Part shown: positions 1 through 64,000 of the stretch, piece after piece
Layout of the letters: each line of letters opens with the position of its first letter
How positions within the stretch are numbered: position 1 is the stretch's first letter
NCBI RefSeq assembly: GCF_006345805.1
Contig: NC_043011.1
Span: 11,222,001-11,286,000, forward strand
Direction of reading: 5' to 3'
Origin: Octopus sinensis
Lineage: Eukaryota
DNA: 64,000 nt
Made by a program: the position numbers and the translations under genes
The notes under the pieces: generated by a model
The model's database searches: none
What the model saw: only the letters and a program-made list of their open reading frames with translations
What the model was told of the DNA's origin: nothing

Positions 1-72
1 AGGCCAAAAGCTATGACAGCTCTGACGAAGAAGACACCTCTATGAGCAAATTTACTCCAAAATCATCATCAG
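1..72 (+). CDS. TTK: TTK/Mps1-like outer copy, exon E2 (5' part outside window)
   Basis: Identical to 8209-8280; encodes AKSYDSSDEEDTSMSKFTPKSSS; GT donor at 73, phase 1. Confidence 0.7.
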
Positions 73-221
73 GTAACATACAAATACCTTGTCACTTCTT
101 TAGTTTGTTACTTATTTGTTTGATTGTTTAGTAGGTTTGTTGACTGATTGATCAGCTAACAGGGTTGGTCGTTGGTTTCTGCTTTGCTTGATTTGTTGAC
201 TAGTTAATTCATCCATATTAC

Positions 222-609
222 TCTTTTACTTGTTTCAGTCATTTGACTGTGGCCATGCTGGAGCAGCGCCTTTTAGTCGAGCAAATCAACCGCCGGGACT
301 TATTCTTTGTAAGCCTAGTACTTAATCTATCGGTCTCTTTTGCTGAACCGCTAAGTGACAGAGACGTAAACACACCAGCATCAGTTGTCAAGCAATTCTA
401 GGGGGACAAACACAGATACACAAACACACACACACATACATATATACGACGGGGTTCTTTCAGTTTCCGTCTACCAAATCCACTCACAAGGCTTTGGTCG
501 GCCCAAGGCTATAGTAGGAGGCACTTGCCCAAGGTGTCACGCAGTGGGACTGAACCCGGAACCATATGGTTGGTAAGCAAGCACCCTACCACACTGCCAC
601 TCCTGCGCC
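222..609 (-). mobile_element. tRNA-derived SINE with CORE-like domain (octopus OR2-like)
   Basis: On - strand: tRNA-like head, GCACCTTGGGCAAG CORE-like segment, TA/TG microsatellite, (AAAAGAGT)-type tail; many copies in window. Confidence 0.75.
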
Positions 610-774
610 TATTTATTGACTTAATTTAGTTAATTAAATCAATAATGTGGTTAATGTTTTATCTTTTAAGTGTTTTTTTTCTATTTGAGTAAATGCTGTT
701 GAAATCATATAACCCATTTGACTGCATTTTGAATTAAAATGTATTCAATTAAATTTTAAGATAAACGTAGATAG

Positions 775-931
775 GTGTAGGAGTGTTTGTGTGGTAAGTA
801 GCACATGGTCCTGGGTTCAGTCCCACTGCATGGCACCTTGGGCAAGTGTCTTCTACTATAGCCTTGGGCCGCCCAAAGCCTTGTGAGTAGATTTGGTAGA
901 TGGAACCTGAAAGAAGCCCATTGTATATATT

Positions 932-964
<33 letters not shown>

Positions 965-1165
965 TTGCGTTTGTCTCCCCAACATCGCTTGACAACCGAT
1001 GCTGGTGTGTTTACGTCCCCATAACTTAGCGGTTTGGCAAAAGAGACTGATAGAATAAGTACTAGGCTTCGAAAGAATAAGTCCTGGGGTTGATTTGCTC
1101 GACTAAAGGCGGTACTCCAGCATGGCCACAGTCAATGACTGAAACTAGTAAAAAAGTAAGAATAA
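775..1165 (+). mobile_element. tRNA-derived CORE-like SINE
   Basis: Same family as 222-609, opposite orientation. Confidence 0.75.
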
Positions 1166-1262
1166 ACATAAATTTAGATAGCTTTCATAAAACAATTATA
1201 ACTTTCTGTTAATTATTGATTTATTAAAGTAGTGTTTGGAACACAACAAAAGGTTTTTGTAT

Positions 1263-2370
1263 ATTAGATTGGCAACTAAGTTTCTGCCATTTTAAAAAAT
1301 TTAAACTTTTTAAAAAGTTTGATAAAATATAACAACTAATTAATAATGTATTCACCCTTGTTGTTTACAACTTCTTCCCAATGTTCAACAAGATTTTCAA
1401 TACCTTGTTGGTAGAAATCAACCGATTTCGACTCGAAAAATTGATCCAACGAAACTCCGTGTATAGCATTTGAAAGAGATCGAAAGAGGTAGAAATCCGT
1501 TGGTGCCAAATCAGGAGAGTGCAGTGAGTGTGGCAGCACTTCCTAGCCATACGTTTGAATGGCTTCCTTGGTCATATTGGCGATATGAGGGCAGGGGTTG
1601 TTGTGCAGCAGAATAACTCCATGCTGCCAATTAGGTCTTTTCTCTTGAATAACCATGTTGAGTCGTTACATCTGTTGAACACAGAGTTCCACGTTGACCG
1701 TTTGGTTTTGTTCAAGCAATTCGTAATGGATAATCCCTTCCCAGGCCTACGCACAACATTGTTTTACGTGGATGAAGATCTTGTTTCATGCGTGATGTCA
1801 CTTATTTACTGGGGCTAAGCCATTCTTTACACTTCTACATATTGATGTAGAGGCACCATTTTTTGTCGCCAGTAACGATTTGGTAAAGAAATTGTTGCTT
1901 GTATCCATGAGTTGAGTGGTGACGAGCAAGCAAACCAGTGGAGATTGTGGCTCGTTGATTTTTGTTGTTGTCACTTAAAGCATGCAGAACTCATGCTCCA
2001 TACTTCTGAACCTTTCCCATCGAGTGAAGATGCTTCTCTATAGCAGTGTGGGATCATTCCATTTTCTCTGCCAGTTCCCTTGTCGTTTGACAAGAATTTT
2101 TGTGCAAAAGTTGGTTTAATCATTCTTCATCGAACTCAACTGTACAGCCAGAATGAGCTGTCTTTAAGATCAAAATTTCCATTTTTGAACTTGGCATACC
2201 AATCATGACCTGTTCTTTCAGCCATGGTACCCTCTCCTTACACAGCGCAAATGTCGTGAGCAGCTTTTGAGGCCTTAGAACCTTGATTAAAAGCAAAAAG
2301 GAGGAGGAGTCGAAAATGCTCATTTTTCTTAACTTGACATTCCATTTTAATGAACAGAAAATAAACAAAA
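1263..2370 (-). mobile_element. Decayed, internally deleted mariner transposon
   Basis: ORF 1336-1539 has HSPDLAPTDFYLFRSL (mariner YSPDLAP motif) and the C-terminal GIENLVEHWEEVVNNKGEYI; N-terminal remnant near 2120-2368. Confidence 0.8.
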
Positions 2371-3078
2371 TTAACTAAAATTAACTAGAAAAAAAACAAA
2401 ATAGATTCCAAAATGATTCAAAAATAGAATTCTCGAAAAAAAATAGATTCAAAGAGGACCAGTGATGGTGTGTCGATGCTGTGAGAGAAAGATGTCACAG
2501 AACAATCTTGTCAAAAGACTATCACTGTGACATCTGAGGGCACCTGTATGCCTCCAGTTTTGGACTGTTGAGTCACATGCACTCTCATCACTAAGAATAC
2601 AAACTTTGTTGTCATCAGACATCACTGGACTACCTACCACCATTCATTCTTTGTACTGAAAGTGCCTTTGAAAACTTCTCCAATGTCATAATTTAATTTG
2701 CATAATTTGTACGTTATTTTTATTTAAAAACCTTATAAGTTTTAAAGTCTTGGTAGTTGTAAGTGGAAATACTTTTTGGGGGACGTATAATAATGCTGAA
2801 ACATTCCTGGAGTTGTCACTATAGCTACCAAAGATCAGACTACGCTTACCTGCATGTTTCCATTAATTGTCAGTCAAGTGAAGTTTTGGAAGTTCTTGCA
2901 TCTGCTCTTTATGAGGGAAATTTCCAGAAAAGCTAATGACTTTTTATTTGTATTACAGTTATAATTGATTAAAATTATTTTCTGCTCATCACTTAGTGTA
3001 TGGTAACTTGCACTCAACTAGTCGAGATTTAAAAACTTTACTTTATAAATATTAAATGAGAAAGCATATTGTCAAACA

Positions 3079-3310
3079 TCATCATCATCATTTTCCTCCA
3101 CTTTCCATGCTAGCATGGGTTGGACCGTTCAACTGGGGTCTTTGAAGCCAGAAGGCTGAATAAGGCCCAGTCTGATCTGGCATTGTTTCTACGGCTGGAT
3201 GCTCTTCCTAATGCCAACCACTCCGTGAGTGTAGTGGGTGCTTTTTACGTGCCAGACGGAGCTGGCAATCGGCCACGGACGGATGGTGCTTTTTAGGTGC
3301 CACCGGGACG
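3079..3310 (-). mobile_element. 5'-truncated copy of the RTE LINE 3'UTR with (GAT)n tail
   Basis: Homologous to 60240-60479. Confidence 0.75.
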
Positions 3311-3520
3311 AATAATAAAAAAAAAAAATTGAAAAACAGCCAGGTGGAAATTGAATGACTAAGTGTCAACTGAAATGATCATTGTGCTACTAGCCCTGCT
3401 GTTTCTTTTTCGAGCAAATTATGAATTCTAAAATTAAATTGGTTTTTGTAGTCCTTGTTTGTTCTTTTGCATCTTCTTTTCTATGCACATTTAAATGAAA
3501 TATTTTCCTATTGTCTCAAG

Positions 3521-4756
3521 TTTTTGCTGGAAAACGCATACAGACTCAAAGGCTAACTGGTACTATTCTTGAAGAAGATGTTAAAGTAACTGAAGGTTGT
3601 GACTCTAACTTGGAGAAAACTGAGGCTAAATTGTCTGAATCATCTGAGGATAGCATTTCTGTATTTTCGCCAAAATTTGACCTTTTGCTATCATGCCATA
3701 ATCAAGAGAAACCAGAGTCCAATTTAACTGATATTAAAAGGACCAAGTCTTGTGACAATTCACACTTGGTTGACAGAAACTTGTTCCTTAAAACAGCCAA
3801 GAAAGAATCGGCTGTTGCTAAATATGTTGATAATGATGATGATGAATTTATTGTTCCAGATAGCAGTGCTATCACAGGGGTTGAAAAACCAAAGAGCATA
3901 AACTCTCATCAAAACAAAACACATCTGCAAACCCCAAAGACAATATTATCTGACTCGCTTTTACCTTGTGGCCAAGCAAATATTTCTACTGCTTCACTGG
4001 GTCAGCCTAGTATTGGTTGTACACTGGATAATACAATTGAAACGATAAGCCCTCACCAATGTGATATACCCGTAAGTGAATCTCTGAAACATTGCTCTAC
4101 CAATAATGAACAGCCAGAAAGAGATACTAGTCTAACAGAAATTAATAATCGCTTCAACATTTTAGATACTTTCTCAGTTCTTAGCCAGAAGAAAAAAGCA
4201 AATTATTGTCATTAAGACGAAACGAGTCTGTACAGGAATTCCTTCATTCCAATAGTGACTGTTCCAAGTTTGTTGCTTGTAGTAATGACTCTTGTAATGC
4301 AGCAGAGTATGGCAAGATAACATCATCAGAGTTAAAATACAAACCCGTCTTGAATGCCGATGATAAGAACAAAAATGGTAATCCAGTTCAGTATAACCAC
4401 TGTTTATCAAAAGATGTGCTGGAACATCTGCCCAAAGATCAATTGATATCTTGTCAAAGTACGATTGCAGGCATACCAGACCAATACCAAAGCTCACCAC
4501 AAAGTAGTAAACACAAACTAGTCCAGGAATGCTTTCAAAGCCAAATGCCACTTGAACATTCTACGCTTGACAACCCACTTCCAGTCCAGCGCCAATTAGA
4601 TTTCCTCAAAGATACTCCAAAATTATCTGAAAAGAGTCCTCAACAATTGACTGAAAATTCACAGTTGAAGGAAATGAATACACGGACCCCAAAAGACGCT
4701 AATCCTGAAGATTCAAGACCTGTAAAAGAAGGATGTTTATCAAGGGAAGAGAACAT
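3521..4756 (+). pseudogene. TTK: TTK-like outer copy exon E3, large Ser/Thr-rich low-complexity exon with a 1-nt frameshift at about 4203
   Basis: CAG acceptor and GTAAGT donor; near-identical to 8974-10192 except +18 nt in frame and -1 T (stop at 4213-4215). Confidence 0.7.
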
Positions 4757-5569
4757 GTAAGTCTTTGCAAATTTAATTCTTAAACATATTTTCCTTTGGA
4801 GAGAGGGTAGTTTCATGACCTTGGTAGGCATTTCCACACTGGAGAGTTTGATAAAATTGATATTCAGTTGAAATACTGTAGATTGATGCTTGTAGGAAAT
4901 TGCAAGAATAAATTCAGAGGGTTGCAGTGTATAGGAAAATGGCTTGGTAAATTGCAGGATCTGGGAAATAAAATAGAGTAGGATGTATTTTCGATGAGTG
5001 AATCAAATAGGAGAAATCTGCAAATTCAGAGACCATTGTACAAGAGGCTGTAAGAAAAAGAGTTAGTGGTTATAATCTGTTCGTCTTTGCTTGTCAGCAC
5101 TGAATAATCTTTGCTTGTCTTGGATGTTTGTGTGTGGTTCATAGTTGACTTTTGTGTAGGATCAGCTGCTATTCATTATGTTCTGACCCTGAACCAGTAG
5201 TCTAGCTTTTTTGGTACTATTTTAACAATGATATATATATATGTCACAATGATAAATCATCTAAGATTCTTAATATACTCTTCGAGTGGTGGAGGGACAG
5301 GGATGAAGACTAGGTTGTCATGTCTTCATTGAAAGATGTTTCAACTACCAGTTCTTGAAAGTTAAGTACAAATCCCATTACTGGTTAAATTTTTTTAAAA
5401 AGGGTCAGTTTGGTTTGACTTGGTTTATTTTGGCGGAAGGGGCCATATTTCTGGAGCAGATGTTATTCTTATAAGAATGAGGAATGTAATAGATTGGCAT
5501 CCTCTCCATTTAATGAATTTGAAAAATCAGCATTTATCCATACTGGGACCAGCACTTTCAATTTTATAG

Positions 5570-5841
5570 GGATCTTTTCGGTTTGAACGGCAGTTTTTAA
5601 CATAATTTCTAGGTAACTAAACACTTTTAAACTTCGTATACTGGTGGAATGTGTTTATAAAACATCTTTTTCTCTTGGCTTTATTGAGAAAATTCTATAG
5701 TTTGTAAGATATTTGTTGTTTTTTTTTCTTCAATTTCTGCAACTTCAACCAATCACTGACGTCTATTGAGGTAAAAAAAAACATTCTGTGCCGTATGAAT
5801 ATGTCCCTTGTTTAAGAAACAGATTGGGTTTATTTACATTT
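5570..5841 (+). mobile_element. Left half of hAT-like MITE
   Basis: TIR GGATCTTTTCGGTTTGAACGGCAGTTTTT preceded by TTTTATAG (5562-5569); right TIR absent here. Confidence 0.8.
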
Positions 5842-6178
5842 TATTTACGTGCCACCGGCACGGAGGGTCGGCGCGAGCAACGGCCACATTTGGATGGTTC
5901 GCTTATGTGCCACCAGCACTGGTATCACAGCTACAATTTCCATTGATGTTGATCGATTTTGATTTTGATTCTCATAATTACTCTAATAATGTTAAATATT
6001 TAAATGTTAAATATTTAATATAAATTTAAATGAGTTATATTAAAGAAAGACTAGTCACTATTTGTTTTGAGTAAGGTAAAATTTAATGTATCTTGTATTT
6101 CTTTTCATGTATCTTGTTTTGCATGCATGTGGCTATACTTGATTAATGAGTTTCTGTTTTGTTATTGTGATATTTTAG

Positions 6179-6574
6179 GACTGTCTTAAGTGAATCTAAA
6201 CCAAGACAGCTAGCAAAACCTGAAATACCTGTGAAGAAAGACTCGGATACTTCACCTGAAGAATTTATTTGTGGTAGCATTTTGGCACTTTCAGAAAAGT
6301 GGGGCTGCCTGAATCAGCAGGGCCCATTTGCAAGGCGCTTCTCACACATCTCTGATAGACGTGTGTCTAATGTACATACTCCTTTAGATAAATGTTTATC
6401 TAGTACTCAGGGTTCCACAGATCCAAGTTTTCATTCTGTAAATGATCGTCGTTTCTCTACTCAGTTTACTACTCTTGGTTCCTCCCATCTGGGTTCTTAT
6501 AACACACCAGTCTGCCATAAGTCATCATTGTCTGCAGGAAGCTATGAAAATGGCTCTTCTTCAAAGTTCCTCAG
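6179..6574 (+). CDS. TTK: TTK-like inner copy exon E1 (396 nt, phase 2-2)
   Basis: TTTTAG acceptor, GT donor, open frame TVLSESKPRQLAKPEIPVKKDSDTSPEEF...SSKFL; assigned by position and frame, not by homology. Confidence 0.6.
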
Positions 6575-7253
6575 GTTTGTAGTTCCAATCCCTTTTAACC
6601 GTCATTATTTTTGCAATTATTTTTTCTGTGCTAACATGATTTGGACAGGACTTCTTGAGTGGTGCTTTACAACAGATATCCTTTCTATTGCCAGTTCTTG
6701 TGTCTTACAAAATAAAACACAGAAAGAAAAAACAACTTAACTGTTTTATAGGTAAAACTTAACTCACTGATATTCCTCAAATGCTTGCCCATTATTGAGT
6801 ATTGTTTCTTGTACTGATACAATGAAGTTACCAATTTTAAAGTAGCTGACTATATCACTTTCACCATTGTTGCATTTTTTACCTTATCCCCTCCACCTAA
6901 ATGCTAACTGTGCTATATCCACCAGGATCATTTTGGTTAATCCTATTATGTTGAAACTGAATTTCTGAAACTTCATCTCTAATTGTAATTTCCCCACCTA
7001 CCAATAACTTCAAAGGTTTAAAACTGAAAATTAACCATATGAAATTAATCCAGCTGTCTCTGACTCCTAATGAAGAAGGGTTTGAAAAGTTTATGGTTGA
7101 TAGCCATCCTTTTGCAACCATGTAATAATAAAGATAAATGAGAGAAATTTGCGAGCATCCTGTCTTGTGAAATTGTCTTTTTCTCTGATTGGTAACATAG
7201 TACACTAATGATCAACTGTGACTTTGACTTGGAATTGCTCTACTCATCATTAA

Positions 7254-7457
7254 CCCTTTTGATACCAACCTGGCCAAAACTGTAGGACAAATATCTTGTT
7301 TTCAAAAGTATTGAATTAAAATCTTCCACCAAACCTCAGTCACAATTTATGTTCCAAACACTAGCTTAATGATAACTAAGTTATTTTACTAAATTCTTTG
7401 TTATATTTAAAATTAATTGAATGAAACACAGAGCATCTCAAAATAAATACGATAACA
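7254..7457 (+). mobile_element. piggyBac-type MITE, partial
   Basis: TTAA|CCCTTTT start; similar to 54153-54373. Confidence 0.55.
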
Positions 7458-8173
7458 GTGAATGGTACATTGAGGCATTCAAAAGGCTTGGAGATACCAT
7501 TTGGAGGAATAGACTGAATAAGAACCTGAAAATTATTCATGTTCACCATAACAATGGGGTAACAAGAGATGATGAATTATTATTATACGCTAATATATTG
7601 TGGCTGATGTCTTCATTTTAGTTGTTAGAATCACATTTCAGCTGTTGTGTCTTTTGGTCGTTATCAGGTACATGTTATGTGTCATAGCATACTTGTAATT
7701 TTGAACTGAACCCTTTTTTGAATCTACTGGAGTAAATTGTAGTCATTCTGTTGATCAGAATGAAGATATTCTCGTATTAGTTATTCTCCTACTTGTGATG
7801 CTGCTTGCTTTTCTTGTTTCAGCCTCCCTCCTCAGTAAATTACAATACTGTTACTCAAGATTAATCAACATTTGTGTTCACTATCTCGTTGTAACATTAA
7901 GTAATTAGGTTCAAGTTGAACGAGCAAGTGATGTCATAAGTAAAAGAATAACTTATATGAGAATATTCTAAGTATGAACAACAGAGTCAAAAATACCTGT
8001 CCTGGGTTTGATTGGAAATTCGAGACCTTGCAAAAGGCTGTTGAGTGCCCTGGCTAAAACTTTGTGATTCTAACAACCAAGATGAGGACTCTTGCCCTAA
8101 TATTATCAGAAAAGAATGATGTAAGAAATGCCGAAGCAGATAGTGAAACACTTTCAACTTTATTCTGTTATAG

Positions 8174-8280
8174 GATTAAGAAAATGCCACAGAGGGTGAC
8201 CGTCGATGAGGCCAAAAGCTATGACAGCTCTGACGAAGAAGACACCTCTATGAGCAAATTTACTCCAAAATCATCATCAG
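8174..8280 (+). CDS. TTK: TTK-like inner copy exon E2
   Basis: Polypyrimidine-TAG acceptor (phase 2), in-frame ATG at 8184, GT donor (phase 1) in frame with E3. Confidence 0.7.
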
Positions 8281-8973
8281 GTAACATACAAATACCTTGT
8301 CACTTCTTTAGTTTGTTACTTATTTGTTTGATTGTTTAGTAGGTTTGTTGACTGATTGATCAGCTAATAGGGTTGGTCGTTGGTTTCTGCTTTGCTTGAT
8401 TTGTTGACTGGTTAATTCATCCATTTTACTCTTTTACTTGTTTCAGTCATTTGACTGTGGCCATGCTGGAGCAGCGCCTTTTAGTCGAGCAAATCAACCG
8501 CCGGGACTTATTCTTTGTAAGCCTAGAACTTAATCTATCGGTCTCTTTTGCCGAATTGCTAAGTGACAGGGACGTAAACACCCCCAGCATCGGTTGTCAA
8601 GCAATGCTAGGGGGACAAACACAGATACACAAACATACACACACATACATATATACGACGGACTTCTTTCAGTTTCCGTCTACCAAATCCACTCACAAGG
8701 CTTTGGTTGGCCTGAGGCTATAGTAGAAGACACTTGCCCAAGGTGCCACGCAGTGGGACTGAATAATAAAAAAAAAAAAAATTGAAAAACAGCCAGGTGG
8801 AAATTGAATGACTAAGTGTCAACTGAAATGATCATTGTGCTACTAGCCCTGCTGTTTCTTTTTCGAGCAAATTATGAATTCTAAAATTAAATTGGTTTTT
8901 GTAGTCCTTGTTTGTTCTTTTGCATCTTCTTTTCTATGCACATTTAAATGAAATATTTTCCTATTGTCTCAAG

Positions 8974-10192
8974 TTTTTGCTGGAAAACGCATACAGACTC
9001 AAAGGCTAACTGGTACTATTCTTGAAGAAGGTTGTGACTCTAACTTGGAGAAAACTGAGGCTAAATTGTCTGAATCATCTGAGGATAGCATTTCTGTTAT
9101 TTCGCCAAAATTTGACCTTTTGCTATCATGCCATAATCAAGAGAAACCAGATTCCAATTTAACTGATATTAAAAGGACCAAGTCTTGTGACAATTCACAC
9201 TTGGTTGACAGAAACTTGTTCCTTAAAACAGCCAAGAAAGAATCGGCTGTTGCTAAATATGTTGATAATGATGATGATGAATTTATTGTTCCAGATAGCA
9301 GTGCTATCACAGGGGTTGAAAAACCAAAGAGCATAAACTCTCATCAAAACAAAACACATCTGCAAACCCCAAAGACAATATTATCTGACTCGCTTTTACC
9401 TTGTGGCCAAGCAAATATTTCTACTGCTTCACTGGGTCAGCCTAGTATTGGTTGTACACTGGATAATACAATTGAAACGATAAGCCCTCACCAATGTGAT
9501 ATACCCGTAAGTGAATCTCTGAAACATTGCTCTACCAATAATGAACAGCCAGAAGGAGATACTAGTCTAACAGAAATTAATAATCGCTTCAACATTTTAG
9601 ATACTTTCTCAGTTCTTAGCCAGAAGAAAAAAGCAAATTTATTGTCATTAAGACGAAACGAGTCTGTACAGGAATTCCTTCATTCCAATAGTGACTGTTC
9701 CAAGTTTGTTGCTTGTAGTAATGACTCTTGTAATGCAGCAGAGTATGGCAAGATAACATCATCAGAGTTAAAATACAAACCCGTCTTGAATGCCGATGAT
9801 AAGAACAAAAATGGTAATCCAGTTCAGTATAACCACTGTTTATCAAAAGATGTGCTGGAACATCTGCCCAAAGATCAATTGATATCTTGTCAAAGTACGA
9901 TTGCAGGCATACCAGACCAATACCAAAGCTCACCACAAAGTAGTAAACACAAACTAGTCCAGGAATGCTTTCAAAGCCAAATGCCACTTGAACATTCTAC
10001 GCTTGACAACCCACTTCCAGTCCAGCGCCAATTAGATTTCCTCAAAGATACTCCAAAATTATCTGAAAAGAGTCCTCAACAATTGACTGAAAATTCACAG
10101 TTGAAGGAAATGAATACACGGACCCCAAAAGACGCTAATCCTGAAGATTCAAGACCTGTAAAAGAAGGATGTTTATCAAGGGAAGAGAACAT
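8974..10192 (+). CDS. TTK: TTK-like inner copy exon E3 (intact)
   Basis: Inside the 410-aa ORF 8964-10196; CAG acceptor, GTAAGT donor, phase 1 to 2. Confidence 0.75.
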
Positions 10193-10490
10193 GTAAGTCT
10201 TTGCAAATTTAAATTGCAGGATCTGGGAAATAAAATAGAGTAGGATGTATTTTCAGAGACCATTGTACAAGAGGCTGTAAGAAAAAAAGTTAGTGGTTAT
10301 AATCTGTTCGTCTTTGCTTGTCTTGGATGTTTGTGTGTGGTTCACAGTTGACTTTTGTGTAGGATCAGCTGCTATTCATAATGTTCTGACCCTGAACCAG
10401 TAGTCTAGCTTTTTTGGTACTATTTTAACAATGATATATATATGTCAAGTGATATATATATGTCATATATATGTGACATATATATATGTC

Positions 10491-10685
10491 GGCGGCACGT
10501 AAAAAGCACCGACTACACTCACGGAGTGGTTGGCATTAGGAAGGGCATCCAGCTGTAGAAACACTGCCAGATCAGACTGGGCCTGGTGCAGCCTTCAGGC
10601 TTCCCAGACCCCAGTTGAACCGTCCAACCCATGCTAGCATGGAAAGCGGACGTTAAACAACGATGACGATAATGATGATGATGAT
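10491..10685 (+). mobile_element. RTE 3'UTR-derived repeat with (GAT)n tail
   Basis: Homologous to 60290-60479; paralogous to 46005-46175. Confidence 0.75.
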
Positions 10686-10783
10686 TTAAAAATCGCACTG
10701 TTATGTAGCAGATTGTAGCTTTTATTTATTGATGACTTATTTGGAGGAGCTTGTTTCTTTTATTGTGTTGTTATGTCTTTCAG

Positions 10784-10865
10784 TCCTGCTAGTATCGATG
10801 CAGTCATCACTCCGCAGGTAAAGGATACTGCTCCCTCTGCAACGAATCTTGTACAGTTAGAGAAG
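10784..10865 (+). CDS. TTK: TTK-like inner copy exon E4
   Basis: TTTCAG/GTAGGT, 82 nt, phase 2 to 0; identical copy at 46272-46353. Confidence 0.7.
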
Positions 10866-10978
10866 GTAGGTACTTTGGTTTTGTTATCAGCCACACCTCC
10901 TCTGGCATTCTGTGTGTTTGTAATCTGTGATATATCCATCCACTTGATATAGTAACATAACCTATTTTAATATTTCAG

Positions 10979-11053
10979 AAACTACGTTCTTTAATGGTCA
11001 ACAATAAAGTGTACACAGTTGTAAAGAAGGTTGGCAAAGGTGGAAGCAGTACA
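10979..11053 (+). CDS. TTK: TTK inner copy exon E5, kinase subdomain I
   Basis: KLRSLMVNNKVYTVVKKVGKGGSST matches the Mps1 GxGGSS loop; GTAAGT donor. Confidence 0.9.
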
Positions 11054-11223
11054 GTAAGTACTTATTTATTTTATCTATGTGTGCTCAGGTGTGGCTTTAT
11101 GGTTAAGAAGCTTGTTTCCTAACTGTGTGGTCTGAGGCTTAGCCTCATTGTACAGCACTTTATACAAGTGTCTTATAATATAGTGTGTGCATGTGCTCTT
11201 CTCTTCGCATCATATGATGATTG

Positions 11224-11370
11224 GGATCTTTCCGGTTTGAATGGCAGTTTTTTAACATAATTTCCAGGTAACTAAAAAATTTTAAACTTCGTATACTGGT
11301 AGAATGTGTTTATAAAACATCTTTTTCTCTTGGCTTTATTGAGAAAATGTTATAGTTTGTAAGATATTTC
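11224..11370 (+). mobile_element. Truncated hAT-like MITE, paralogue of 46712-47127
   Basis: Same left TIR and same GATGATTG flank. Confidence 0.75.
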
Positions 11371-11865
11371 CTGTCATCAACCGATGCTGGTGTGTTTACG
11401 TCCCTGTCACTTAGTTGTTCGGCAAAAGAGACCGATAGAATAAGTACTAGGCTTACACAGAATAAGTCCTGGGGTCGATTTGCTCGACTAAAGGCAGTGC
11501 TTCAGCATGGCCACAATCAAATGACTGAAACAAATAAAAGAGTAAAGAGTATATGTCTGGTCCATCTGAGTATTCGCTTTTTATCTACTGTAATTACAAT
11601 AACCCTTACTTTTCTGAACCTGCTAAAAGTGCTGACAGTTTGCAAGTTATAAGAATAAGTCACATACTAAACAATATGGATTTTATTCCTACATTCCAGA
11701 GTTAAATTTACTCTGAAACTTTCTCAACTTAAAATTGATAATCAGGGCCTTGTTGATGAAATCATAAAAGAAAACATTTTTTTTGTCGGAATTTAAAAGG
11801 AGAAAAGTCAACTGAATTTATATCAGTTTTTGTAATATTCATCTTATCCATCTCAACCCCCACAG

Positions 11866-12020
11866 GTGTATGAAGTATTTGACCAGAGTGGAAATAGAAT
11901 GGCAGTTAAGTGCATTACTTTTGGTGACGCTCACGCAGTTACCATAGGGAGCTACAAAAAGGAGGTGATCCTTCTGAAGCAGTTGCAGTACAGTGACCGA
12001 ATCATCAAACTCTATGATTA
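11866..12020 (+). CDS. TTK: TTK inner copy exon E6, subdomains II-IV
   Basis: VYEVFDQSGNRMAVKCITFGDAHAVTIGSYKKEVILLKQLQYSDRIIKLYD matches Mps1 (SY..E..L..L..SD.II.LYD). Confidence 0.9.
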
Positions 12021-12093
12021 GTAAGTGATATATTCTACCGCTGCTGTGTCTTGATTGCGTAGTACATTGATATAAATGATATAACACACAAAG

Positions 12094-12325
12094 ACGGCAA
12101 GCTGGCAGAAATGTTAGCACGCCGGGCGAAATGCTTGGCAGCATTTCGTCTGCAGTTACGTTCTGAGTTCAAATTCCGCCGAGGTCGATTTTGCCTTTCA
12201 TCCTTTCGGGGTCGATAAATTAAGTACCAGTTACGCACTGGGGTCGATGTAATCGACTTAATCCGTTTGTCTGTCCTTGTTTGTCCCCTCTATGTTTAGC
12301 CCCTTGTGTGGGTAATAAAGAAACA
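12094..12325 (+). mobile_element. tRNA-derived SINE with Nin-like domain (octopus OR1-like)
   Basis: GGCAAGCTGGCAGAA head, GAGTTCAAATTCC B-box, GCCTTTCATCCTTTCGGGGTCGATAAATTAAGTACCAG; also at 49431-49665 (+) and 51345-51570 (-). Confidence 0.7.
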
Positions 12326-12499
12326 TATATTGTTGAGTGATATATTAAATCTATAGATACTATATTAATTATATAGTTAGTTTATATAATGGGTGTGTGT
12401 ATATTTGAACCATTTCATATTTTTGATTCTAGTATTTATGGCTTGTACTAGCATTGTGTATATTAATTAACATTAAGGTTTTTAGTATTAATTGCTTAA

Positions 12500-14102
12500 C
12501 CCTTTCGTTACTATATTTCTGACCAAAATACACCCCTTATGTGTTTCAATTAATTTCTAACGTAATCATAAATTTAGTCTGGTTTCATTAAACAACTATA
12601 ACTTTTTTATTTATCAATATATTAATCTGATTTTTGGAAGATAATTTAATGAAATATTCTCAACCAATTCTATACGTAATGGGGTGGTGGTGGGGGACAT
12701 TTTTTGGGTAAGCAGGGCACAAACTGTCTTTCTTAGGGGAGTGGTCAAAAGAATCAGTGATAAAGTAAATAAATGAATAAATAGAATAATTGAATAGAGT
12801 TTTAGGTAAATTAGAAGACTATCGCTTTTAGTCAGTTTGTTGTTGTTGTTATTAAGTGGAGGGAAGAAGTAGATATGTATACATAAAAGAACATATAAAT
12901 AAATATACATACAAACCCAGATACATACACATGCGAATATCCATACACATACATATACATATGCCCATGTATATACATACAGAAACAGTTTTTAAATTTT
13001 CACTCCATTCAGGTGCCAATTCGTTTTCTTTATCGCTGTTGGAGCTCTCGAATTCACTGTTTTCACTTTCAGAAAATGAAACATCAGATTCATTATCAAA
13101 TACCATGTGCTTTTTTTTTTCAGTCATAGAGTTAGATTTATGAAGGTCTTCAGTAGAAAATCCTTCGAATTCTGACTCGCTGCTTGATATAATGAAATTC
13201 GTATCCATTTTTTGTCAGAATTTTTGTCACAAAGTGACTTTAATTGCAGGTAGATACAGGTAAATTCAACAAAATATAAAATTATTAAAATTTTGTTCAA
13301 ACATTGCTATAGAAAATGGGTTATTAGCTATACAACAAAATTGGGTATACAACAAAATTTTACGATAGAATTTGTTATTCTGGGTAACTTTCTGATACCC
13401 ATAATAATATTCACGGCAAAATAGTCTTCACAAACTATCGTTTCTTTCGCTTTGTTTAAGTTTAGCGTAGCGGTTCGTTTCCGCCGTAATGATTTCAAAT
13501 AGGCTCATTCGAAAAAGTAAAAAGAAATAGTCTAAGGCTTTACTCTTCTGGGAAAGTCTGTGGCTTGGTCCAGTTTCTTCAGAAAAATCACCAAAAGAAA
13601 CAGTTTTTAAATTTTCACTCCATTCAGGTGCCAATTCGTTTTCTTTATCGCTGTTGGAGCTCTCGAATTCACTGTTTTCGCTTTCGGAAAATGAAACATC
13701 AGATTCATTATCAAATACCATGTGCTTTTTTTTTTCAGTCATAGAGTTAGATTTATGAAGGTCTTCAGTAGAAAATCCTTCGAATTCTGACTCGCTGCTT
13801 GATATAATGAAATTCGTATCCATTTTTTGTCAGAATTACAAATTTTGAAAACACAAGAGGAACAAATTTCGGAAAAAAATCTCTCAAAATTCAGGGAATT
13901 AAAATTACACTTCGATTATTGTACAAAACTGTAGTTGAACTGTTTACGAAGTATAATACGTGTTTTCACGAATGTAGTAAAGAGATTTGCTCTGATATTC
14001 TCATTTAAATATGAATACGTAAATTCGGGCGGCTTTGGGCGGTTTGGTCACATTAACCAAAATTTTTTTCGGACGGCTTTGGGCGGTTTGGTAACGAAAG
14101 GG
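12500..14102 (-). mobile_element. Internally deleted piggyBac element
   Basis: TIR CCCTTTCGTTAC...GTAACGAAAGGG, TTAA on both sides, empty TTAA at 49835-49838; acidic N-terminus plus YFFLLF...ITAETNRYA transposase motif (13428-13823). Confidence 0.9.
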
Positions 14103-14221
14103 TTAATGGGTATTAGACTCTATTTGGATGTTTATTAAATAAATATATTAATTAATAATTGGATTTAATGTATATAGTTTAAAGTGTTGTATTTAGTTTT
14201 CATTTAATGTATATTTTGTAT

Positions 14222-14260
<39 letters not shown>

Positions 14261-14274
14261 TTTATAGAAGAAGG

Positions 14275-14325
14275 AGCTTCTACAGGACTAGAACTGTTTC
14301 ATTCAAATGAAATCATCAGGAAGCT
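14275..14325 (-). ncRNA. Type I hammerhead ribozyme motif, family H1
   Basis: AGCTTC-CTGATGA-T TTC ATTT GAA T-GAAA-CAG TTCTAGTC CTG-TA-GAAGCT; three helices, GUA triplet, U.U at 10.1/11.1. Confidence 0.75.
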
Positions 14326-14714
14326 TGCTGTCAAAATAAGATCTGGCATTTATACATTTAGGCAGATGTAATGGGGTGGTGGTGGGGGACATTTTTTGGG
14401 TAAGCAGGGCACAAACTGTCTTTCTTAGGGGAGTGGTCAAAAGAATCAGTGATAAAGTAAATAAATAAATGAATAAATAGAATAATTGAATAGAGTTTTA
14501 GGTAAATTAGAAGACTATCGCTTTTAGTCAGTTTGTTGTTGTTGTTATTAAGTGGAGGGAAGAAGTAGATTATGTATACATAAAAGAACATATAAAATAA
14601 ATATACATACAAACCCAGATACATACACATGCGAATATCCATACACATACATATACATATGCCCATGTATATACATACAGACACACACATACATACATAT
14701 AAATACACTAGCAC

Positions 14715-14763
<49 letters not shown>

Positions 14764-14979
14764 CACATACACACACATACATATATATGCATATATATAC
14801 ATACACATATATATATATACAAATACACATACACATACATGCAAACACACAAACACACGCACACCTATATCTACACATATATAAATATACACACCCATAC
14901 ACACACACACACACATATATATATATTTTTCTTCTCTCCTCATCTTCCTCCCTTATTTTATTTTTATTTTCCCTTGACC

Positions 14980-15130
14980 GTCTTCCAGATCATAAAAGGT
15001 ATAATATATGACCTACCTACCCACCGACACACATTTAGTGGCGCTAGAGTAGACAAACGCCAAAAGTTCCTATAATTCCCCAGGGTTCCAGCAGGCCTAA
15101 TGGAATCCATCTACCGCTCCCTTCTCCCTT
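14980..15130 (+). mobile_element. Decayed Penelope endonuclease C-terminus
   Basis: DKRQKFL..GSSRPNGI resembles the PLE terminal LG.L.PNGIN motif; inverted copy at about 29790-29945. Confidence 0.45.
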
Positions 15131-15275
15131 CCTTTCTATCTCTTTACCCACGGATACAAATGCAAACACTCACACACACTCACACGCACACTCATACACA
15201 TACACAAACACACATGTTCTCTCACTCATTACCTCCTCATCCACTTATACATATGTATATATCTCTCTCTACTTG

Positions 15276-15321
<46 letters not shown>

Positions 15322-15783
15322 CACATACATATACACACACAAGTACTCATATGCATACATACATAAATGTACCCACTTTCACATAAACGTATACATAACT
15401 ATGTACACACAAACACACATATATAAACGTACTTCAGTACACATAAACACACATAAATATCTGCCCGCATATATAAACGCATATGCTCATATAAAAACAT
15501 ATGTGCATATAAACATACATACGCATATATACGCATCCATATGCTTATAAATACATATATGCACACATGCATGCATACATGTGCACATAAATGCATACAT
15601 GCATATACATACCTACACACATACACATACATATATACACATACAAAAATCTACAAGTCCTATATATATATATATGTATATATATACATATACATATACG
15701 TATATACCTGCACACACATACACATATATACTTACACCCATACACCAATATATACATATCTACATACACATACATATACATAT

Positions 15784-15840
<57 letters not shown>

Positions 15841-15971
15841 AGCACATACACATACGCATATCTATACACATACACACACACACACATATATATATACATA
15901 TATAAATATATAAAAAAGTCTACAAGTCCATACATGTACACACATACATATACATACACATACATATATAC

Positions 15972-16017
<46 letters not shown>

Positions 16018-16266
16018 TATACACATATATACACATACAAAAATCTACAAGTCCATATATATATATATACATATACATACACACATATATACACACAAAT
16101 ACACATATGCATACATAAATATATACATATACATGCATACACACACACACATATATATATTATATATATACATATTTAAAAAAGTCTACAAGTCCATACA
16201 TATACGCACATACATATACATACACACATATATACACATATATATATATACCTATATATATATATG

Positions 16267-16590
16267 TTATATTTCGGAATGGTCATATTGCCAGTTTAGC
16301 CAATAAAAACACACGCACTATATATTTGGTGTTATTTTGCTTCAGTGATACTTATTTTTTACATTAATCTTAATCTTATTTCGGCCAAAGTTCTTTCGTC
16401 ACACTCCTGTGACCGCATCAGTGGTCCTTTGTTTTTTTCTCACTTATTTGTGTCTCTCCTTACTAACCGTCAGCCATTTTGTATTTCTATTGCATGTCTT
16501 CATTTGCGCATGCTTATATCTCTATGTGCATCTATGTTTATTTAGTGTGTGGCTAAACTGGCAATATGACCATTCCGAAATATAACAATA
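16267..16590. mobile_element. Short element with ~35-bp terminal inverted repeats in (TA)n; second copy 17946-18270
   Basis: TTATATTTCGGAATGGTCATATTGCCAGTTTAGCCA ... TGGCTAAACTGGCAATATGACCATTCCGAAATATAA. Confidence 0.7.
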
Positions 16591-16675
16591 TCTGTTTCAA
16601 CACACGACTTCACATAAAAAATGTTGCACAACAAATATATATATATATATCTATATATATTTATTATATAGAAGG

Positions 16676-16726
16676 AGCTTCTACAGGACTAGAACTGTTT
16701 CATTCAAGAGAAATCTTCAGGAAGCT
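16676..16726 (-). ncRNA. Hammerhead motif H1 (variant CTGAAGA, loop II TCTT)
   Basis: Differs from 14275 only at N7 and loop II; all helices kept. Confidence 0.75.
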
Positions 16727-17656
16727 AGTTAACAAGAATTGTATTGGCATTTATACATTTAGGCAGGTGGGGGACTTTTTTGGGGGTAGGCATAGCACAA
16801 AATATCATACTTGGGGGAGTGGTCAAGGAGTCAGTGTTAAATTAGATGGAAGAATAAATAAAAAAAAAAAAAAATAAAAAATAAAAAAAAAAAATAAAAT
16901 AAAAAAACCTATATATAAAGAAAAAAAACCCTATATATAAAAAAAGGGGGGATAGAGTTTTAGGTAAATAAGGAGATTCTCACTCATACCTATGCACACA
17001 TGTATACATACATACACACACAAGTACTCATATGCATACATACATAAATGTACCACTTTCACATAAACGTATACATAACTATGTACACACAAACACACAT
17101 ATATAAACGTACTTCAGTACACATAAACACACATAAATATCTGCCCGCATATATAAACGCATATGCTCATATAAAAACATATGTGCATATAAACATACAT
17201 ACGCATATATACGCATCCATATGCTTATAAATACATATATGCACACATGCATGCATACATGTGCACATAAATGCATACATGCATATACATACCTACACAC
17301 ATACACATACATATATACACATACAAAAATCTACAAGTCCATATATATATATATATGTATATATATACATATACATATACGTATATACCTGCACACACAT
17401 ACACATATATACTTACACCCATACACCAATATATACATATCTACATACACATACATATACATATATATATGTATATATATATATATATATAATATATATA
17501 TATATAATATATATATATATATAAGCACATACACATACGCATATCTATACACATACACACACACACACATATATATATACATATATAAATATATAAAAAA
17601 GTCTACAAGTCCATACATGTACACACATACATATACATACACATACATATATACCC

Positions 17657-17708
<52 letters not shown>

Positions 17709-18356
17709 CTTACACCCATACACAAGTATACAAGCATATATACATATATATATACACAAATACACATATATACACACAAATACACATATGCATACATAAA
17801 TATATACATATACATGCATACACACACACACATATATATATATATACATATTTAAAAAAGTCTACAAGTCCATACATATACGCACATACATATACATACA
17901 CACATATATACACATATATATATATACCTATATATATATATATTGTTATATTTCGGAATGGTCATATTGCCAGTTTAGCCAATAAAAACACACGCACTAT
18001 ATATTTGGTGTTATTTTGCTTCAGTGATACTTATTTTTTACATTAATCTTAATCTTATTTCGGCCAAAGTTCTTTCGTCACACTCCTGTGACCGCATCAG
18101 TGGTCCTTTGTTTTTTTCTCACTTATTTGTGTCTCTCCTTACTAACCGTCAGCCATTTTGTATTTCTATTGCATGTCTTCATTTGCGCATGCTTATATCT
18201 CTATGTGCATCTATGTTTATTTAGTGTGTGGCTAAACTGGCAATATGACCATTCCGAAATATAACAATATCTGTTTCAACACACGACTTCACATAAAAAA
18301 TGTTGCACAACAAATATATATATATATATATCTATATATATTTATTATATAGAAGG

Positions 18357-18407
18357 AGCTTCTACAGGACTAGAACTGTTTCATTCAAGAGAAATCTTCA
18401 GGAAGCT
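18357..18407 (-). ncRNA. Hammerhead motif H1
   Basis: Identical to 16676-16726. Confidence 0.75.
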
Positions 18408-18787
18408 AGTTAACAAGAATTGTATTGGCATTTATACATTTAGGCAGGTGGGGGACTTTTTTGGGGGTAGGCATAGCACAAAATATCATACTTGGGGGAG
18501 TGGTCAAGGAGTCAGTGTTAAATTAGATGGAAGAATAAATAAAAAAAAAAAAAAATAAAAAATAAAAAAAAAAAAATAAAATAAAAAAACCTATATATAA
18601 AGAAAAAAAAACCCTATATATAAAAAAAGGGGGGATAGAGTTTTAGGTAAATAAGGAGATTCTCACTCATACCTATGCACACATGTATACATACATACAC
18701 ACACATGCAAACATATATACACATACATACACACATACATACACACACATATATATACATATATATACACTTACACATACACATGCT

Positions 18788-18826
<39 letters not shown>

Positions 18827-18852
18827 CATACATACATACACACACATGTATG

Positions 18853-18891
<39 letters not shown>

Positions 18892-19301
18892 AGCATGTGT
18901 ATGTGTAAGTGTATATATATGTATATATATGTGTGTGTATGTATGTGTGTATGTATGTGTATATATGTTTGCATGTGTGTGTATGTATGTATACATGTGT
19001 GCATAGGTATAAGTGAGAATCTCCTTATTTACCTAAAACTCTATCCCCCCTTTTTTTATATATAGGTTTTTTTTTGTTTTTTTTTTATATATAGGTTTTT
19101 TATTTTATTTTTTTATTTATTTTTTTTTAATTTTTTTATTTTTTTATTTTTTTATTTATTCTTCTATCTAATTTAACACTGACTCCTTGACCACTCCCCC
19201 AAGTATGATATTTTGTGCTATGCCTACCCCCAAAAAAGTCCCCCACCAACACCCCGTTAAACCTGCCTAAATGTATAAATGCCAATACAATCTTGTTAAC
19301 T

Positions 19302-19352
19302 AGCTTCCTGAAGATTTCTCTTGAATGAAACAGTTCTAGTCCTGTAGAAGCT
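19302..19352 (+). ncRNA. Hammerhead motif H1 (sense to the TTK pre-mRNA)
   Basis: AGCTTCCTGAAGATTTCTCTTGAATGAAACAGTTCTAGTCCTGTAGAAGCT. Confidence 0.75.
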
Positions 19353-19459
19353 CCTTCTATATAATAAATTAATTTTACTCTGCTATGTATTGAGTACCTT
19401 ATTACTGTGGTTAACCCCGAATCAACCCGGGACCTACATATATCTATATATATATATAT

Positions 19460-20613
19460 TGTTGTGGTTCGGCCGGCACAGTATTTCTGACCTACTTTGT
19501 TGAGAGGTGAGACGGAAGGTCTGGAATAAAAAGCTACAGCCCTTTGTTTACTGGAAGAGTATGGCTTTTGGAGGGACCTTTGGCCTTGTGCCGGTCGATT
19601 AGGGGTCAGAGAGATGTGAGGGCCGAGGAAGATAGAGTAAGGAAGAATCCAGTGACAGTGAAGAAGAGGAAGAAGAAAGTAGTGAGAAAGACAGAGTAAG
19701 GGATCTGAGAGCTGTCATGAGAGAATGACAGTGACAGCGTCGATATAGATAGGCAGATAGGGCTGAGAGCAGATAGAGAGGATATTAGTGTGCAGAGACA
19801 GATTGAGGGTAGTGATAGAGGACAGTCGGTATTCGGTCGTCAAAGCGAGCAGTCGGTTTTTGGGAGTCGAGGCGAGCGGTTGGAATTTAAGCAGTCGGCG
19901 GTCTTGGAGTATTGGGACAGAGAGAGATATATACAGAGGAATAGGCGGCGGTGGAGATGGGGTACAATATGAGGCGTTGGCTAATGTAAGGTACGTGAAT
20001 TGTGCATTGATATGTGAAGAAAAAGAAGGACAAGGAATCGAAATGAACAGTGAAAAGAAATGAGACAGTAAAAAGGAATTTAAAGAACAATGTGAATTGT
20101 GTAAGGACATTGTGTACAGTGTTGTGATTTGAACATTGTATAATGAACAATGAACTGTTAGGCCTGTAATGTCCTTTGAACTGTATATGACTTGTTGATG
20201 TGTTTTGAAATAGAACTGTGTCTTCGGATGTGTACCTTTGAAATGCTGATGTATTGACCTTGATGTGTTGTTACCGGACGGTTATATTGTTACTTGCATG
20301 TTTAAATGCTTTGATCTGTGGTATACCTGTATGATGTATTGAGTTGTCACGTGCATGTCTCTTTTAAATGTATCTGAAATGTATTTGATGTTGTAACAAT
20401 TGATTGTCATAAACTAGTGTTAAATGTAAGCCAGTTGTGCCTTGCCTCTTTGTGTCTCTCTCGGTTGCCTCTGTATCTCCTCTGTGCTGCTGTTGTGTTG
20501 TTGTATCTCTCTCTCCTCTCCAAGTTTCCGTAGCGAAAATATTCGCTGCATCGAACGGGCCTTGTGTGAGGGATTCCGTAACAGTTCGAATCGGAGGTCC
20601 CCACCTCGTAACA
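19460..20613 (-). mobile_element. Probable solo LTR (Gypsy-like ends)
   Basis: TGTTACG...ACAACA on - strand, ATAT on both sides, 1154 bp, non-coding. Confidence 0.55.
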
Positions 20614-20972
20614 ATATATATACACATACATACACCCATACACAAGTATACAAGCATATATACATATACATATACATATATATATATATACACACAAATA
20701 CACATACATACATATACACAAATACACATACGCATACATAAATATACATATGTATATACACATGCATACACATACACACACATCTATATATACATAAATA
20801 CATACAAGCATATATACATATACATATACACATATACATACACGCATACGCAAATAATAAATATATATACATGCAAATACCTATACTTACACATACACAT
20901 ACGCGTACATATACATATACATATATATATATATATATAATATATACATACATACATACACACACATGTATG

Positions 20973-21011
<39 letters not shown>

Positions 21012-21424
21012 AGCATGTGTATGTGTAAGTGTATATATATGTATATATATGTGTGTGTATGTATGTGTGTATGTATGTGTATATATGTTTGCATGTGTGT
21101 GTATGTATGTATACATGTGTGCATAGGTATAAGTGAGAATCTCCTTATTTACCTAAAACTCTATCCCCCCTTTTTTTATATATAGGTTTTTTTTTGTTTT
21201 TTTTTTATATATAGGTTTTTTTTTTTATTTTTTTTTATTTATTTTTTTTTAATTTTTTTATTTTTTTATTTTTTTATTTATTCTTCTATCTAATTTAACA
21301 CTGACTCCTTGACCACTCCCCCAAGTATGATATTTTGTGCTATGCCTACCCCCAAAAAAGTCCCCCACCAACACCCCGTTAAACCTGCCTAAATGTATAA
21401 ATGCCAATACAATTCTTGTTAACT

Positions 21425-21475
21425 AGCTTCCTGAAGATTTCTCTTGAATGAAACAGTTCTAGTCCTGTAGAAGCT
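21425..21475 (+). ncRNA. Hammerhead motif H1
   Basis: Identical to 19302-19352. Confidence 0.75.
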
Positions 21476-21585
21476 CCTTCTATATAATAAATTAATTTTA
21501 CTCTGCTATGTATTGAGTACCTTATTTACTGTGGTTAACCCCGAATCAACCCGGGACCTACATATATCTATATATATATATATAT

Positions 21586-22742
21586 TGTTGTGGTTCGGCC
21601 GGCACAGTATTTCTTGACCTACTTTGTTGAGAGGTGAGACGGAAGGTCTGGAATAAAAAGCTACAGCCCTTTGTTTACTGGAAGAGTAATGGCTTTTGGA
21701 GGGACCTTTGGCCTTGTGCCGGTCGATTAGGGGTCAGAGAGATGTGAGGGCCGAGGAAGATAGAGTAAGGAAGAATCCAGTGACAGTGAAGAAGAGGAAG
21801 AAGAAAGTAGTGAGAAAGACAGAGTAAGGGATCTGAGAGCTGTCATGAGAGAATGACAGTGACAGCGTCGATATAGATAGGCAGATAGGGCTGAGAGCAG
21901 ATAGAGAGGATATTAGTGTGCAGAGACAGATTGAGGGTAGTGATAGAGGACAGTCGGTATTCGGTCGTCAAAGCGAGCAGTCGGTTTTTGGGAGTCGAGG
22001 CGAGCGGTTGGAATTTAAGCAGTCGGCGGTCTTGGAGTATTGGGACAGAGAGAGATATATACAGAGGAATAGGCGGCGGTGGAGATGGGGTACAATATGA
22101 GGCGTTGGCTAATGTAAGGTACGTGAATTGTGCATTGATATGTGAAGAAAAAGAAGGACAAGGAATCGAAATGAACAGTGAAAAGAAATGAGACAGTAAA
22201 AAGGAATTTAAAGAACAATGTGAATTGTGTAAGGACATTGTGTACAGTGTTGTGATTTGAACATTGTATAATGAACAATGAACTGTTAGGCCTGTAATGT
22301 CCTTTGAACTGTATATGACTTGTTGATGTGTTTTGAAATAGAACTGTGTCTTCGGATGTGTACCTTTGAAATGCTGATGTATTGACCTTGATGTGTTGTT
22401 ACCGGACGGTTATATTGTTACTTGCATGTTTAAATGCTTTGATCTGTGGTATACCTGTATGATGTATTGAGTTGTCACGTGCATGTCCTCTTTTAAATGT
22501 ATCTGAAATGTATTTGATGTTGTAACAATTGATTGTCATAAACTAGTGTTAAATGTAAGCCAGTTGTGCCTTGCCTCTTTGTGTCTCTCTCGGTTGCCTC
22601 TGTATCTCCTCTGTGCTGCTGTTGTGTTGTTGTATCTCTCTCTCCTCTCCAAGTTTCCGTAGCGAAAATATTCGCTGCATCGAACGGGCCTTGTGTGAGG
22701 GATTCCGTAACAGTTCGAATCGGAGGTCCCCACCTCGTAACA
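21586..22742 (-). mobile_element. Second copy of the solo LTR, part of a ~2.12 kb tandem duplication
   Basis: Near-identical to 19460-20613, including both flanks. Confidence 0.55.
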
Positions 22743-22782
22743 ATATATATACACATACATACACCCATACACAAGTATACAA

Positions 22783-22823
<41 letters not shown>

Positions 22824-23041
22824 AATACACATACATACATATACACAAATACACATACGCATACATAAATATACATATGTATATACACATGCATACACAT
22901 ACACACACATCTATATATACATAAATACATACAAGCATATATACATATACATATACACATATACATACACGCATACGCAAATAATAAATATATATACATG
23001 CAAATACCTATACTTACACATACACATACGCGTACATATAC

Positions 23042-23073
<32 letters not shown>

Positions 23074-23440
23074 ATAAAAACACACATGCGTACATATACA
23101 CCTATACATACATACATATACACACATAGATACATGCTCATAAGCACATACATATATATATATATATATCCATATTCCTATTCATATTCGTATCCATACC
23201 CGTATTCATATCCATATATATATAAAAATATATACATATATAAATATACATACATATATACATACATATATTCATATTTACATTCATACACATATATATA
23301 TGTACATATACACATACATAAACATATACACATGCATATACCTACACATAAATATATATTCGTGTACACACACATACATTAATACATACACACACATATA
23401 TACACACATATGCACATATACACACATACATATACACACA

Positions 23441-23825
23441 TCATCATCGTTTAGCGTCCGTTTTCCATGCTAGCATGGGTTGGACGGTTCTACTGGGGTC
23501 TGGGAAGCCAGAAGGCTTCATCAGGCCCAGTCAAATCTGGCAGTGTTTCTACGGCTGGATGCCCTTCCTAACGCCAACCACTCCGAGAGTGTAGTGGGTG
23601 CTTTTTACGTGCCACCCGCACAGGTGCCAGACAGAGCTGGCAAACGGCCACGAACGGATGGTGCTTTTTATGTGCCACCGGCACGGGGGCCAGGCGAGGC
23701 TGGCAATGGACACGAAACGGGGCGGTGCTGGCAACGGTTGCGAAACGGAAGGTTCTCTTACATGCCACCGGCACTGGTAACACATCTGCAATTTCCATTG
23801 ATCGATTTCCATTGATCGATTCCGA
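23441..23825 (-). mobile_element. RTE 3'UTR-derived repeat
   Basis: Near-identical to the reverse complement of 60090-60479; absent from the mirror arm at about 26990. Confidence 0.8.
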
Positions 23826-24059
23826 TACATACACATACATACATATATATCTATATATACATACATATATACATACACATACACACACATATATATACAC
23901 ATACAAAAACATGTACACATATACTCATACACACGTATACACACCTTCACATACACATGTACATACACAGTTGCACACGCTCACATACAAATACATATAT
24001 GCACTCGTATACATATATGTGCACATATAAACATGCCCACATCCATATATATGTATATA

Positions 24060-25609
24060 GTCTTAGGAGAGAGGGTAATTGGGGGTGCTGAAGGAACGGT
24101 GGGGTGGGGGGTTTTTGTGGGTGGGGTGTCACAATCGGGTTGCCGAGTGGGTCTGTAGTTTTTGTAGTTTGCATAAATTTTGTGCATACAGTTTGGGGAG
24201 TGTTCCGAGATATTGTTCAGGAGAGGGCCTTTGGCGAACAAGATCTCTAGGCTCTCAGAAATGCAAAGGTCACAGCAGGTATGGCCTCCTGTGTAAGAAC
24301 GCGCCCTCTGTAGTAGTCTCCACTTGATCTTGAAGGGGATGGAGTTCCTTTTAAGGTGCCAGATATGGGCGGCGAGAGTAGTCTGGTTAGATTTGTCAGG
24401 TCGCCGGAACGAATGTGTGTGGGCGTACCAGCGAGTCTTAAAACTATTTGACGTCATTCCGATGTACGATTTTCTTTTATCATCGGGGCCTGATCGTACA
24501 TCGCATATGTAGACGAGATTCTTCTGTAGGCAGTTGTTGTTGAGGGGGCAAGTAGTCTTATCAGGGCAGTTGCAATTGCTGTCGGATGTTGGATGGGCTT
24601 CGGAAAAAGTAGATTTATTAAGTTTTTTTACGTTATTGTTGGCTAGGTTCCTGGCTAGATTGGGTGTGGTGGAGTAGGAGAGTCTAATGGTGTTCTTATT
24701 AAGGATTGTATAGTACTTATGTTGGGTGGGGAAGTGTTTTTGTAGGAGAGTGAAGAAAATTTTAGCTACAGGTGTTGAAACTTCACGGTTGAAGGGGGGG
24801 TGTACCAGCTAATGTGTCTTCCCCTATTTTTCCTGGGTTGGCGTCGGGCTATGCTAATGTAGGTGATCTTATCTTTAAAGCCACTGCGGGCCAGGGCCTC
24901 GTAATAGGGGGCTGCGGCATTAAAGATATCTTTGGTGGCAGAAAGGCTAGATATTCCAATGGAGACACTTTTCACTAGGTTGTCTAATATATTTTTGGGG
25001 TGGTTAGAATTAATGTCTATGTATCTGAGGGATTCATTTGGTTTATGGTACGGGTAATAAAGGGAGGTTTATAAATCGAGGGTAACGTCAAGGAAGTTAG
25101 CTTTGGTTAAGTCCAAATCTAAGGTAATCCTAAGGCCTAAGTTTTTAAAAAAAAGTGTAAAGGTTTTTCCGGAACCCATCCGTGGTCCTGGGGTTTATTT
25201 TGTAGAGGGCAAAAAGGCCATCATCGCGGTAGAGACCACCGGAGAGGCCTGTGAATAGGGTCTTCAGCCTATGGAGGAAGAAAAGGCTCACAAGGTCACT
25301 TATTTCAGCCGAGTCACTAGCATCCATGCTGATGTCGAAGGGGGTCACGGATTTTTTGTTGATCCAGTGGGATCTGTCATGGTAAAGAAAGGTCTTACGT
25401 GCATGGAGGATCACATCTTGCTCGGCTTCGGTGATGGTGGAGAACATCCTAGTGAAGTTAATCGTGTCAATCAGCAGGCTCTCCGATATGGAGGTGTAAT
25501 AATCCTCGATATCTAATTGTAGGAATCGGGTGTTGCTCTTGTCAGGTAAATCCTGGAACCAAGTTATTGCCTCGGAGGTCCTATTCCAGAGTGGAAGGGG
25601 TGAAGCTTT
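24060..25609 (-). mobile_element. Penelope-like element (RT plus GIY-YIG endonuclease), decayed, left arm
   Basis: RT LQLDIEDYY...GLYRDDGL; EN ..SNSFKTRWYAHTHSF...CCDLCISE. Confidence 0.85.
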
Positions 25610-26660
25610 GGTCCGACTGATTAACCCAACCAAGTCTGACATCGGATCTGTCAGCAAGAAGATCCTGGACAGGATTTTACCTAAAATAGGTGAAGCTTCA
25701 CCCCTTCCACTCTGGAATAGGACCTCCGAGGCAATAACTTGGTTCCGGGATTTACCTGACAAGAGCAACACCCGATTCCTACAATTAGATATCAAGGATT
25801 ATTACGCCACCATATCGGAGAGCCTGCTGATTGACGCGATTAACTTCGCTAGGATGTTCTCCACCATCACCGAAGCCGAGCAAAATGTGATCCTCCATGC
25901 ACGTCTCCATTAGAATATCTAGCCTTTCTGCCACCAAAGATATCTTTAATGCCGCAGCCCCCTATTACAACGAGGCCCTGGCCCGCAGTGGCTTTAAAGA
26001 TAAGATCACCTACATTAACATAGCCCCACGCCAACCCAGGAAAAATAGGCGAAGACACATTAGCTGGTACAACCCCCCTTCAACCGTGAAGTTTCAACAC
26101 CTGTAGCTAAAATTTTCTTCACTCTCCTACAAAAACACTTCCCCACCCAACATAAGTACTATACAATCCTTAATAAGAACACCATTAGACTCTCCTCCAC
26201 CACAACCAATCTAGCCAGGAACCTAGCCAACAATAACGTAAAAAAATTTAATAAATCTACTTTTTCCGAAGCCCATCCAACATCCGACAGCAATTGCAAC
26301 TGCCCTGATAAGACTACTTGCCCCCTCAACAACAACTGCCTACAGAAGGATCTCGTCTACATATGCGATGTACGATCAGGCCCCGATGATAAAAGAAAAT
26401 CGTACATTGGAATGATGTCAAATAGTTTTAAGACTCGCTGGTACGCCCACACACATTCGTTCCGGCGACCTGATAAATCTAACCAGAATACTCTCGCCGC
26501 CCATATCTGGCACCTTAAAAGGAACTCCATCCCCTTCAAGATCAAGTGGAGACTACTACAGAGGGCGCGTTCTTACACAGGAGGCCATACCTGCTGTGAC
26601 CTTTGCATTTCTGAGAGCCTAGAGATCTTGTTCGCCAAAGGCCCTCTCCTCAACAAGATC
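25610..26660 (+). mobile_element. Same Penelope-like element, right arm, internal deletion at about 25912
   Basis: Inverted copy of 24230-25609; VYICDVR...YIG GIY-YIG motif near 26355-26410. Confidence 0.85.
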
Positions 26661-27233
26661 TGTGTATGTACATGTGTATGTGAAGGCGTGTATATGTGTA
26701 CATGTTTTTGTATGTGTATATATATGTGTGTGTATATGTATGTATGTATATATGTATGTATATATAGATATATATGTATGTATGTGTATGTATGTATATA
26801 TAGGTATATATGTATGTATGTGTATGTATGTATATATAGATATATATGTATGTATGTATGTGTATGTATGTATATATATATATATGTATGTATGTGTATG
26901 TATGTATATATATATATATATGTATGTATGTGTATGTATGTATATATATATATATGTATGTATGTGTATGTATGTATATATATATGTGTGTATATGTATG
27001 TGTGTATATGTGCATATGTGTGTATATATGTGTGTGTATGTATTAATGTATGTGTGTGTGTACGCGAATATATATTTATGTGTAGGTATATGCATGTGTA
27101 TATGTTTATGTATGTGTATATGTACATATATATATATGTGTATGAATGTAAATATGAATATATGTATGTATATATGTATGTATATTTATATATGTATATA
27201 TTTTTATATATATATGGATATGAATAGGGATAT

Positions 27234-27274
<41 letters not shown>

Positions 27275-27415
27275 ATATAGAGGGCATTATACATACATGC
27301 CAGAAGGCATTATACATACATGCCAAACGCTAAGAGGGACAATTAGTCATTTCTACCAAAATATTACTAATCCCACCGAATGCAATTTTTCAAAGTAAGA
27401 CATTTAAAAAAATAT

Positions 27416-27463
27416 AGACCTGTATCACAGTGATTTCATACTTACGTACTCATCAGCAGGCCT
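27416..27463 (-). ncRNA. Type I hammerhead motif, family H2
   Basis: AGGCCTG-CTGATGA-GTAC GTAA GTAT-GAAA-TCAC T GTGA-TA-CAGGTCT; 7-bp stem I, GNRA loop II. Confidence 0.75.
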
Positions 27464-28020
27464 GAATGTATTATAAATAAACAACGACCCTGCCCCGCTT
27501 AAGCCGATCACTAACTGCTCGACATCAACGAAGCACATGGGTGAGTTTACATATATTACATCCGGATAAATGGCAAACTTTTACGAATTGCATTTCGGGA
27601 GAGGAAAAGTTTTTTCGGAATAAAAATTTAGCAATTAAGGACAACTACTTAATGAGGAAAACTTAACAAGAAATTGTCAGGTAGATAGCGTAAAAACCTC
27701 ATAAGAGAAAAAATTTCGAAAATAATTATTTCTTATTGAACATATTAATTTATATATAGAGGGCATTATACATACATGCCAGAAGGCATTATACATACAT
27801 ATTGGTAGAAATGACTAATTGTCCCTCTTAGCATTTGGCATGTATGTATAATGCCTTCTGGCATGTATGTATAATGCCCTCTATATATAAATTAATATGT
27901 TCAATAAGAAATAATTATTTTCGAAATTTTTTCGAAACTCACCCATGTGCTTCGTTGATGTTGATCAGTTAGCTGATCGGCTTAAGCGGGGCAGGGTCGT
28001 TGTTTATTTATAATACATTC

Positions 28021-28068
28021 AGGCCTGCTGATGATTACGTAAGTATGAAATCACTGTGATACAGGTCT
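28021..28068 (+). ncRNA. Hammerhead motif H2, mirror copy (G10.1 to T)
   Basis: AGGCCTGCTGATGATTACGTAAGTATGAAATCACTGTGATACAGGTCT. Confidence 0.65.
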
Positions 28069-28208
28069 ATATTTTTAAATGTCTTACTTTGAAAAATTGC
28101 ATTCGGTGGGATTAGTAATATTTTTGGTAGAAATGACTGATTGTCCCTCTTAGCGTTTGGCATGTATGTATAATGCCTTCTGGCATGTATTTATAATGCC
28201 CTCTATAT

Positions 28209-28247
<39 letters not shown>

Positions 28248-28911
28248 GCTTATGTGCGTGTATCTATGTGTGTGTATGTATGTATAGGTGTATATGTACG
28301 CATGTGTGTTTTTATGTATATATATATATATATATGTATATATATGTATATATATGTATATGTATATGTACGCGTATGTGTATGTGTAAGTACAGGTATT
28401 TGCATGTATATATATTTATTATTTGTGTATGCGTGTATGTATATGTGTATATGTATATGTATGTATGCTTGTATGTATTTATCTATATATAGATGCGTGT
28501 GTGTGTGTATGTGTATGCATGTGTATATACAAACGTATATTTATGTATGCGTATATGTATTTGTCTATATGTATGTATATATGTGTATTTGTGTATATGT
28601 ATATATATATATATATATAATATATATTATATGCCTGTATACTTGTGTATGGGTGTATGTATGTGTATATATATATATATATATATAGGTATATATATGT
28701 GTATATATGTGTGTATGTATATGTATGTGTGTATATGTATGGACTTGTAGACTTTTTTATATGTGTATATATATATATATGTGTGTGTGTATGCATGTAT
28801 ATGTATATATTTATGTATGCGTATGTGTATTTGTCTATATATATATATGTATATATGTGTGTTTGTGTATATATATGTATATATGCTTGTATACTTGTGT
28901 ATGGGTGTAGG

Positions 28912-28958
<47 letters not shown>

Positions 28959-29101
28959 GTATATATGTATATGTATACGTATGTGTGTATATGTATGGAC
29001 TTGTAGACTTTTTTTTATATTTATATATGTATAATATGTGTGTGTGTATGTTGTAGATATGCGTATGTGTATTTGTATGTGCATGTGCTTATATATATAT
29101 A

Positions 29102-29177
<76 letters not shown>

Positions 29178-30175
29178 TAATGTATATGTATGTGTATGTA
29201 TATATGTATATATTGGTGTATGGGTGTATGTGTATGTGTGTGTAGGTATATACGTATATGTATATATATACATATATATATATGGACTTGTAGATTTTTG
29301 TATGTGTATATATGTATGTGTATGTGTGTAGGTATGTATATGCATGTATGCATTTATGTGCACATGTATGCATGCATGTGTGCATATATGTATTTATAAG
29401 CATATGGATGCGTATATATGCGTATGTATGTTTATATGCACATATGTTTTTATATGAGCATATGCGTTTATATATGCGGGCAGATATTTATGTGTGTTTA
29501 TGTGTACTGAAGTACGTTTATATATGTGTGTTTGTGTGTACATAGTTATGTATACGTTTATGTGAAAGTGGGTACATTTATGTATGTATGCATATGAGTA
29601 CTTGTGTGTGTATATGTATGTGTATATGTATATATATATATATATATATATGTGCATGTAGAGAGAGATATATACATATGTATAAGTGGATGAGGAGGTA
29701 ATGAGTGAGAGAACATGTGTGTTTGTGTATGTGTATGAGTGTGAGTGTGTGTGAGTGTTTGCATTTGTATCCGTGGGTAAAGAGATAGAAAGGAAGGGAG
29801 AGGGGAGCGGTAGATGGATTCCATTAGGCCTGTTGGAACCCTGGGGAATTCTAGGAACTTTTGGCGTTTGTCTACTCTAGCGCCACTAAATGTGTGTCGG
29901 CGGGTAGGTAGGTCATAGATTATACCTTTTATGATCTGGAAGACGGTCAAGGGAAAATAAAAATAAAAATAAAATAAGGGAGGAAGATGAGGAGAGAAGA
30001 AAAAAAAAATATATATGTGTGTGTGTGCATGGGTGTGTATATTTATATATATATGTGTAGATATAGGTGTGCGTGTGTTTGCGTGTTTGCATGTATGTGT
30101 ATTTGTATATATATGTGTATGTATATATATGTATATGTATGTATGTGTATATGTATATATATATATATATATATA

Positions 30176-31663
30176 TACCACCATCCACACCGCCCTTGCC
30201 AGAGCAATTTCTGTGGACCGTGTATCTGCTCTCCCTCCCTGAACCCGCCCTGTAGTCTCCCGCCTCCCTTTTCCCCTCACTACCCCACGACCCTACCTCT
30301 CCAACGCACCATTCTTCGAGCTTTCCGTCATCTCCAGTCCGACCTGTCCACTTCACACCTCTTCCCTAACCGACCCCTCCCCTCTTTCAAACGAGCGCAT
30401 AACCTTCGAGACCTTTTGGTCTGTAGCTCCTTCCCTGACCCTACCTCCCAACCTGGCTCGCTCCCCTGCTCCTGCCCACGTTGCCGCACTTGCCCTTACC
30501 TCTCCAACACTACCCTCCTCACTGGCACCCATCATCGACCCTATCGCATTATCAACTCCTTCACCTGCACCTCCAGCAATATTATCTATTGTGTCTCTTG
30601 CTCTCTCTGCCATTCCCTGTACATCGGACAAACGGGACGCCGCTTGGCTGACCGGTTCGCGGAACACCTTCGTGACATCCGCCTTGCGAATGACACACTG
30701 GTCTCACGCCATTTCCGCTCCACCGGTCACTCCTTGCAACACCTGTCTGTGTTCGGTTTGTCCTTACACAGAGGCCATCCGGATTCCCGTTTGCGCCGTG
30801 AACAGGAATTAATCTTCTCTCTTCGTTCTTATACGCCATTTGGTCTCAACTCTCCTCCCCCTCTCATCTAACCCCTAACCCCCCTCTCCCCCCTCCTCAT
30901 CTAACCTCCCCTCGACCCCTACTTCTTTTCAGTCCTTCATCCTTTCACCCCTACTCCTCTTCCCTTCTTCCCTCTTTCTCCCTCCCTCCTTCTTCCCTCT
31001 TCCCCTTCCCTCTTTCTCTCTGCTCCCTCCTCCCCTTCTCTCTCTCCCCCTCTCCTCCTCTCCCCTCCTTCCTTCTCCCCCCTTCTCTCCCCTCCTCTTC
31101 TCCTCCTTCCTTCTCCCCTTCCCCCTCCTCTTCTCCCCTCTTCTCTTTCTTTCTCCCCCCCTCCCCGTTCTCCCCCCTTACCTCCCCATCTTCCCTCATC
31201 TCCTCTCTCTGCACTACACCATACGACTTTACACATCACATCATATATACATACACACGTCCAGACCTCTCATACGCACTAATACTCACTCATACACACA
31301 CACACACTCTTCTCATATACACACACACACACACTCTTATGTTGGAGCGAGGTCATTTAACCCTATTATCTCCCCTAATTTCGCTCTTGCGTCTCACGTT
31401 TGATTTTTGACTTCTGGCCAAAATCAGATCGCCATGTTGATTCGCTAGCCTCTTCACACATTTTTTTTCTCTCCTTCTTTCTGTGTTTTTTCTCTGTGTA
31501 TCTTTCTGTTGAAGAGCGTAGGCTCGAAACATTAAAGACTTGTTTTATTTATATTTCCTGAGCGCCATACTAATACAATTGTTTGTTTGTATTCCACCTG
31601 CCTTCATCTTTTGTTTATTTCCGTAAACCTGCCTTTGTCTTTTGTCTATTTTCATAAAGCTTC

Positions 31664-31666
<3 letters not shown>
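30176..31666 (+). mobile_element. 5'-truncated Penelope-like element of a second family: GIY-YIG ORF end, polypyrimidine tract and 3' region
   Basis: IIYCVSC..C..LYIGQTGRRLADRFAEH...RREQELIFSLRSYTPFGLN, stop at 30871; bounded by (TA)n. Confidence 0.85.
31501..31538 (+). ncRNA. Degenerate minimal hammerhead (H4) downstream of the PLE ORF
   Basis: TCTTT-CTGTTGA-A-GAGC GTAG GCTC-GAAAC-ATT-AAAGA; two core deviations. Confidence 0.45.
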
Positions 31667-31721
<55 letters not shown>

Positions 31722-31723
<2 letters not shown>

Positions 31724-32135
31724 TCATCATCATCATCATCATCATTTAACGTCCGCTTTCCATGCTAGCATGGATTGGACGGTTCAACTGGGGTCTGGGG
31801 AGCCCGAAAGCTGCACCAGTCCAGTCAGATCTGGCAGTGTTTCTACAGCTGGATGCCCTTCCTAACGCCAACCACTCTGAGAGTGTAGTGGGTGATTTTA
31901 TGTGCCACCGACACAGGTGCCAGACGAGGCTGGCAAACGGCCACGCTCGGATGGTGTTTTTTATGTGCCACCGACACAGGTGCCAGACGAGGCTGGCAGA
32001 CGGCCACGCTCGGATGGTGTTTTTATGTGCCACCGACACAGGTGCCAGATGAGGCTGGCAAACGGCCACGATCGGATGGTGTTTGTTACGTGCCCACAGC
32101 ACGGAGGCCAGTCGATGCGGTACTGGCTACGGCCA
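31722..32135 (-). mobile_element. RTE 3'UTR-derived repeat with ~3-4 internal ~60-bp units
   Basis: (CAT)n end, tandem GTGCCACCGACACAGGTGCCAG units. Confidence 0.75.
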
Positions 32136-32533
32136 CGTTATATATATATATATATGTGCTAGTGTATTTATATGTATGTATATGTGTGTCTGTATGTATA
32201 TACATGGGCATATGTATATGTATGGATATTCGCATGTCTATGTATGTGGGTTTGTATGTATATTTATTTTATATGTTCTTTTATGTATACATATCTACTT
32301 CTTCCCTCCACTTAATAACAACAACAACAAACTGACTAAAAGCAATAGTCTTCTAATTTACCTAAAACTCTATTCAATTATTCTATTTATTCATTTATTT
32401 ACTTTATCACTGATTCTTTTGACCACTCCCCTAAGAAAGACAGTTTGTGCCCTGCTTACCCAAAAAATGTCCCCCACCACCACCCCATTACATCTGCCTA
32501 AATGTATAAATGCCAGATCTTATTTTGACAGCA

Positions 32534-32584
32534 AGCTTCCTGATGATTTCATTTGAATGAAACAGTTCTAGTCCTGTAGAAGCT
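32534..32584 (+). ncRNA. Hammerhead motif H1, right end of the giant palindrome
   Basis: Exact reverse complement of 14275-14325; predicted cleavage after 32578. Confidence 0.75.
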
Positions 32585-32689
32585 CCTTCTATAAAATAAA
32601 TTAATTTACTGTGCTATGTATTGAGTACCTTATTTACTGTGGTTAACCCCGACTCAACCTGAGACCTACATATATATATATATATATAT

Positions 32690-33286
32690 ATATGCTGTGC
32701 GCGAAAAGACCATGAAGGACAAGTGAGTCCAGCCCACTTATGCATGCCTTCCTCCCTTGGACACACAAAGACCTGTTGAGGCAAGCGAAGTCGATATTGA
32801 ACCTCATCTGACGATGGGCACCTATGCCTGTTGGGGCAAGTGGAATCGAAATTGAACCAATCCTATGACTGGCACCCGGCAGATGCCAGGACCCCTGGAC
32901 TGGAGATACGTAAAAAGCACTATCTGAATCGTGGCCGATGCCAGCGCCGCCTCGACTGGCGTCCGTGTCGGTGGCACGTAAAAAGCACCATCCGAATCGT
33001 GGCCGAAGCCAGTGCCGCCCCGACTGGCTTCCGTGCAGGTGGCACGTAAAATGCACCAATCCGACCGTGGCCGATGCCAGCCTCGCCTGGCACCAGTGCA
33101 GGTAGCACGTAAAAAGCACCCACTACACTCACGGAGTGGTTGGCGTTAGGAAGGGCATCCAGCTGTAGAAACATTGCCAGATAAGACCGGAGCCTGGTGC
33201 AGCCTTCTGGCTTCCCAGATCCCCGGTCGAACCGTCCAACCCATGCTAGCATGGAGAACGGACGTTAAACGATGATGATGATGATG

Positions 33287-33288
<2 letters not shown>
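32690..33288 (+). mobile_element. RTE-type 3'UTR repeat (long subfamily); similar copy at 62926-63480 (-)
   Basis: Ends ...GGACGTTAAACGATGATGATG. Confidence 0.7.
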
Positions 33289-33317
<29 letters not shown>

Positions 33318-33382
33318 AAAGAATATATTTATATTTCAAAAGTATATTTATTAATTAATTATTTTATTATTGTAGTTATCTT

Positions 33383-33486
33383 TAACCTGATGAGTGGCTA
33401 TATTTATATTGAAGTGATTTTCATACTACTACTAATATTTTTACTATAATCATTTCTTAAATATAGCCACGAAACGCGTGTCGTTA
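33383..33486 (+). ncRNA. Type I hammerhead motif with long stem II, family H3
   Basis: TAAC-CTGATGA-GTGGCTATATTTA...TAAATATAGCCAC-GAAAC GCGT GTC-GTTA; canonical core, G10.1-C11.1, GUC triplet. Confidence 0.85.
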
Positions 33487-33736
33487 TTCTACCAAATATT
33501 TACGTTTTATTTATTATTTTGCACTTTACTTTATCATCGTTATATTTTTTATTTTATATTTAATCTTTCTATAATATGTAATTTTCTAGATGTTGTAATT
33601 TAATTTTTCATTATTGAATTGATAAAAGGGTTTTTTTTTCTAATTTATATATATATATATATTATATTTTGTGAAATTTTATTTAGTATTTCTAAATTGA
33701 ATTTTTCCCTGTAAGTTTGGAATAATATTCCCTCAT

Positions 33737-33832
<96 letters not shown>

Positions 33833-34534
33833 AATCCATTATTAGCAGTGGAAGCAATGTTGGTTCTGAATAACTTTCGGTATGTTTTACTTAACATTGA
33901 TATACTATTGAAAACCACAAAACTGCAATATTAATCTCAAGTAAGCTTCTGTTATTGAGCTGTAGTGCTAAATAGCACAGAAGTATATCTGAAGCAGATG
34001 TAAAGCATTCACCAGCTGTGGTAGAATTGCAAAGTCATGATTTTTGTGTCTTCACACATCATCAGTAGCAAATATCTATTACCAACTACTTGCTTAAACA
34101 AGTTTCATTTCTACTCATATATATTTCTTTACTGCCCACAAGGGGCTAACGTTTCTACCAGCTCACCGCCTTTCACTTCTACTGATATAGTAAAACAGTG
34201 ATGACAAATCTGGTGTTACAAAAATTTGTTATTGACAGTAGAAACAATATTTGTTCATTGTCTTATTCTGTATGTCTTGCTTAATGCGAATATGTTATTG
34301 AAAGCCACAAAACTGCAATATTTGTTTTTTCCCAATTAAGTAGCTGATGCTGGTGTCTTAGTAATTACTATGACACAGAACATATCAGAACTGCCCAGCT
34401 TACCAGAAATACTCTGCAAAACTGACAACTCATCACTTGAAGAGCCATAGTAAACCAACGATTACTGTTTCTGTTTATTCTGTATACGACATTCCTTTGA
34501 GCCAGTGTAATGTTGTCACATATCTGTTTTCTAG

Positions 34535-34701
34535 TGAACTCGACTATCAGAAGAACTGTTTGAATTTGGTGTTGGAGTTTGGCGACATTGACCTTGCAAG
34601 TTTGTTCCGTAGCCAATATAAGACAAACAAAATACCCCAAATGATGGTCATGTGCTACTGGACCCAGATGCTGGAAGCTGTTCTGGTACTCCATAAAGAA
34701 G
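34535..34701 (+). CDS. TTK: TTK inner copy exon E7, hinge and subdomains V-VIa
   Basis: LVLEFGDIDL...YWTQMLEAVLVLHKE (Mps1 MECGNIDL...YWKNMLEAV). Confidence 0.9.
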
Positions 34702-34885
34702 GTATTGTATCATACAGGTATTTTTCTAGTGGTGTCATAAAGAAGTTATGTTGTACGGGTGTTTTCCTTAAGATTACAGTTGCAATTTTATGGAATTCCA
34801 AATGCTTCAAAGCCTGAAAATGTAGAGATATTTCAACATCATATGTTATATAGTACTGTTGTTTGCCATAATATAGTTGTGTTCA

Positions 34886-35189
34886 CGAGAACACAACTGT
34901 ATTATGGCAAACAACAGAGGAAACGGCAAAAAACAGACCACTCTGAAAAACCACCATCCATGAGGGAACGGCGACTTTCGAGTCAAAAAGGTCTGCAGAG
35001 CTGGAGGAGAAAAGACGACGACGGAAGGAGTGCCAACAACAACCACGTGTGACTCTCCCTTCCGGCACTAGATGTCCGCACTGCGACCGATCATTTCAAG
35101 CAAGAATTGGTCTTATCGGTCACCTACGGACTCACCAGTAAATTTGCGCGAAGACCATCATCCTCAACCTTGATGGATTGCCATCACAT
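34886..35189 (+). mobile_element. 3' end of a Bov-B-like RTE LINE with C2H2 finger
   Basis: CPHCDRSFQARIGLIGHLRTHQ*; TSD TTGTGTTCA (34877-34885 and 35190-35198); empty site in the outer copy near 52700. Confidence 0.85.
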
Positions 35190-35254
35190 TTGTGTTCAGT
35201 AATGTAATCATGAAAAAGAGTTAGCATAGTAAAATGATATAGTAAAATAACATA

Positions 35255-35530
35255 GGTGCAGGAGTGGCTGTGTGGTAAGTAGCTTGCTTACCAACCACAT
35301 GGTTCCGGGTTCAGTCCCACTGCGTGGCACCTTGGGCAAGTGTCTTCTACTATAGCCTGGGGCCGACCAAAGCCTTGTGAGTTGATTTGATAGACGGAAA
35401 CTGAAAGAAACCTGTCGTATATATGTTCATATATATATATATATAGCTATATATGTATATGTGTGTGTTTGTGTGTGTGTCCCCCAACATCGCTTGACAA
35501 CCGATGCTGGTGTGTTTACGTCCCCGTCAT
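35255..35530 (+). mobile_element. CORE-like SINE, 3'-deleted
   Basis: Paralogue of 52765-53225. Confidence 0.7.
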
Positions 35531-35796
35531 TTTTAATTTTACCTCATTTTTCTTTCTCCAGTCACTGACTTCATTAAAAGTTTGCCATGCCAAAAAGGTT
35601 GTTGGTCATCAGTAGATTACCTTATGTTTTAAATCAATTTATTACAATAATGTTTCACCACTTTGGTACTTTTCATAGTCTACTTTGTTCTAGGCATTCA
35701 AGCCGGGCCTAATGATAATTTCTTTGCACCATTCATGACAGACTTGAACTGGATTGTGAGTCCTTTCTGCTCTGACTGAAATGATTTTCTTTTCAG

Positions 35797-35990
35797 GTAT
35801 AGTACATTTGGATTTGAAACCTGCAAACTTCCTGATTGTTGGAGGCCAATTGAAGCTCATAGATTTTGGTATTGCTGATGTAATACAGACTGGTAAAACT
35901 GGCATTAACCAGGAGATACTGATGGGGACACCTGATTACATGAGTCCAGAAGCAATTGCTGTCTACCTGGATAACTCTAGAAGCCAAAAA
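35797..35990 (+). CDS. TTK: TTK inner copy exon E8, catalytic and activation loops
   Basis: [26 protein letters not shown]...[11 protein letters not shown]. Confidence 0.95.
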
Positions 35991-36779
35991 GTAAGGTTTT
36001 TAATAATATTTATTCAAATAATTTTACAGGCACTTTTGCTACTTTATTAAAAGACATAAAATTTCCTTTGTTGTTGTATGAAGTTGCATGGTGTGTAGAT
36101 TCAATTCAAAAAAAGGAAGCAGATAAATGCTAAAAGAAAAGAAAATATGGAGTTAAATGTTTATATAATTGACATGAAAAATTTTCTGATGATTTATCCT
36201 TTGATATGTACATCACATTGAAGGCATTTTCTAAATTAGCTGGTTCTTGCTTTTTAAAACATAGAGGACTGTGGTACAGTCACTGAATAGCTTTTGCTAT
36301 CAACATTGTGTGAAGCATATAGTTGTGTGTAATATCTGGTTGGTGCCAAATTAATTGTAGTTTTTAATCATCAACTTTAGGGAAATATTTCAGCTCAGAA
36401 TAAATCTTATTAATTGAAATACAAACATTTTAATGTATACATTTTTCCCATAAAAAAAAAACAAATCTATCTCTTCCAATAGCATAGAATTCTGAAGTCC
36501 TGTAACTGATGACCTTTTTGAAGGACTTTTGAGCTGGTGCATGTTTGTTGAAGACCTTCTTTTGCAGGAGATGCTTGCAAAAGTAGAAGTCAGTAAAAGA
36601 GAAGTGTAGAGAGTAAGCTGGATGTAGTAGAGTTTCATCTTTATTTTGAAGGTTCTCCTCTTCACTATGAAATTTTTGAAACCAATGTTGAGGTGTGCAT
36701 TTATGATGGTCCCTTAACCAAATGCTTTGCATTCCATTTCGAACTTAATTGGGGTTTTTTTTCTATCTTTAATTTACAG

Positions 36780-36861
36780 TCTAAAGTAGACACTATTCTC
36801 AGTGAAAGCAAAACCATTAGTATAAATCAACAGGCTGAAAACAGTGCTTCAAAATGGTACA
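36780..36861 (+). CDS. Possible optional exon in the kinase insert
   Basis: TTTACAG acceptor, open frame, GTTAGT donor; needs the alternative AG at 38014-38015 to keep frame. Confidence 0.25.
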
Positions 36862-38011
36862 GTTAGTTACATAAATGTCTATTTCAGAATAAGGACGAGA
36901 ATTTTTGTTTTTAAATGGTTTTTCTGCAAATTAGAAAAGCACCTAGAATTTTTTGACTAGTAAATACAGCTTATTCATGAGATTTGCGATTTGTAAATTC
37001 TGAAATATCTACTGTGTTTCTGAAGAAGAGTGACAGCTCTGATAGCTAGTTAGAATTTTTTTAATTTGAAATTGTGTAAGTTGTAAGGCTGGAGAAATTG
37101 GTCCTAAGAAGGGAAGTTTGCATGTAATGTATTAGTGAAGTTACAGAGTATATAGCAAAATTCCCAAAAGAAAAGTTGTTGTCAAGCCCAAATGACATGT
37201 CATGTAATGTAATAGTGAAGTTATAGATTTAAAGGTTTTAATAAAGATATTTTTGCTCAGGTTGACAAGATTCCCAATAGTCGATGATGTTTCCAGTAGT
37301 AAGTACTCTATAGGTAGACATCATTTTGCTAACAACTCAAGCATGAAATACAAAGGCTATTTATTTATTTCATAGAGGTAAACTAAAGGAATGATAGTGT
37401 TCTGGCAATATGCTATCAGTTAAGCATGATTACATTGACTGCTAGCTTGACATGTATAAGTATTTATCTCGAAATGGGATATAATCCTTGTGGTCAATTG
37501 CATTTGTGATTTGACATCTCTTCACAATGAGAAATTCTTAATGACTTCATCTATAAAATCTGGATTTTAGTTTACTTCATTTTACAGATAAAGATTTTTG
37601 GTGGGGTTTTGCAACTGTGATTTGTCAAAAAAAGACATCATGAATGCTTTTTAAACTGCAAACTATTTTCTCTCTATAAGAATGATCTAACTTCATAAAA
37701 TGTTTAATTTAGTATAATTTATTTACCTTGGGTTACACCATACTGAGGATTCCAAAGGAGGATGAAATGGCACTATACATGCTACTAGTGACTGGAAATT
37801 TAAATATGTATATTCTGTATGCCTTCTTCACTCTTCGATTTAAATTTCAAACTTCCAAACCCAACTCAGCTTAACTTAATCCAGAAGTCTTCCCTGTGAT
37901 AGCTGACCACCTGGGTAAACAATGTATAAGCTTCCCTAGATTGTTTTCAACTGTATATATTTTAAACCTCTGTCTTAATCTAGCTTACATATTATTTTTA
38001 TCTGATTCCAG

Positions 38012-38188
38012 ATAGGCTTGAAGAGTGACATTTGGTCTCTCGGTTGTATTCTCTATTTTATGGTCTACGGTAAAACTCCATTCCAAGAGATTAGAAACAC
38101 AACAGAAAAACTGATAGCAATAAGAAGTGATAAGTTCAAGATCAAATTTGCTGATGTCAGAAATAAAGAGCTATTGGATACAATGAAG
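38012..38188 (+). CDS. TTK: TTK inner copy exon E9, subdomains IX-X
   Basis: IGLKSDIWSLGCILYFMVYGKTPFQ. Confidence 0.95.
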
Positions 38189-38669
38189 GTACGTTTCAAT
38201 TGTTTGTATGAAATAGTTCAAATTGGTGGTTGATGTTTGTGTGGAATTAGGTGATCTACCTACACTCAGATGGCTGGTGTTTGTGTGGGTTTTTGATGAA
38301 ATATTCACACTCTGGAAACAAGAACATGTATAATTACATGGGATTAATCCAATCTGTGATCTATGTATGATTAGATGCAACGGTGTACAACTAGTGGCTG
38401 GTATGTGTGTTATTAGATGGAATAGTCTGCATACTGGTAATTGATGGCTTTGTGTATGAGTAGATGAAATACTCCACATTCTGGTAGATGGTACATGTAT
38501 GTGTGATTAGACAGAATGGTCCATGCACACACACACACATGCACGCGCGCGCGTACACTGATGGTTGGGATTAAATGGTAGTTGGTGGGTGTGTGATTAG
38601 ATTGAATGGTCTACACTAGTGATTGCTATTAGGCTGAATAGTCCATGGTCTTGTGGTTGGTGTAAATGT

Positions 38670-39065
38670 CATCATCATCATTATCATCATCATTTAACGT
38701 CCGCTTTCCATGCTAGCATGGGTTGGACGGTCCAACTGGGGTCTGGGAAGCCAGGAGGCTGCACCAGGCCCAATCTGTTCTGGCAGTGTTTCTACAGCTT
38801 GATGTCCTTCCTAACGTCAACCTCTCCGTGAGTGGAGTGGGTGCTTTTTACATGCCACCGGCACAGGTGCCAGACGAGGCTGGCAAATGGCCACAATCGG
38901 ATGGTGCATTTTACGTGCCACCGGCACAGAGGCCAGTCGGGGCCGCGCTGGCAACGGCCATGTTCGGATGGTTCTCTTACATGCCACATGCACTGGTATC
39001 ACAGTACAATTTCCATTGATTTTGATCGAGATTTCACTTGCCTCAACAGATCTTCGCAAGTAGAG
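38670..39065 (-). mobile_element. RTE 3'UTR-derived repeat
   Basis: Paralogous remnant at 61620-61950. Confidence 0.7.
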
Positions 39066-39571
39066 TTTATCTACATGTATATTCAGATAAACTGATCCAC
39101 CTCTGTTGGAGAGTGCTTGTATATAATATTAGATGGAATCATTCACACCCTAGTAGCTAACAGATGTATGGATTAGCCTACACTTTGGTGGCTATTGCGT
39201 GAGATCAAATGGAATAGTTCTCATTGAGGTAGGAGTATGTATTAAGATACAATGATCCACATTCTAGTCGATGTATATCAGTAGATGAAATGGTCGTCAT
39301 TGGTGTCTGCTGCATGTATGCATGGATGTAAAAAGAACTAATCTACTACTGTTTATCTATCTCTTGAACTCTCTATTTTCTAGCAAGCTGTATACCCTGC
39401 CTCTTTCCTTCCTTCCATCATTCCTTCACTTTTTATTTATGTTCAATCTTTTCACACACGTCTCACATATTCACACACCCATACATTAACACATATTGAA
39501 GAAAAATTCCAACAAGATTATGTGGATACCAGTATATAGGTTTTGAGATCAAATCCCCTCCAAATGTTTAA

Positions 39572-39791
39572 CCCTTTAGTGTTTAAACTGGCCATATCTG
39601 GCCCAGATATTCTACACGTTTTATATTCAAACTGGCAATATCTAGCCTCTCACACCTACCTGACAATATCATTTTAAATATAAACAATCACATCATTGAA
39701 ACCTCAAAGCTATAAGATAATGCATGATTAATTCAAAACAACTTGAGTGGAAAAGTATTACATTTAACAGAGTAATCTGAACACTAAAGGG
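39572..39791. mobile_element. piggyBac-type MITE
   Basis: TIR CCCTTTAGTGTT/AACACTAAAGGG, TTAA on both sides; empty TTAA at 62449-62452. Confidence 0.85.
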
Positions 39792-39996
39792 TTAATTGTA
39801 ATTATATGCAAGGCATCAAGCTGTGGTCCATGTAGCCATGGAGAGTAGGCATTAGATTACCTCAGAATGTTACATGCAACAAATGAGTGTTATCCCTCTA
39901 ATTTATGTTTTGTACCCTTGAGATATATTTATGATGTTACACACATGCACGCACACATCTACACTTTATATATATCTTACTCTGTTTCTTGTGCAG

Positions 39997-40078
39997 TGCT
40001 GTCTGTGCAGAGATCCCAAAGAAAGACCGTCTATTGAAGAAATTCTGCAGCATCCATATTTGAGTGAAATGACAATAG
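39997..40078 (+). CDS. TTK: TTK inner copy exon E10, subdomain XI
   Basis: CCLCRDPKERPSIEEILQHPYL. Confidence 0.95.
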
Positions 40079-41123
40079 GTATTTGAGATATTTTTCATCA
40101 CTACTTAAAATTATTGATAGTAACTTGTATAATGTGTGTAGATATAGTTGTTTTTGTTGATGTGTTACTGTGGTTATCCCTGCTTGAATAGGGCTCTGCT
40201 CTGTAAATCATTTAATTCTTAAAGCTCTGTAGTACTTCTCTATATAAAACTTCATGTCCTATTAGATACATTTTGCTGATACAATAATATAATAATAACT
40301 CTTCTGCTCTTCAGAGATATAAAATTTGAATTTTGTATAATATATCAAATGGTAGTTTTTTTTAAAATTTGAAGTAATATTATAAAATGGTGTTTGTTTA
40401 AAATATAAATTAAAATTTAAAAATTAAAATGTAATAATTAAAATTAAAATGTAAAATTTAAAATTTAAAAATTTAAATGTAAAAATTAAAATTTTTAAAT
40501 TACACCAATCAACTTAAGTAATTTAGTAAACAATATAATAATTGTTGGCATACATTGTGAATGTGGGCTTTACCTCTTATCATGTCACTTCTACCCGCCA
40601 AGGTAGATTGAATACATATAAGTGGATTAGTTGTGAGTATTTTAACATATATTTACAAGATATTGACTCATGGGTATTGATTTTCTATCTCAGAATTAAT
40701 TTTATGCTCCATTTAGTCTCTGTAACTTCAAAACTGTATGACTTTGATTAGAAAAAGTATTCAATGGTTTTGTAAGGCCCAACAGATTAAGTGTTGTTTG
40801 CTCTTATTAAAATAATTATGCTCTCCTCAGAAACCCTGCAGTATGCTAAGAATCTACATTTAAAACAGATCTGTAATTTTTTTTTAATCTTTACCACTCA
40901 CTAACAAAAGTACCAATACAACAAACAACTATATGATAGCTCCACTCCTGTTCAGAATCCCTTAGAAATAGCTCTCAGGCTAAAACAATGCAAACGCATT
41001 GTGACTAGCGATGTGTAGCAACATCTGATGGTCTGTTCGGTCACGTGATCACGTGATATATAAATATACTTAACATTTTCATTCTTATTGTTGTAACTTA
41101 CTTTAATGTTCCTTAAATTCTAG

Positions 41124-41227
41124 GAAACCTGAAGCCTGAAGAGAAACCACCTATACCAGATTCAGATTTACCTGTTGGTACTGTGAAAAATAAATTCCTG
41201 GCAAGTTTGGCTACTTCAAATGGGTAA
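41124..41227 (+). CDS. TTK: TTK inner copy exon E11, C-tail; ends at TAA 41225-41227 or splices at GTAAGT 41224
   Basis: TAG acceptor in phase with E10; NLKPEEKPPIPDSDLPVG... Confidence 0.6.
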
Positions 41228-43182
41228 GTATTTGATACTTTTGAATTGAAAATGGCCACGTTGCTAAGAGAGTGGACAGTTTGATTGTTTTTAGGTCATG
41301 TCTGCTGCAGGTATTTTGCTCTGTAACATTTCATTTAACATTGCTGAGATCAGTTAGCTATCAAGAATAAAAAGTACTAGATTACCTGGAGACATTACCA
41401 ACGATAAACTAATATCCTATCCACAAGGAAAATTGGTGACCCCGACGTGATTTCCTATAGGTGGTTTTAGGCTGCCATGAGCTTTCTCTTAAGTTATATT
41501 AATATTGTATATTCTCTAATTAGTTTTGTTACAGTAATGTAATGCTATTTATTGCGTTTCCTATTTGGAAATAGATTATTTTATTTGGCTTTTTAAGTAA
41601 GGGTGTATATAATGATTAAAACGTCACTTATAACTTAAGTGTTATCATTATACGCAAACCCGAACTTCAGTATATAACGCCATAGAGAAATATACTTATG
41701 GAACGCTAAGAATATTAGCGTCATGTATGTATAATATTATCTTCATGTTCATTTAACCGCTATAAGAAAATATAATCTAATGATTACAGAAATGAATATT
41801 TATTTATACACAGTTGAAAAACGTGAAGAGAAAACATTTTCTTAATTAGTTTTATTATATAAATATAACATTTTATATTATGTACATGTGAAAGAAAAGA
41901 TTATTTTCGTCGTGTAGAAGTAAGACTATATATATTCACTAGCTAATTCATAAAGCTAACTAATAGATGAATCAACAATTCAAAATAGACTTGTTGACTT
42001 TCCTTTGGACATGGCATGAAAAATCACCAATGTCTCAAAGGAGTGAGTGTCATGGAGTTTCATTACATCCAGTAAACACTAAAGTTTTTTCCAAAATCCA
42101 GGGTTTTTATAACTGCTCAACTTGACTTAAAAGAATCGAAATCCATTACAAATATTCTTTACGTAACTTTTTAGAATTCTTATATGAGCAGTTATATTAA
42201 CCAATTGAAAAAACGACCACAATAATTCTTCGGCAATGCGACATTACGTCATATTGCCAGCTACTGCAAATTGGCGCGTTATTTTAAAATGGCTAAAATG
42301 GCTACTTGCAACATATAGCCTTTGGCCAGAAAAATTGTTAAAATTTTGCGAAAAAGAAATTCGTAATACATATATATTTCAATACAACATTTGAATTAAT
42401 AGTTACAACACATCAATATATACAATGCTGTTATAAATTACATGTTAAACATATGAAATTAGCCTTTCAATACGGCTTTACAATTATAATGTTCATATAC
42501 AGTTCATTTCAGTTCATTGGAAAAAAAAAATCTCTTTTTCTTTTTTTTATACCTGTTTCTGTCTGTCCCACTCTAACCTTTCATCATCTGGCACAAGACC
42601 ACTTCCTTGAAAGCCCCCTTCTCTCTCAAATGATCTTTGTCTTGCAAGTTACTTGGTGGCCCTGCTAGAGCTGGTGCCATGTAAAATGCATCCATTGCAC
42701 TCTGTATAGTGGCTGGTGTTTACATTCAGCTGTAAAACCATTCTAAAACTGACCTCACCTGTGTTTGTGCCTCATAAAAGCACTCAGTCCACTCTGCTGG
42801 GTGGTTGGTGTTAGGAAGGGCATCCAGCTGTAAAAACCATGCCAAAACAGACACTGAAGCATGATACAGTCTTTTGCTTAGCCAGCTTCTGTCAAACCAT
42901 CTAACCCATGCCAGCATGGAAAGTGGGCATTAAATGATGATGTTGATGATAGTACAAGTGGAGTATTTTGGTTAGCCATATAGTAACAAAAGGTTTAAGA
43001 AGCTTGCTTTCAAATCATGTGGTTAGGGGTTTGATCCCACTGAGTAAATATTGTTCTACTATAGCCATGGAGCAACCAATAATTTGTGAGTGAAATTGGT
43101 TGTTAGAAACAAAAGAAGCCTGTTGTGTTTGTGTGTATTTCTCACTGCGTTCATGCAGTGGAAACACCTTTCTTCACCTGCA

Positions 43183-43345
43183 GGGAAGATGATGGCCTCA
43201 GTTTTGAGGGATGCAAAAGGCATTGTGTTTTTTGACTGTCTTCAAAAGGGCCACACCATCAATTGAGAGTACTATGCTAACTTACTGAGGCTGTTATGAA
43301 AGACTATCAAGACCAAATGCCCAAGAAAACTGATAAAAAAAGGTC
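43183..43345 (+). mobile_element. Mariner transposase fragment
   Basis: GKMMASVLRDAKGIVFFDCLQKGHTIN*EYYANLL. Confidence 0.75.
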
Positions 43346-43346
43346 T

Positions 43347-43665
43347 TACAGTTCTATATTTAAGAGATGAGGAATTATGTACATTATTTACATTTGACGG
43401 ATATTTGTCAAATGTTGGCATAGTGGTTGAGAGTGTGGGCTACTAACCCCAAGATTCCGAGTTCAATTCCAGGCTGTGACCTGAATAATAATAATAGTAG
43501 TAATAATAATAACATTGAAAAATACCTCAGGAATGAGAACCCAGGTTCAAAATTTCCCCAAGACACCTGATGAAGGCTGGAGGGTATATCAGCTGAAAGA
43601 TTGTGTTAATAACAAACAAGATGAGGACAAATATCTGTCAAATGTAAATAATGTAAATAATAATC
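43347..43665 (+). mobile_element. Inverted-ended element with tRNA-like head and degenerate hammerhead (43562-43607)
   Basis: ATTATTTACATTTGACGGATATTTGTC ... GACAAATATCTGTCAAATGTAAATAAT; GCATAGTGGTT/GAGTTCAATTCC boxes; GACAC-CTGATGA-A-GGCTG..CAGCT-GAAA..GTGTT. Confidence 0.55.
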
Positions 43666-44365
43666 AGGGCAATGGTTTCAATGACTAGATTAAATATCAG
43701 TAATATTAAAGGGATAAATTACATAACTGTAATATTACTATGTATTATCCTTACATAAGTGAACTCACCGTCATTTTAATAGATCAAAATTTAACTTAGT
43801 CTAATCTAAGTGTTCACCTTAAGCATAGTCATCATCTCCCAACTTGAAACAATCTGAACTACTTAATTGCAATAGAGATTCAGTCTGTGTGGTTCCTATT
43901 AAATTCATTGTATCAAGCAGGTTATGTTGAACCTTGTTCTAGGTGCAATAACAGTGGTTCCTTATTAAATGTTGTTTAAAATATTATAAATTCAATGCTC
44001 ATTGTCAGTGTAAAATCTTTATTGTTTTTATATATATTAGGTTGTTTGGAAATACTGATTTTTCGCAAACATGTTTTCAAATTTGATTTAAGTTGTTATT
44101 TTTGTAATGTTTTACATGAAATTTTACATGCTTAATAATTGATGTGTACTCATCATCATCATCATCATCATTTAATGTCTACCTTCCATGCTGGCTTGGG
44201 TTGGATAGTTTGATAGGAGCTAGCCAGACAGGAGCCTGCACCAGACTTCTGTGTCTGTCTTGGCAGGGATTTTTATGGCTGGATACCCTTCCTAACACCA
44301 ACCAACCAACCAACAGAGTGGACTGAGTGCTCTTTACGTGGCACAAGCACAGATAAAGTCAGTTT

Positions 44366-44612
44366 TACAATTTCAACCAATCATTGACGTCTATTGAGGT
44401 AAAAAAAAACATTCTGTGCCGTATGAATATGTCCCTCGTTTAAGAAACAGATTGGATTTATTTACATTTGTGAAGAAAAAAAGATACCCTTCCGTCCACC
44501 CCTAACCCTAACCCAGATTGAAATGCAATAGATCGATACCAGGGTCATAATTATGGGTGACAATTTCATATGACACCGCTAGAAAAAATTGCCGTTCAAA
44601 CCGAAAAGATCC
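44366..44612 (+). mobile_element. Right half of hAT-like MITE
   Basis: Right TIR followed by TTTTATAG (44613-44620), same as the left flank of 5570. Confidence 0.8.
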
Positions 44613-45589
44613 TTTTATAGTGACTATTAATGGCAGTGTTTACAACTGGATATAATTTTTAAAATTTTGGTAGTTTCAGAAGAGAGACAAGTTAAAATAT
44701 TTGACTTTTAAAGTAATTTATTGCAGTTTCTTGTCTCTGTTGCTTCATCATTTCTTGCACTTTGATCAAAGATCAACGTGCAGCTAAACTGGAATAATGA
44801 TGAAGATGTGATGATTTAGTCTGCAATACTGAAACAGCAGTGATGAAACTGAATTTTAGCAGAATATTGAAATAGCAGTGATTAAATGGAATTTTAGCAG
44901 AACCAACCCTGATTCCCTTGCGTATCATTTTCCACAAATGATATCTAATATAGTAATGTGTATCAACCACAAATATCTTACAAACCATAGAATTTTCTCA
45001 ATAAAGCCAAGAGAAAAAGATGTGTTATAAACACATTCTATCAGTATACGAAGTTTAAAATTTTTTAGGTACCTAGAAATTATGTTAAAAACTGCCATTC
45101 AAACCGAAAAGATCCCTAAATAGTTTGAAGAGGAGGGAAGTTACTGAAGTCTTCATAGAGCTGTTGTAGATGATGCTGAGCTTGAACTTGTGTAGGAAGA
45201 CACGTAAAGGAAATGTTTAAGCAGTTCATTCTTGAGGGTTGCAGTCACGATAGAAATGCCCAGGCAAATTATTTATTACAAGAAATAGGATTAATGAGAG
45301 GAACAGTGAATGTGGAGTGCTACTTGTTTGGTCAGAATACCAGCAACTGCTATAGTAGCAGTAGAAGCATTTGAGAGATAGCACCTTGTTATATGTGCAC
45401 TGTGATATTGAGAGTTAAGTATTTTTATCAGAGACTCGATACAAGCAGTATTCATTTACGTTTCAGTTGAATGTACCTGTTGTATCCACTCAAAAGTAAT
45501 AATAAAGCTCAATGATTGTTAGTTGTTTGTACAATCCCCTGTTCCTCAAAATAAAGATCATTGTATCTGTTTGAATAACACTTAAACAT

Positions 45590-46175
45590 TTAAACATCGA
45601 CTGGCCTCCATTCCGGTGGCATGTAACAAACACCATCCGATTGTGGCCGTTGCCAGCCAGGCCTGGCCTCCGTGCCGGTGGCATGTAAAAAGCACCATCT
45701 GAGCATGGCAATTTGCCAGCCTCATCTGCCACCTGTGTTGGTGGCACGTAAAAAGCACCATCCGATCGTGGCCGTTTGCCAGCCTGGCCTGGCCTCCGTG
45801 CCGGTGGCATGTAACAAACACCATCCGATCGTGGCTGTTGCCAGCCTGGCCTGGCCTCCGTGCTGGTGGCACATAAAAAGCACCATCCGAGCGTGGCCAT
45901 TTGCCAGCCTCATCTGCCACCTGTGTTGGTGGCACGTAAAAAGCACCATCCGATTGTGGTCGTTCGCCAGCCTCGTCTGGCACCTGTGTTGGTGGCATGT
46001 AAAAAGCACCCACAACACTCACGGAGTGGTTGGCGTTAGGAAGAGCATCCAGCCATAGAAACACTGCCAGATCAGATTGGGCCTGGTGCAGCCTTCGGGC
46101 TTCCCAGACCCCAGTTGAACCGTCCAACCCATGCAAGCATGGAAAGCGGATGTTAAACGATGATGATGATGATTT
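45590..46175 (+). mobile_element. RTE 3'UTR-derived repeat with ~6 tandem internal units
   Basis: Repeated GGTGGCACGTAAAAAGCACCATCCG units, (GAT)n tail. Confidence 0.75.
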
Positions 46176-46271
46176 AAAAATCGCACTGTTATGTAGCAGA
46201 TTGTAGCTTTTATTTATTGATGACTTATTTGGAGGAGCTTGTTTCTTTTATTGTGTTGTTATGTCTTTCAG

Positions 46272-46353
46272 TCCTGCTAGTATCGATGCAGTCATCACTC
46301 CGCAGGTAAAGGATACTGCTCCCTCTGCAACGAATCTTGTACAGTTAGAGAAG
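46272..46353 (+). CDS. TTK: TTK outer copy exon E4
   Basis: Identical to 10784-10865. Confidence 0.7.
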
Positions 46354-46466
46354 GTAGGTACTTTGGTTTTGTTATCAGCCACACCTCCTCTGGCATTCTG
46401 TGTGTTTGTAATCTGTGATATATCCATCCACTTGATATAGTAACATAACCTATTTTAATATTTCAG

Positions 46467-46541
46467 AAACTACGTTCTTTAATGGTCAACAATAAAGTGT
46501 ACACAGTTGTAAAGAAGGTTGGCAAAGGTGGAAGCAGTACA
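46467..46541 (+). CDS. TTK: TTK outer copy exon E5
   Basis: Identical to 10979-11053. Confidence 0.9.
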
Positions 46542-46711
46542 GTAAGTACTTATTTATTTTATCTATGTGTGCTCAGGTGTGGCTTTATGGTTAAGAAGCT
46601 TGTTTCCTAACTGTGTGGTCTGAGGCTTATCCTCATTGTACAGCACTTTATACAAGTGTCTTATAATATAGTGTGTGCATGTGCTCTTCTCTTCGCATCA
46701 TATGATGATTG

Positions 46712-47127
46712 GGATCTTTTCGGTTTGAACGGCAGTTTTTAACATAATTTCCAGGTAACTAAAATATTTTAAACTTCGTATACTGGTAGAATGTGTTTAT
46801 AAAACATCTTTTTCTCTTGGCTTTATTGAGAAAATTTTATAGTTTGTAAGATATTTGTTGTTTTTTTTCTTCAATTTCTTCAATTTCAACTGTCCATTGA
46901 GGTAAATAACATTCTGTGCCATATGAATATGTCCCTCATTTAAGAAACAGATTGGGTTTATTTACATTTGTGAAGAAAAAAGATACCCTTCCCCCCACCC
47001 CTAACCCTAACTAACCCTAACCCTAAAACAGATTGAAATGCAATAGATCGATACTAGGGTCATAATTATGGGTGACAATTTCATATGACGCCGCTAGTAA
47101 AAACTGCTGTTCAAACCGAAAAGATCT
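46712..47127 (+). mobile_element. Complete hAT-like MITE, ~415 bp
   Basis: ~29-bp TIRs, 8-bp TSD GATGATTG, internal CCCTAA repeats. Confidence 0.85.
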
Positions 47128-47477
47128 GATGATTGTAAATAAGCATCATTTACAAGTGATGCTGCTTGTTTCTAGTCATGGATTGAAAACATGTCCGGCT
47201 ATGGGAAAATATTGCCTTGCTTGGAAACAGGTGAGGGTTGATGACAGGAAAGCATCGAGCTGTAGAAAGCCTGCCTCAAATTCTGTATGATTCATGCAAG
47301 CATAGAAACATGGGCTAAATGATGATAAGGATGATGGGCAGGGACGTAGTTTCTGGGGATTGGATAAAGCCTTCAGTAAGGTTTTTTTAAGAGTTGAGGG
47401 CATATTAGAATGCCATTGGGATGATGAATAGAAAATAAAAAGAGAGGGAGGAATTACATAAAATACACACACTATTT

Positions 47478-47640
47478 AGGCGCAGGAGTGGCTGTGTGGT
47501 AAGTAGCTTGCTTACCAGCCACATGGTTCCGGGTTCAGTCCCACTGCTTGGCACCTTGGGCAAGTGTCTTCTACTATAGCCTCGGGCCGACCAAAGCCTT
47601 GTGAGTGGATTTGGTAGACGGAAACTGAAAGAAGCCCGTC

Positions 47641-47682
<42 letters not shown>

Positions 47683-47880
47683 GTGTATGTATGTGTGTCT
47701 GTGTTTGTCCCCCTAGCATTGCTTGACAACTGATACTGGTGTGTTTATGTCCCCGTCACTTAGCGGTTTGGCAAAAGAGGCCGATAGAATAAGTCCCGGG
47801 GTCGAGTTGCTCGACTAAAGGCGGTGCTCCAGCATGGCTGCAGTCAACTGACTGAAACAAGTAAAAGAGTAAAAGAGAGA
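47478..47880 (+). mobile_element. CORE-like tRNA SINE
   Basis: Full-length family member. Confidence 0.75.
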
Positions 47881-48512
47881 GTATTTGCTATTGTTAGCTA
47901 TGTACAACTTCTGCTGTAGTTGTTTGTTATGTACTAGATGCACACGAGTTGCTATTTGATAAAAAAGGTGTTATGCAATTGCACAATTCAGTTGTAAGTG
48001 AAAGGCAACAACAACTTTTACTCCAGTTCTCATATTAAAACAAATATTGAATCCCTGCTCTTTTCTTTCCCTCTTTTGTTGGTTTGGTATCTTGTATTGC
48101 ATTACCGGTTGTTTAACCCCCGGGTCAGTCCTGACTGAGCAAGCATAATCCACCCTGCTCCCGTTATGTTTGTACTCCTTTTATTCTTTTTTTCATCAAG
48201 CTGTAGTATTTATTTTTTTTCAAGATGGGTATGATTTAAGAGAAATTCACCTGCTACTTTTAGCAGGCATAGCACTTGTGTAGATGCTCTCCTGCAGTTC
48301 ACGTATTGCTAGTTGGCTCTGACTGTAGGAGTTGCAGTGAAATACCATTCACCTGTCAAAGAACACTTGTTTTCTTTGATATGATATGAAAGTGAATGGA
48401 ATTGAGATAAATCACATCTACTTTGCATGCCTTTTATTTTAGTTTTGTAAAGAAATATGTCTCTCTTATATGGAATAAAAGTAATAAACATTTTTAAAGA
48501 ATTTCATTTATG

Positions 48513-48890
48513 AGTGGCTGTGTGGTAAGTAGCTTGCTTACGAACCACATGGTTCCGGGTTCGGTCCCACTGCGTGGCACCTTGGGCAAGTGTCTTCTAC
48601 TATAGCCTCGGGCCGACCAAAGCTTTGTGAGTGGATTTGGTAGACGGAAACTGAAAGAAGCCCGTTGTATATATGTATGTGTGTGTGTCTGTGTTTGTCC
48701 CCCCAACATTGCTTGACAACCGATGCTGGTGTGTTTACGTCCCCGTCACTTAGCGGTTCGGTAAAAGAGACCGACAGATTAAGTACTAGGCTTACACAGA
48801 ATAAGTCCTGGGGTCGATTTGCTCGACTAAAGGCGGTGCTTCAGCATGGCCACAATCAAATGACTGAAACAAATAAAAGAGTAAAGAGTA
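48513..48890 (+). mobile_element. CORE-like tRNA SINE (3' remnant at 11380-11550 in the inner copy)
   Basis: Family member with a shared downstream flank. Confidence 0.75.
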
Positions 48891-49204
48891 TATGTCTGGT
48901 CCATCTGAGTATTCGCTCTTTATCTACTGTAATTACAATAACCCTTACTTTTCTGAACCTGCTAAAAGTGCTGACAGTTTGCAAGTTATTAGAATAAGTC
49001 ACATACTAAACAATATGGATTTTATTCCTACATTCCAGAGCTAAATTTACTCTGAAACTTTCTCAACTTAAAATTGATAATCAGGGCCTTGTTGATGAAA
49101 TCATAAAAGAAAACATTTTTTTTGTCGGAATTTAAAAGGAGAAAAGTCAACTGAATTTATATCAGTTTTTGTAATATTCATCTTATCCATCTCAACCCCC
49201 ACAG

Positions 49205-49359
49205 GTGTATGAAGTATTTGACCAGAGTGGAAATAGAATGGCAGTTAAGTGCATTACTTTTGGTGACGCTCACGCAGTTACCATAGGGAGCTACAAAAAG
49301 GAGGTGATTCTTCTGAAGCAGTTGCAGTACAGTGACCGAATCATCAAACTCTATGATTA
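49205..49359 (+). CDS. TTK: TTK outer copy exon E6
   Basis: One synonymous change relative to 11866-12020. Confidence 0.9.
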
Positions 49360-49953
49360 GTAAGTGATATATTCTACCGCTGCTGTGTCTTGATTGCGTA
49401 GTACATTGATATAAATGATATAACACACAAAGACGGCAAGCTGGCAGAAATGTTAGCACACCGGGCGAAATGCTTGGCAGCATTTCGTCTGCAGTTATGT
49501 TCTGAGTTCAAATTCCGCCGAGGTCGATTTTGCCTTTCATCCTTTCGGGGTCGATAAATTAAGTACCAGTTACGCACTGGGGTCGATGTAATCGACTTAA
49601 TCCGTTTGTCTGTCCTTGTTTGTCCCCTCTATGTTTAGCCCCTTGTGTGGGTAATAAAGAAACATATATTGTTGAATGATATATTAAATCTATAGATACT
49701 ATATTAATTATATAGTTAGTTTATATAATGGGTGTGTGTATATTTGAACCATTTCATATTTTTGATTCTAGTATTTATGGCTTGTACTAGCATTGTGTAT
49801 ATTAATTAACATTAAGGTTTTTAGTATTAATTGCTTAATGGGTATTAGACTTTATTTGGATGTTTATTAAATAAATATATTAATTAATAATTGGATTTAA
49901 TGTATATAGTTTAAAGTGTTGTATTTAGTTTTCATTTAATGTATATTTTGTAT

Positions 49954-50003
<50 letters not shown>

Positions 50004-50072
50004 AAAGAATATATTTATATTTTAAAAGTATATTTATTAATTAATTAATTATTTTATTATTGTAGTTATCTT

Positions 50073-50176
50073 TAACCTGATGAGTGGCTATATTTATATT
50101 GAAGTGATTTTAATACTACTACTAATATTTTTACTATAATCATTTCTTAAATATAGCCACGAAACACGTGTCGTTA
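50073..50176 (+). ncRNA. Hammerhead motif H3, paralogue of 33383-33486
   Basis: Same fold; stem III region ACACGTGT is a perfect palindrome; predicted cleavage after C50172. Confidence 0.85.
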
Positions 50177-50440
50177 TTCTACCAAATATTTACGTTTTAT
50201 TTATTATTTTGCACTTTACTTTATCATCGTTATATTTTTTATTTTATATTTAATCTTTCTATAATATGTAATTTTCTAGATGGTGTAATTTAATTTTTCA
50301 TTATTGAATTGATAAAAGGTGGTTTTTTCTAATTTATATATATATATATATTATATTTTGTGAAATTTGATTTAGTATTTCTAAATTGAATTTTTCCCTG
50401 TACGTTTGGAATTAGATTCCCTCATGTTATTATTATTATC

Positions 50441-51023
50441 AATAATAAATCTCTGGACGAGATGTAAACAGTAACTGCATGACAATGTGAGGTATACTAG
50501 CCATCCCAATATGGCTAACTACTAAGGGTGGGTGTTACTGTAGCTTGTAGCCCATGGAGAACATCGTCTCCAGCCGGCTTTAGGCACGCTTTCTGTACCC
50601 TTATGATATTTGCAAAGGGAGGTCATCCCTCCCTCGTCAACCTAAGTGATACGCACGGACTGCAGTTTCTAGGTATTGAACTGTTGTCGGCGTACAACAA
50701 TCACCGGTTTTCGATGAAGGGAGTCCCAATGCAAATCCTTATAACGTTTTTCCAGTAACTTTTCGTCACTGATCTCGAAAAACTGTATGCAAGCAATAAT
50801 AAATCTCTGAACGAGATGTAAACAGTTCAATACCTAGAAACTGCAGTCCGTGCGTATCACTTAGGTTGACGAGGGAGGGATGACCTCCCTTTGCAAATAC
50901 CATAAGGGCACAGAAAGTGTGCCTACAGCCAGCTGGAGACGGTGATCTCCTGGGGCTACAAGCTACAGTAACACCCACCCTTAGTGGTTAGCCATATTGA
51001 GATGGCTAGTATACCTCACATTA
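50441..51023. repeat. Fold-back insertion (arms about 50483-50695 and 50822-51023)
   Basis: Arms are reverse complements; absent at the paralogous site near 33745. Confidence 0.75.
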
Positions 51024-51721
51024 TTATTAGTATTATATATATATATATATATAAATCCATTATTAGCAGTGGAAGTAATGTTGGTTCTGAATAGCTTTCA
51101 GTATGTTGTACTTAACATTGATATACTATTGAAAGCCACAAAACTGCAATATTAATCTTGAGTAAGCTTCTGTTATTGAGCTGTAGTGCTAAATAGCACA
51201 GAAGTATATCTGAAGCAGATGTAAAGCATTCACCAGCTGTGGTAGAATTGCTAAGTCATGATTTTTGTGTCTTCACACATCATCAGTAGCAAATATCTAT
51301 TACCAATTACTTGCTTAAACAAGTTTCATTTCTACTCATATATATTTCTTTACTGCCCACAAGGGGCTAAACACAGAGGGGACAAACAAGGACAGACAAA
51401 CGGATTAAGTCGATTACATCGACCCTAGTGCGTAATTGGTACTTATTTAATCGACCCCGAAAGGATGAAAGGCAAAGTCGACCTCGGCGGAATTTGAACT
51501 CAGAACGTAACGGCAGATGAAATACTGCTAAGCATTTTGCCCGGCGCGCTAACGTTTCTACCAGCTCACCGCCTTTCACTTCTACTGATATAGTAAAACA
51601 GTGATGACAAATCTGGTGTTACAAAAATTTGTTATTGACAGTAGAAACAATATTTGTTCATAGTCTTATTCTGTATGTCTTGCTTAATGTGAATATCTTA
51701 TTGAAAGCCACAAAACTGCAA

Positions 51722-52127
51722 TACTCTTTACTCTTTTACTTGTTTTAGTCATTTGACTGCGGCCATGCTGGAGCACCGCCTTTAGTCGAGCAAATCGACC
51801 CTGGGACTTATTCTTTGTAATCCCAGTATTTATTCTGTCGGTCTCTTTTGCCGAACCGCTAAGTTACGGGGACGTAAACACACCAGCATCGGTTGTCAAG
51901 CAATGCTAGGGGGACAAACACAGACACTCAAACACACACATACATATATACATATACATATATACGACAGGCTTCTTTCAGTTTCCGTCTACCAAATCCA
52001 CTCACAAGGCATTGGTCGGCCCGGGGCTATAGCAGAAGAAACTTGCCCAAGATGCCACGCAGTAGGACTGAACCTGGAACCATGTGGCTGGTTAGCAAGC
52101 TACTTACCACACAGCCACTCCTGTGCC
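51722..52127 (-). mobile_element. CORE-like tRNA SINE
   Basis: Full length; absent at the paralogous position near 34320. Confidence 0.75.
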
Positions 52128-52357
52128 TATGTTTGTTTTTTTTTTTGTTTTTTTCCAATTAAGTAGTTGATGCTGGTGTCTTAGTAATTACTATGACACA
52201 GAACATATCAGAACTGCCCAGCTTACCAGAAATACTCTGCAAAACTGACAACTCATCACTTGAAGAGCCATAGTAAATCAACGATTACTGTTTCTGTTTA
52301 TTCTGTATACGACATTCCTTTGAGCCAGTGTAATGTTGTCACATATCTGTTTTCTAG

Positions 52358-52524
52358 TGAACTTGACTATCAGAAGAACTGTTTGAATTTGGTATTGGAA
52401 TGTGGCAACATTGACCTTGCAAGTTTGTTCCGTAGCCAATACAAGACAGAAAAAATACCCCAAATGATGGTCATGTGCTACTGGACCCAGATGCTGGAAG
52501 CTGTTCTGGTACTCCATAAAGAAG
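52358..52524 (+). CDS. TTK: TTK outer copy exon E7
   Basis: LVLECGNIDL, canonical Mps1 hinge. Confidence 0.9.
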
Positions 52525-52764
52525 GTATTGTATCATACAGGTATTTTTCTAGTGGTGTCATAAAGAAGTTATGTTGTACAGGTGTTTTCCTTAAGATTAC
52601 AGTTGCAATTTTATGGAATTACAAATGCTTTAAAGCCTGAAAATGTAGAGATATTACAGCATCATATGTTATATAGTACTGTTGTTTGCCATAATATAGT
52701 TGTGTTCAGTAATGTAATCATGAAAAAGAGTTAGCATAGTAAAATAATATAGTAAAATAACATA

Positions 52765-53225
52765 GGCGCAGGAGTGGCTGTGTGGTAAGTAGCTTGCTTA
52801 CCAACCACATGGTTCCGGGTTCAGTCCCACTGCGTGGCACCTTGGGCAAGTGTCTTCTACTATAGCCTCGGGCCGACCAAGGCTTTGTGAGTGGATTTGG
52901 TAGACAGAAGCTGAAAGAAGCCCGTCGTATATGTGTATATACATATATATGTTTGTGTGTCTGTGTTTGTCCCCCTAGCCTGTCGTATATATGTATATGT
53001 ATATATATATAGGTGTATATGTGTGTGTGTTTGTGTGTGTGTCCCCCAACATCGTTTAACAACCGATGCTGGTGTGTTTACGTCCCTGTCACTTAGCAGT
53101 TCGGCAAAAGAGACCGATAAAATAAGTACTGGGCTTACAAAGAATAAGTCCCGGGGTCGAGTTGCTTGATTAAAGGTGGTGCTCCAGCATGGCCGCAGTC
53201 AAATGACTGAAACAAGTTAAAGAGA
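52765..53225 (+). mobile_element. CORE-like tRNA SINE with internal duplication
   Basis: Family member. Confidence 0.75.
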
Positions 53226-53574
53226 GCATAATACATTACAAAAATTGATCTTGTACCTTATCAAAAGAAATGTTTTTAATTCTCAGTTGTACCATTTTGC
53301 TTCATTTGGTGAAGGAAAACAAATATCACAAAAACAGTTTCTCTGTGATCCATGTCAGAATTCAGTATAAGAAATTGTAAGTTCCAAGCAAGCAGAATCT
53401 GGCAGTTTCAATTCACATAGTTTCTCTATTATAAGTCTGAATCTTTGCATCTGTGAAAAATACTCAAATTCTAATTTAATCTGTATAACTCTTAGCTTTT
53501 TGGAGCATTTAGTTCTCAAGGGTAGAAGTAATTTGTTAAAAAGGAAACAATATATTAGCAAGTATAATAGCGTT

Positions 53575-53987
53575 GGATCTTTTCGGTTTGAACAGCAGTT
53601 TTTTCTAGCGGTGTCATATGAAATTGTCACCCATAATTATGACCCTAGCATCGATCTATTGCATTTCAATCTGTTTTAGGGTTAGGGGTTGGATGAAGGG
53701 TATTTTTTTTTCTTCACAAATGTAAATAAACCCAATCTGTTTCTTAAACGAGGGACATATTCATACAGCACAGAATGTTTTTTTACCTCAATAGACGTCA
53801 GTGATTGATTGAAATTGTAGATACTGAAGAAAAAAACCCAACAAATATCTTACAAACTATAGAATTTTCTCAATAAAGCCAAGAGAAAAAGATGTTTTAT
53901 AAACACATTCTACCAGTATACGAAGTTTCAAATTTTTTAGTTACCTAGAAATTATGTTAAAAACTGCCGTTCAAACCGAAAAGATCC
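53575..53987 (-). mobile_element. Complete hAT-like MITE
   Basis: TIRs; TSD ATAGCGTT/ATAGTGTT (7/8). Confidence 0.85.
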
Positions 53988-54152
53988 ATAGTGTTTTGTA
54001 TCAATTGTCTGCTCTATTTAAAAGACATAAAACCGTTTACAAGGTGGTTCCATGTAAGCTGATCTGATCACAAACTACTTTTTAGCAGTTCTATAAATTA
54101 GTTCAGGCCTCCCCCTTTCTCCTTTTAGCTTTTGAGACTTAAGGTACATTAA

Positions 54153-54373
54153 CCCTTTTGATACTAACCCGGCCAAAACCGGCTCTGGCTGTGTAGTATA
54201 AATGTCTTGTTTTCATAAGTGTTTCATTAAAATATACCACCAAACCTTAGGCACAATTTATGATCCTAACATTAGCTTAATGATAACTAAGTTATTTTAC
54301 TAAATTCTTTGTTATATTTACAATTAATTGAAAGAAACACAGAGCATCTCAAAATGAATACGGTAAAAAAGGG
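54153..54373. mobile_element. piggyBac-type MITE
   Basis: TTAA|CCCTTTT...AAAAGGG|TTAA. Confidence 0.75.
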
Positions 54374-55914
54374 TTAATTAATGCTGGTATAAGTTTTAAG
54401 TGAAAGTATGAGAGCTAGCATAAAAATAGTGAGAGAAATTATGAAGTTATTTTCCTTAGTAGCAAATCAGTCGTCTCTTTGTACATTAGTTATATTGTAA
54501 GAGGTGTATGTAAAGTGAGTGCATCATGCAACCTGGCAATATAAGCCACTAAACAAGAACCCCATGTGAAGGTTGCAGAAGAATGACTTACGTATGATCT
54601 GTTGGACGCATAAGAAAGTGGTACACTAAGTGAAATAAAAAAGTGATTGGTTATTAAAGAAACAAGAAGAAATTTTTGAGATTACATCTTGAGGATCTAG
54701 GAATGCCAATATGTATGCAATAACCTAAAGCTAACTTGTATAGAAAAACAGACCTTAAAATGATGAATTAATGACCTACCATGGGTACTAAATAAAACAT
54801 AAACCAACAAAGGAACCTGCTAGAAATAGTAAAATTTTCATTAAATCATACCTCAGTATCCCAGAAATTATATATCTATGATTATATTGGATAATGTAGT
54901 ATTAAATTTTTTGTTCAAATATCCTTTAAAATTCATCTGGCTGTAAATATTCAACCAGTTGTTGAGCAATTCTTTCTGAATTCATTCCAGTTTTCCAAAA
55001 GAATTTTCTTGCGATAATGTGATTTTAGCTCTTGTAGCTGTTAATTTAATACTCTGCTAATTCTAAACTAAGTGTAACATGCCCTTTTTTAAGGGAAAGA
55101 ATGACACAACCTTCAGTTCATTTATTGGTTGTAGACATTTGAAGAAATACAGCATAAAATGTTCCAGTTTTCCTGAGCTTCAGAAGTAATTTTCCTGAAA
55201 CCAGAGACATTTCAATTTTAATCTTCGCTTATGTTAGAAAGCTTGCCATTTTAATTTTCAGTTTGTAATTTGTGATTGTTTCAGCAGGCTTGTTAGTAAT
55301 TGTTACACATTCATATCTATGTGTATACGTAGGTATACGGGTGTAGAATACATCCCCACTTTTGGCACTATTTTGTTAGTAAACAGTACGAACTGTGTCT
55401 AAAGTATATATATATTACTACACTGAATGTTGACAGTTCGGGTAACAGGTAAAGTAAATAATCACGTAAAACAATAACAATGGCTTCATTGAGTTGTCTA
55501 TCACCCATTGAGAACGAAACTACACATAACAGTAATGATGGAAGGTTTCTCAAGAAAATTCTGGGAGGTTTCTCAAAAAGATTTCATTTCTGGAAGAGGT
55601 CCTTTTATTAGTGTAAGTGATTCTGTTGACTTCCAGATTTTTAATTTTACCTCATTTGTCTTTCTCCAGTCACTGACTTCATTAAAAGTTTGCCATGCCA
55701 AAAAGGACTGTTGGTCATCAGTAGATTACCTTATGTTTTAAATCAATTTATTACAATAGTGTTTCACCACCTGACCCTTTGGTACTTTTCATAGAGTCTA
55801 CTTTGTTCTAGGCATTCAAGCCGGGCCTAATGATAATTTCTTTGCACCATTCATGACAGACTTGAACTGGATTGTGAGTCCTTTCTGCTCTGACTGAAAT
55901 GATTTTCTTTTCAG

Positions 55915-56108
55915 GTATAGTACATTTGGATTTGAAACCTGCAAACTTCCTGATTGTTGGAGGCCAATTGAAGCTCATAGATTTTGGTATTGCTGATGTA
56001 ATACAGACTGGTAAAACTGGCATTAACCAGGAGATACTGATGGGGACACCTGATTACATGAGTCCAGAAGCAATTGCTGTCTACCTGGATAACTCTAGAA
56101 ACCACAAA
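55915..56108 (+). CDS. TTK: TTK outer copy exon E8
   Basis: [11 protein letters not shown] and GTPDYMSPE intact. Confidence 0.95.
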
Positions 56109-56530
56109 GTAAGGTTTTTAAAAATATTTATTCAAATAATTTTACAGGCACTTTTGCTACTTTATTAAAAGACACAAAAGACATTCATGATATTAAAAGA
56201 TATCATGAATGCTTTTTAAACTGCAAACTATTTTCTCTCTATAAGAATGATCTAACTTCATAAAATGTTTAATTTAGTATAATTTATTTACCTTGGGTTA
56301 CACCATACTGAGGATTCCAAAGGATGATGAAATGGCACTATACATGCTACTAGTGACTGGAAATTTAAATATGTATATTCTGTATGCCTTCTTCACTCTT
56401 TGATTTAAATTTCAAACTTCGAAACCCAACTCAGCTTAACTTAATCCAGAAGTCTTCCCTGTGATAGCTGACCACCTGGGTAAACAACGTATAAGCTTCC
56501 CTAGATTGTTTTCAACTGTATATATTTTAA

Positions 56531-59500
56531 CCCTTTCGTTACTATATTTCTGACCAAAATACACCCCTTATGTGTTTCAATTAATTTCTAACATAATCAT
56601 AAATTTAGTCTGGTTTCATTAAACAACTATAACTTTTTTTTTTATCAATATATTAATGTGATTTTTGGAAGATAATTTAATGAAATGTTCTCAACCAATT
56701 CTATACTATAATTTTTGTCACAAAGTGACTCTAATTGCAGGTAGATACAGGTAAATTCAACAAAATATAAAATTATTAAAATTTTGTTCAAACATCGCTA
56801 TAGAAAATGGGTTATTAGCTATACAACAAAATTGGGTATACAACAAAATTTTACGATAGAATTTGTTATTCTGGGTAACTTTCTGATACCCATAATAATA
56901 TTTATGGCAAAATAGTCTTAATTTCATTTAAGGTTGTAGGAAACCACTAACTATCCTTTCTTTCGCTTTGTTTACATTTAGCGTAACGGTTCGTTTCCGC
57001 CGTAATGATTTCAAATAGGCTCATTCGAAAAAGTAAAAAGAAAGTAATTGAGGTAATTGAGGTAATCAGAGTATGTGACAGAATACTTAAGATTAGATTA
57101 GTGCTTCATCATAGTTTAGCAACCATTATATCAGCCTATGCTCCTCAGTCGGGGCTACCCGATGGACAGAAAGACCGATTCTATGACACTCTACTGCAGA
57201 CTACCTCGTTGACGAACGACAGAGACCTTATCTTTGTGGCTGGTGACTTCAATGGCTGGTGACTTACACTAATAAATTATACGACATGCTGGGGGCTTCC
57301 ATGGCGTACATGGAGGCTATGGCTATGGCTCCCGCAACGAGGAGGGAACCAGGCTGCTGGAGTTCTGCGATGCAAATAATCTTATGATTTGCAACACTAA
57401 CTTCAGGAAACCTACCAGCCACCTAGTCACTTACCAATCGGGCCAACATACCAGCCAAATTGACTACATCCTTACAAGGCAAAGGGAGAGATGGCTGCTT
57501 ATAAATGCCAAAACCTTCCCAGGTGAAGAATGTACCCCACAACATAGACTGGTAGTTAGTGACTTTAGGATCAGGACTAGGAGGACAACCAGAAGACGAC
57601 AAATATGGAGAAGAAGGATCTGGAAGCTTAAAGATCCTGCAAATGGACAGAGATTTAGGGACATATTACTTGAAGCCTCTGACGAAGTAGAAGGGGATAG
57701 AGCATCACAGGGGGTAGAAGACAGCTGGACGTTTCTAAGGGACAACCTGCTGAGAGCCTCTGACCAGATCTGTGGCTGGTGCAAAGTCCCCTCTCGACCT
57801 AGAATAACGTGGTGGTGGAACAATATTGTAGACAGGGCTATTAGAGAAAAGAGACAGGCTTGGAAGGTCTGGAAAAATGGGGGTAGCAGGGGATTGTATC
57901 AGACTGCCAAAAGAGAAGCTAGGAGACAGGTTTATTTAGCCAGAGGGGAAGCAGATAAGAAAAAATTTGCCAATGTTCTGCGCCGTGAGGACCAAAGACT
58001 GGAGGTGTTTCGTGTTGCAAGACAGTGTGTGAGAGAGAATCGTGATGTGGTAGGAGAGAAGTGTGTTCGCATGGAAGATGGTTCACTTGCGCTAAATGAG
58101 GATGCAAAGAGAGAGGTTTGGAGATGCCACTATGAAAGGTTGCTGAATGAAGAAAATGAATGGGATAAAGAGAGTCTGCCGAATGTTGACCCAACAGAGG
58201 GACCAGCTATCCGAGTTGATAGTTCCGTGGTAGCTAAGGCAATTAGAAGCATGAAGACAGGGAAAGCCCCAGGCCCATCAGGAATCACTGCAGAGATGCT
58301 CAAAATGTCTGGTAGTGTCGGCTATAGCCTAGTCACCCGTATAGTTAATCAGGTGATACACAAGGGGTCATACCCAATGACTGGTGTAGCAGTATAATAG
58401 TCAACTGCTACAAAGGTAAGGTGATGCCCTAGATACAAATAACTACAGAGGTATCAAGCTGTTGGACCAGGTGATGAAGGTTACGGAGAGGGTCATAGCC
58501 CAACTAATTAGAGAGAGAGTTAGTTTAGATGAGATGCAGTTTGGGTTTGTGCCAGGGAAAAGTACTACTGATGCTATATTCCTGGTAAGGCAGCTGCAGG
58601 AGAAATACCTAGCCAAAGATAAGCCCCTGTACCTGGCTTTTGTTGACATGGAGAAAGCCTTCGACAGGGTCCCCCGATCCCTTATCTGGTGGGCAATGAG
58701 GAAACTAGGGATAGATGAATGGTTAGTGAGAGCTGTGCGGGCCATGTACAGGGACGCCGCTAGTAGGGTGAGGGTTGGAAATGTGTACAGTGAAGAATTC
58801 CGGGTAGAGGTAGGAGTCCACCAAGGCTCAGTACACAGCCCCCTCCTATTTATCATAGTCCTCCAGGCAATAACGGAGGAATTCAAGACAGGATGCCCTT
58901 GGGAGCTCCTCTATGCTGATGACCTTGCTCTAATTGCTGAGTCGCTATCAGAACTGGAGGAGAAGTTTCAGGTGTGGAAACAAGGATTAGAATCGAAGGG
59001 CCTCAGAGTCAATCTAGCTAAAACCAAAGTCGTAATCAGTAGGAAGGTAGACAAATCACAAACACCTTCAGGTAGATGGCCCTGCTCGATCTGTAGAAAA
59101 GGTGTAGGTAGAAACTCTATAAGATGCACCAAGTGTAAGCTATGGACACATAAGAGATGCAGCAATGTCAAAGAAAGGCTAACTAGGAAGATGGTTTTTG
59201 TATGTGGCAGATGCTCAGGAACAATAAACACTGAAAATGCTCTGAGACCAACTTCCGTCACTTTCCAGGGAGAAAAACTAGAAATAGTTGATAGTTTCCG
59301 TTACCTAGGTGACCAAGTCAGCAGCGGGGGCGGGTGTGCTGAAAGTGTAACTGCTAGAATAAGAATAGCTTGGGCAAAGTTCAGAGATCTCTTACCTCTG
59401 CTGGTGACAAAAGGCCTCTCGCACAGAGTGAAAGGCAGACTGTATGATGCGTGTGTACGAACAGCCATGCTACATGGCAGTGAAACATGGGCCGTGACTG

Positions 59501-61037
59501 CTGAGGATATGCGTAAGCTCGCTAGAAATGAAGCCAGTATGCTCCGATGGATGTGTAATGCCGGTACTCACACTCGGCAGAGTGTAAGTACCTTGAGAGA
59601 AAAGCTGGACCTAAGAAGCATCAGTTGTGGTGTGCAAGAGAGACGTTTGCGCTGGTATGGTCATGTGTCGAGAATGGATGAAGATAGTTGTGTGAAAAAG
59701 TGCCACACCCTAGCGGTTGAGGGAACCTGTGGAAGAGGCAGACCCAGGAAAACCTGGGACGAGGTGGTGAAGCACGACCTTCGAACTTTAGGTCTCACTG
59801 AGGAAATGACTCGAGACCGAGACCTCTGGAAGTGTGCTGTGCGCGAGAAGACCCGGCAGGACAAGTGAGTCCATAACCCGTGGCCTTCTACATGGGATGG
59901 AGCCAGCCTACGTATGCATACCTTCCCTTCTTGGGACACAAAACTCTACTTGTGAAGACGTGATGAGGCAAGTGAGGATCAGAATCGAAATCGATCAATG
60001 GAAATTGCGGATGTGCTACCAGTGCCGGTGGCATGTCAAAACTCTGCTTGTGAAGACCCGTTGAGGCAAGTGACGATCAGAATCGAAATCGATCAATGGA
60101 AATCGATCAATGGAAATTGCAGATGTGTTACCAGTGCCGGTGGCATGTAAGAGAACTTTCCGTTTCGCGACCGTTGCCAGCACCGCCCCTTTCGTGTCCG
60201 TTGCCAGCCTCGCCTGGCCCTCGTGCCGGTGGCACATAAAAAGCACCATCCGTTCGTGGCCGTTTGCCAGCTCTGTCTGGCACCAGTGCGGGTGGCACGT
60301 AAAAAGCACCCACTACACTCACGGAGTGGTTGGCGTTAGGAAGGGCATCCAGCCGTAGAAACACTGCCAGATTTGACTGGGCCTGATGAAGCCTTCTGGC
60401 TTCACAGACCCCAGTAGAACCGTCCAACCCATGCTAGCATGGAAAACGGACGCTAAACGATGATGATGATGATGATGATGAAATAGTCTAAGGCTTTACT
60501 CTCCTGGGAAAGTTTGTGGCTTGGTCCAGTTTCTTCAGAAAAATCACCGAAAGAAACAGTTTTTAAATTTTCACTACATTCAGGTGCCAATTCATTTTCT
60601 TTATCGCTGTCGGAGCTCTCGGATTCACTGTTTTCACTTTCGGAAAATGAAACATCAGATTCATTATCAAATACCACGTGCTTTTTTTTTTCTTTCATAG
60701 AGTTAGATTTATCAAGGTCTTCAGTAGAAAATCCTTCGAATTCTGATTCGCTGCTTGATATAATGAAATTCATATCCATTTTTTGTCAGAATTACAAATT
60801 TTGAAAACACAATAGGAACAAATTTCGGAAAAAAATCTCCCAAAATTCACGGAATTAAAGTTACACTTCGATCGTAGTACAAAACTGTAGATGAACTGTT
60901 TACGAAGTATAATCACTTGTTTTCACAAATGTACTAAAGAGATTTGCTCTGATATTCTCATTTAAATATGAATAGGTAAATACGGGCATTAACCAAAACT
61001 TTTTTGGGCGGCTTTGGACGGTTTGGTAACGAAAGGG
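56531..61037 (-). mobile_element. piggyBac element (same family as 12500-14102) interrupted by an RTE LINE
   Basis: Same TIRs, TTAA on both sides, empty TTAA at 37962-37965; transposase N-terminus at 60453-60779. Confidence 0.9.
57044..60479 (+). mobile_element. 5'-truncated RTE-clade LINE: APE endonuclease, RT, PHD-like finger, long 3'UTR, (GAT)n tail; frameshifted
   Basis: VAGDFNG, SQIDYIL, QFGFVPGKSTTDAIF, LLYADDL; ORFs 57384-58397 and 58462-59868; GAAA duplicated at the junctions. Confidence 0.9.
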
Positions 61038-61087
61038 TTAAACCTCTGTCTTAATCTAGCTTACATATTATTTTTATCTGATTCCAG

Positions 61088-61264
61088 ATAGGCTTGAAGA
61101 GTGACATTTGGTCTCTTGGTTGTATTCTCTATTTTATGGTCTACGGTAAAACTCCATTCCAAGAGATTAGAAACACAACAGAAAAACTGATAGCAATAAG
61201 AAGTGATAAGTTCAAGATCAAATTTGCTGATGTCAGAAATAAAGAGCTATTGGATACAATGAAG
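61088..61264 (+). CDS. TTK: TTK outer copy exon E9
   Basis: Same translation as 38012-38188. Confidence 0.95.
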
Positions 61265-62653
61265 GTACGTTTCAATTGTTTGTATGAAATAGTTCAAATT
61301 GGTGGTTGATGTTTGTGTGGAATTAGGTGATCTACCTACACTCAGATGGCTGGTGTTTGTGTGGGTTTTTGATGAAATATTCACACTCTGGAAACAAGAA
61401 CATGTATAATTACATGGGATTAATCCAATCTGTGATCTATGTATGATTAGATGCAACGGTGTACAACTAGTGGCTGGTATGTGTGTTATTAGATGGAATA
61501 GTCTGCATACTGGTAATTGATGGCTTTGTGTATGAGTAGATGAAATACTCCACATTCTGGTTCGTACTGTTTACTAACAAAATAGTGCCAAAAGTGGGGA
61601 TGTATTCTACACCTGTATACAGGTGCCAGACGAGGCTGGCAAAAGGTCACGATCGGATGGTGTCTTGTACGTGCCACCGGCACGGTGGCCATACGATGCT
61701 GGCAACGGCCACGATTGGATGGTGCTTTGTACGTGCCACCAGCACAGTGGCCAGACGAGGCTGGCAATGGCCATGATCGGATGGTGCTTTTTATGTGCCA
61801 CCGGCACGGAGGCCAGTCGGGGCTGCGCTGGCAACGGCCACATTTGGATGGTTCACTTATGTGCCACCGGCACTGGTATCACAACTACAATTTCCATTGA
61901 TTTTGATCGATTTTGATTTCGATTTCACTTGCCTTAACAGGTCTTCGCAAGTAGAGTTTATCTAAATGTATATTTAGATAAACTGATCCACCTCTGATGG
62001 AGAGTGCTTGTATATAATATTAGATGGAATCATTCACACCCTAGTAGCTAACAGATGTATGGATTAGCCTACACTTTGGTGGCTATTGCGTGAGATCAAA
62101 TGGAATAGTTCTCATTGAGGTAGGGGTATGTATTAAGATACAATGATCCACATTCTAGTGGATGTATATCAGTAGATGAAATGGTCATCATTGGTGTCTG
62201 CTGCGTGCATGGATGTAAAAAGAACTAATCTACTACTGTTTATCTATCTCTTGAACTCTCTATTTTCAAGCAAGCCTCTTTCCTTCCTTTTTATTTCCTT
62301 CACTTTTTATTTACGTTCACCCTTTTACATACACATCTCACATATTCACACACATTAACACATACATTAACACATATTGAAGAAAAGTTCCAACAAGATT
62401 ATGTGGATACCAGTATATAAGTTTTGAGATCAAATCCACTCCAAATGTTTAATTGTAATTATATGCAAGGCATCAAGCTGTGGTCCATGTAGCCATGGAG
62501 AGTAGGCATTAGATTACCTCAGAATGTTACATGCAACAAACGAGTGTTATCCCTCTAATTTATGTTTTGTACCCTTGAGATATATTTATGATGTTACACA
62601 CATGCATGCACACATCTACACTTTATATATATCTTACTCTGTTTCTTGTGCAG

Positions 62654-62735
62654 TGCTGTCTGTGCAGAGATCCCAAAGAAAGACCGTCTATTGAAGAAAT
62701 TCTGCAGCATCCATATTTGAGAGAAGTGACTATAG
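62654..62735 (+). CDS. TTK: TTK outer copy exon E10
   Basis: CCLCRDPKERPSIEEILQHPYLREVTI. Confidence 0.95.
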
Positions 62736-63500
62736 GTATTTGAGATATTTTTCATCACTACTTAAAATTATTGATAGTAACTTGTATAATGTGTGTAGAT
62801 ATAGTTGTTTTTGTTGATGTGTTACTGTGGTTATCCCTGCTTGAATAGGGCTCTGCTCTGTAAATCATTTAATTCTTAAAGCTCTGTAGTACATGTATAT
62901 ATGTATATATATATATATATATGTATCATCATCATCATCGTTTAACGTCCATTCTCAATGCTAGCATGGGTTGGATGGTTCGACCGGGGATCTGGGAAGC
63001 CAGAAGGCTGCACCAGGCTCCGGTCTTATCTGGCAATGTTTCTACAGCTGGATGGCCTTCCTAACGCCAACCACTCCGTGAGTGTAGTGGGTGCTTTTTA
63101 CGTGCCACCTGCACTGGTGCCAGGCGAGGCTGGCATCGGCCACGGTCGGATTGGTGCTTTTTACGTGCCACCGACACGGAAGCCAGTCGAGGCGGCGCTG
63201 GCCTCGGCCACGATTCAGATAGTGCTTTTTACGTATCTCCAGTCCAGGGGTCCTGGCATCTGCCAGGTGCCAGTCATAGGATTGGTCCAATTTCGATTCC
63301 GATTTCACTTGCCCCAACAGGTCTTCGCAAGCAAAGGGTGGTAGGCATAGGTGCCTGTCGTCGGATGAGGTTCGATATTGACTTCGCTTGCCTCAACAGG
63401 TCTTTGTGTGTCCAAGGGAGGAAAGGCATGCATAAGTGGGCTGGACTCACTTGTCCTGCCTGGTCTTTTCATGCACAGCATATATATATATATATATATA

Positions 63501-64000
63501 AAAGTAAATAAATGGTACAACGAAGCACCGATATTTACTGGAAAATAGCGAACATAATAAATATGACGCTAATGTATAGCTTCACTGCGTATGTACTAGT
63601 AAAGATGCGTGTGTGCAACAAACATGAAAAAAATTGTCTTACCTCTAGGAAGAACATCTGAAAAATGAAAAACTTAGATAACGGATAATGCAGTACCGGT
63701 TTCGGATTTTTCAAAATACAAATGCCAAACGTATATTTGATTTATCTTCATCAGCTGCATAAACCTCGACAATATTTCAAATGTTGCCACATCTATGCCA
63801 GTACACTCATCTGAACGCCAAAACGTTAACAGAACGAGAACAGTGAAGAAGTTTCAATGAAAATAGTAATGCAATACGAGAGTATTGCTTTCCAGTAAAG
63901 GATAGCCCATGAGGGTAAAACTATACATAAAAGTAAATAAATGGTACAACGAAGCACCGATATTTACTGGAAAATAGCAAACGTAATAAATACGACGCTA
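63501..64000 (-). repeat. 429-bp direct-repeat unit starting at a (TA)n tract, retrozyme-like
   Basis: 63501 onward recurs at 63930; unit contains a hammerhead. Confidence 0.7.
63688..63760 (-). ncRNA. Type I hammerhead motif, family H6
   Basis: ATGCAG-CTGATGA-A GAT...ATC C-GAAA-CCGG-TA-CTGCAT; 6-bp stem I, palindromic ACCGGT stem III, GUA triplet. Confidence 0.85.

Follow-up and report, generated by a model that had tools for sequence, protein, structure and literature searches.

Does the Mps1/TTK locus of Octopus sinensis encode a mitotic checkpoint kinase with two kinase domains? As assembled, the gene harbours in its intron 3 a duplicate of most of its own exons. We analysed a window of 64,000 nucleotides (CM016873.1:11,222,001-11,286,000), and all coordinates below are window-relative. 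We put the probability that this is a real complex intragenic duplication in the germline, possibly carried by a single haplotype, at about 0.5; whether it yields a double kinase is a separate matter, to which we return below.

Architecture of the nested locus

The canonical exon order, derived from O. bimaculoides (XP_052830151.1) and Argonauta, is five N-terminal exons, E0, E1, E2, E3, E4-E10 and the tail exons. In O. sinensis the window includes neither the five N-terminal exons, which are homologous to those of both relatives and located 6-45 kb upstream, nor the C-terminal tail exons, located downstream of E10' only (primes denote the outer gene). Intron 3 of the outer gene is interrupted at a single point, 5247 / ~45595, in agreement with the nested arrangement proposed by an earlier sequence-only reading. 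The insert of ~40 kb consists of filler f1, a colinear copy of E1-E10 that begins in intron 0 and reaches 157 nt past the start of intron 10 (5844-40235), and 5.4 kb of filler containing a patch with E0 (Table 1). Two full sets of kinase exons are present on one strand in one transcription unit, E4-E10 (10784-40078) and E4'-E10' (46272-62735), all bounded by AG/GT. No upstream exon was found between 4777 and 6178, and the inner copy is indeed devoid of a visible first exon, as had been noticed.

Table 1. Features of the O. sinensis Mps1/TTK locus (a slash within a motif marks the exon boundary)
Feature	Position	Strand	Remarks
Outer exon E2''	1-72	+	cut by window start, 36 nt more upstream; tblastn; donor CATCAG/GTAACA
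Outer big exon E3'	3521-4756	+	1-bp deletion at 4203; ATG 4545 starts annotated 1378-aa model
Outer intron 3, 5' part	4757-5247	+	equals inner 10193-10447; 3' end is a short (TA)n tract
Filler f1	5248-5843	.	307 nt unique within 118 kb examined, plus ~290-nt dispersed repeat
Inner colinear copy	5844-40235	+	starts 335 nt 5' of E1, stops 157 nt 3' of E10
Inner E1	6179-6574	+	acceptor phase 2, donor phase 2
Inner E2	8174-8280	+	donor phase 1
Inner E3	8974-10192	+	intact, 406 codons, donor phase 2
Inner E4	10784-10865	+	within block 10784-12020
Inner E5	10979-11053	+	carries G-loop
Inner E6	11866-12020	+	carries AVK Lys
Insertion unique to inner intron 6	12500-33286	.	20.8 kb; microsatellite arrays, nested inverted repeats
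Inner E7	34535-34701	+	within block 34535-40078
Inner E8	35797-35990	+	[11 protein letters not shown], activation loop
Inner E9	38012-38188	+	within block 34535-40078
Inner E10	39997-40078	+	donor phase 1
Filler f2a	40236-41065	.	without homology to outer intron -1 or intron 10
E0 patch	41066-41368	+	303 bp, 97.4% identity to upstream E0' region; holds exon E0
Exon E0 in patch	41124-41223	+	acceptor phase 1, donor GG/GTAAGT phase 2
Filler f2b	41369-45594	.	unique stretches, copies of SINE and other repeats
Outer intron 3, 3' part	45595-46271	+	complete SINE holding six 63-nt tandem units, followed by unique sequence (equals inner 10487-10783)
Outer E4'	46272-46353	+
Outer E5'	46467-46541	+
Outer E6'	49205-49359	+
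Outer E7'	52358-52524	+
Outer E8'	55915-56108	+
LINE-type retrotransposon ORFs (RVT_1)	57384-59868	+	in 4.5-kb insertion unique to outer intron 8
Outer E9'	61088-61264	+
Outer E10'	62654-62735	+
Outer intron 10, first 157 nt	62736-62892	+	100% identity to 40079-40235; then (TA)n tract and SINE at breakpoint

The large insertion in inner intron 6 includes an ORF with a weak GIY-YIG match, and a search of the SINE for a tRNA origin with ARAGORN gave no match. An 18-bp segment of E3' at 3574 is present in O. bimaculoides too.

The exon at 41124-41223 had been taken as a last exon, "inner E11", followed by a stop at 41225. We found instead that it matches residues ~186-218 of XP_052830151.1, directly before E1; since it aligns there and has its own acceptor, it is E0 and not a C-terminal exon. 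The product thought to end at 41225 would have no natural C-terminus, the stop being intron read-through past a genuine donor. Homology between the patch and the E0' region is limited to the 303 bp, with unrelated flanks. Alignment of the fillers with the corresponding outer introns scored as shuffled controls did, as against a score of 287 for the patch. The position of E0 after E10 prompted us to consider a circular permutation by re-integration of a circle, which was dropped because the E0 copy is a short patch in unrelated DNA; the start of the E1-E10 copy, 335 nt upstream of E1, also speaks against it. Reciprocal unequal crossing-over between SINEs of introns 0 and 3 was likewise rejected, as the left join contains no hybrid SINE and the fragment at 5844 is oriented opposite to the SINE at 45595-46173.

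Kinase domains and reading frame

A phmmer search against the PDB placed the kinase domain nearest to human TTK (1.9e-77), the next family being Nek7 (1e-28). As the sequence-only reading had stated, both copies keep AVK, the alphaC Glu, [11 protein letters not shown] and Thr at the positions of human T676 and T686 (phmmer alignment with human TTK, E=2e-77). The catalytic Lys, alphaC Glu, catalytic-loop Asp, DFG and activation-loop/P+1 Thr are all present, with motifs identical between copies, and the catalytic loop reads HLD in both, whereas relatives read HSD. The two kinase sets differ at 15 nt of 930 (7 synonymous and 7 non-synonymous codons) and also by at least 8 indels of TE size. From O. 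bimaculoides each set differs at 23/310 residues, 8 derived residues being common to both; judged by sequence, neither copy looks degenerate. Pfam returned no TPR and no Mad3_BUB1_I match on the octopus protein.

All splice junctions that had been quoted are present: 4756 AT/GTAAGT and /TCCTGC at 46272 in the outer gene; 6178 ...TTTTAG/GACTGT, ...CTCAG/ (6574), /GATTAA (8174), AT/ at 10192 and /TCCTGC at 10784 in the inner copy; and GG/GTAAGT at 41223. The claim that all junctions are phase 2 does not hold, the E10 to E0 junction being phase 1/1 and E2 to E3 phase 1. Intron 0 matches intron 3 in phase (phase 2), which settles two junctions together, and intron -1 matches intron 10 (phase 1); because of these two matches, exons spliced in genomic order keep the frame, including across the duplication junction from E10 (phase 1) through E0 (phases 1/2) to E4' (phase 2). 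Such matches are no better than chance allows, at about 1/9 (1/3 x 1/3, with phases 0, 1 and 2 equally frequent in the gene). The chain E1 to E10, 41124-41223, E4' to E10' comprises 1228 codons with no stop, and its extension by the tail of E3' gives 1299 stop-free codons in the window, with canonical splice sites throughout.

The gene's own start codon does not open a continuous frame as assembled. A 1-bp deletion at 4203 in E3' (TT vs TTT) leads to a stop at 4213-4215, and another 1-bp deletion, also followed by a stop, lies in the upstream E1' (homopolymer positions -1777 and 4203), so that the five N-terminal exons are separated from the kinase exons by frameshift. The earlier proposal of a double-kinase chain thus stands in that its exons are spliceable in frame, but fails for products with the outer N-terminus: owing to the stop in E3', none of the three proposed can be read from there as assembled.

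The upstream E1'-E3' block (S2') was compared with its inner counterpart (S2). All nine small indels shorten S2', eight of them in homopolymers, next to ~5 substitutions, whereas the S3/S3' pair shows 81 substitutions vs 4 small indels of mixed direction. Neutral decay gives more substitutions than indels, as in S3/S3', and the S2' pattern is therefore that of consensus error. Being part of nine same-direction deletions confined to S2', the two frameshifts most likely reflect errors in an unpolished long-read consensus and not decay, as far as sequence can tell. The E3' frameshift, considered as proof of a dead chain, was downgraded after this indel-direction test.

Real duplication or assembly artefact

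A real duplication could have originated by replication template-switching of the FoSTeS/MMBIR type or, alternatively, by two successive tandem duplications reusing a fragile (TA)n site; the insert would have entered intron 3 at a (TA)n/SINE boundary. FoSTeS/MMBIR-type rearrangements are complex duplications with templated insertions. The octopus locus resembles them: its breakpoints cluster and fall at (TA)n/SINE sequence, its joins contain filler DNA, and the 303-bp E0 piece is a short patch copied from the vicinity. With a single assembly at hand, the mechanism is inferred.

A competing account, which we regard as tenable at somewhat below even odds, is that each haplotype carries one canonical Mps1 and that E1-E10 and an E0 piece of the second haplotype were stitched into a break in intron 3 during PacBio/Hi-C assembly; at the same tentative level, both the intragenic duplication and the double-kinase gene model would then be false. 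When heterozygous genomes are assembled from long reads without phasing, a considerable fraction of genes is affected by false duplication (Ko et al. 2022, PMC9516828), and both this base rate and the diagnostic features described there favour an artefact: as in false heterotype duplications and exon gains, partial copies adjoin the original, divergence is allele-like and the annotation is split or inflated, RefSeq having two separate models here, a stub of 304 aa and one of 1378 aa. Every exon from E0 to E10 is present exactly twice, as two haplotypes predict, and the inner exons and E0, re-ordered, translate into a canonical protein that is perfect and colinear with that of O. bimaculoides. 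The S2 pair and the S3 pair are each colinear; together with the E0 patch their divergence is 0.04-2.6%, in a mosaic of 0.04% over 2.3 kb of S2, ~1.7% in S3 and 2.6% in the patch, compared with a genome heterozygosity of 1.22% in the sister species O. vulgaris. Such a mosaic is common between alleles and, read from the sequence, would count against a real duplication. The one-sided consensus errors in S2' suggest much weaker read support for that copy, as expected of a thinly supported, unpolished path. All joins adjoin (TA)n or SINE sequence, a contig gap of 100 N lies 9.8 kb upstream of the window, and a 2,100-residue Mps1 as the sole product of an essential checkpoint gene would be biologically awkward. 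On the other hand, that gap is outside the duplicated blocks, the window contains no N, and the gap between copies that is the hallmark of false heterotype duplications (PMC9516828) is absent. An artefact would require three seamless joins, none of them within a repeat common to both sides that might produce a false overlap, as well as a mis-ordered E0 piece and chimeric fillers. A simple two-haplotype artefact should also leave allele homology beyond 303 bp at E0, and the unrelated, non-allelic-looking flanks of the patch are hard to explain for alleles. Further points for a real duplication are the single split of outer intron 3, the colinearity of the inner copy, the nucleotide and TE-sized differences between the kinase sets, the stop-free chain and the annotated two-Pkinase model.

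We consider it quite improbable that the duplication is real with genuine frameshifts, E1'-E3' being a decaying pseudo-exon block. It is equally improbable that transcripts containing this block would be destroyed, or yield a single-kinase product through skipping only, on an allele that might be a heterozygous null. Both frameshifts do fall within the same redundant block, and E3 and E3' differ by three amino acids, 3/3 non-synonymous; the nine same-direction indels with almost no substitutions argue against this reading.

Predicted product and comparison with known systems

Given a real duplication, the mRNA from nearest-neighbour splicing would encode the middle region twice, along with two kinase domains that are predicted to be catalytically competent and are joined by a 33-residue linker from E0. 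The public annotation contains a 1378-aa product with two Pkinase matches. Judged by start and length only, it fits the chain E3' tail, E1 to E10, E0, E4' to E10', tail (start at ATG 4545; 1299 codons in the window and a 79-aa tail). Gene models can arise ab initio. No protein spanning E10-E0-E4' was found in the searchable protein collection, nor any transcript or protein support for a novel junction. No genuine natural double-kinase Mps1 was found in the best 150 cluster representatives of ~1,200 matches at E<=1e-30, as judged by lengths and by a Pfam check of the eight longest representatives. The sole candidate among these eight, an Auxenochlorella model, has repeated C-lobe pieces that are 100% identical and is most likely an artefact. 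The literature yielded nothing specific to TTK in octopus, or to falsely duplicated sequence in assemblies of octopus genomes.

We think it unlikely that the locus is real and that O. sinensis also expresses from it an Mps1 whose middle region is duplicated and whose two kinase domains, in tandem, are active. It is just as doubtful that such a protein would act as a covalent dimer favouring trans-autophosphorylation of the activation loops, which normally needs kinetochore clustering. The stop-free, canonically spliced chain, the retention of catalytic and activation-loop residues in two equally diverged, non-degenerate-looking domains and the two kinase matches of the annotated model are consistent with expression, and precedents exist: induced dimerisation suffices to activate Mps1 (PMC6119859), and EGFR kinase-domain duplications have been described as constitutively active intramolecular dimers (PMC7812209), the same reasoning as in the sequence-only reading. 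Against expression stand its dependence on the duplication being real, the absence of junction-spanning products and of double kinases from the searches above, and the frameshifted upstream exons, which leave the annotated model without the entire N-terminal localisation region; a constitutively primed checkpoint kinase might also be harmful.

Canonical Mps1/TTK genes (human TTK; O. bimaculoides LOC106875756, XP_052830151.1; Argonauta hians in BAAFZT010000045.1) have the exon order of each O. sinensis copy, the same kinase domain (E=2e-77 to human TTK structures) and the conserved activation-loop Thr. They contain one kinase exon set, as in the single-copy, 26-kb Argonauta locus, whereas O. 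sinensis has E1-E10 twice and E0 twice in one transcription unit. In O. bimaculoides the gene range covers 230 kb. EGFR-KDD, an in-frame tandem duplication of exons 18-25, resembles the octopus locus in being intragenic, keeping the frame and placing two kinase domains in one chain. It is, however, somatic and a simple tandem with proven transcripts, whereas the octopus feature is a putative germline one seen in an assembly; it includes filler DNA, also duplicates a region outside the kinase domain and has an exon patch for a linker.

If real and spliced as modelled, the locus would be a germline counterpart of oncogenic kinase-domain duplications. The case is of interest because Mps1 activation is thought to depend on dimerisation, and the locus would offer a natural experiment on the tolerance of checkpoint signalling for a built-in dimer. 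Should it be an artefact, the Mps1 locus would be broken in the public O. sinensis reference, which also serves as scaffold for O. vulgaris annotation. Its stub and spurious two-kinase protein could then distort counts of gene families, tables of orthologues and the analysis of expression. The one-sided homopolymer errors flag a poorly polished stretch.

Exon map and kinase identity

We examined the window plus 54.6 kb of sequence preceding it, taken from the O. sinensis XP_036365368.1 locus. An exact overlap of 8238 bp with that locus places the window at CM016873.1:11,222,001-11,286,000 of assembly GCA_006345805.1. The window has a G+C content of 36% and an N count of 0, and in its six-frame translation each of the Mps1/TTK kinase motifs is present twice. 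The nearest proteins are octopod, from O. bimaculoides (XP_052830151.1; 88% identity to the query) and Argonauta hians. The kinase matched human TTK structures with E=1.9e-77 as against 1e-28 for Nek7, and by sequence it is a TTK orthologue. Both domains keep the AVK lysine, the alphaC Glu, [11 protein letters not shown] and Thr at the human T676/T686 positions, as had been claimed. The catalytic loop reads HLD in both copies (35808-35816 and 55926-55934) and HSD in O. bimaculoides, Argonauta and human.

Exons were placed by tblastn with reference proteins and by direct splice-site reading, and every one has AG/GT sites. Within the window, neither an N-terminal exon nor a C-terminal tail exon was found. 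From intron -1 to intron 10, the phases of the canonical gene are 1, 2, 2, 1, 2, 0, 0, 2, 1, 0, 0, 1.

Features of the Mps1 locus as assembled (negative positions are counted from window position 1; E0-E10, inner exons; primed, outer or upstream copies)
Feature	Position	Strand	Remark
Five N-terminal exons	-44642, -43617, -25120, -15205, -6288	+	upstream of window
100-N gap	-9902..-9803		among upstream N-terminal exons
E0'	-3231..-3132	+
E1'	-2022..-1625	+
E2''	-36..72	+
E3'	3521-4756	+
Filler f1	5248-5843		first part of insert
Colinear gene copy	5844-40235		starts 335 nt before E1, ends 157 nt past E10
E1	6179-6574	+
E2	8174-8280	+
E3	8974-10192	+
E4	10784-10865	+
E5	10979-11053	+
E6	11866-12020	+
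E7	34535-34701	+
E8	35797-35990	+
E9	38012-38188	+
E10	39997-40078	+
Filler f2	40236-45594		third part of insert, carries E0 patch
E0 patch, 303 bp	41066-41368		97.4% identical to E0' region
E0	41124-41223	+
E4'	46272-46353	+
E5'	46467-46541	+
E6'	49205-49359	+
E7'	52358-52524	+
E8'	55915-56108	+
E9'	61088-61264	+
E10'	62654-62735	+

Architecture and divergence of the copies

The 5' part of outer intron 3 runs on after E3' to 5247 (inner 10447), and its 3' part, which begins with a SINE (45595-46173) and matches inner 10487-10783, precedes E4'. Outer intron 3 is therefore split at a single point, a (TA)n/SINE boundary. The edges of the colinear copy, 5844 and 40235, correspond to -2367 and 62892, the last 157 nt being 100% identical. 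No similarity of the fillers to outer introns -1, 0 and 10 was detected, alignment scores equalling those of shuffled controls. The layout can equally be described as two neighbouring tandem duplications (E1-E3 and E4-E10) with a common (TA)n site. Unlike this locus, Argonauta has one canonical Mps1 gene of 26 kb; the O. bimaculoides model (LOC106875756, GCA_001194135.2) covers ~230 kb, reflecting either very large introns or a locus that is complex too.

The intron-3 SINE belongs to a ~275-nt family with 62-63-nt tandem units (45595-46173, 10487-10673, 62893-63200 and at least 9 other copies), in which ARAGORN found no tRNA, and the breakpoints in introns 3 and 10 coincide exactly with copies preceded by (TA)n. 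A 94-nt repeat (40972-41065), 95.7% identical to -6895..-6802 and with two more copies upstream, abuts the left edge of the E0 patch, perhaps a sign that a mobile element captured or transduced the E0 fragment.

Between the two kinase coding sequences there are 15 differences in 930 nt, which change 7 codons synonymously and 7 non-synonymously. Compared with O. bimaculoides, each copy shows 23 differences in 310 residues, and 8 derived residues, HLD among them, are common to both, so the copies parted after the O. bimaculoides split and neither looks degenerate. Introns of the E4-E10 pair diverge by ~1.7% (81 substitutions in 4.9 kb) and carry at least 8 indels of transposable-element size. 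Inner intron 6 alone has a 20.8-kb insertion (12500-33286), where the outer copy has 134 bp. This block holds strongly GC-skewed microsatellite arrays of 8-12-nt periodicity, nested inverted repeats (e.g. 14255-14731 vs 32601-32139; 24208-24966 vs 26661-25903) and an ORF with a weak GIY-YIG match (29987-30871), and possibly represents clustered Penelope-like elements. Outer intron 8 alone has a 4.5-kb insertion with a LINE-type retrotransposon (57384-59868; RVT_1, E=2.5e-28), whose two long ORFs suggest a young insertion.

A different pattern was observed for the E1-E3 pair, comparing positions 52400-58850 of the fetched locus L002 (window -2200..4776) with window 6001-10212. We counted 1 substitution in 2.3 kb (-2200..159), 4 in E3 and ~20 in a stretch derived from transposable elements, together with nine 1-2-bp indels, the upstream copy being shorter in 9/9 and a homopolymer involved in 8/9. 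Such a one-directional, high indel/substitution ratio is a signature of unpolished long-read consensus error. Two of the nine deletions break the frame; these E1' and E3' frameshifts fall in the same class and are probably not real. The pattern points to insufficient polishing of the public O. sinensis assembly over upstream E1'-E3'.

Reading frame and gene models

The sequence-only reading had proposed a spliceable tandem double kinase, and was partly confirmed as an observation and partly supported as an interpretation. Every splice dinucleotide and phase it quoted was correct, and E1..E10 + E0 + E4'..E10' form an in-frame two-kinase chain of 1228 codons with zero stops. This arithmetic fits, in start and length, a gene already called in the same assembly, which starts at window 4545, extends beyond the fetched locus and encodes 1378 aa with two Pkinase matches. 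An ATG is present at 4545; joining 4545-4756 to the same exons yields 1299 codons, which the 79-residue tail of O. bimaculoides brings to 1378. Such a model does not by itself show expression. The annotation divides the locus (L002 10001-52881; 59188 onward), placing the N-terminal exons in a 304-aa 'TTK-like' stub (XP_036365368.1) that ends at the E1' frameshift, apart from a 1378-aa model without the N-terminal region.

Exon identity, frameshifts and the meaning of the phases had been misjudged. What was taken for a terminal 'inner E11' (41124-41223) has its own acceptor and aligns to O. bimaculoides residues ~186-218, directly N-terminal to E1 (…ATSNG|TVLSESKP…); it is exon E0, GG|GTAAGT is its ordinary donor, and the supposed stop at 41225 is intronic. 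The products read from the outer N-terminus fail as assembled: a 1-bp deletion at 4203 in E3' leads to a stop at 4213-4215 and another lies in E1', so there is no read-through from the gene's own start codon (frameshifts were kept unrepaired). Nor are all junctions phase 2, E10 to E0 being 1/1. Intron 0 shares its phase with intron 3 and intron -1 with intron 10, so that only two coincidences were needed, roughly 1 in 9.

Origin of the apparent duplication and its possible product

In our estimate, the complex duplication is real, and possibly heterozygous, with a probability of about 0.5. The copies have no gap between them, and none of the three seamless joins lies inside a repeat common to both sides. 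The fillers are unique and the flanks of the E0 patch are unrelated to those of E0', so neither allelic sequence nor a repeat-mediated mis-join is a ready explanation. Against these features stands the somewhat less probable view that the locus is a false duplication, of the sort that is frequent in unphased long-read assemblies (PMC9516828). Heterozygosity in the sister species O. vulgaris is 1.22%, exons E0-E10 each occur in exactly two copies, and copy divergence is mosaic and allele-like. The consensus errors, all on one side, imply that few reads supported the upstream E1-E3 copy; there is a contig gap 9.8 kb upstream, and a default product of ~2,100 residues is awkward for an essential gene.

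Should the duplication be real, sequential splicing would take in all exons, because splice sites are canonical throughout; with the homopolymer sites taken as errors, this would give an ORF that starts in the first N-terminal exon, passes through both kinase sets and ends in the tail. Mps1 activation proceeds by trans-autophosphorylation, for which induced dimerisation suffices (PMC6119859), and EGFR kinase-domain duplications have been described as forming constitutively active intramolecular dimers (PMC7812209). On these grounds, a tethered Mps1 could prime itself. Expression of the double kinase in O. sinensis nevertheless appears unlikely.

No protein spanned the E10-E0-E4' junction in a junction-peptide search, and Pfam found no true double kinase in the 8 longest among the best 150 Mps1-like cluster representatives. 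One candidate, Auxenochlorella protothecoides XP_011402375.1, was rejected: its C-lobe segments are repeated 2-3 times at 100% identity, and this algal 'mps1' model, which mimics a partial kinase duplication, probably results from faulty annotation or assembly.

The two copies also differ at a hinge residue, which is Cys in outer E7' (52394-52396, LECGN) and Phe in inner E7 (34571-34573), O. bimaculoides and Argonauta. This position corresponds to human TTK Cys604, at which substitutions confer resistance to inhibitors; in the aligned PDB chain 5ljj the residue is Tyr.

Follow-up and report, generated by a model that had tools for sequence, protein, structure and literature searches.

A copy of most TTK/Mps1 exons within an intron of the same gene, and a small transposon split in two, in the common-octopus lineage

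The TTK/Mps1 locus and its two sets of exons

We analyzed a 64,000-nucleotide stretch of Octopus sinensis DNA (hereafter the window; chromosome CM016873.1:11,222,001-11,286,000), which matched GCA_006345805.1 at 100% and covers the TTK/Mps1 locus. In the common-octopus lineage, this gene holds a copy of most of its own exons within one intron, where a small transposon is split in two. The encoded proteins matched Pfam PF00069/PF07714 and contained the HxD catalytic loop and DFG motif of the eukaryotic kinase catalytic domain, with DIWSLG present in both the inner (inserted) and the outer copy; Pfam gave no match on the non-kinase exons. In a protein search, the closest named homologs were TTK/MPS1, and XP_036365368.1 and CAI9736307.1 are named "dual specificity protein kinase TTK-like" and "kinase TTK-like", respectively. 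A long query was required, as short protein queries matched only fragments or one distant octopod contig.

The native gene extends past both ends of the window. Five further coding exons lie upstream (185 residues by tblastn), which may resemble the TPR domain of Mps1, and the final two follow 3.2 and 9.4 kb past the window end. The TTK gene range in O. bimaculoides is 229 kb. Within the window, the outer copy comprises the following exons:

1-72, plus strand: outer E2, 3' part (exon start 36 bp upstream of the window), identical to inner E2; located by tblastn with P0127
3521-4757, plus strand: outer large E3, frame broken by a 1-bp deletion (TTT>TT) at 4203
46272-46353, 46467-46541, 49205-49359, 52358-52524, 55915-56108, 61088-61264 and 62654-62735, plus strand: outer E4-E10

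The 1-bp deletion in E3 was seen in this O. sinensis assembly only, and the orthologous O. vulgaris copy is intact.

A 38.5-kb block of TTK exons lies between the two halves of a MITE. As a first-pass annotation of the window had proposed, this block is a same-strand copy of exons from the gene itself:

6179-6580, plus strand: inner E1 (TVLSESK...KFLR), 99% to XP_036365368.1 and 89% to O. bimaculoides TTK
8174-8280, plus strand: inner E2, from comparison with the outer copy and tblastn
8974-10192, plus strand: inner E3, open frame, with an 18-bp in-frame deletion specific to O. sinensis
10455-10486, plus strand: joint in inner intron 3, with palindromic TATATATGTCA-type filler, adjoining a truncated SINE
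10784-10865, plus strand: inner E4 (PASIDAV...LEK)
10979-11053, 11866-12020, 34535-34701, 35797-35990, 38012-38188 and 39997-40078, plus strand: inner kinase exons E5-E10

At the intron 3 joint, ~2.1 kb including the MITE is absent, and the inner E6-E7 intron is swollen by ~19 kb of satellites and TEs. The description of the copy as near-complete was too generous: it holds 11 of the 18 coding exons (~78% of the coding sequence) and lacks the five N-terminal exons (TPR-like N-terminus) and the two C-terminal exons (C-terminal tail). The exon order given earlier (E2, E3, then E1-E11, then E4-E10) is right under its own numbering, except that "E11" (41124-41223) is not the last exon but a copy of the exon directly preceding E1 in the native gene. 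A first gene model, with the start at the ATG at 8184, 41124-41223 as the C-terminal exon and the splice phase after E3 unsettled, was overturned by octopus TTK proteins.

The split MITE and the joints

The insert is bounded by the following elements:

5562-5569, plus strand: left target-site duplication (TSD) TTTTATAG, from the sequence and O. vulgaris comparison
5570-5841, plus strand: left part of the MITE, positions 1-272, with terminal inverted repeat (TIR) GGATCTTTTCGGTTTGAACGGCAG; 94.5% to family member 53987-53718
44359-44612, plus strand: right part of the MITE, positions ~161-410, from BLAST and alignments
44613-44620, plus strand: right TSD TTTTATAG, from the sequence and O. vulgaris comparison
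44965-45118, minus strand: inverted partial MITE, positions 1-154, 94% identical to 5567-5720

The features that the first-pass annotation had reported for the MITE were all recovered. The left half is preceded and the right half followed by TTTTATAG, and the chance of such an 8/8 match, computed from base composition, is ~6e-5. Intact family members also carry 8-bp TSDs (GATGATTG at 46712-47126; AACACTAT/AACGCTAT, 7/8, at 53575-53987 on the minus strand), and GGATCTTTTCGGTTTGAACGGCAG and its complement stand at the ends of three complete copies, including that of O. vulgaris. Judged only by TSD length, the element would be hAT-like. The overlap of the halves, given before as ~100 bp, measured 112 bp (5730-5841 and 44359-44469), with six mismatches, all transitions, and one indel between them. 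Both halves contain the 9-A run, which is unstable (9, 5 and 8 A across three O. vulgaris copies). The earlier start of the right half (44366) and that found by BLAST (44359) differ within the zone of microhomeology only.

O. vulgaris retains an intact paralogous copy of this MITE (L005, 31758-32171). It has TTTTATAG on both sides, and its left flank is that of the left half and its right flank that of the right half. The two halves were therefore once one element, a single MITE in the E3-E4 intron that was split, as had been claimed. Together, the split MITE and the inverted partial MITE form an inverted repeat with a spacer of ~616 bp, which is long for a strong fragile site. The fragment 5929-5947 (CTACAATTTCCATTGATG) was also considered as a MITE piece and rejected, as the SINE family normally has this sequence at its 3' end.

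The ends of the insert are not simple:

5842-5974, plus strand: left joint and insert start, TATTTAC followed by a 5'-truncated SINE (tail and 3' end)
40246-40976, plus strand: filler of 731 bp, no homolog in the 138-kb locus
40977-41365, plus strand: 94-bp dispersed repeat, then a 300-bp copy of the exon preceding E1 (exon 41124-41223)
41366-44358, plus strand: filler of 3.0 kb, no source in the locus

Where two template switches had been proposed, at least five novel joints were found, the further ones at 10454/10487, 40245/40246, 40976/40977, ~41066-41070 and 41365/41366. The left joint reads ...TTTATTTACATTT-TATTTAC-GTGCC and thus has the reported TATTTAC microduplication. In the form ACATTT-TA-TTTACGTGCC, TATTTAC occurs again 4 nt past its copy in the MITE, and TTTAC is common to the SINE. 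Alternatively, a single later substitution in the SINE's own TTTTTAC could have produced TATTTAC. The intact parent SINE lies in the outer intron between exon NLK and E1, 2.2-2.7 kb upstream of the window. The right joint shows TA-AAT microhomeology and the repeat-to-exon-copy joint 1-2 nt of microhomology. Compared with the parental sequences, these three joints have 1-6 nt of microhomology or microhomeology and no long homology; beyond this, the joints show a small templated-looking insertion.

Filler totals 4.1 kb at the right joint and begins 167 bp past E10, where inner/outer homology stops. The 300-bp exon copy, which includes 58 bp upstream and 142 bp downstream of the exon, shares 97.7% identity with the region of the native exon (3.0-3.3 kb upstream of the window) and was clearly templated in the same gene. 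The 7-nt TATTTAC and the about 40-bp palindromic intron-3 filler fit templated insertion as well, although other explanations exist. No source was found in the 138-kb locus for ~3.7 kb of filler (40246-40976 and 41366-44358), which could represent ancestral intron that the outer copy has since lost; in O. vulgaris, too, the same exon is followed by the first 59 bp of the 3.0-kb filler. This filler closes with a SINE that belongs to a second subfamily and is truncated at its 3' side (44150-~44371). We considered whether the SINE pieces at the two ends might be halves of one SINE, as from a circular intermediate cut at one point, and rejected this because they belong to two subfamilies. The left piece, tail and 3' end, is 88% identical to 61790-61927; the right piece, a head, is 82% identical to 42740-42950 and ~75% to the left piece's subfamily.

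Given 38.5 kb within a transposon-rich intron, a large transposon (Helitron, Maverick or Pack-type) that captured TTK exons and inserted into the MITE might be suspected. However, no terminal repeats (TIR, LTR; inverted or direct) were found at the insert ends, which lie in two unrelated truncated SINEs. In addition, the flanking duplication is 112 bp rather than a short TSD, and an intact parent of the left end lies within the same gene, 8 kb upstream. We regard transposon capture as highly improbable.

Conservation in O. vulgaris and age

In the O. vulgaris assembly, which is ONT-based and purge_dups-treated (PMC10700109), single matches were found to the 24-mer at the left joint and to the 21-mer at the right joint, and long collinear alignments between the two species cross both joints. 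In the kinase part, inner and outer copies differ by 1.58% and 1.60% within each species, and orthologs by 0.36% and 0.38%. The tree is ((OsI,OvI),(OsR,OvR)), grouping by copy, not by species, and E1-E2 follow the same pattern (0.69% between orthologs vs 1.1-1.6% between paralogs). The duplication is older than the separation of the two species.

An assembly artefact, in which an alternative haplotype was misplaced between two contigs broken in the MITE, would be in keeping with a copy divergence (1.1-2.3%) near the reported heterozygosity of 1.22% (PMC10700109) and with the position of all joints within repeats. Yet these joints recur in data independent as to species, individual and sequencing technology, and they persisted after purge_dups; the O. 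sinensis assembly, as summarized in PMC10700109, was made from PacBio long reads (Li et al. 2020). Moreover, no Ns were found near the joints, the 3' end of the insert is not collinear with the outer gene, and the MITE region exists in three forms, namely the left half, the right half (5% different) and a deletion. Because the joints are present in the independent O. vulgaris assembly and the copies are reciprocally monophyletic across species, we rejected this explanation, whose probability is close to nil. The structure is real and common to both species, and is not the false haplotype duplication that had been raised as a concern. The other concern, an ortholog with E1 naturally between E3 and E4, was not borne out by the O. 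bimaculoides and Argonauta proteins, which run directly from E3 to E4 and have no intervening E1.

O. vulgaris carries one more repeat unit, in which this MITE is intact and has the flanks described above, and a third joint 350 bp downstream of the MITE; the breakpoint of this unit is the inner edge of the inverted partial MITE. The left unit behaves as a tandem repeat, the E1-E3 unit being present in three copies in O. vulgaris and two in O. sinensis. Tracts of 0-0.3% divergence indicate gene conversion. Divergence dating of the separate joints did not discriminate between one and several events. By a crude clock, the rearrangement is about 4-11 My old.

Origin, possible product and relation to known systems

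Relative to the single-copy gene order, the copy pattern is duplication-triplication-duplication, all in direct orientation. One duplicated segment runs from the SINE in the intron before E1 to MITE position 272, and the other from MITE position ~160 to 167 bp past E10. As both are repeated, the 112-bp MITE overlap exceeds each of them by one copy. A DUP-TRP-DUP pattern with templated insertions at the joints has been described for template-switch events (PMC6902434), and here the DUP-TRP-DUP pattern is accompanied by at least two joints in cis (5841/5842 and 44358/44359) plus the internal joints.

The first-pass annotation had explained the locus by a single two-switch event that copied a near-complete gene into the MITE. 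The two outer joints lie 112 bp apart within one 410-bp element, both have microhomology, and the overlap would be natural had the switch back landed upstream of the point where the copying left the MITE. However, the insert is not collinear: E10 is followed by 731 bp of no-source DNA, the 94-bp repeat, the pre-E1 exon and 3 kb of no-source DNA. It also lacks seven coding exons, and O. vulgaris has a further unit with a different joint. The non-collinear right joint contradicts this model in its simple form, and we consider it improbable.

The locus could instead stem from two or three simple tandem duplications that occurred independently and at different times, through end joining or unequal exchange, each breaking in or beside the MITE; this origin is plausible if somewhat doubtful. 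Among duplications, the tandem class is the most frequent (PMC6902434). The left joint simply connects an ~8.2-kb unit head to tail, and the additional O. vulgaris unit has its own joint. The E1-E2 copies (1.1% ±0.2) look somewhat younger than the kinase copies (1.6% ±0.2), but the two values lie only ~1.7 standard errors apart, and gene conversion blurs the comparison. Three breakpoints in ~0.75 kb of a >60-kb gene would require a strong hotspot, two other full MITEs in the gene are unbroken, and the right joint is complex. The parsimony argument made earlier against two tandem duplications is weakened by the third joint in O. vulgaris and the tandem-repeat behavior of the left unit.

A whole-unit tandem duplication (pre-E1 exon through E10) could also have come first, after which the E1-E3 block of the second unit would have entered the MITE of the first, either in a segment swap with three breaks or when an excised or circular unit was reinserted. 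We find this quite unlikely. The pre-E1 exon follows inner E10 as at a tandem-unit boundary, both insert ends map to one native intron, and the joint and filler in inner intron 3 lie exactly at the expected MITE site. Against this, the end SINEs are of different subfamilies, not halves of one element, the native intron is just 1.1 kb and lacks the 3-kb filler, and extra deletions would be required.

The locus is most likely a real, fixed, lineage-specific complex intragenic duplication of TTK/Mps1 that arose in the common ancestor of O. sinensis and O. vulgaris with template-switch joints, in one event or serially. A stalled or broken replication fork may have produced the joints by microhomology-primed template switching (FoSTeS/MMBIR type), either in one multi-switch event or in two to three tandem duplications at one fragile spot. 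This spot would be the MITE with the inverted partial MITE 350 bp away; the breakpoints are at MITE ~160, MITE 272 and the inner edge of the inverted partial MITE. Unequal recombination would later have altered how often the E1-E3 unit occurs (O. vulgaris has three copies, O. sinensis two). The MITE of the middle copy would have been lost in a 2.1-kb deletion, and many TEs would have inserted. None of the joints formally distinguishes replication from the end joining of broken DNA.

The new exon-exon joins (E3 to E1, E10 to the copied exon, and the copied exon to E4) are all in frame, and both kinase copies have open frames with all splice sites kept. The E3 indels (18 bp and 27 bp) are in frame, barring the 1-bp deletion confined to the long-read O. 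sinensis assembly, and the annotations of both species read through. The rearrangement accounts for the annotated TTK models, which are two genes in O. sinensis and a protein of 2572 residues in O. vulgaris. The in-frame joins, open kinase frames and read-through annotations suggest a possible two-kinase Mps1. That the rearranged locus is a working gene, whose predicted Mps1 with two kinase domains and two or three middle-region copies is expressed and kept by selection, is a tentative and rather unlikely proposal. If made, the read-through protein would give an essential spindle-checkpoint kinase a very young tandem-kinase form.

For structural-variation biology, the locus is an unusually legible fossil of a complex duplication. 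Because the split transposon, the intact sister copy, the parent SINE and the outgroup order are all available, a type of rearrangement usually seen as fresh human disease alleles can be studied here after millions of years, and its fixation, copy-number change and gene conversion over that time are open to study.

In the annotations of both species, a single polypeptide is predicted to have two complete kinase domains, as in tandem-kinase proteins of the RSK/MSK or JAK type, which were born by internal duplication; unlike in those, the two predicted octopus domains are 97.5% identical and young. The MITE resembles hAT-like MITEs (8-bp TSD, short TIR, non-coding) in its ~410-bp length, 24-bp TIR, 8-bp TSD and several copies per 100 kb. 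Here it was only a passive breakage site, and transposase cutting is not indicated because its breakpoints are internal, not at the termini. As in intragenic tandem exon-block duplication with unequal crossing-over, E1-E3 stand head to tail, the sister species have 2 vs 3 copies, and near-identical tracts suggest gene conversion. The octopus case differs in its two overlapping blocks with a common breakpoint element and in one joint with 4.1 kb of foreign or templated filler.

The locus is best read as a clear instance of replication-error rearrangement of a kind already known, and the proposed mechanism is not new. Like FoSTeS/MMBIR rearrangements at human PLP1 and MECP2 (PMC6902434), it has several joints in cis and a short interval one copy above its duplicated flanks, together with microhomology or microhomeology, templated or templated-looking insertions of a few nt to hundreds of bp, and SINE sequence at breakpoints. 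Unlike the human disease alleles, which are de novo, it is fixed in two species, at about 4-11 My by the crude clock. It is all in direct orientation, unlike the common human form with an inverted triplication, and, unlike the PLP1 and MECP2 cases, it is intragenic and frame-preserving.

A partial TTK duplication within a split MITE

We identified the gene as TTK/Mps1 from its kinase motifs and homologs; the ORF spanning 6171-6737 hit octopus TTK proteins at 99% (O. sinensis XP_036365368.1), 89% (O. bimaculoides), and 50% (Argonauta). Once the encoding contigs were fetched, the window corresponded to O. sinensis CM016873.1:11,222,001-11,286,000 with 100% identity, and 54.6 kb of upstream and 19.5 kb of downstream sequence were also included. 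Window self-comparison revealed two pairs of paralogous blocks, 1-5254 with 8209-10454 and 10487-40245 with 45987-62902, both on the plus strand and with 96-99.8% identity and many transposon-sized indels. An insert (5842-44358), whose TTK exons we term the inner copy, separates two MITE pieces within the flanking gene, or outer copy. The MITE-related features were as follows.

5570-5841, left MITE piece, preceded by TTTTATAG
ending at 44612, right MITE piece, followed by TTTTATAG
46712-47126, complete family member
53575-53987 (minus strand), complete family member
44965-45118, inverted partial MITE

Alignment of the pieces with both complete members gave a full size of ~410 bp, with 24-bp terminal inverted repeats and 8-bp target-site duplications. 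The pieces overlap by 112 bp (5730-5841 versus 44359-44469), differing there by six transitions and one indel. The unsplit state was found in O. vulgaris, where it is kept as a paralog: an extra upstream E1-E3 unit (the repeated left block) at the locus, L005, contains an intact MITE (31758-32171) with TTTTATAG on both sides; to its left lies the sequence that precedes the left half, and to its right the sequence that follows the right half. The two pieces were once one element. A split MITE with a nested copy, as described in the first-pass annotation, is thus borne out by the window coordinates and self-comparison. Two further family copies (11220-11369, a paralog of the intact 46712-47126 copy, and 44965-45118) end at position ~146-150, just before the T9 run, whereas the right joint of the insert lies just after it. 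These family copies cut near the T9 run look like the product of a recurrent breakpoint within the element.

Judging from the proteins of O. bimaculoides and Argonauta, and from the outer copy, the native order is five N-terminal exons, the NLKPEEK...SNG exon, E1, E2, a large E3, E4, six kinase exons (E5-E10), and two C-terminal exons. The earlier numbering of E1-E10 matched this order, but "E11" (41124-41223) proved to be a duplicate (97.7%) of the NLKPEEK exon, natively just upstream of E1. The insert therefore contains 11 of the 18 coding exons in permuted order, and is an intragenic partial duplication rather than the near-complete gene copy previously proposed. Its parts are listed below.

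5842, insert start, within a SINE tail; its intact parent SINE is in the intron preceding E1 of the outer copy
after the left joint, insert body, E1-E10
insert tail, in order: 731 bp (40246-40976); a 94-bp dispersed repeat; the 300-bp exon copy; 3.0 kb (41366-44358), the last part of which is a truncated SINE from a second subfamily

Homology of the insert start to the parent region begins 2367 bp upstream of the window. The left joint reads ACATTT-TA-TTTACGTGCC, so that two TATTTAC copies stand 4 nt apart; the MITE and the SINE have TTTAC in common. This arrangement is consistent with a brief slip backwards before a switch, although the TATTTAC could be the SINE's own TTTTTAC with one later change. 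In inner intron 3, ~2.1 kb including the MITE is replaced by ~32-40 bp of palindromic filler adjoining a truncated SINE. Homology between the copies ends 167 bp past E10, where the outer copy's (TA)n/SINE begins, and no source for the 731-bp and 3.0-kb tail segments was found in 138 kb of the locus. The right joint shows TA-AAT microhomeology with the MITE, and the insert ends carry no terminal repeats.

An abundant SINE family occupies ~7.5% of the window, and four rearrangement breakpoints lie in or at its members. These begin with (ATC)n and continue with a ~190-bp head, 63-bp tail units that vary in number, and a conserved 3' end. Members include:

3077-3310, 10487-10684, 23408-23720, 31667-32139, 32827-33314, 38663-39070, 45595-46173, 59941-60485, 61600-61961, 62890-63331, and others

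Authenticity and age of the duplication

An assembly artefact was the main rival explanation, as divergence between the copies (1.1-2.3%) is near the reported heterozygosity of 1.22% (PMC10700109). We therefore compared the locus with L005, which represents another species and another individual in the purge_dups-treated ONT assembly GCA_951406725.2 (PMC10700109); the O. sinensis assembly, GCA_006345805.1, was built from PacBio reads. The 24-nt left-joint and 21-nt right-joint sequences each occurred once in L005, and a collinear alignment spanned both joints. In four-way alignments (4.4 kb), inner-outer distances within species were 1.58% and 1.60%, whereas ortholog distances were 0.36% and 0.38%; the inner (I) and outer (R) copies of O. 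sinensis (Os) and O. vulgaris (Ov) therefore group as ((OsI,OvI),(OsR,OvR)). The same grouping was obtained in the E1-E2 region. This independent assembly argues against the false haplotype duplication that the first-pass annotation had proposed checking, and the structure is real and ancient.

Since the copies group by copy across species, the duplication predates the O. sinensis/O. vulgaris split, put at 2.5 My (PMC10700109). A crude clock gave an age of 4-11 My. The O. bimaculoides TTK protein is single-copy, and the duplication is younger than the split from that species.

Additional units and neighboring elements

In O. vulgaris, the end of the extra unit lies 350 bp downstream of the intact MITE and coincides exactly with the inner edge of the inverted partial MITE, which places three breakpoints (MITE ~160, MITE 272, and this edge) within ~0.75 kb. 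Together, the MITE and its inverted partial copy make up an inverted repeat of 154 bp at 94% identity, separated by a spacer of ~616 bp. The extra unit then connects with the 3' half of the NLKPEEK exon through 106 bp and a repeat, a joint that lacks a counterpart in O. sinensis:

L005 32523-33756, where the first E1-E3 unit meets the second: 106 bp of unmatched sequence; a 249-bp repeat; the NLKPEEK exon 3' half; 59 bp also present at window 41366-41424; other SINEs (626 bp)

In O. sinensis, the left copy is the ortholog of the second O. vulgaris unit, yet its first ~500 bp resembles the first unit. The pattern points to loss of a unit in O. sinensis through unequal recombination or to collapse of one in its assembly.

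A LINE at 57044-60479, in the outer E8-E9 intron, carries ORFs (57384-59868) of reverse-transcriptase and PHD-like type. Because the site is empty (AAAAAGAAATAGTC) in both O. vulgaris and the paralogous repeat at 13505-13545, this insertion postdates the species split. The inner E6-E7 intron (12496-33286) is enlarged by ~19 kb of TA/CA-type satellites and contains:

15315-17046/16998-18729 and 18687-20960/20794-23086, internal tandem duplications
14255-14731/32601-32139, ~470-bp inverted repeat pair
29987-30871, Penelope-like GIY-YIG ORF

In a more distant octopod (Logan contigs L001/L002; SRR11869384, SRR11869391), E3 shows 83-89% nucleotide identity and, compared with O. sinensis, lacks ~490 bp internally; its intron 3 agrees with the outer copy rather than the inner.

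Coding state and origin

The kinase exons of the two copies differ at 15 of 850 nucleotides (seven synonymous and seven non-synonymous codons), with every splice site and frame intact in both; when polarised with outgroup proteins, derived changes were spread over both copies. E3 carries an 18-bp indel in the inner copy and a 1-bp indel in the outer copy, each confined to O. sinensis, and a 27-bp indel in the first O. vulgaris unit. The 1-bp indel, a TTT>TT deletion at 4203 unique to the O. sinensis assembly, is possibly an assembly or long-read consensus error, and because of it NCBI split the locus into XP_036365368.1 and XP_029645935.1. By exon phase, the three new exon joins are all in-frame, and the annotated models of both species run across them, predicting proteins of 1378 residues (O. 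sinensis) and 2572 residues (O. vulgaris). Both kinase copies (35797-35990 and 55915-56108) have the catalytic loop HLD in both species, in place of the HSD of O. bimaculoides and Argonauta; this change would be either older than the duplication or spread by gene conversion.

Tracts of 0-0.3% divergence between copies look like gene conversion. Over ~1.5 kb spanning E1 and the next intron, two paralogs from each of the two species (window ~6370-7870, the outer copy upstream of the window, and L005 units 2 and 3) showed 0-2 differences, against ~5-10 expected, which suggests gene conversion or strong constraint.

The two-switch FoSTeS/SDSA-like event initially proposed is not right, as the insert and the extra O. 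vulgaris unit carry further joints. Nor does its parsimony ranking above tandem duplications hold. Two or three overlapping tandem duplications yield a product topologically equal to that of one multi-switch event, and the divergence values (1.1% in E1-E2 versus 1.6% in the kinase part) do not separate one event from several. We favour a replicative origin, which may have involved iterative template switching at a structure-prone site in one or several events. The copies form a duplication-triplication-duplication pattern in direct orientation, with microhomology at the joints and at least one clear templated insertion. In human rearrangements, this pattern with such joints has been attributed to iterative template switching (FoSTeS/MMBIR) (PMC6902434). 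The locus is thus a new, well-preserved example of an already known rearrangement class.

What the first reader, a model, noticed from the sequence alone, without database searches (positions are those of the whole stretch)
33383..33486. Canonical sense-strand hammerhead (H3) in the same intron of both kinase copies
Perfect core, G10.1-C11.1, a 13-bp perfect stem II with a further AT-rich extension, a GUC site, and stem I TAAC/GTTA extendable by GTAG/CTAC. It is intact at 33383 and 50073, in the E6-E7 intron, on the transcribed strand, so it predates the duplication. The one change in stem III (GCGT vs ACGT) keeps pairing. Inference: it could cut the TTK pre-mRNA co-transcriptionally and affect splicing or expression, as proposed for intronic hammerheads in other animals.
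Basis: partly seen in the sequence, partly recalled or inferred. Interest (0 to 1): 0.72.

Follow-up and report, generated by a model that had tools for sequence, protein, structure and literature searches.

The report
Solo hammerhead ribozyme in kinase intron
A complete self-cleaving hammerhead RNA motif does sit on the transcribed strand in the same intron of both copies of a TTK/Mps1 kinase gene (probably from an octopus), but it looks like a leftover of a retroelement insertion, and nothing here shows that it regulates the gene.

Summary
At 33383-33486 and 50073-50176 (+ strand) there is a full hammerhead: core CUGAUGA...GAAA, G10.1-C11.1, a perfect 13-bp helix II, A15.1-U16.1 and a GUC site that would be cut after 33482 / 50172. 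Random 64-kb sequences give 0.02 such motifs. Both copies lie in the intron between two TTK/Mps1 kinase-domain exons, on the sense strand.

"Canonical" is only partly right. The topology is type I, helix I is 4 AU-rich bp, and helix III is 2 bp plus a tetraloop. The 15.1-16.1 stretch is an 8-nt palindrome, and helix II is a 77-nt hairpin. This is the architecture of hammerheads carried by Penelope-like elements (PLEs) and animal retrozymes, which cleave poorly as single copies.

The motif lies in an 18% GC non-coding unit that starts at a (TA)n microsatellite, the preferred PLE target. The window also holds a PLE endonuclease fragment with its own degenerate hammerhead, and a second hammerhead family.

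The two gene copies differ by 2.25% overall and by 2/121 in the ribozyme, so being intact in both is the neutral expectation.

Verdict: a real ribozyme motif, most likely a solo retroelement relic. Regulation of TTK is unsupported. It is a new member of a known kind, of low to moderate interest.

The parts
33372..33375 (+). Copy A, outer part of helix I, 5' strand (GUAG). Pairs with CUAC 33489-33492 across a 7x2 internal loop.
33383..33386 (+). Copy A, helix I 5' strand (UAAC, positions 2.4-2.1).
33387..33393 (+). Copy A, catalytic core C3-A9 (CUGAUGA).
33394..33470 (+). Copy A, helix II hairpin (77 nt): 13 perfect bp starting with G10.1-C11.1, a 4x1 internal loop, 9 more bp, and a 28-nt apical loop.
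33471..33474 (+). Copy A, core G12 A13 A14 A15.1 (GAAA).
33474..33481 (+). Copy A, helix III, ACGCGUGU: 2 bp (A-U, C-G) closing the tetraloop GCGU. The stretch is self-complementary (6 Watson-Crick and 2 G-U pairs) and able to form an intermolecular helix III.
33482..33482 (+). Copy A, C17. Predicted scissile bond between 33482 and 33483.
33483..33492 (+). Copy A, helix I 3' strand: GUUA 33483-33486, UU, then CUAC 33489-33492.
50062..50182 (+). Copy B, the whole motif at +16690: UAAC 50073-50076, CUGAUGA 50077-50083, helix II 50084-50160, GAAA 50161-50164, helix III ACACGUGU 50164-50171 (a perfect 8-nt palindrome), C17 50172, GUUA 50173-50176, outer GUAG 50062-50065 / CUAC 50179-50182.
33315..33750 (+). 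Copy A, the AT-rich (18% GC) non-coding unit that carries the hammerhead. It is bracketed by (TA)n at 33287-33314 and 33751-33825, with a short inner (TA)8 at 33646-33661.
50004..50439 (+). Copy B, the same unit (96% identical). (TA)22 lies upstream at 49956-49999. A ~600-bp insertion found only in copy B follows at 50440-51033.
11863..12018 (+). Copy A, TTK kinase-domain exon upstream of the hammerhead intron (...VKCITFGD...RIIKLYD).
34497..34709 (+). Copy A, tblastn match that contains the TTK exon downstream of the intron (...LVLEFGDIDL...HKEGIV). The true 5' exon boundary lies inside this span.
49202..49357 (+). Copy B, TTK exon upstream of the hammerhead intron.
52320..52532 (+). Copy B, tblastn match that contains the TTK exon downstream of the intron.

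Best explanation
H3 is a genuine hammerhead ribozyme motif with type I topology (helix I open). Its build matches the hammerheads carried by Penelope-like retroelements (PLEs) and animal non-LTR retrozymes: a short AU-rich helix I, an enlarged helix II, and a tiny helix III embedded in a palindrome.

It lies in a ~430-bp, 18% GC, non-coding unit that starts at a (TA)n microsatellite, inside an intron of a TTK/Mps1 kinase gene. The unit was there before the segment was duplicated. The copies now differ by about 2%.

Inferred steps:
- The unit is a 5'-truncated or solo terminal piece of such a retroelement that landed in the (TA)n tract.
- As part of the sense pre-mRNA, the motif could cut after C33482 / C50172, leaving a 2',3'-cyclic phosphate and a 5'-OH.
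- As a lone monomer it probably cuts slowly or not at all. Helix III has 2 bp. The length of helix II rules out the usual loop I-loop II contacts. A competing fold that sequesters part of the core is about 6 kcal/mol more stable.
- In their native setting such motifs work as dimers in tandem transcripts, a partner this locus lacks within the intron.
- The likely consequence for TTK expression is therefore small or none.
For: - Motif and statistics: (3 motifs against 0.02 expected; random helix II never longer than 5 bp).
- Type I alignment to RF00163, with the core and helix III matched.
[quoted passage not shown] For most metazoan type I hammerheads it describes a helix III of 1-2 bp capped by a small palindromic loop. 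It found no detectable cleavage by a single copy of the tested S. mansoni minimal motif. [quoted passage not shown]
- Dimer potential: co-folding two copies pairs the 8-nt 15.1-16.1 palindromes. The hammerhead monomer fold is -21.7 kcal/mol against an MFE of -27.9 / -27.7.
- Insertion signature: (TA)n runs up to the unit on the 5' side in both copies and on the 3' side in copy A. PLEs prefer (TA)n targets and carry their hammerhead near the 3' end (PMC8557442).
- PLEs are present in this genome and in this very intron: a GIY-YIG endonuclease ORF fragment ends at 30868. A degenerate minimal hammerhead at 31506-31545, about 120 nt before a (TA)n tract, is homologous to hammerheads downstream of PLE endonuclease ORFs in L001 and L004.
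- Solo retrozyme monomers are common in introns: 44% of Xenopus tropicalis copies overlap introns (bioRxiv 10.64898/2026.07.22.740005).
- No sign of selection: 2/121 against 2.25% background.
- Absent from the orthologous Lottia intron.
Against: - No homology was found between the H3 unit and any PLE sequence available here: the window's PLE fragment and loci L001, L002 and L004.
- No reverse transcriptase or endonuclease ORF adjoins the unit in copy B.
- Its genome-wide copy number could not be measured because no cephalopod genome could be searched by DNA. Repeat status is therefore inferred from context.
- A helix II of 13+9 bp is much longer than the 6-8 bp described for PLE hammerheads.
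- The 342-nt unit does not fold into a rod as retrozyme RNAs do (z = -1.19).
- A 2-bp helix III with a tetraloop is reported as compatible with efficient monomeric cleavage in invertebrate retrozymes (PMC7229834), so low activity is an inference, not a result.
Confidence: 0.62

Rival explanations
1. Co-opted regulatory ribozyme. The sense-strand hammerhead cleaves nascent TTK pre-mRNA inside the intron and so tunes splicing or transcript yield, as proposed for the HH9/HH10 intronic hammerheads of amniotes.
For: - Intact core and sense orientation in both copies.
- The motif is only ~1.1 kb (copy A) or ~2.2 kb (copy B) upstream of the next exon.
- Intronic sense hammerheads with a proposed role in mRNA biogenesis exist in amniotes (cited in PMC7229834).
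Against: - Retention of both copies is the neutral expectation.
- There is no conservation evidence; the motif is absent in Lottia.
- The TE-like context, with (TA)n at the unit's edges and PLE debris nearby.
- The architecture predicts weak monomer activity.
- From my own knowledge of published minigene work (Dye et al. 2006; Fong et al. 2009, not re-read here): ribozyme cuts inside introns often leave splicing intact unless cleavage is very fast.
Confidence: 0.07
2. Member of a still-active, undescribed cephalopod hammerhead repeat family (a non-LTR retrozyme or non-autonomous PLE) whose long helix II is a family trait. The intronic copies would be ordinary dispersed monomers of a family that elsewhere forms tandem arrays and circular RNAs.
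For: - Low GC, a unit of ~330-430 bp, a type I hammerhead, and a helix III of 2 bp plus tetraloop, as in invertebrate retrozymes.
- Two other hammerhead families occur within 6 kb in the same window.
Against: - Only the two paralogous copies are in the window, with no tandem arrangement.
- No rod-like fold.
- No relatives in the searchable collections.
Confidence: 0.25
3. Chance look-alike: an AT-rich hairpin that happens to be flanked by CUGAUGA and GAAA.
For: - Rfam scores it below the gathering threshold.
- Helices I and III are short and could arise by chance.
Against: - Eleven core bases in the right places, G10.1-C11.1, A15.1-U16.1, C17 and a helix I complement all flank a 13-bp perfect helix.
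- 0.02 motifs are expected per window even with a 4-bp helix II, and no random hit exceeded 5 bp.
Confidence: 0.02
4. The 'two kinase copies' are an assembly artefact (uncollapsed haplotypes or a misjoined tandem), so there is really one hammerhead locus.
For: - The copies are 97.75% identical at aligned sites.
- Copy B lacks the large N-terminal exon, which is present at 8741-10212 and, frameshifted, at 3295-4776.
- Differences between the copies are mostly TE-sized indels.
Against: - The copies differ by a 19-kb block and several 0.4-3 kb insertions, and by amino-acid changes in exons. That fits a real, if recent, segmental duplication equally well.
- It cannot be decided without reads.
Confidence: 0.15

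Closest known systems
Hammerheads of Penelope-like elements (minimal hammerheads and the Drosophila virilis-type variant; Cervera & de la Pena 2014, PMC4209133)
   Same: - Type I topology.
- Helix I of 4-5 bp with an ill-defined loop 1.
- Helix II longer than the canonical 4 bp.
- A very small, palindromic helix III suited to dimeric action.
- Location ~120-170 nt before a (TA)n tract, as for the PLE fragment's own hammerhead in this window.
   Different: - Helix II is 13+9 bp, against 6-8 bp.
[quoted passage not shown]
- No adjoining reverse transcriptase / GIY-YIG ORF or second pLTR.
- No sequence homology to the PLE hammerhead family found in the window, L001 or L004.
Type I hammerheads of animal non-LTR retrozymes (Cervera & de la Pena 2020, PMC7229834; Li et al. 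2026 preprint)
   Same: - Low-GC unit of a few hundred bp.
- Helix III of 2 bp capped by a tetraloop.
- Solo monomers are frequent in introns.
- Proposed PLE ancestry.
   Different: - Not in tandem.
- No rod-like fold (z = -1.19).
- Expression as circular RNA is unknown.
- The helix II length rules out the conserved loop 1-loop 2 contacts.
Conserved intronic hammerheads of amniotes (HH9 in RECK, HH10; Rfam RF02275 / RF02277)
   Same: A sense-strand hammerhead inside an intron of a protein-coding gene, and the same proposed idea of co-transcriptional pre-mRNA cleavage.
   Different: - Those are deeply conserved across species and have canonical helices with tertiary contacts.
- H3 has no conservation evidence and no Rfam match to those models.
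- H3 has a TE-like context.
Newt / salamander satellite 2 hammerhead and other dimer-dependent hammerheads (Forster et al. 1988, as cited in PMC4209133)
   Same: A weak helix III capped by a palindromic loop; the double-hammerhead helix III is predicted to form between two copies.
   Different: Those lie in tandem repeats that supply the partner in cis. Here the nearest partner is 16.7 kb away, in the paralogous copy.

Membership tests
Hammerhead ribozyme (Rfam clan CL00010; type I, RF00163) | Conserved core: C3 U4 G5 A6 N7 G8 A9, G12 A13 A14, A15.1-U16.1, H17 not G | tested here: met
   CUGAUGA 33387-33393, GAAA 33471-33474, U16.1 33481, C17 33482; the same in copy B.
Hammerhead ribozyme (Rfam clan CL00010; type I, RF00163) | Three helices radiating from the core in the right order, with helix I open (type I) | tested here: met
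   Helix I 4 bp (+4 bp outer), helix II 13 bp (+9 bp), helix III 2 bp plus tetraloop. The descriptor scan gives 3 hits against 0.02 expected.
Hammerhead ribozyme (Rfam clan CL00010; type I, RF00163) | Score at or above Rfam's gathering threshold | tested here: not met
   No hit at gathering score. RF00163 scores 13 bits against 34, E = 7.5 in a 501-nt search, with 73 nt treated as an insert in helix II. The shortfall reflects the unusual helix II, not a core defect.
Hammerhead ribozyme (Rfam clan CL00010; type I, RF00163) | Loop I-loop II tertiary contacts needed for fast cleavage at physiological Mg2+ | tested here: inconclusive
   Helix II continues for 13+9 bp, so its apical loop cannot reach the helix I internal loop in the canonical geometry. 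Alternative contacts cannot be judged from sequence.
Hammerhead ribozyme (Rfam clan CL00010; type I, RF00163) | Self-cleavage at the H17 site | not testable with these tools
   Needs an in vitro transcription and cleavage assay.
PLE-borne hammerhead (pLTR hammerhead) | Architecture: short helix I, enlarged helix II, minimal palindromic helix III | tested here: met
   4 bp / 13 bp / 2 bp. ACGCGUGU (6 Watson-Crick plus 2 G-U pairs when self-paired) and ACACGUGU (perfect palindrome), compared with the description in PMC4209133.
PLE-borne hammerhead (pLTR hammerhead) | Lies in a terminal repeat flanking a reverse transcriptase + GIY-YIG ORF | tested here: not met
   No such ORF adjoins the unit in either copy. 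The only endonuclease fragment (ORF ending at 30868) is in the later 19-kb block of copy A and has its own, unrelated hammerhead at 31506-31545.
PLE-borne hammerhead (pLTR hammerhead) | Insertion into (TA)n microsatellite, with the hammerhead near the element's 3' end | tested here: met
   (TA)n at 33287-33314, 33646-33661, 33751-33825 and 49956-49999. The preference is stated in PMC8557442.
PLE-borne hammerhead (pLTR hammerhead) | Sequence homology to a known PLE terminal repeat | tested here: inconclusive
   No similarity to the PLE sequences at hand. No cephalopod repeat library or genome could be searched.
Animal non-LTR retrozyme | Tandem repeats of ~170-400 bp, each with a type I hammerhead | tested here: not met
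   A single unit per gene copy, with no tandem copy. Solo monomers are known derivatives.
Animal non-LTR retrozyme | Stable, highly paired RNA monomer expressed as circular RNA | tested here: not met
   The 342-nt unit has z = -1.19 against shuffles. Expression is not testable.
Conserved intronic hammerheads (HH9/HH10 type) | Conservation in the orthologous intron across species | tested here: inconclusive
   The Lottia gigantea TTK gene has the same exon boundaries, but its intron is 465 bp with no hammerhead core. That comparison is too distant to decide, and octopod orthologues could not be fetched.

The most novel reading that the evidence does not exclude
The octopod TTK/Mps1 gene has domesticated a retroelement hammerhead with an unusual rod-like helix II. 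It cleaves the pre-mRNA in the intron. Alternatively, if copies A and B lie in one transcription unit, the two motifs pair through their 8-nt palindromic helix III into a double hammerhead that acts in cis. Either way this would give a ribozyme-based control of a spindle-checkpoint kinase.
Probability: 0.05. Interest if true: 0.6.

Novelty: new member of a known kind. Interest (0 to 1): 0.27.

Why it matters
If the ribozyme were active and co-opted, it would be an invertebrate example of intronic ribozyme control of an essential mitotic kinase, and it would show that a hammerhead tolerates a 22-bp helix II in vivo. As things stand its value is modest. It documents a complete type I hammerhead, alongside two other hammerhead families and PLE debris, in what is probably an octopod genome, a group for which the papers searched here describe no hammerheads specifically. 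It also illustrates how (TA)n tracts inside introns collect such elements.

Tried and rejected
- Rfam at gathering score over the whole window: no hammerhead.
- Rfam in E-value mode over 27-32 kb: only microsatellite-driven microRNA-like noise, and the other hammerheads were not reported either.
- Looking for further copies of the H3 unit in the window with sensitive blastn: only the paralogue.
- Aligning the flanks of H3, H1 and the PLE fragment: no shared sequence except between the PLE fragment and L001.
- Pattern scans for relatives: 0 hits in JGI metagenomes and in IMG/VR with the family-specific pattern. A relaxed pattern gave 10 hits, all chance matches with helix II <=2 bp and helix I <=1 bp; 9 of the 10 were on GC-rich contigs and at least 7 were in one recurring sequence family.
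- Fetching the source or orthologous octopod locus by exact-protein look-up of window ORFs: not on record.
- The TTK protein search returned no cephalopod orthologue; the best hit was Lottia at 50% identity.
- Rod-like retrozyme fold of the whole unit: rejected (z = -1.19).
- Using the intactness of both copies as evidence of selection: rejected.
- A microRNA-like or other Rfam family in the long helix II: nothing at E <= 10.

Full report
**1. Is it there?**

Yes. Reading 33300-33600 and 49990-50290 gives, on the + strand:

UAAC | CUGAUGA | GUGGCUAUAUUUA ... UAAAUAUAGCCAC | GAAA | C GCGU G U | C | GUUA

- The first bases of these elements are at 33383, 33387, 33394, 33458, 33471 and 33475. C17 is at 33482 and GUUA at 33483-33486.
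- Copy B is the same at +16690.
- Helix II starts with G10.1-C11.1 and is 13 perfect base pairs. After a 4x1 internal loop it continues with 9 more pairs (GAAGUGAUU/AAUCAUUUC) and a 28-nt apical loop.
- Helix I is 4 bp (C-G, A-U, A-U, U-A). A 7x2 internal loop separates it from an outer GUAG/CUAC helix.
- Rfam's type I model aligns the core and helix III correctly but scores only 13 bits (gathering score 34), because 73 nt are treated as an insert in helix II. Nothing passes at gathering score.

**2. More than chance?**

- A descriptor requiring the full core, H17, helix I >=4 bp, helix II >=4 bp and helix III >=2 bp finds three motifs in the window: H3 twice, and one at 27456 on the - strand.
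- In 300 Markov-1 random sequences of the same length and dinucleotide content it finds 0.02 per sequence, never with a helix II above 5 bp.
- Chance is excluded.

**3. Gene context**

- The coding exons on the + strand are those of a TTK/Mps1 kinase. The best hit is Lottia gigantea at 50% identity, with named TTK/MPS1 hits below it.
- tblastn maps two collinear sets of kinase-domain exons:
  - Copy A: 10991, 11863-12018, 34497-34709, 35793-, 38006-, 39976-40068.
  - Copy B: 46479, 49202-49357, 52320-52532, 55911-, 61082-, 62633-62725.
- H3 lies in the intron after the '...RIIKLYD' exon in both copies, on the sense strand. I did not verify the labels E6/E7.
- A LINE in copy B (57.3-59.9 kb) is 86% identical in protein, and 88% in DNA, to a copy on an Octopus vulgaris chromosome. 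A SINE-like repeat is also shared at 85%. The host is therefore probably an octopod cephalopod.
- The two copies are collinear in blocks with 2.25% substitutions over 6262 aligned nt.
- Copy A's intron is broken exactly at the (TA)n tract 5' of the H3 unit by a 19-kb block (14260-33287) of satellite and transposon debris.

**4. What kind of hammerhead?**

The core is canonical; the architecture is not.

- The topology is type I.
- Helix III is only A15.1-U16.1 and C15.2-G16.2, closing GCGU (copy A) or ACGU (copy B).
- The whole 15.1-16.1 stretch, ACGCGUGU / ACACGUGU, is self-complementary.
- The single G/A difference is in loop III of the monomer. In a double hammerhead it turns a G-U pair into A-U.
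- Co-folding two copies does pair these palindromes. The monomeric hammerhead fold is about 6 kcal/mol less stable than an alternative in which part of the core pairs with the helix I 5' strand.

What the literature says:

- For most metazoan type I hammerheads they describe a helix III of 1-2 bp capped by a small palindromic loop.
- A single copy of the S. mansoni minimal motif they tested showed no detectable cleavage, and dimeric constructs cleaved weakly.
- H3 fits this group, with an exceptionally long helix II.

**5. Surroundings**

- The motif sits in a 436-bp, 18% GC, ORF-free unit, 33315-33750 (copy B: 50004-50439).
- (TA)n tracts lie at 33287-33314, 33751-33825 and 49956-49999, with a short inner (TA)8 about 165 nt 3' of the cleavage site.
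- PLEs prefer (TA)n targets and carry their hammerhead near the 3' end (PMC8557442).

PLEs are demonstrably present in this very intron:

- The ORF 29978-30868 ends in a CxxC...CxxC linker plus a GIY-YIG endonuclease domain (Pfam E = 0.003, below the cut-off).
- Its homologues on ENA contigs include one directly downstream of an RVT_1 ORF.
- About 640 nt further on lies a degenerate minimal hammerhead at 31506-31545: UCUUU|CUGUUGA|A|GAGC GUAG GCUC|GAAAC|AUU|AAAGA, with an inactivating A6-to-U change.
- That motif is homologous to the minimal hammerheads found 130-285 nt downstream of the endonuclease ORFs in L001 and L004. A (TA)n tract follows 120 nt later.
- A third hammerhead family forms an inverted pair at 27410-27467 (-) and 28015-28070 (+), again next to (TA)n.

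All hammerheads in this window therefore share a 'near a 3' end that abuts (TA)n' signature.

I could not show direct homology between the H3 unit and any PLE. I also could not measure its copy number, because no cephalopod genome is searchable by DNA here. Pattern scans of metagenomes and viral contigs found only chance matches. The unit does not fold as a rod (z = -1.19).

**6. Function**

- The two intact copies carry no information about selection: 2 differences in 121 nt against a 2.25% background (Fisher p = 1).
- Lottia TTK has the same exon boundaries, but its orthologous intron is 465 bp and has no hammerhead core. The motif is not an old feature of the gene, although this comparison is distant.
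- Solo retrozyme monomers in introns are commonplace where such elements exist: 44% of Xenopus tropicalis copies overlap introns, even though introns are relatively depleted.
- From general knowledge, not re-read here: minimal hammerheads without loop-loop contacts need high Mg2+, and ribozyme cuts inside introns often do not disturb splicing unless they are very fast.
- My best account is a retroelement-derived solo hammerhead carried passively in the TTK intron and copied by a recent segmental duplication. It would have weak or no cleavage as a monomer and no demonstrated host role (confidence about 0.6 for the whole chain, and above 0.9 that the motif itself is a true hammerhead).

**7. Novelty and score**

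- Intronic and retroelement-borne type I hammerheads are well known in animals.
- The papers searched here mention no hammerhead specifically in cephalopods, and the 13+9-bp helix II is unusual.
- I rate it a new member of a known kind, interest about 0.27.

Noticed in passing
Sequence: CAGGCCUG|CUGAUGA|GUAC GUAA GUAU|GAAA|UCAC UG UGAU|A|CAGGUCU, with helix I 7 bp, helix II 4 bp with a G10.1-U11.1 wobble, and helix III 4 bp. The + strand copy has G10.1 changed to U. The two sit in an 87% identical inverted repeat (27117-27548 / 27935-28364), each about 140 nt from a (TA)n tract. That arrangement is typical of PLE insertions. Rfam did not report them at E <= 10.
   Followed up: partly
window 29978-30868 (+) and 31506-31545 (+): The 3' end of a Penelope-like element. 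The ORF ends in a CxxC...CxxC linker plus a GIY-YIG endonuclease domain. A CT-rich low-complexity stretch follows, and then a degenerate minimal hammerhead (CUGUUGA core, A6 to U) that is homologous to minimal hammerheads downstream of PLE endonuclease ORFs in L001:6951-6995 and L004:4642-4690. (TA)27 follows at 31667-31720.
   Followed up: yes
window 14260-33287: A 19-kb block present only in copy A splits the hammerhead intron exactly at the (TA)n tract 5' of the H3 unit. It consists of long TG/TA/CA-rich satellite arrays (about 14.7-18.9 kb and 26.6-29.7 kb, in opposite orientations), internal 2-kb duplications (18678-20992 / 20777-23120), SINE-like repeats and the PLE debris. Copy A's intron is about 22.5 kb, against about 3 kb in copy B.
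   Followed up: partly
window 3295-4776 and 8741-10212: The large N-terminal TTK exon is itself duplicated (98% identical). The upstream copy is broken into two overlapping frames (3499-4212 and 4185-4757), while 8952-10193 is one open frame. Copy B of the kinase exons (from 45987) has no such exon in front of it. 'Copy B' may therefore be a partial duplicate, part of one transcription unit with copy A, or an assembly artefact.
   Followed up: no
window 57276-59868 (+): A LINE in copy B's intron between exons 55911-56111 and 61082-61264. It is absent from copy A. It has a region upstream of the reverse transcriptase that looks like an AP-type endonuclease by eye (Pfam gave no hit) and a reverse transcriptase with a PHD-like finger. 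Its reading frame is interrupted near 58395-58420. It is 88% identical in DNA to a copy on Octopus vulgaris chromosome OX597814.1 (L003).
   Followed up: partly
window 50440-51033: An insertion found only in copy B, immediately 3' of the H3 unit. It contains a 200-bp inverted repeat (50484-50685 / 51022-50821, 95% identical), a foldback or MITE-like element. It replaces the (TA)n tract seen at 33751-33825 in copy A.
   Followed up: no
L005 (Lottia gigantea KB203566.1) 2001-5857: The TTK kinase-domain exon boundaries match between Lottia and the window (aa 24-75 | 77-133 | 132-198 | 198-256 | 253-294 of P0001). Lottia's introns here are only about 0.3-1.6 kb.
   Followed up: yes
window 27000-30200: Dozens of sub-threshold Rfam 'microRNA' matches (mir-297, mir-3149, mir-1277, mir-466 and others). 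All fall in TG/TA microsatellite arrays and are low-complexity artefacts.
   Followed up: yes
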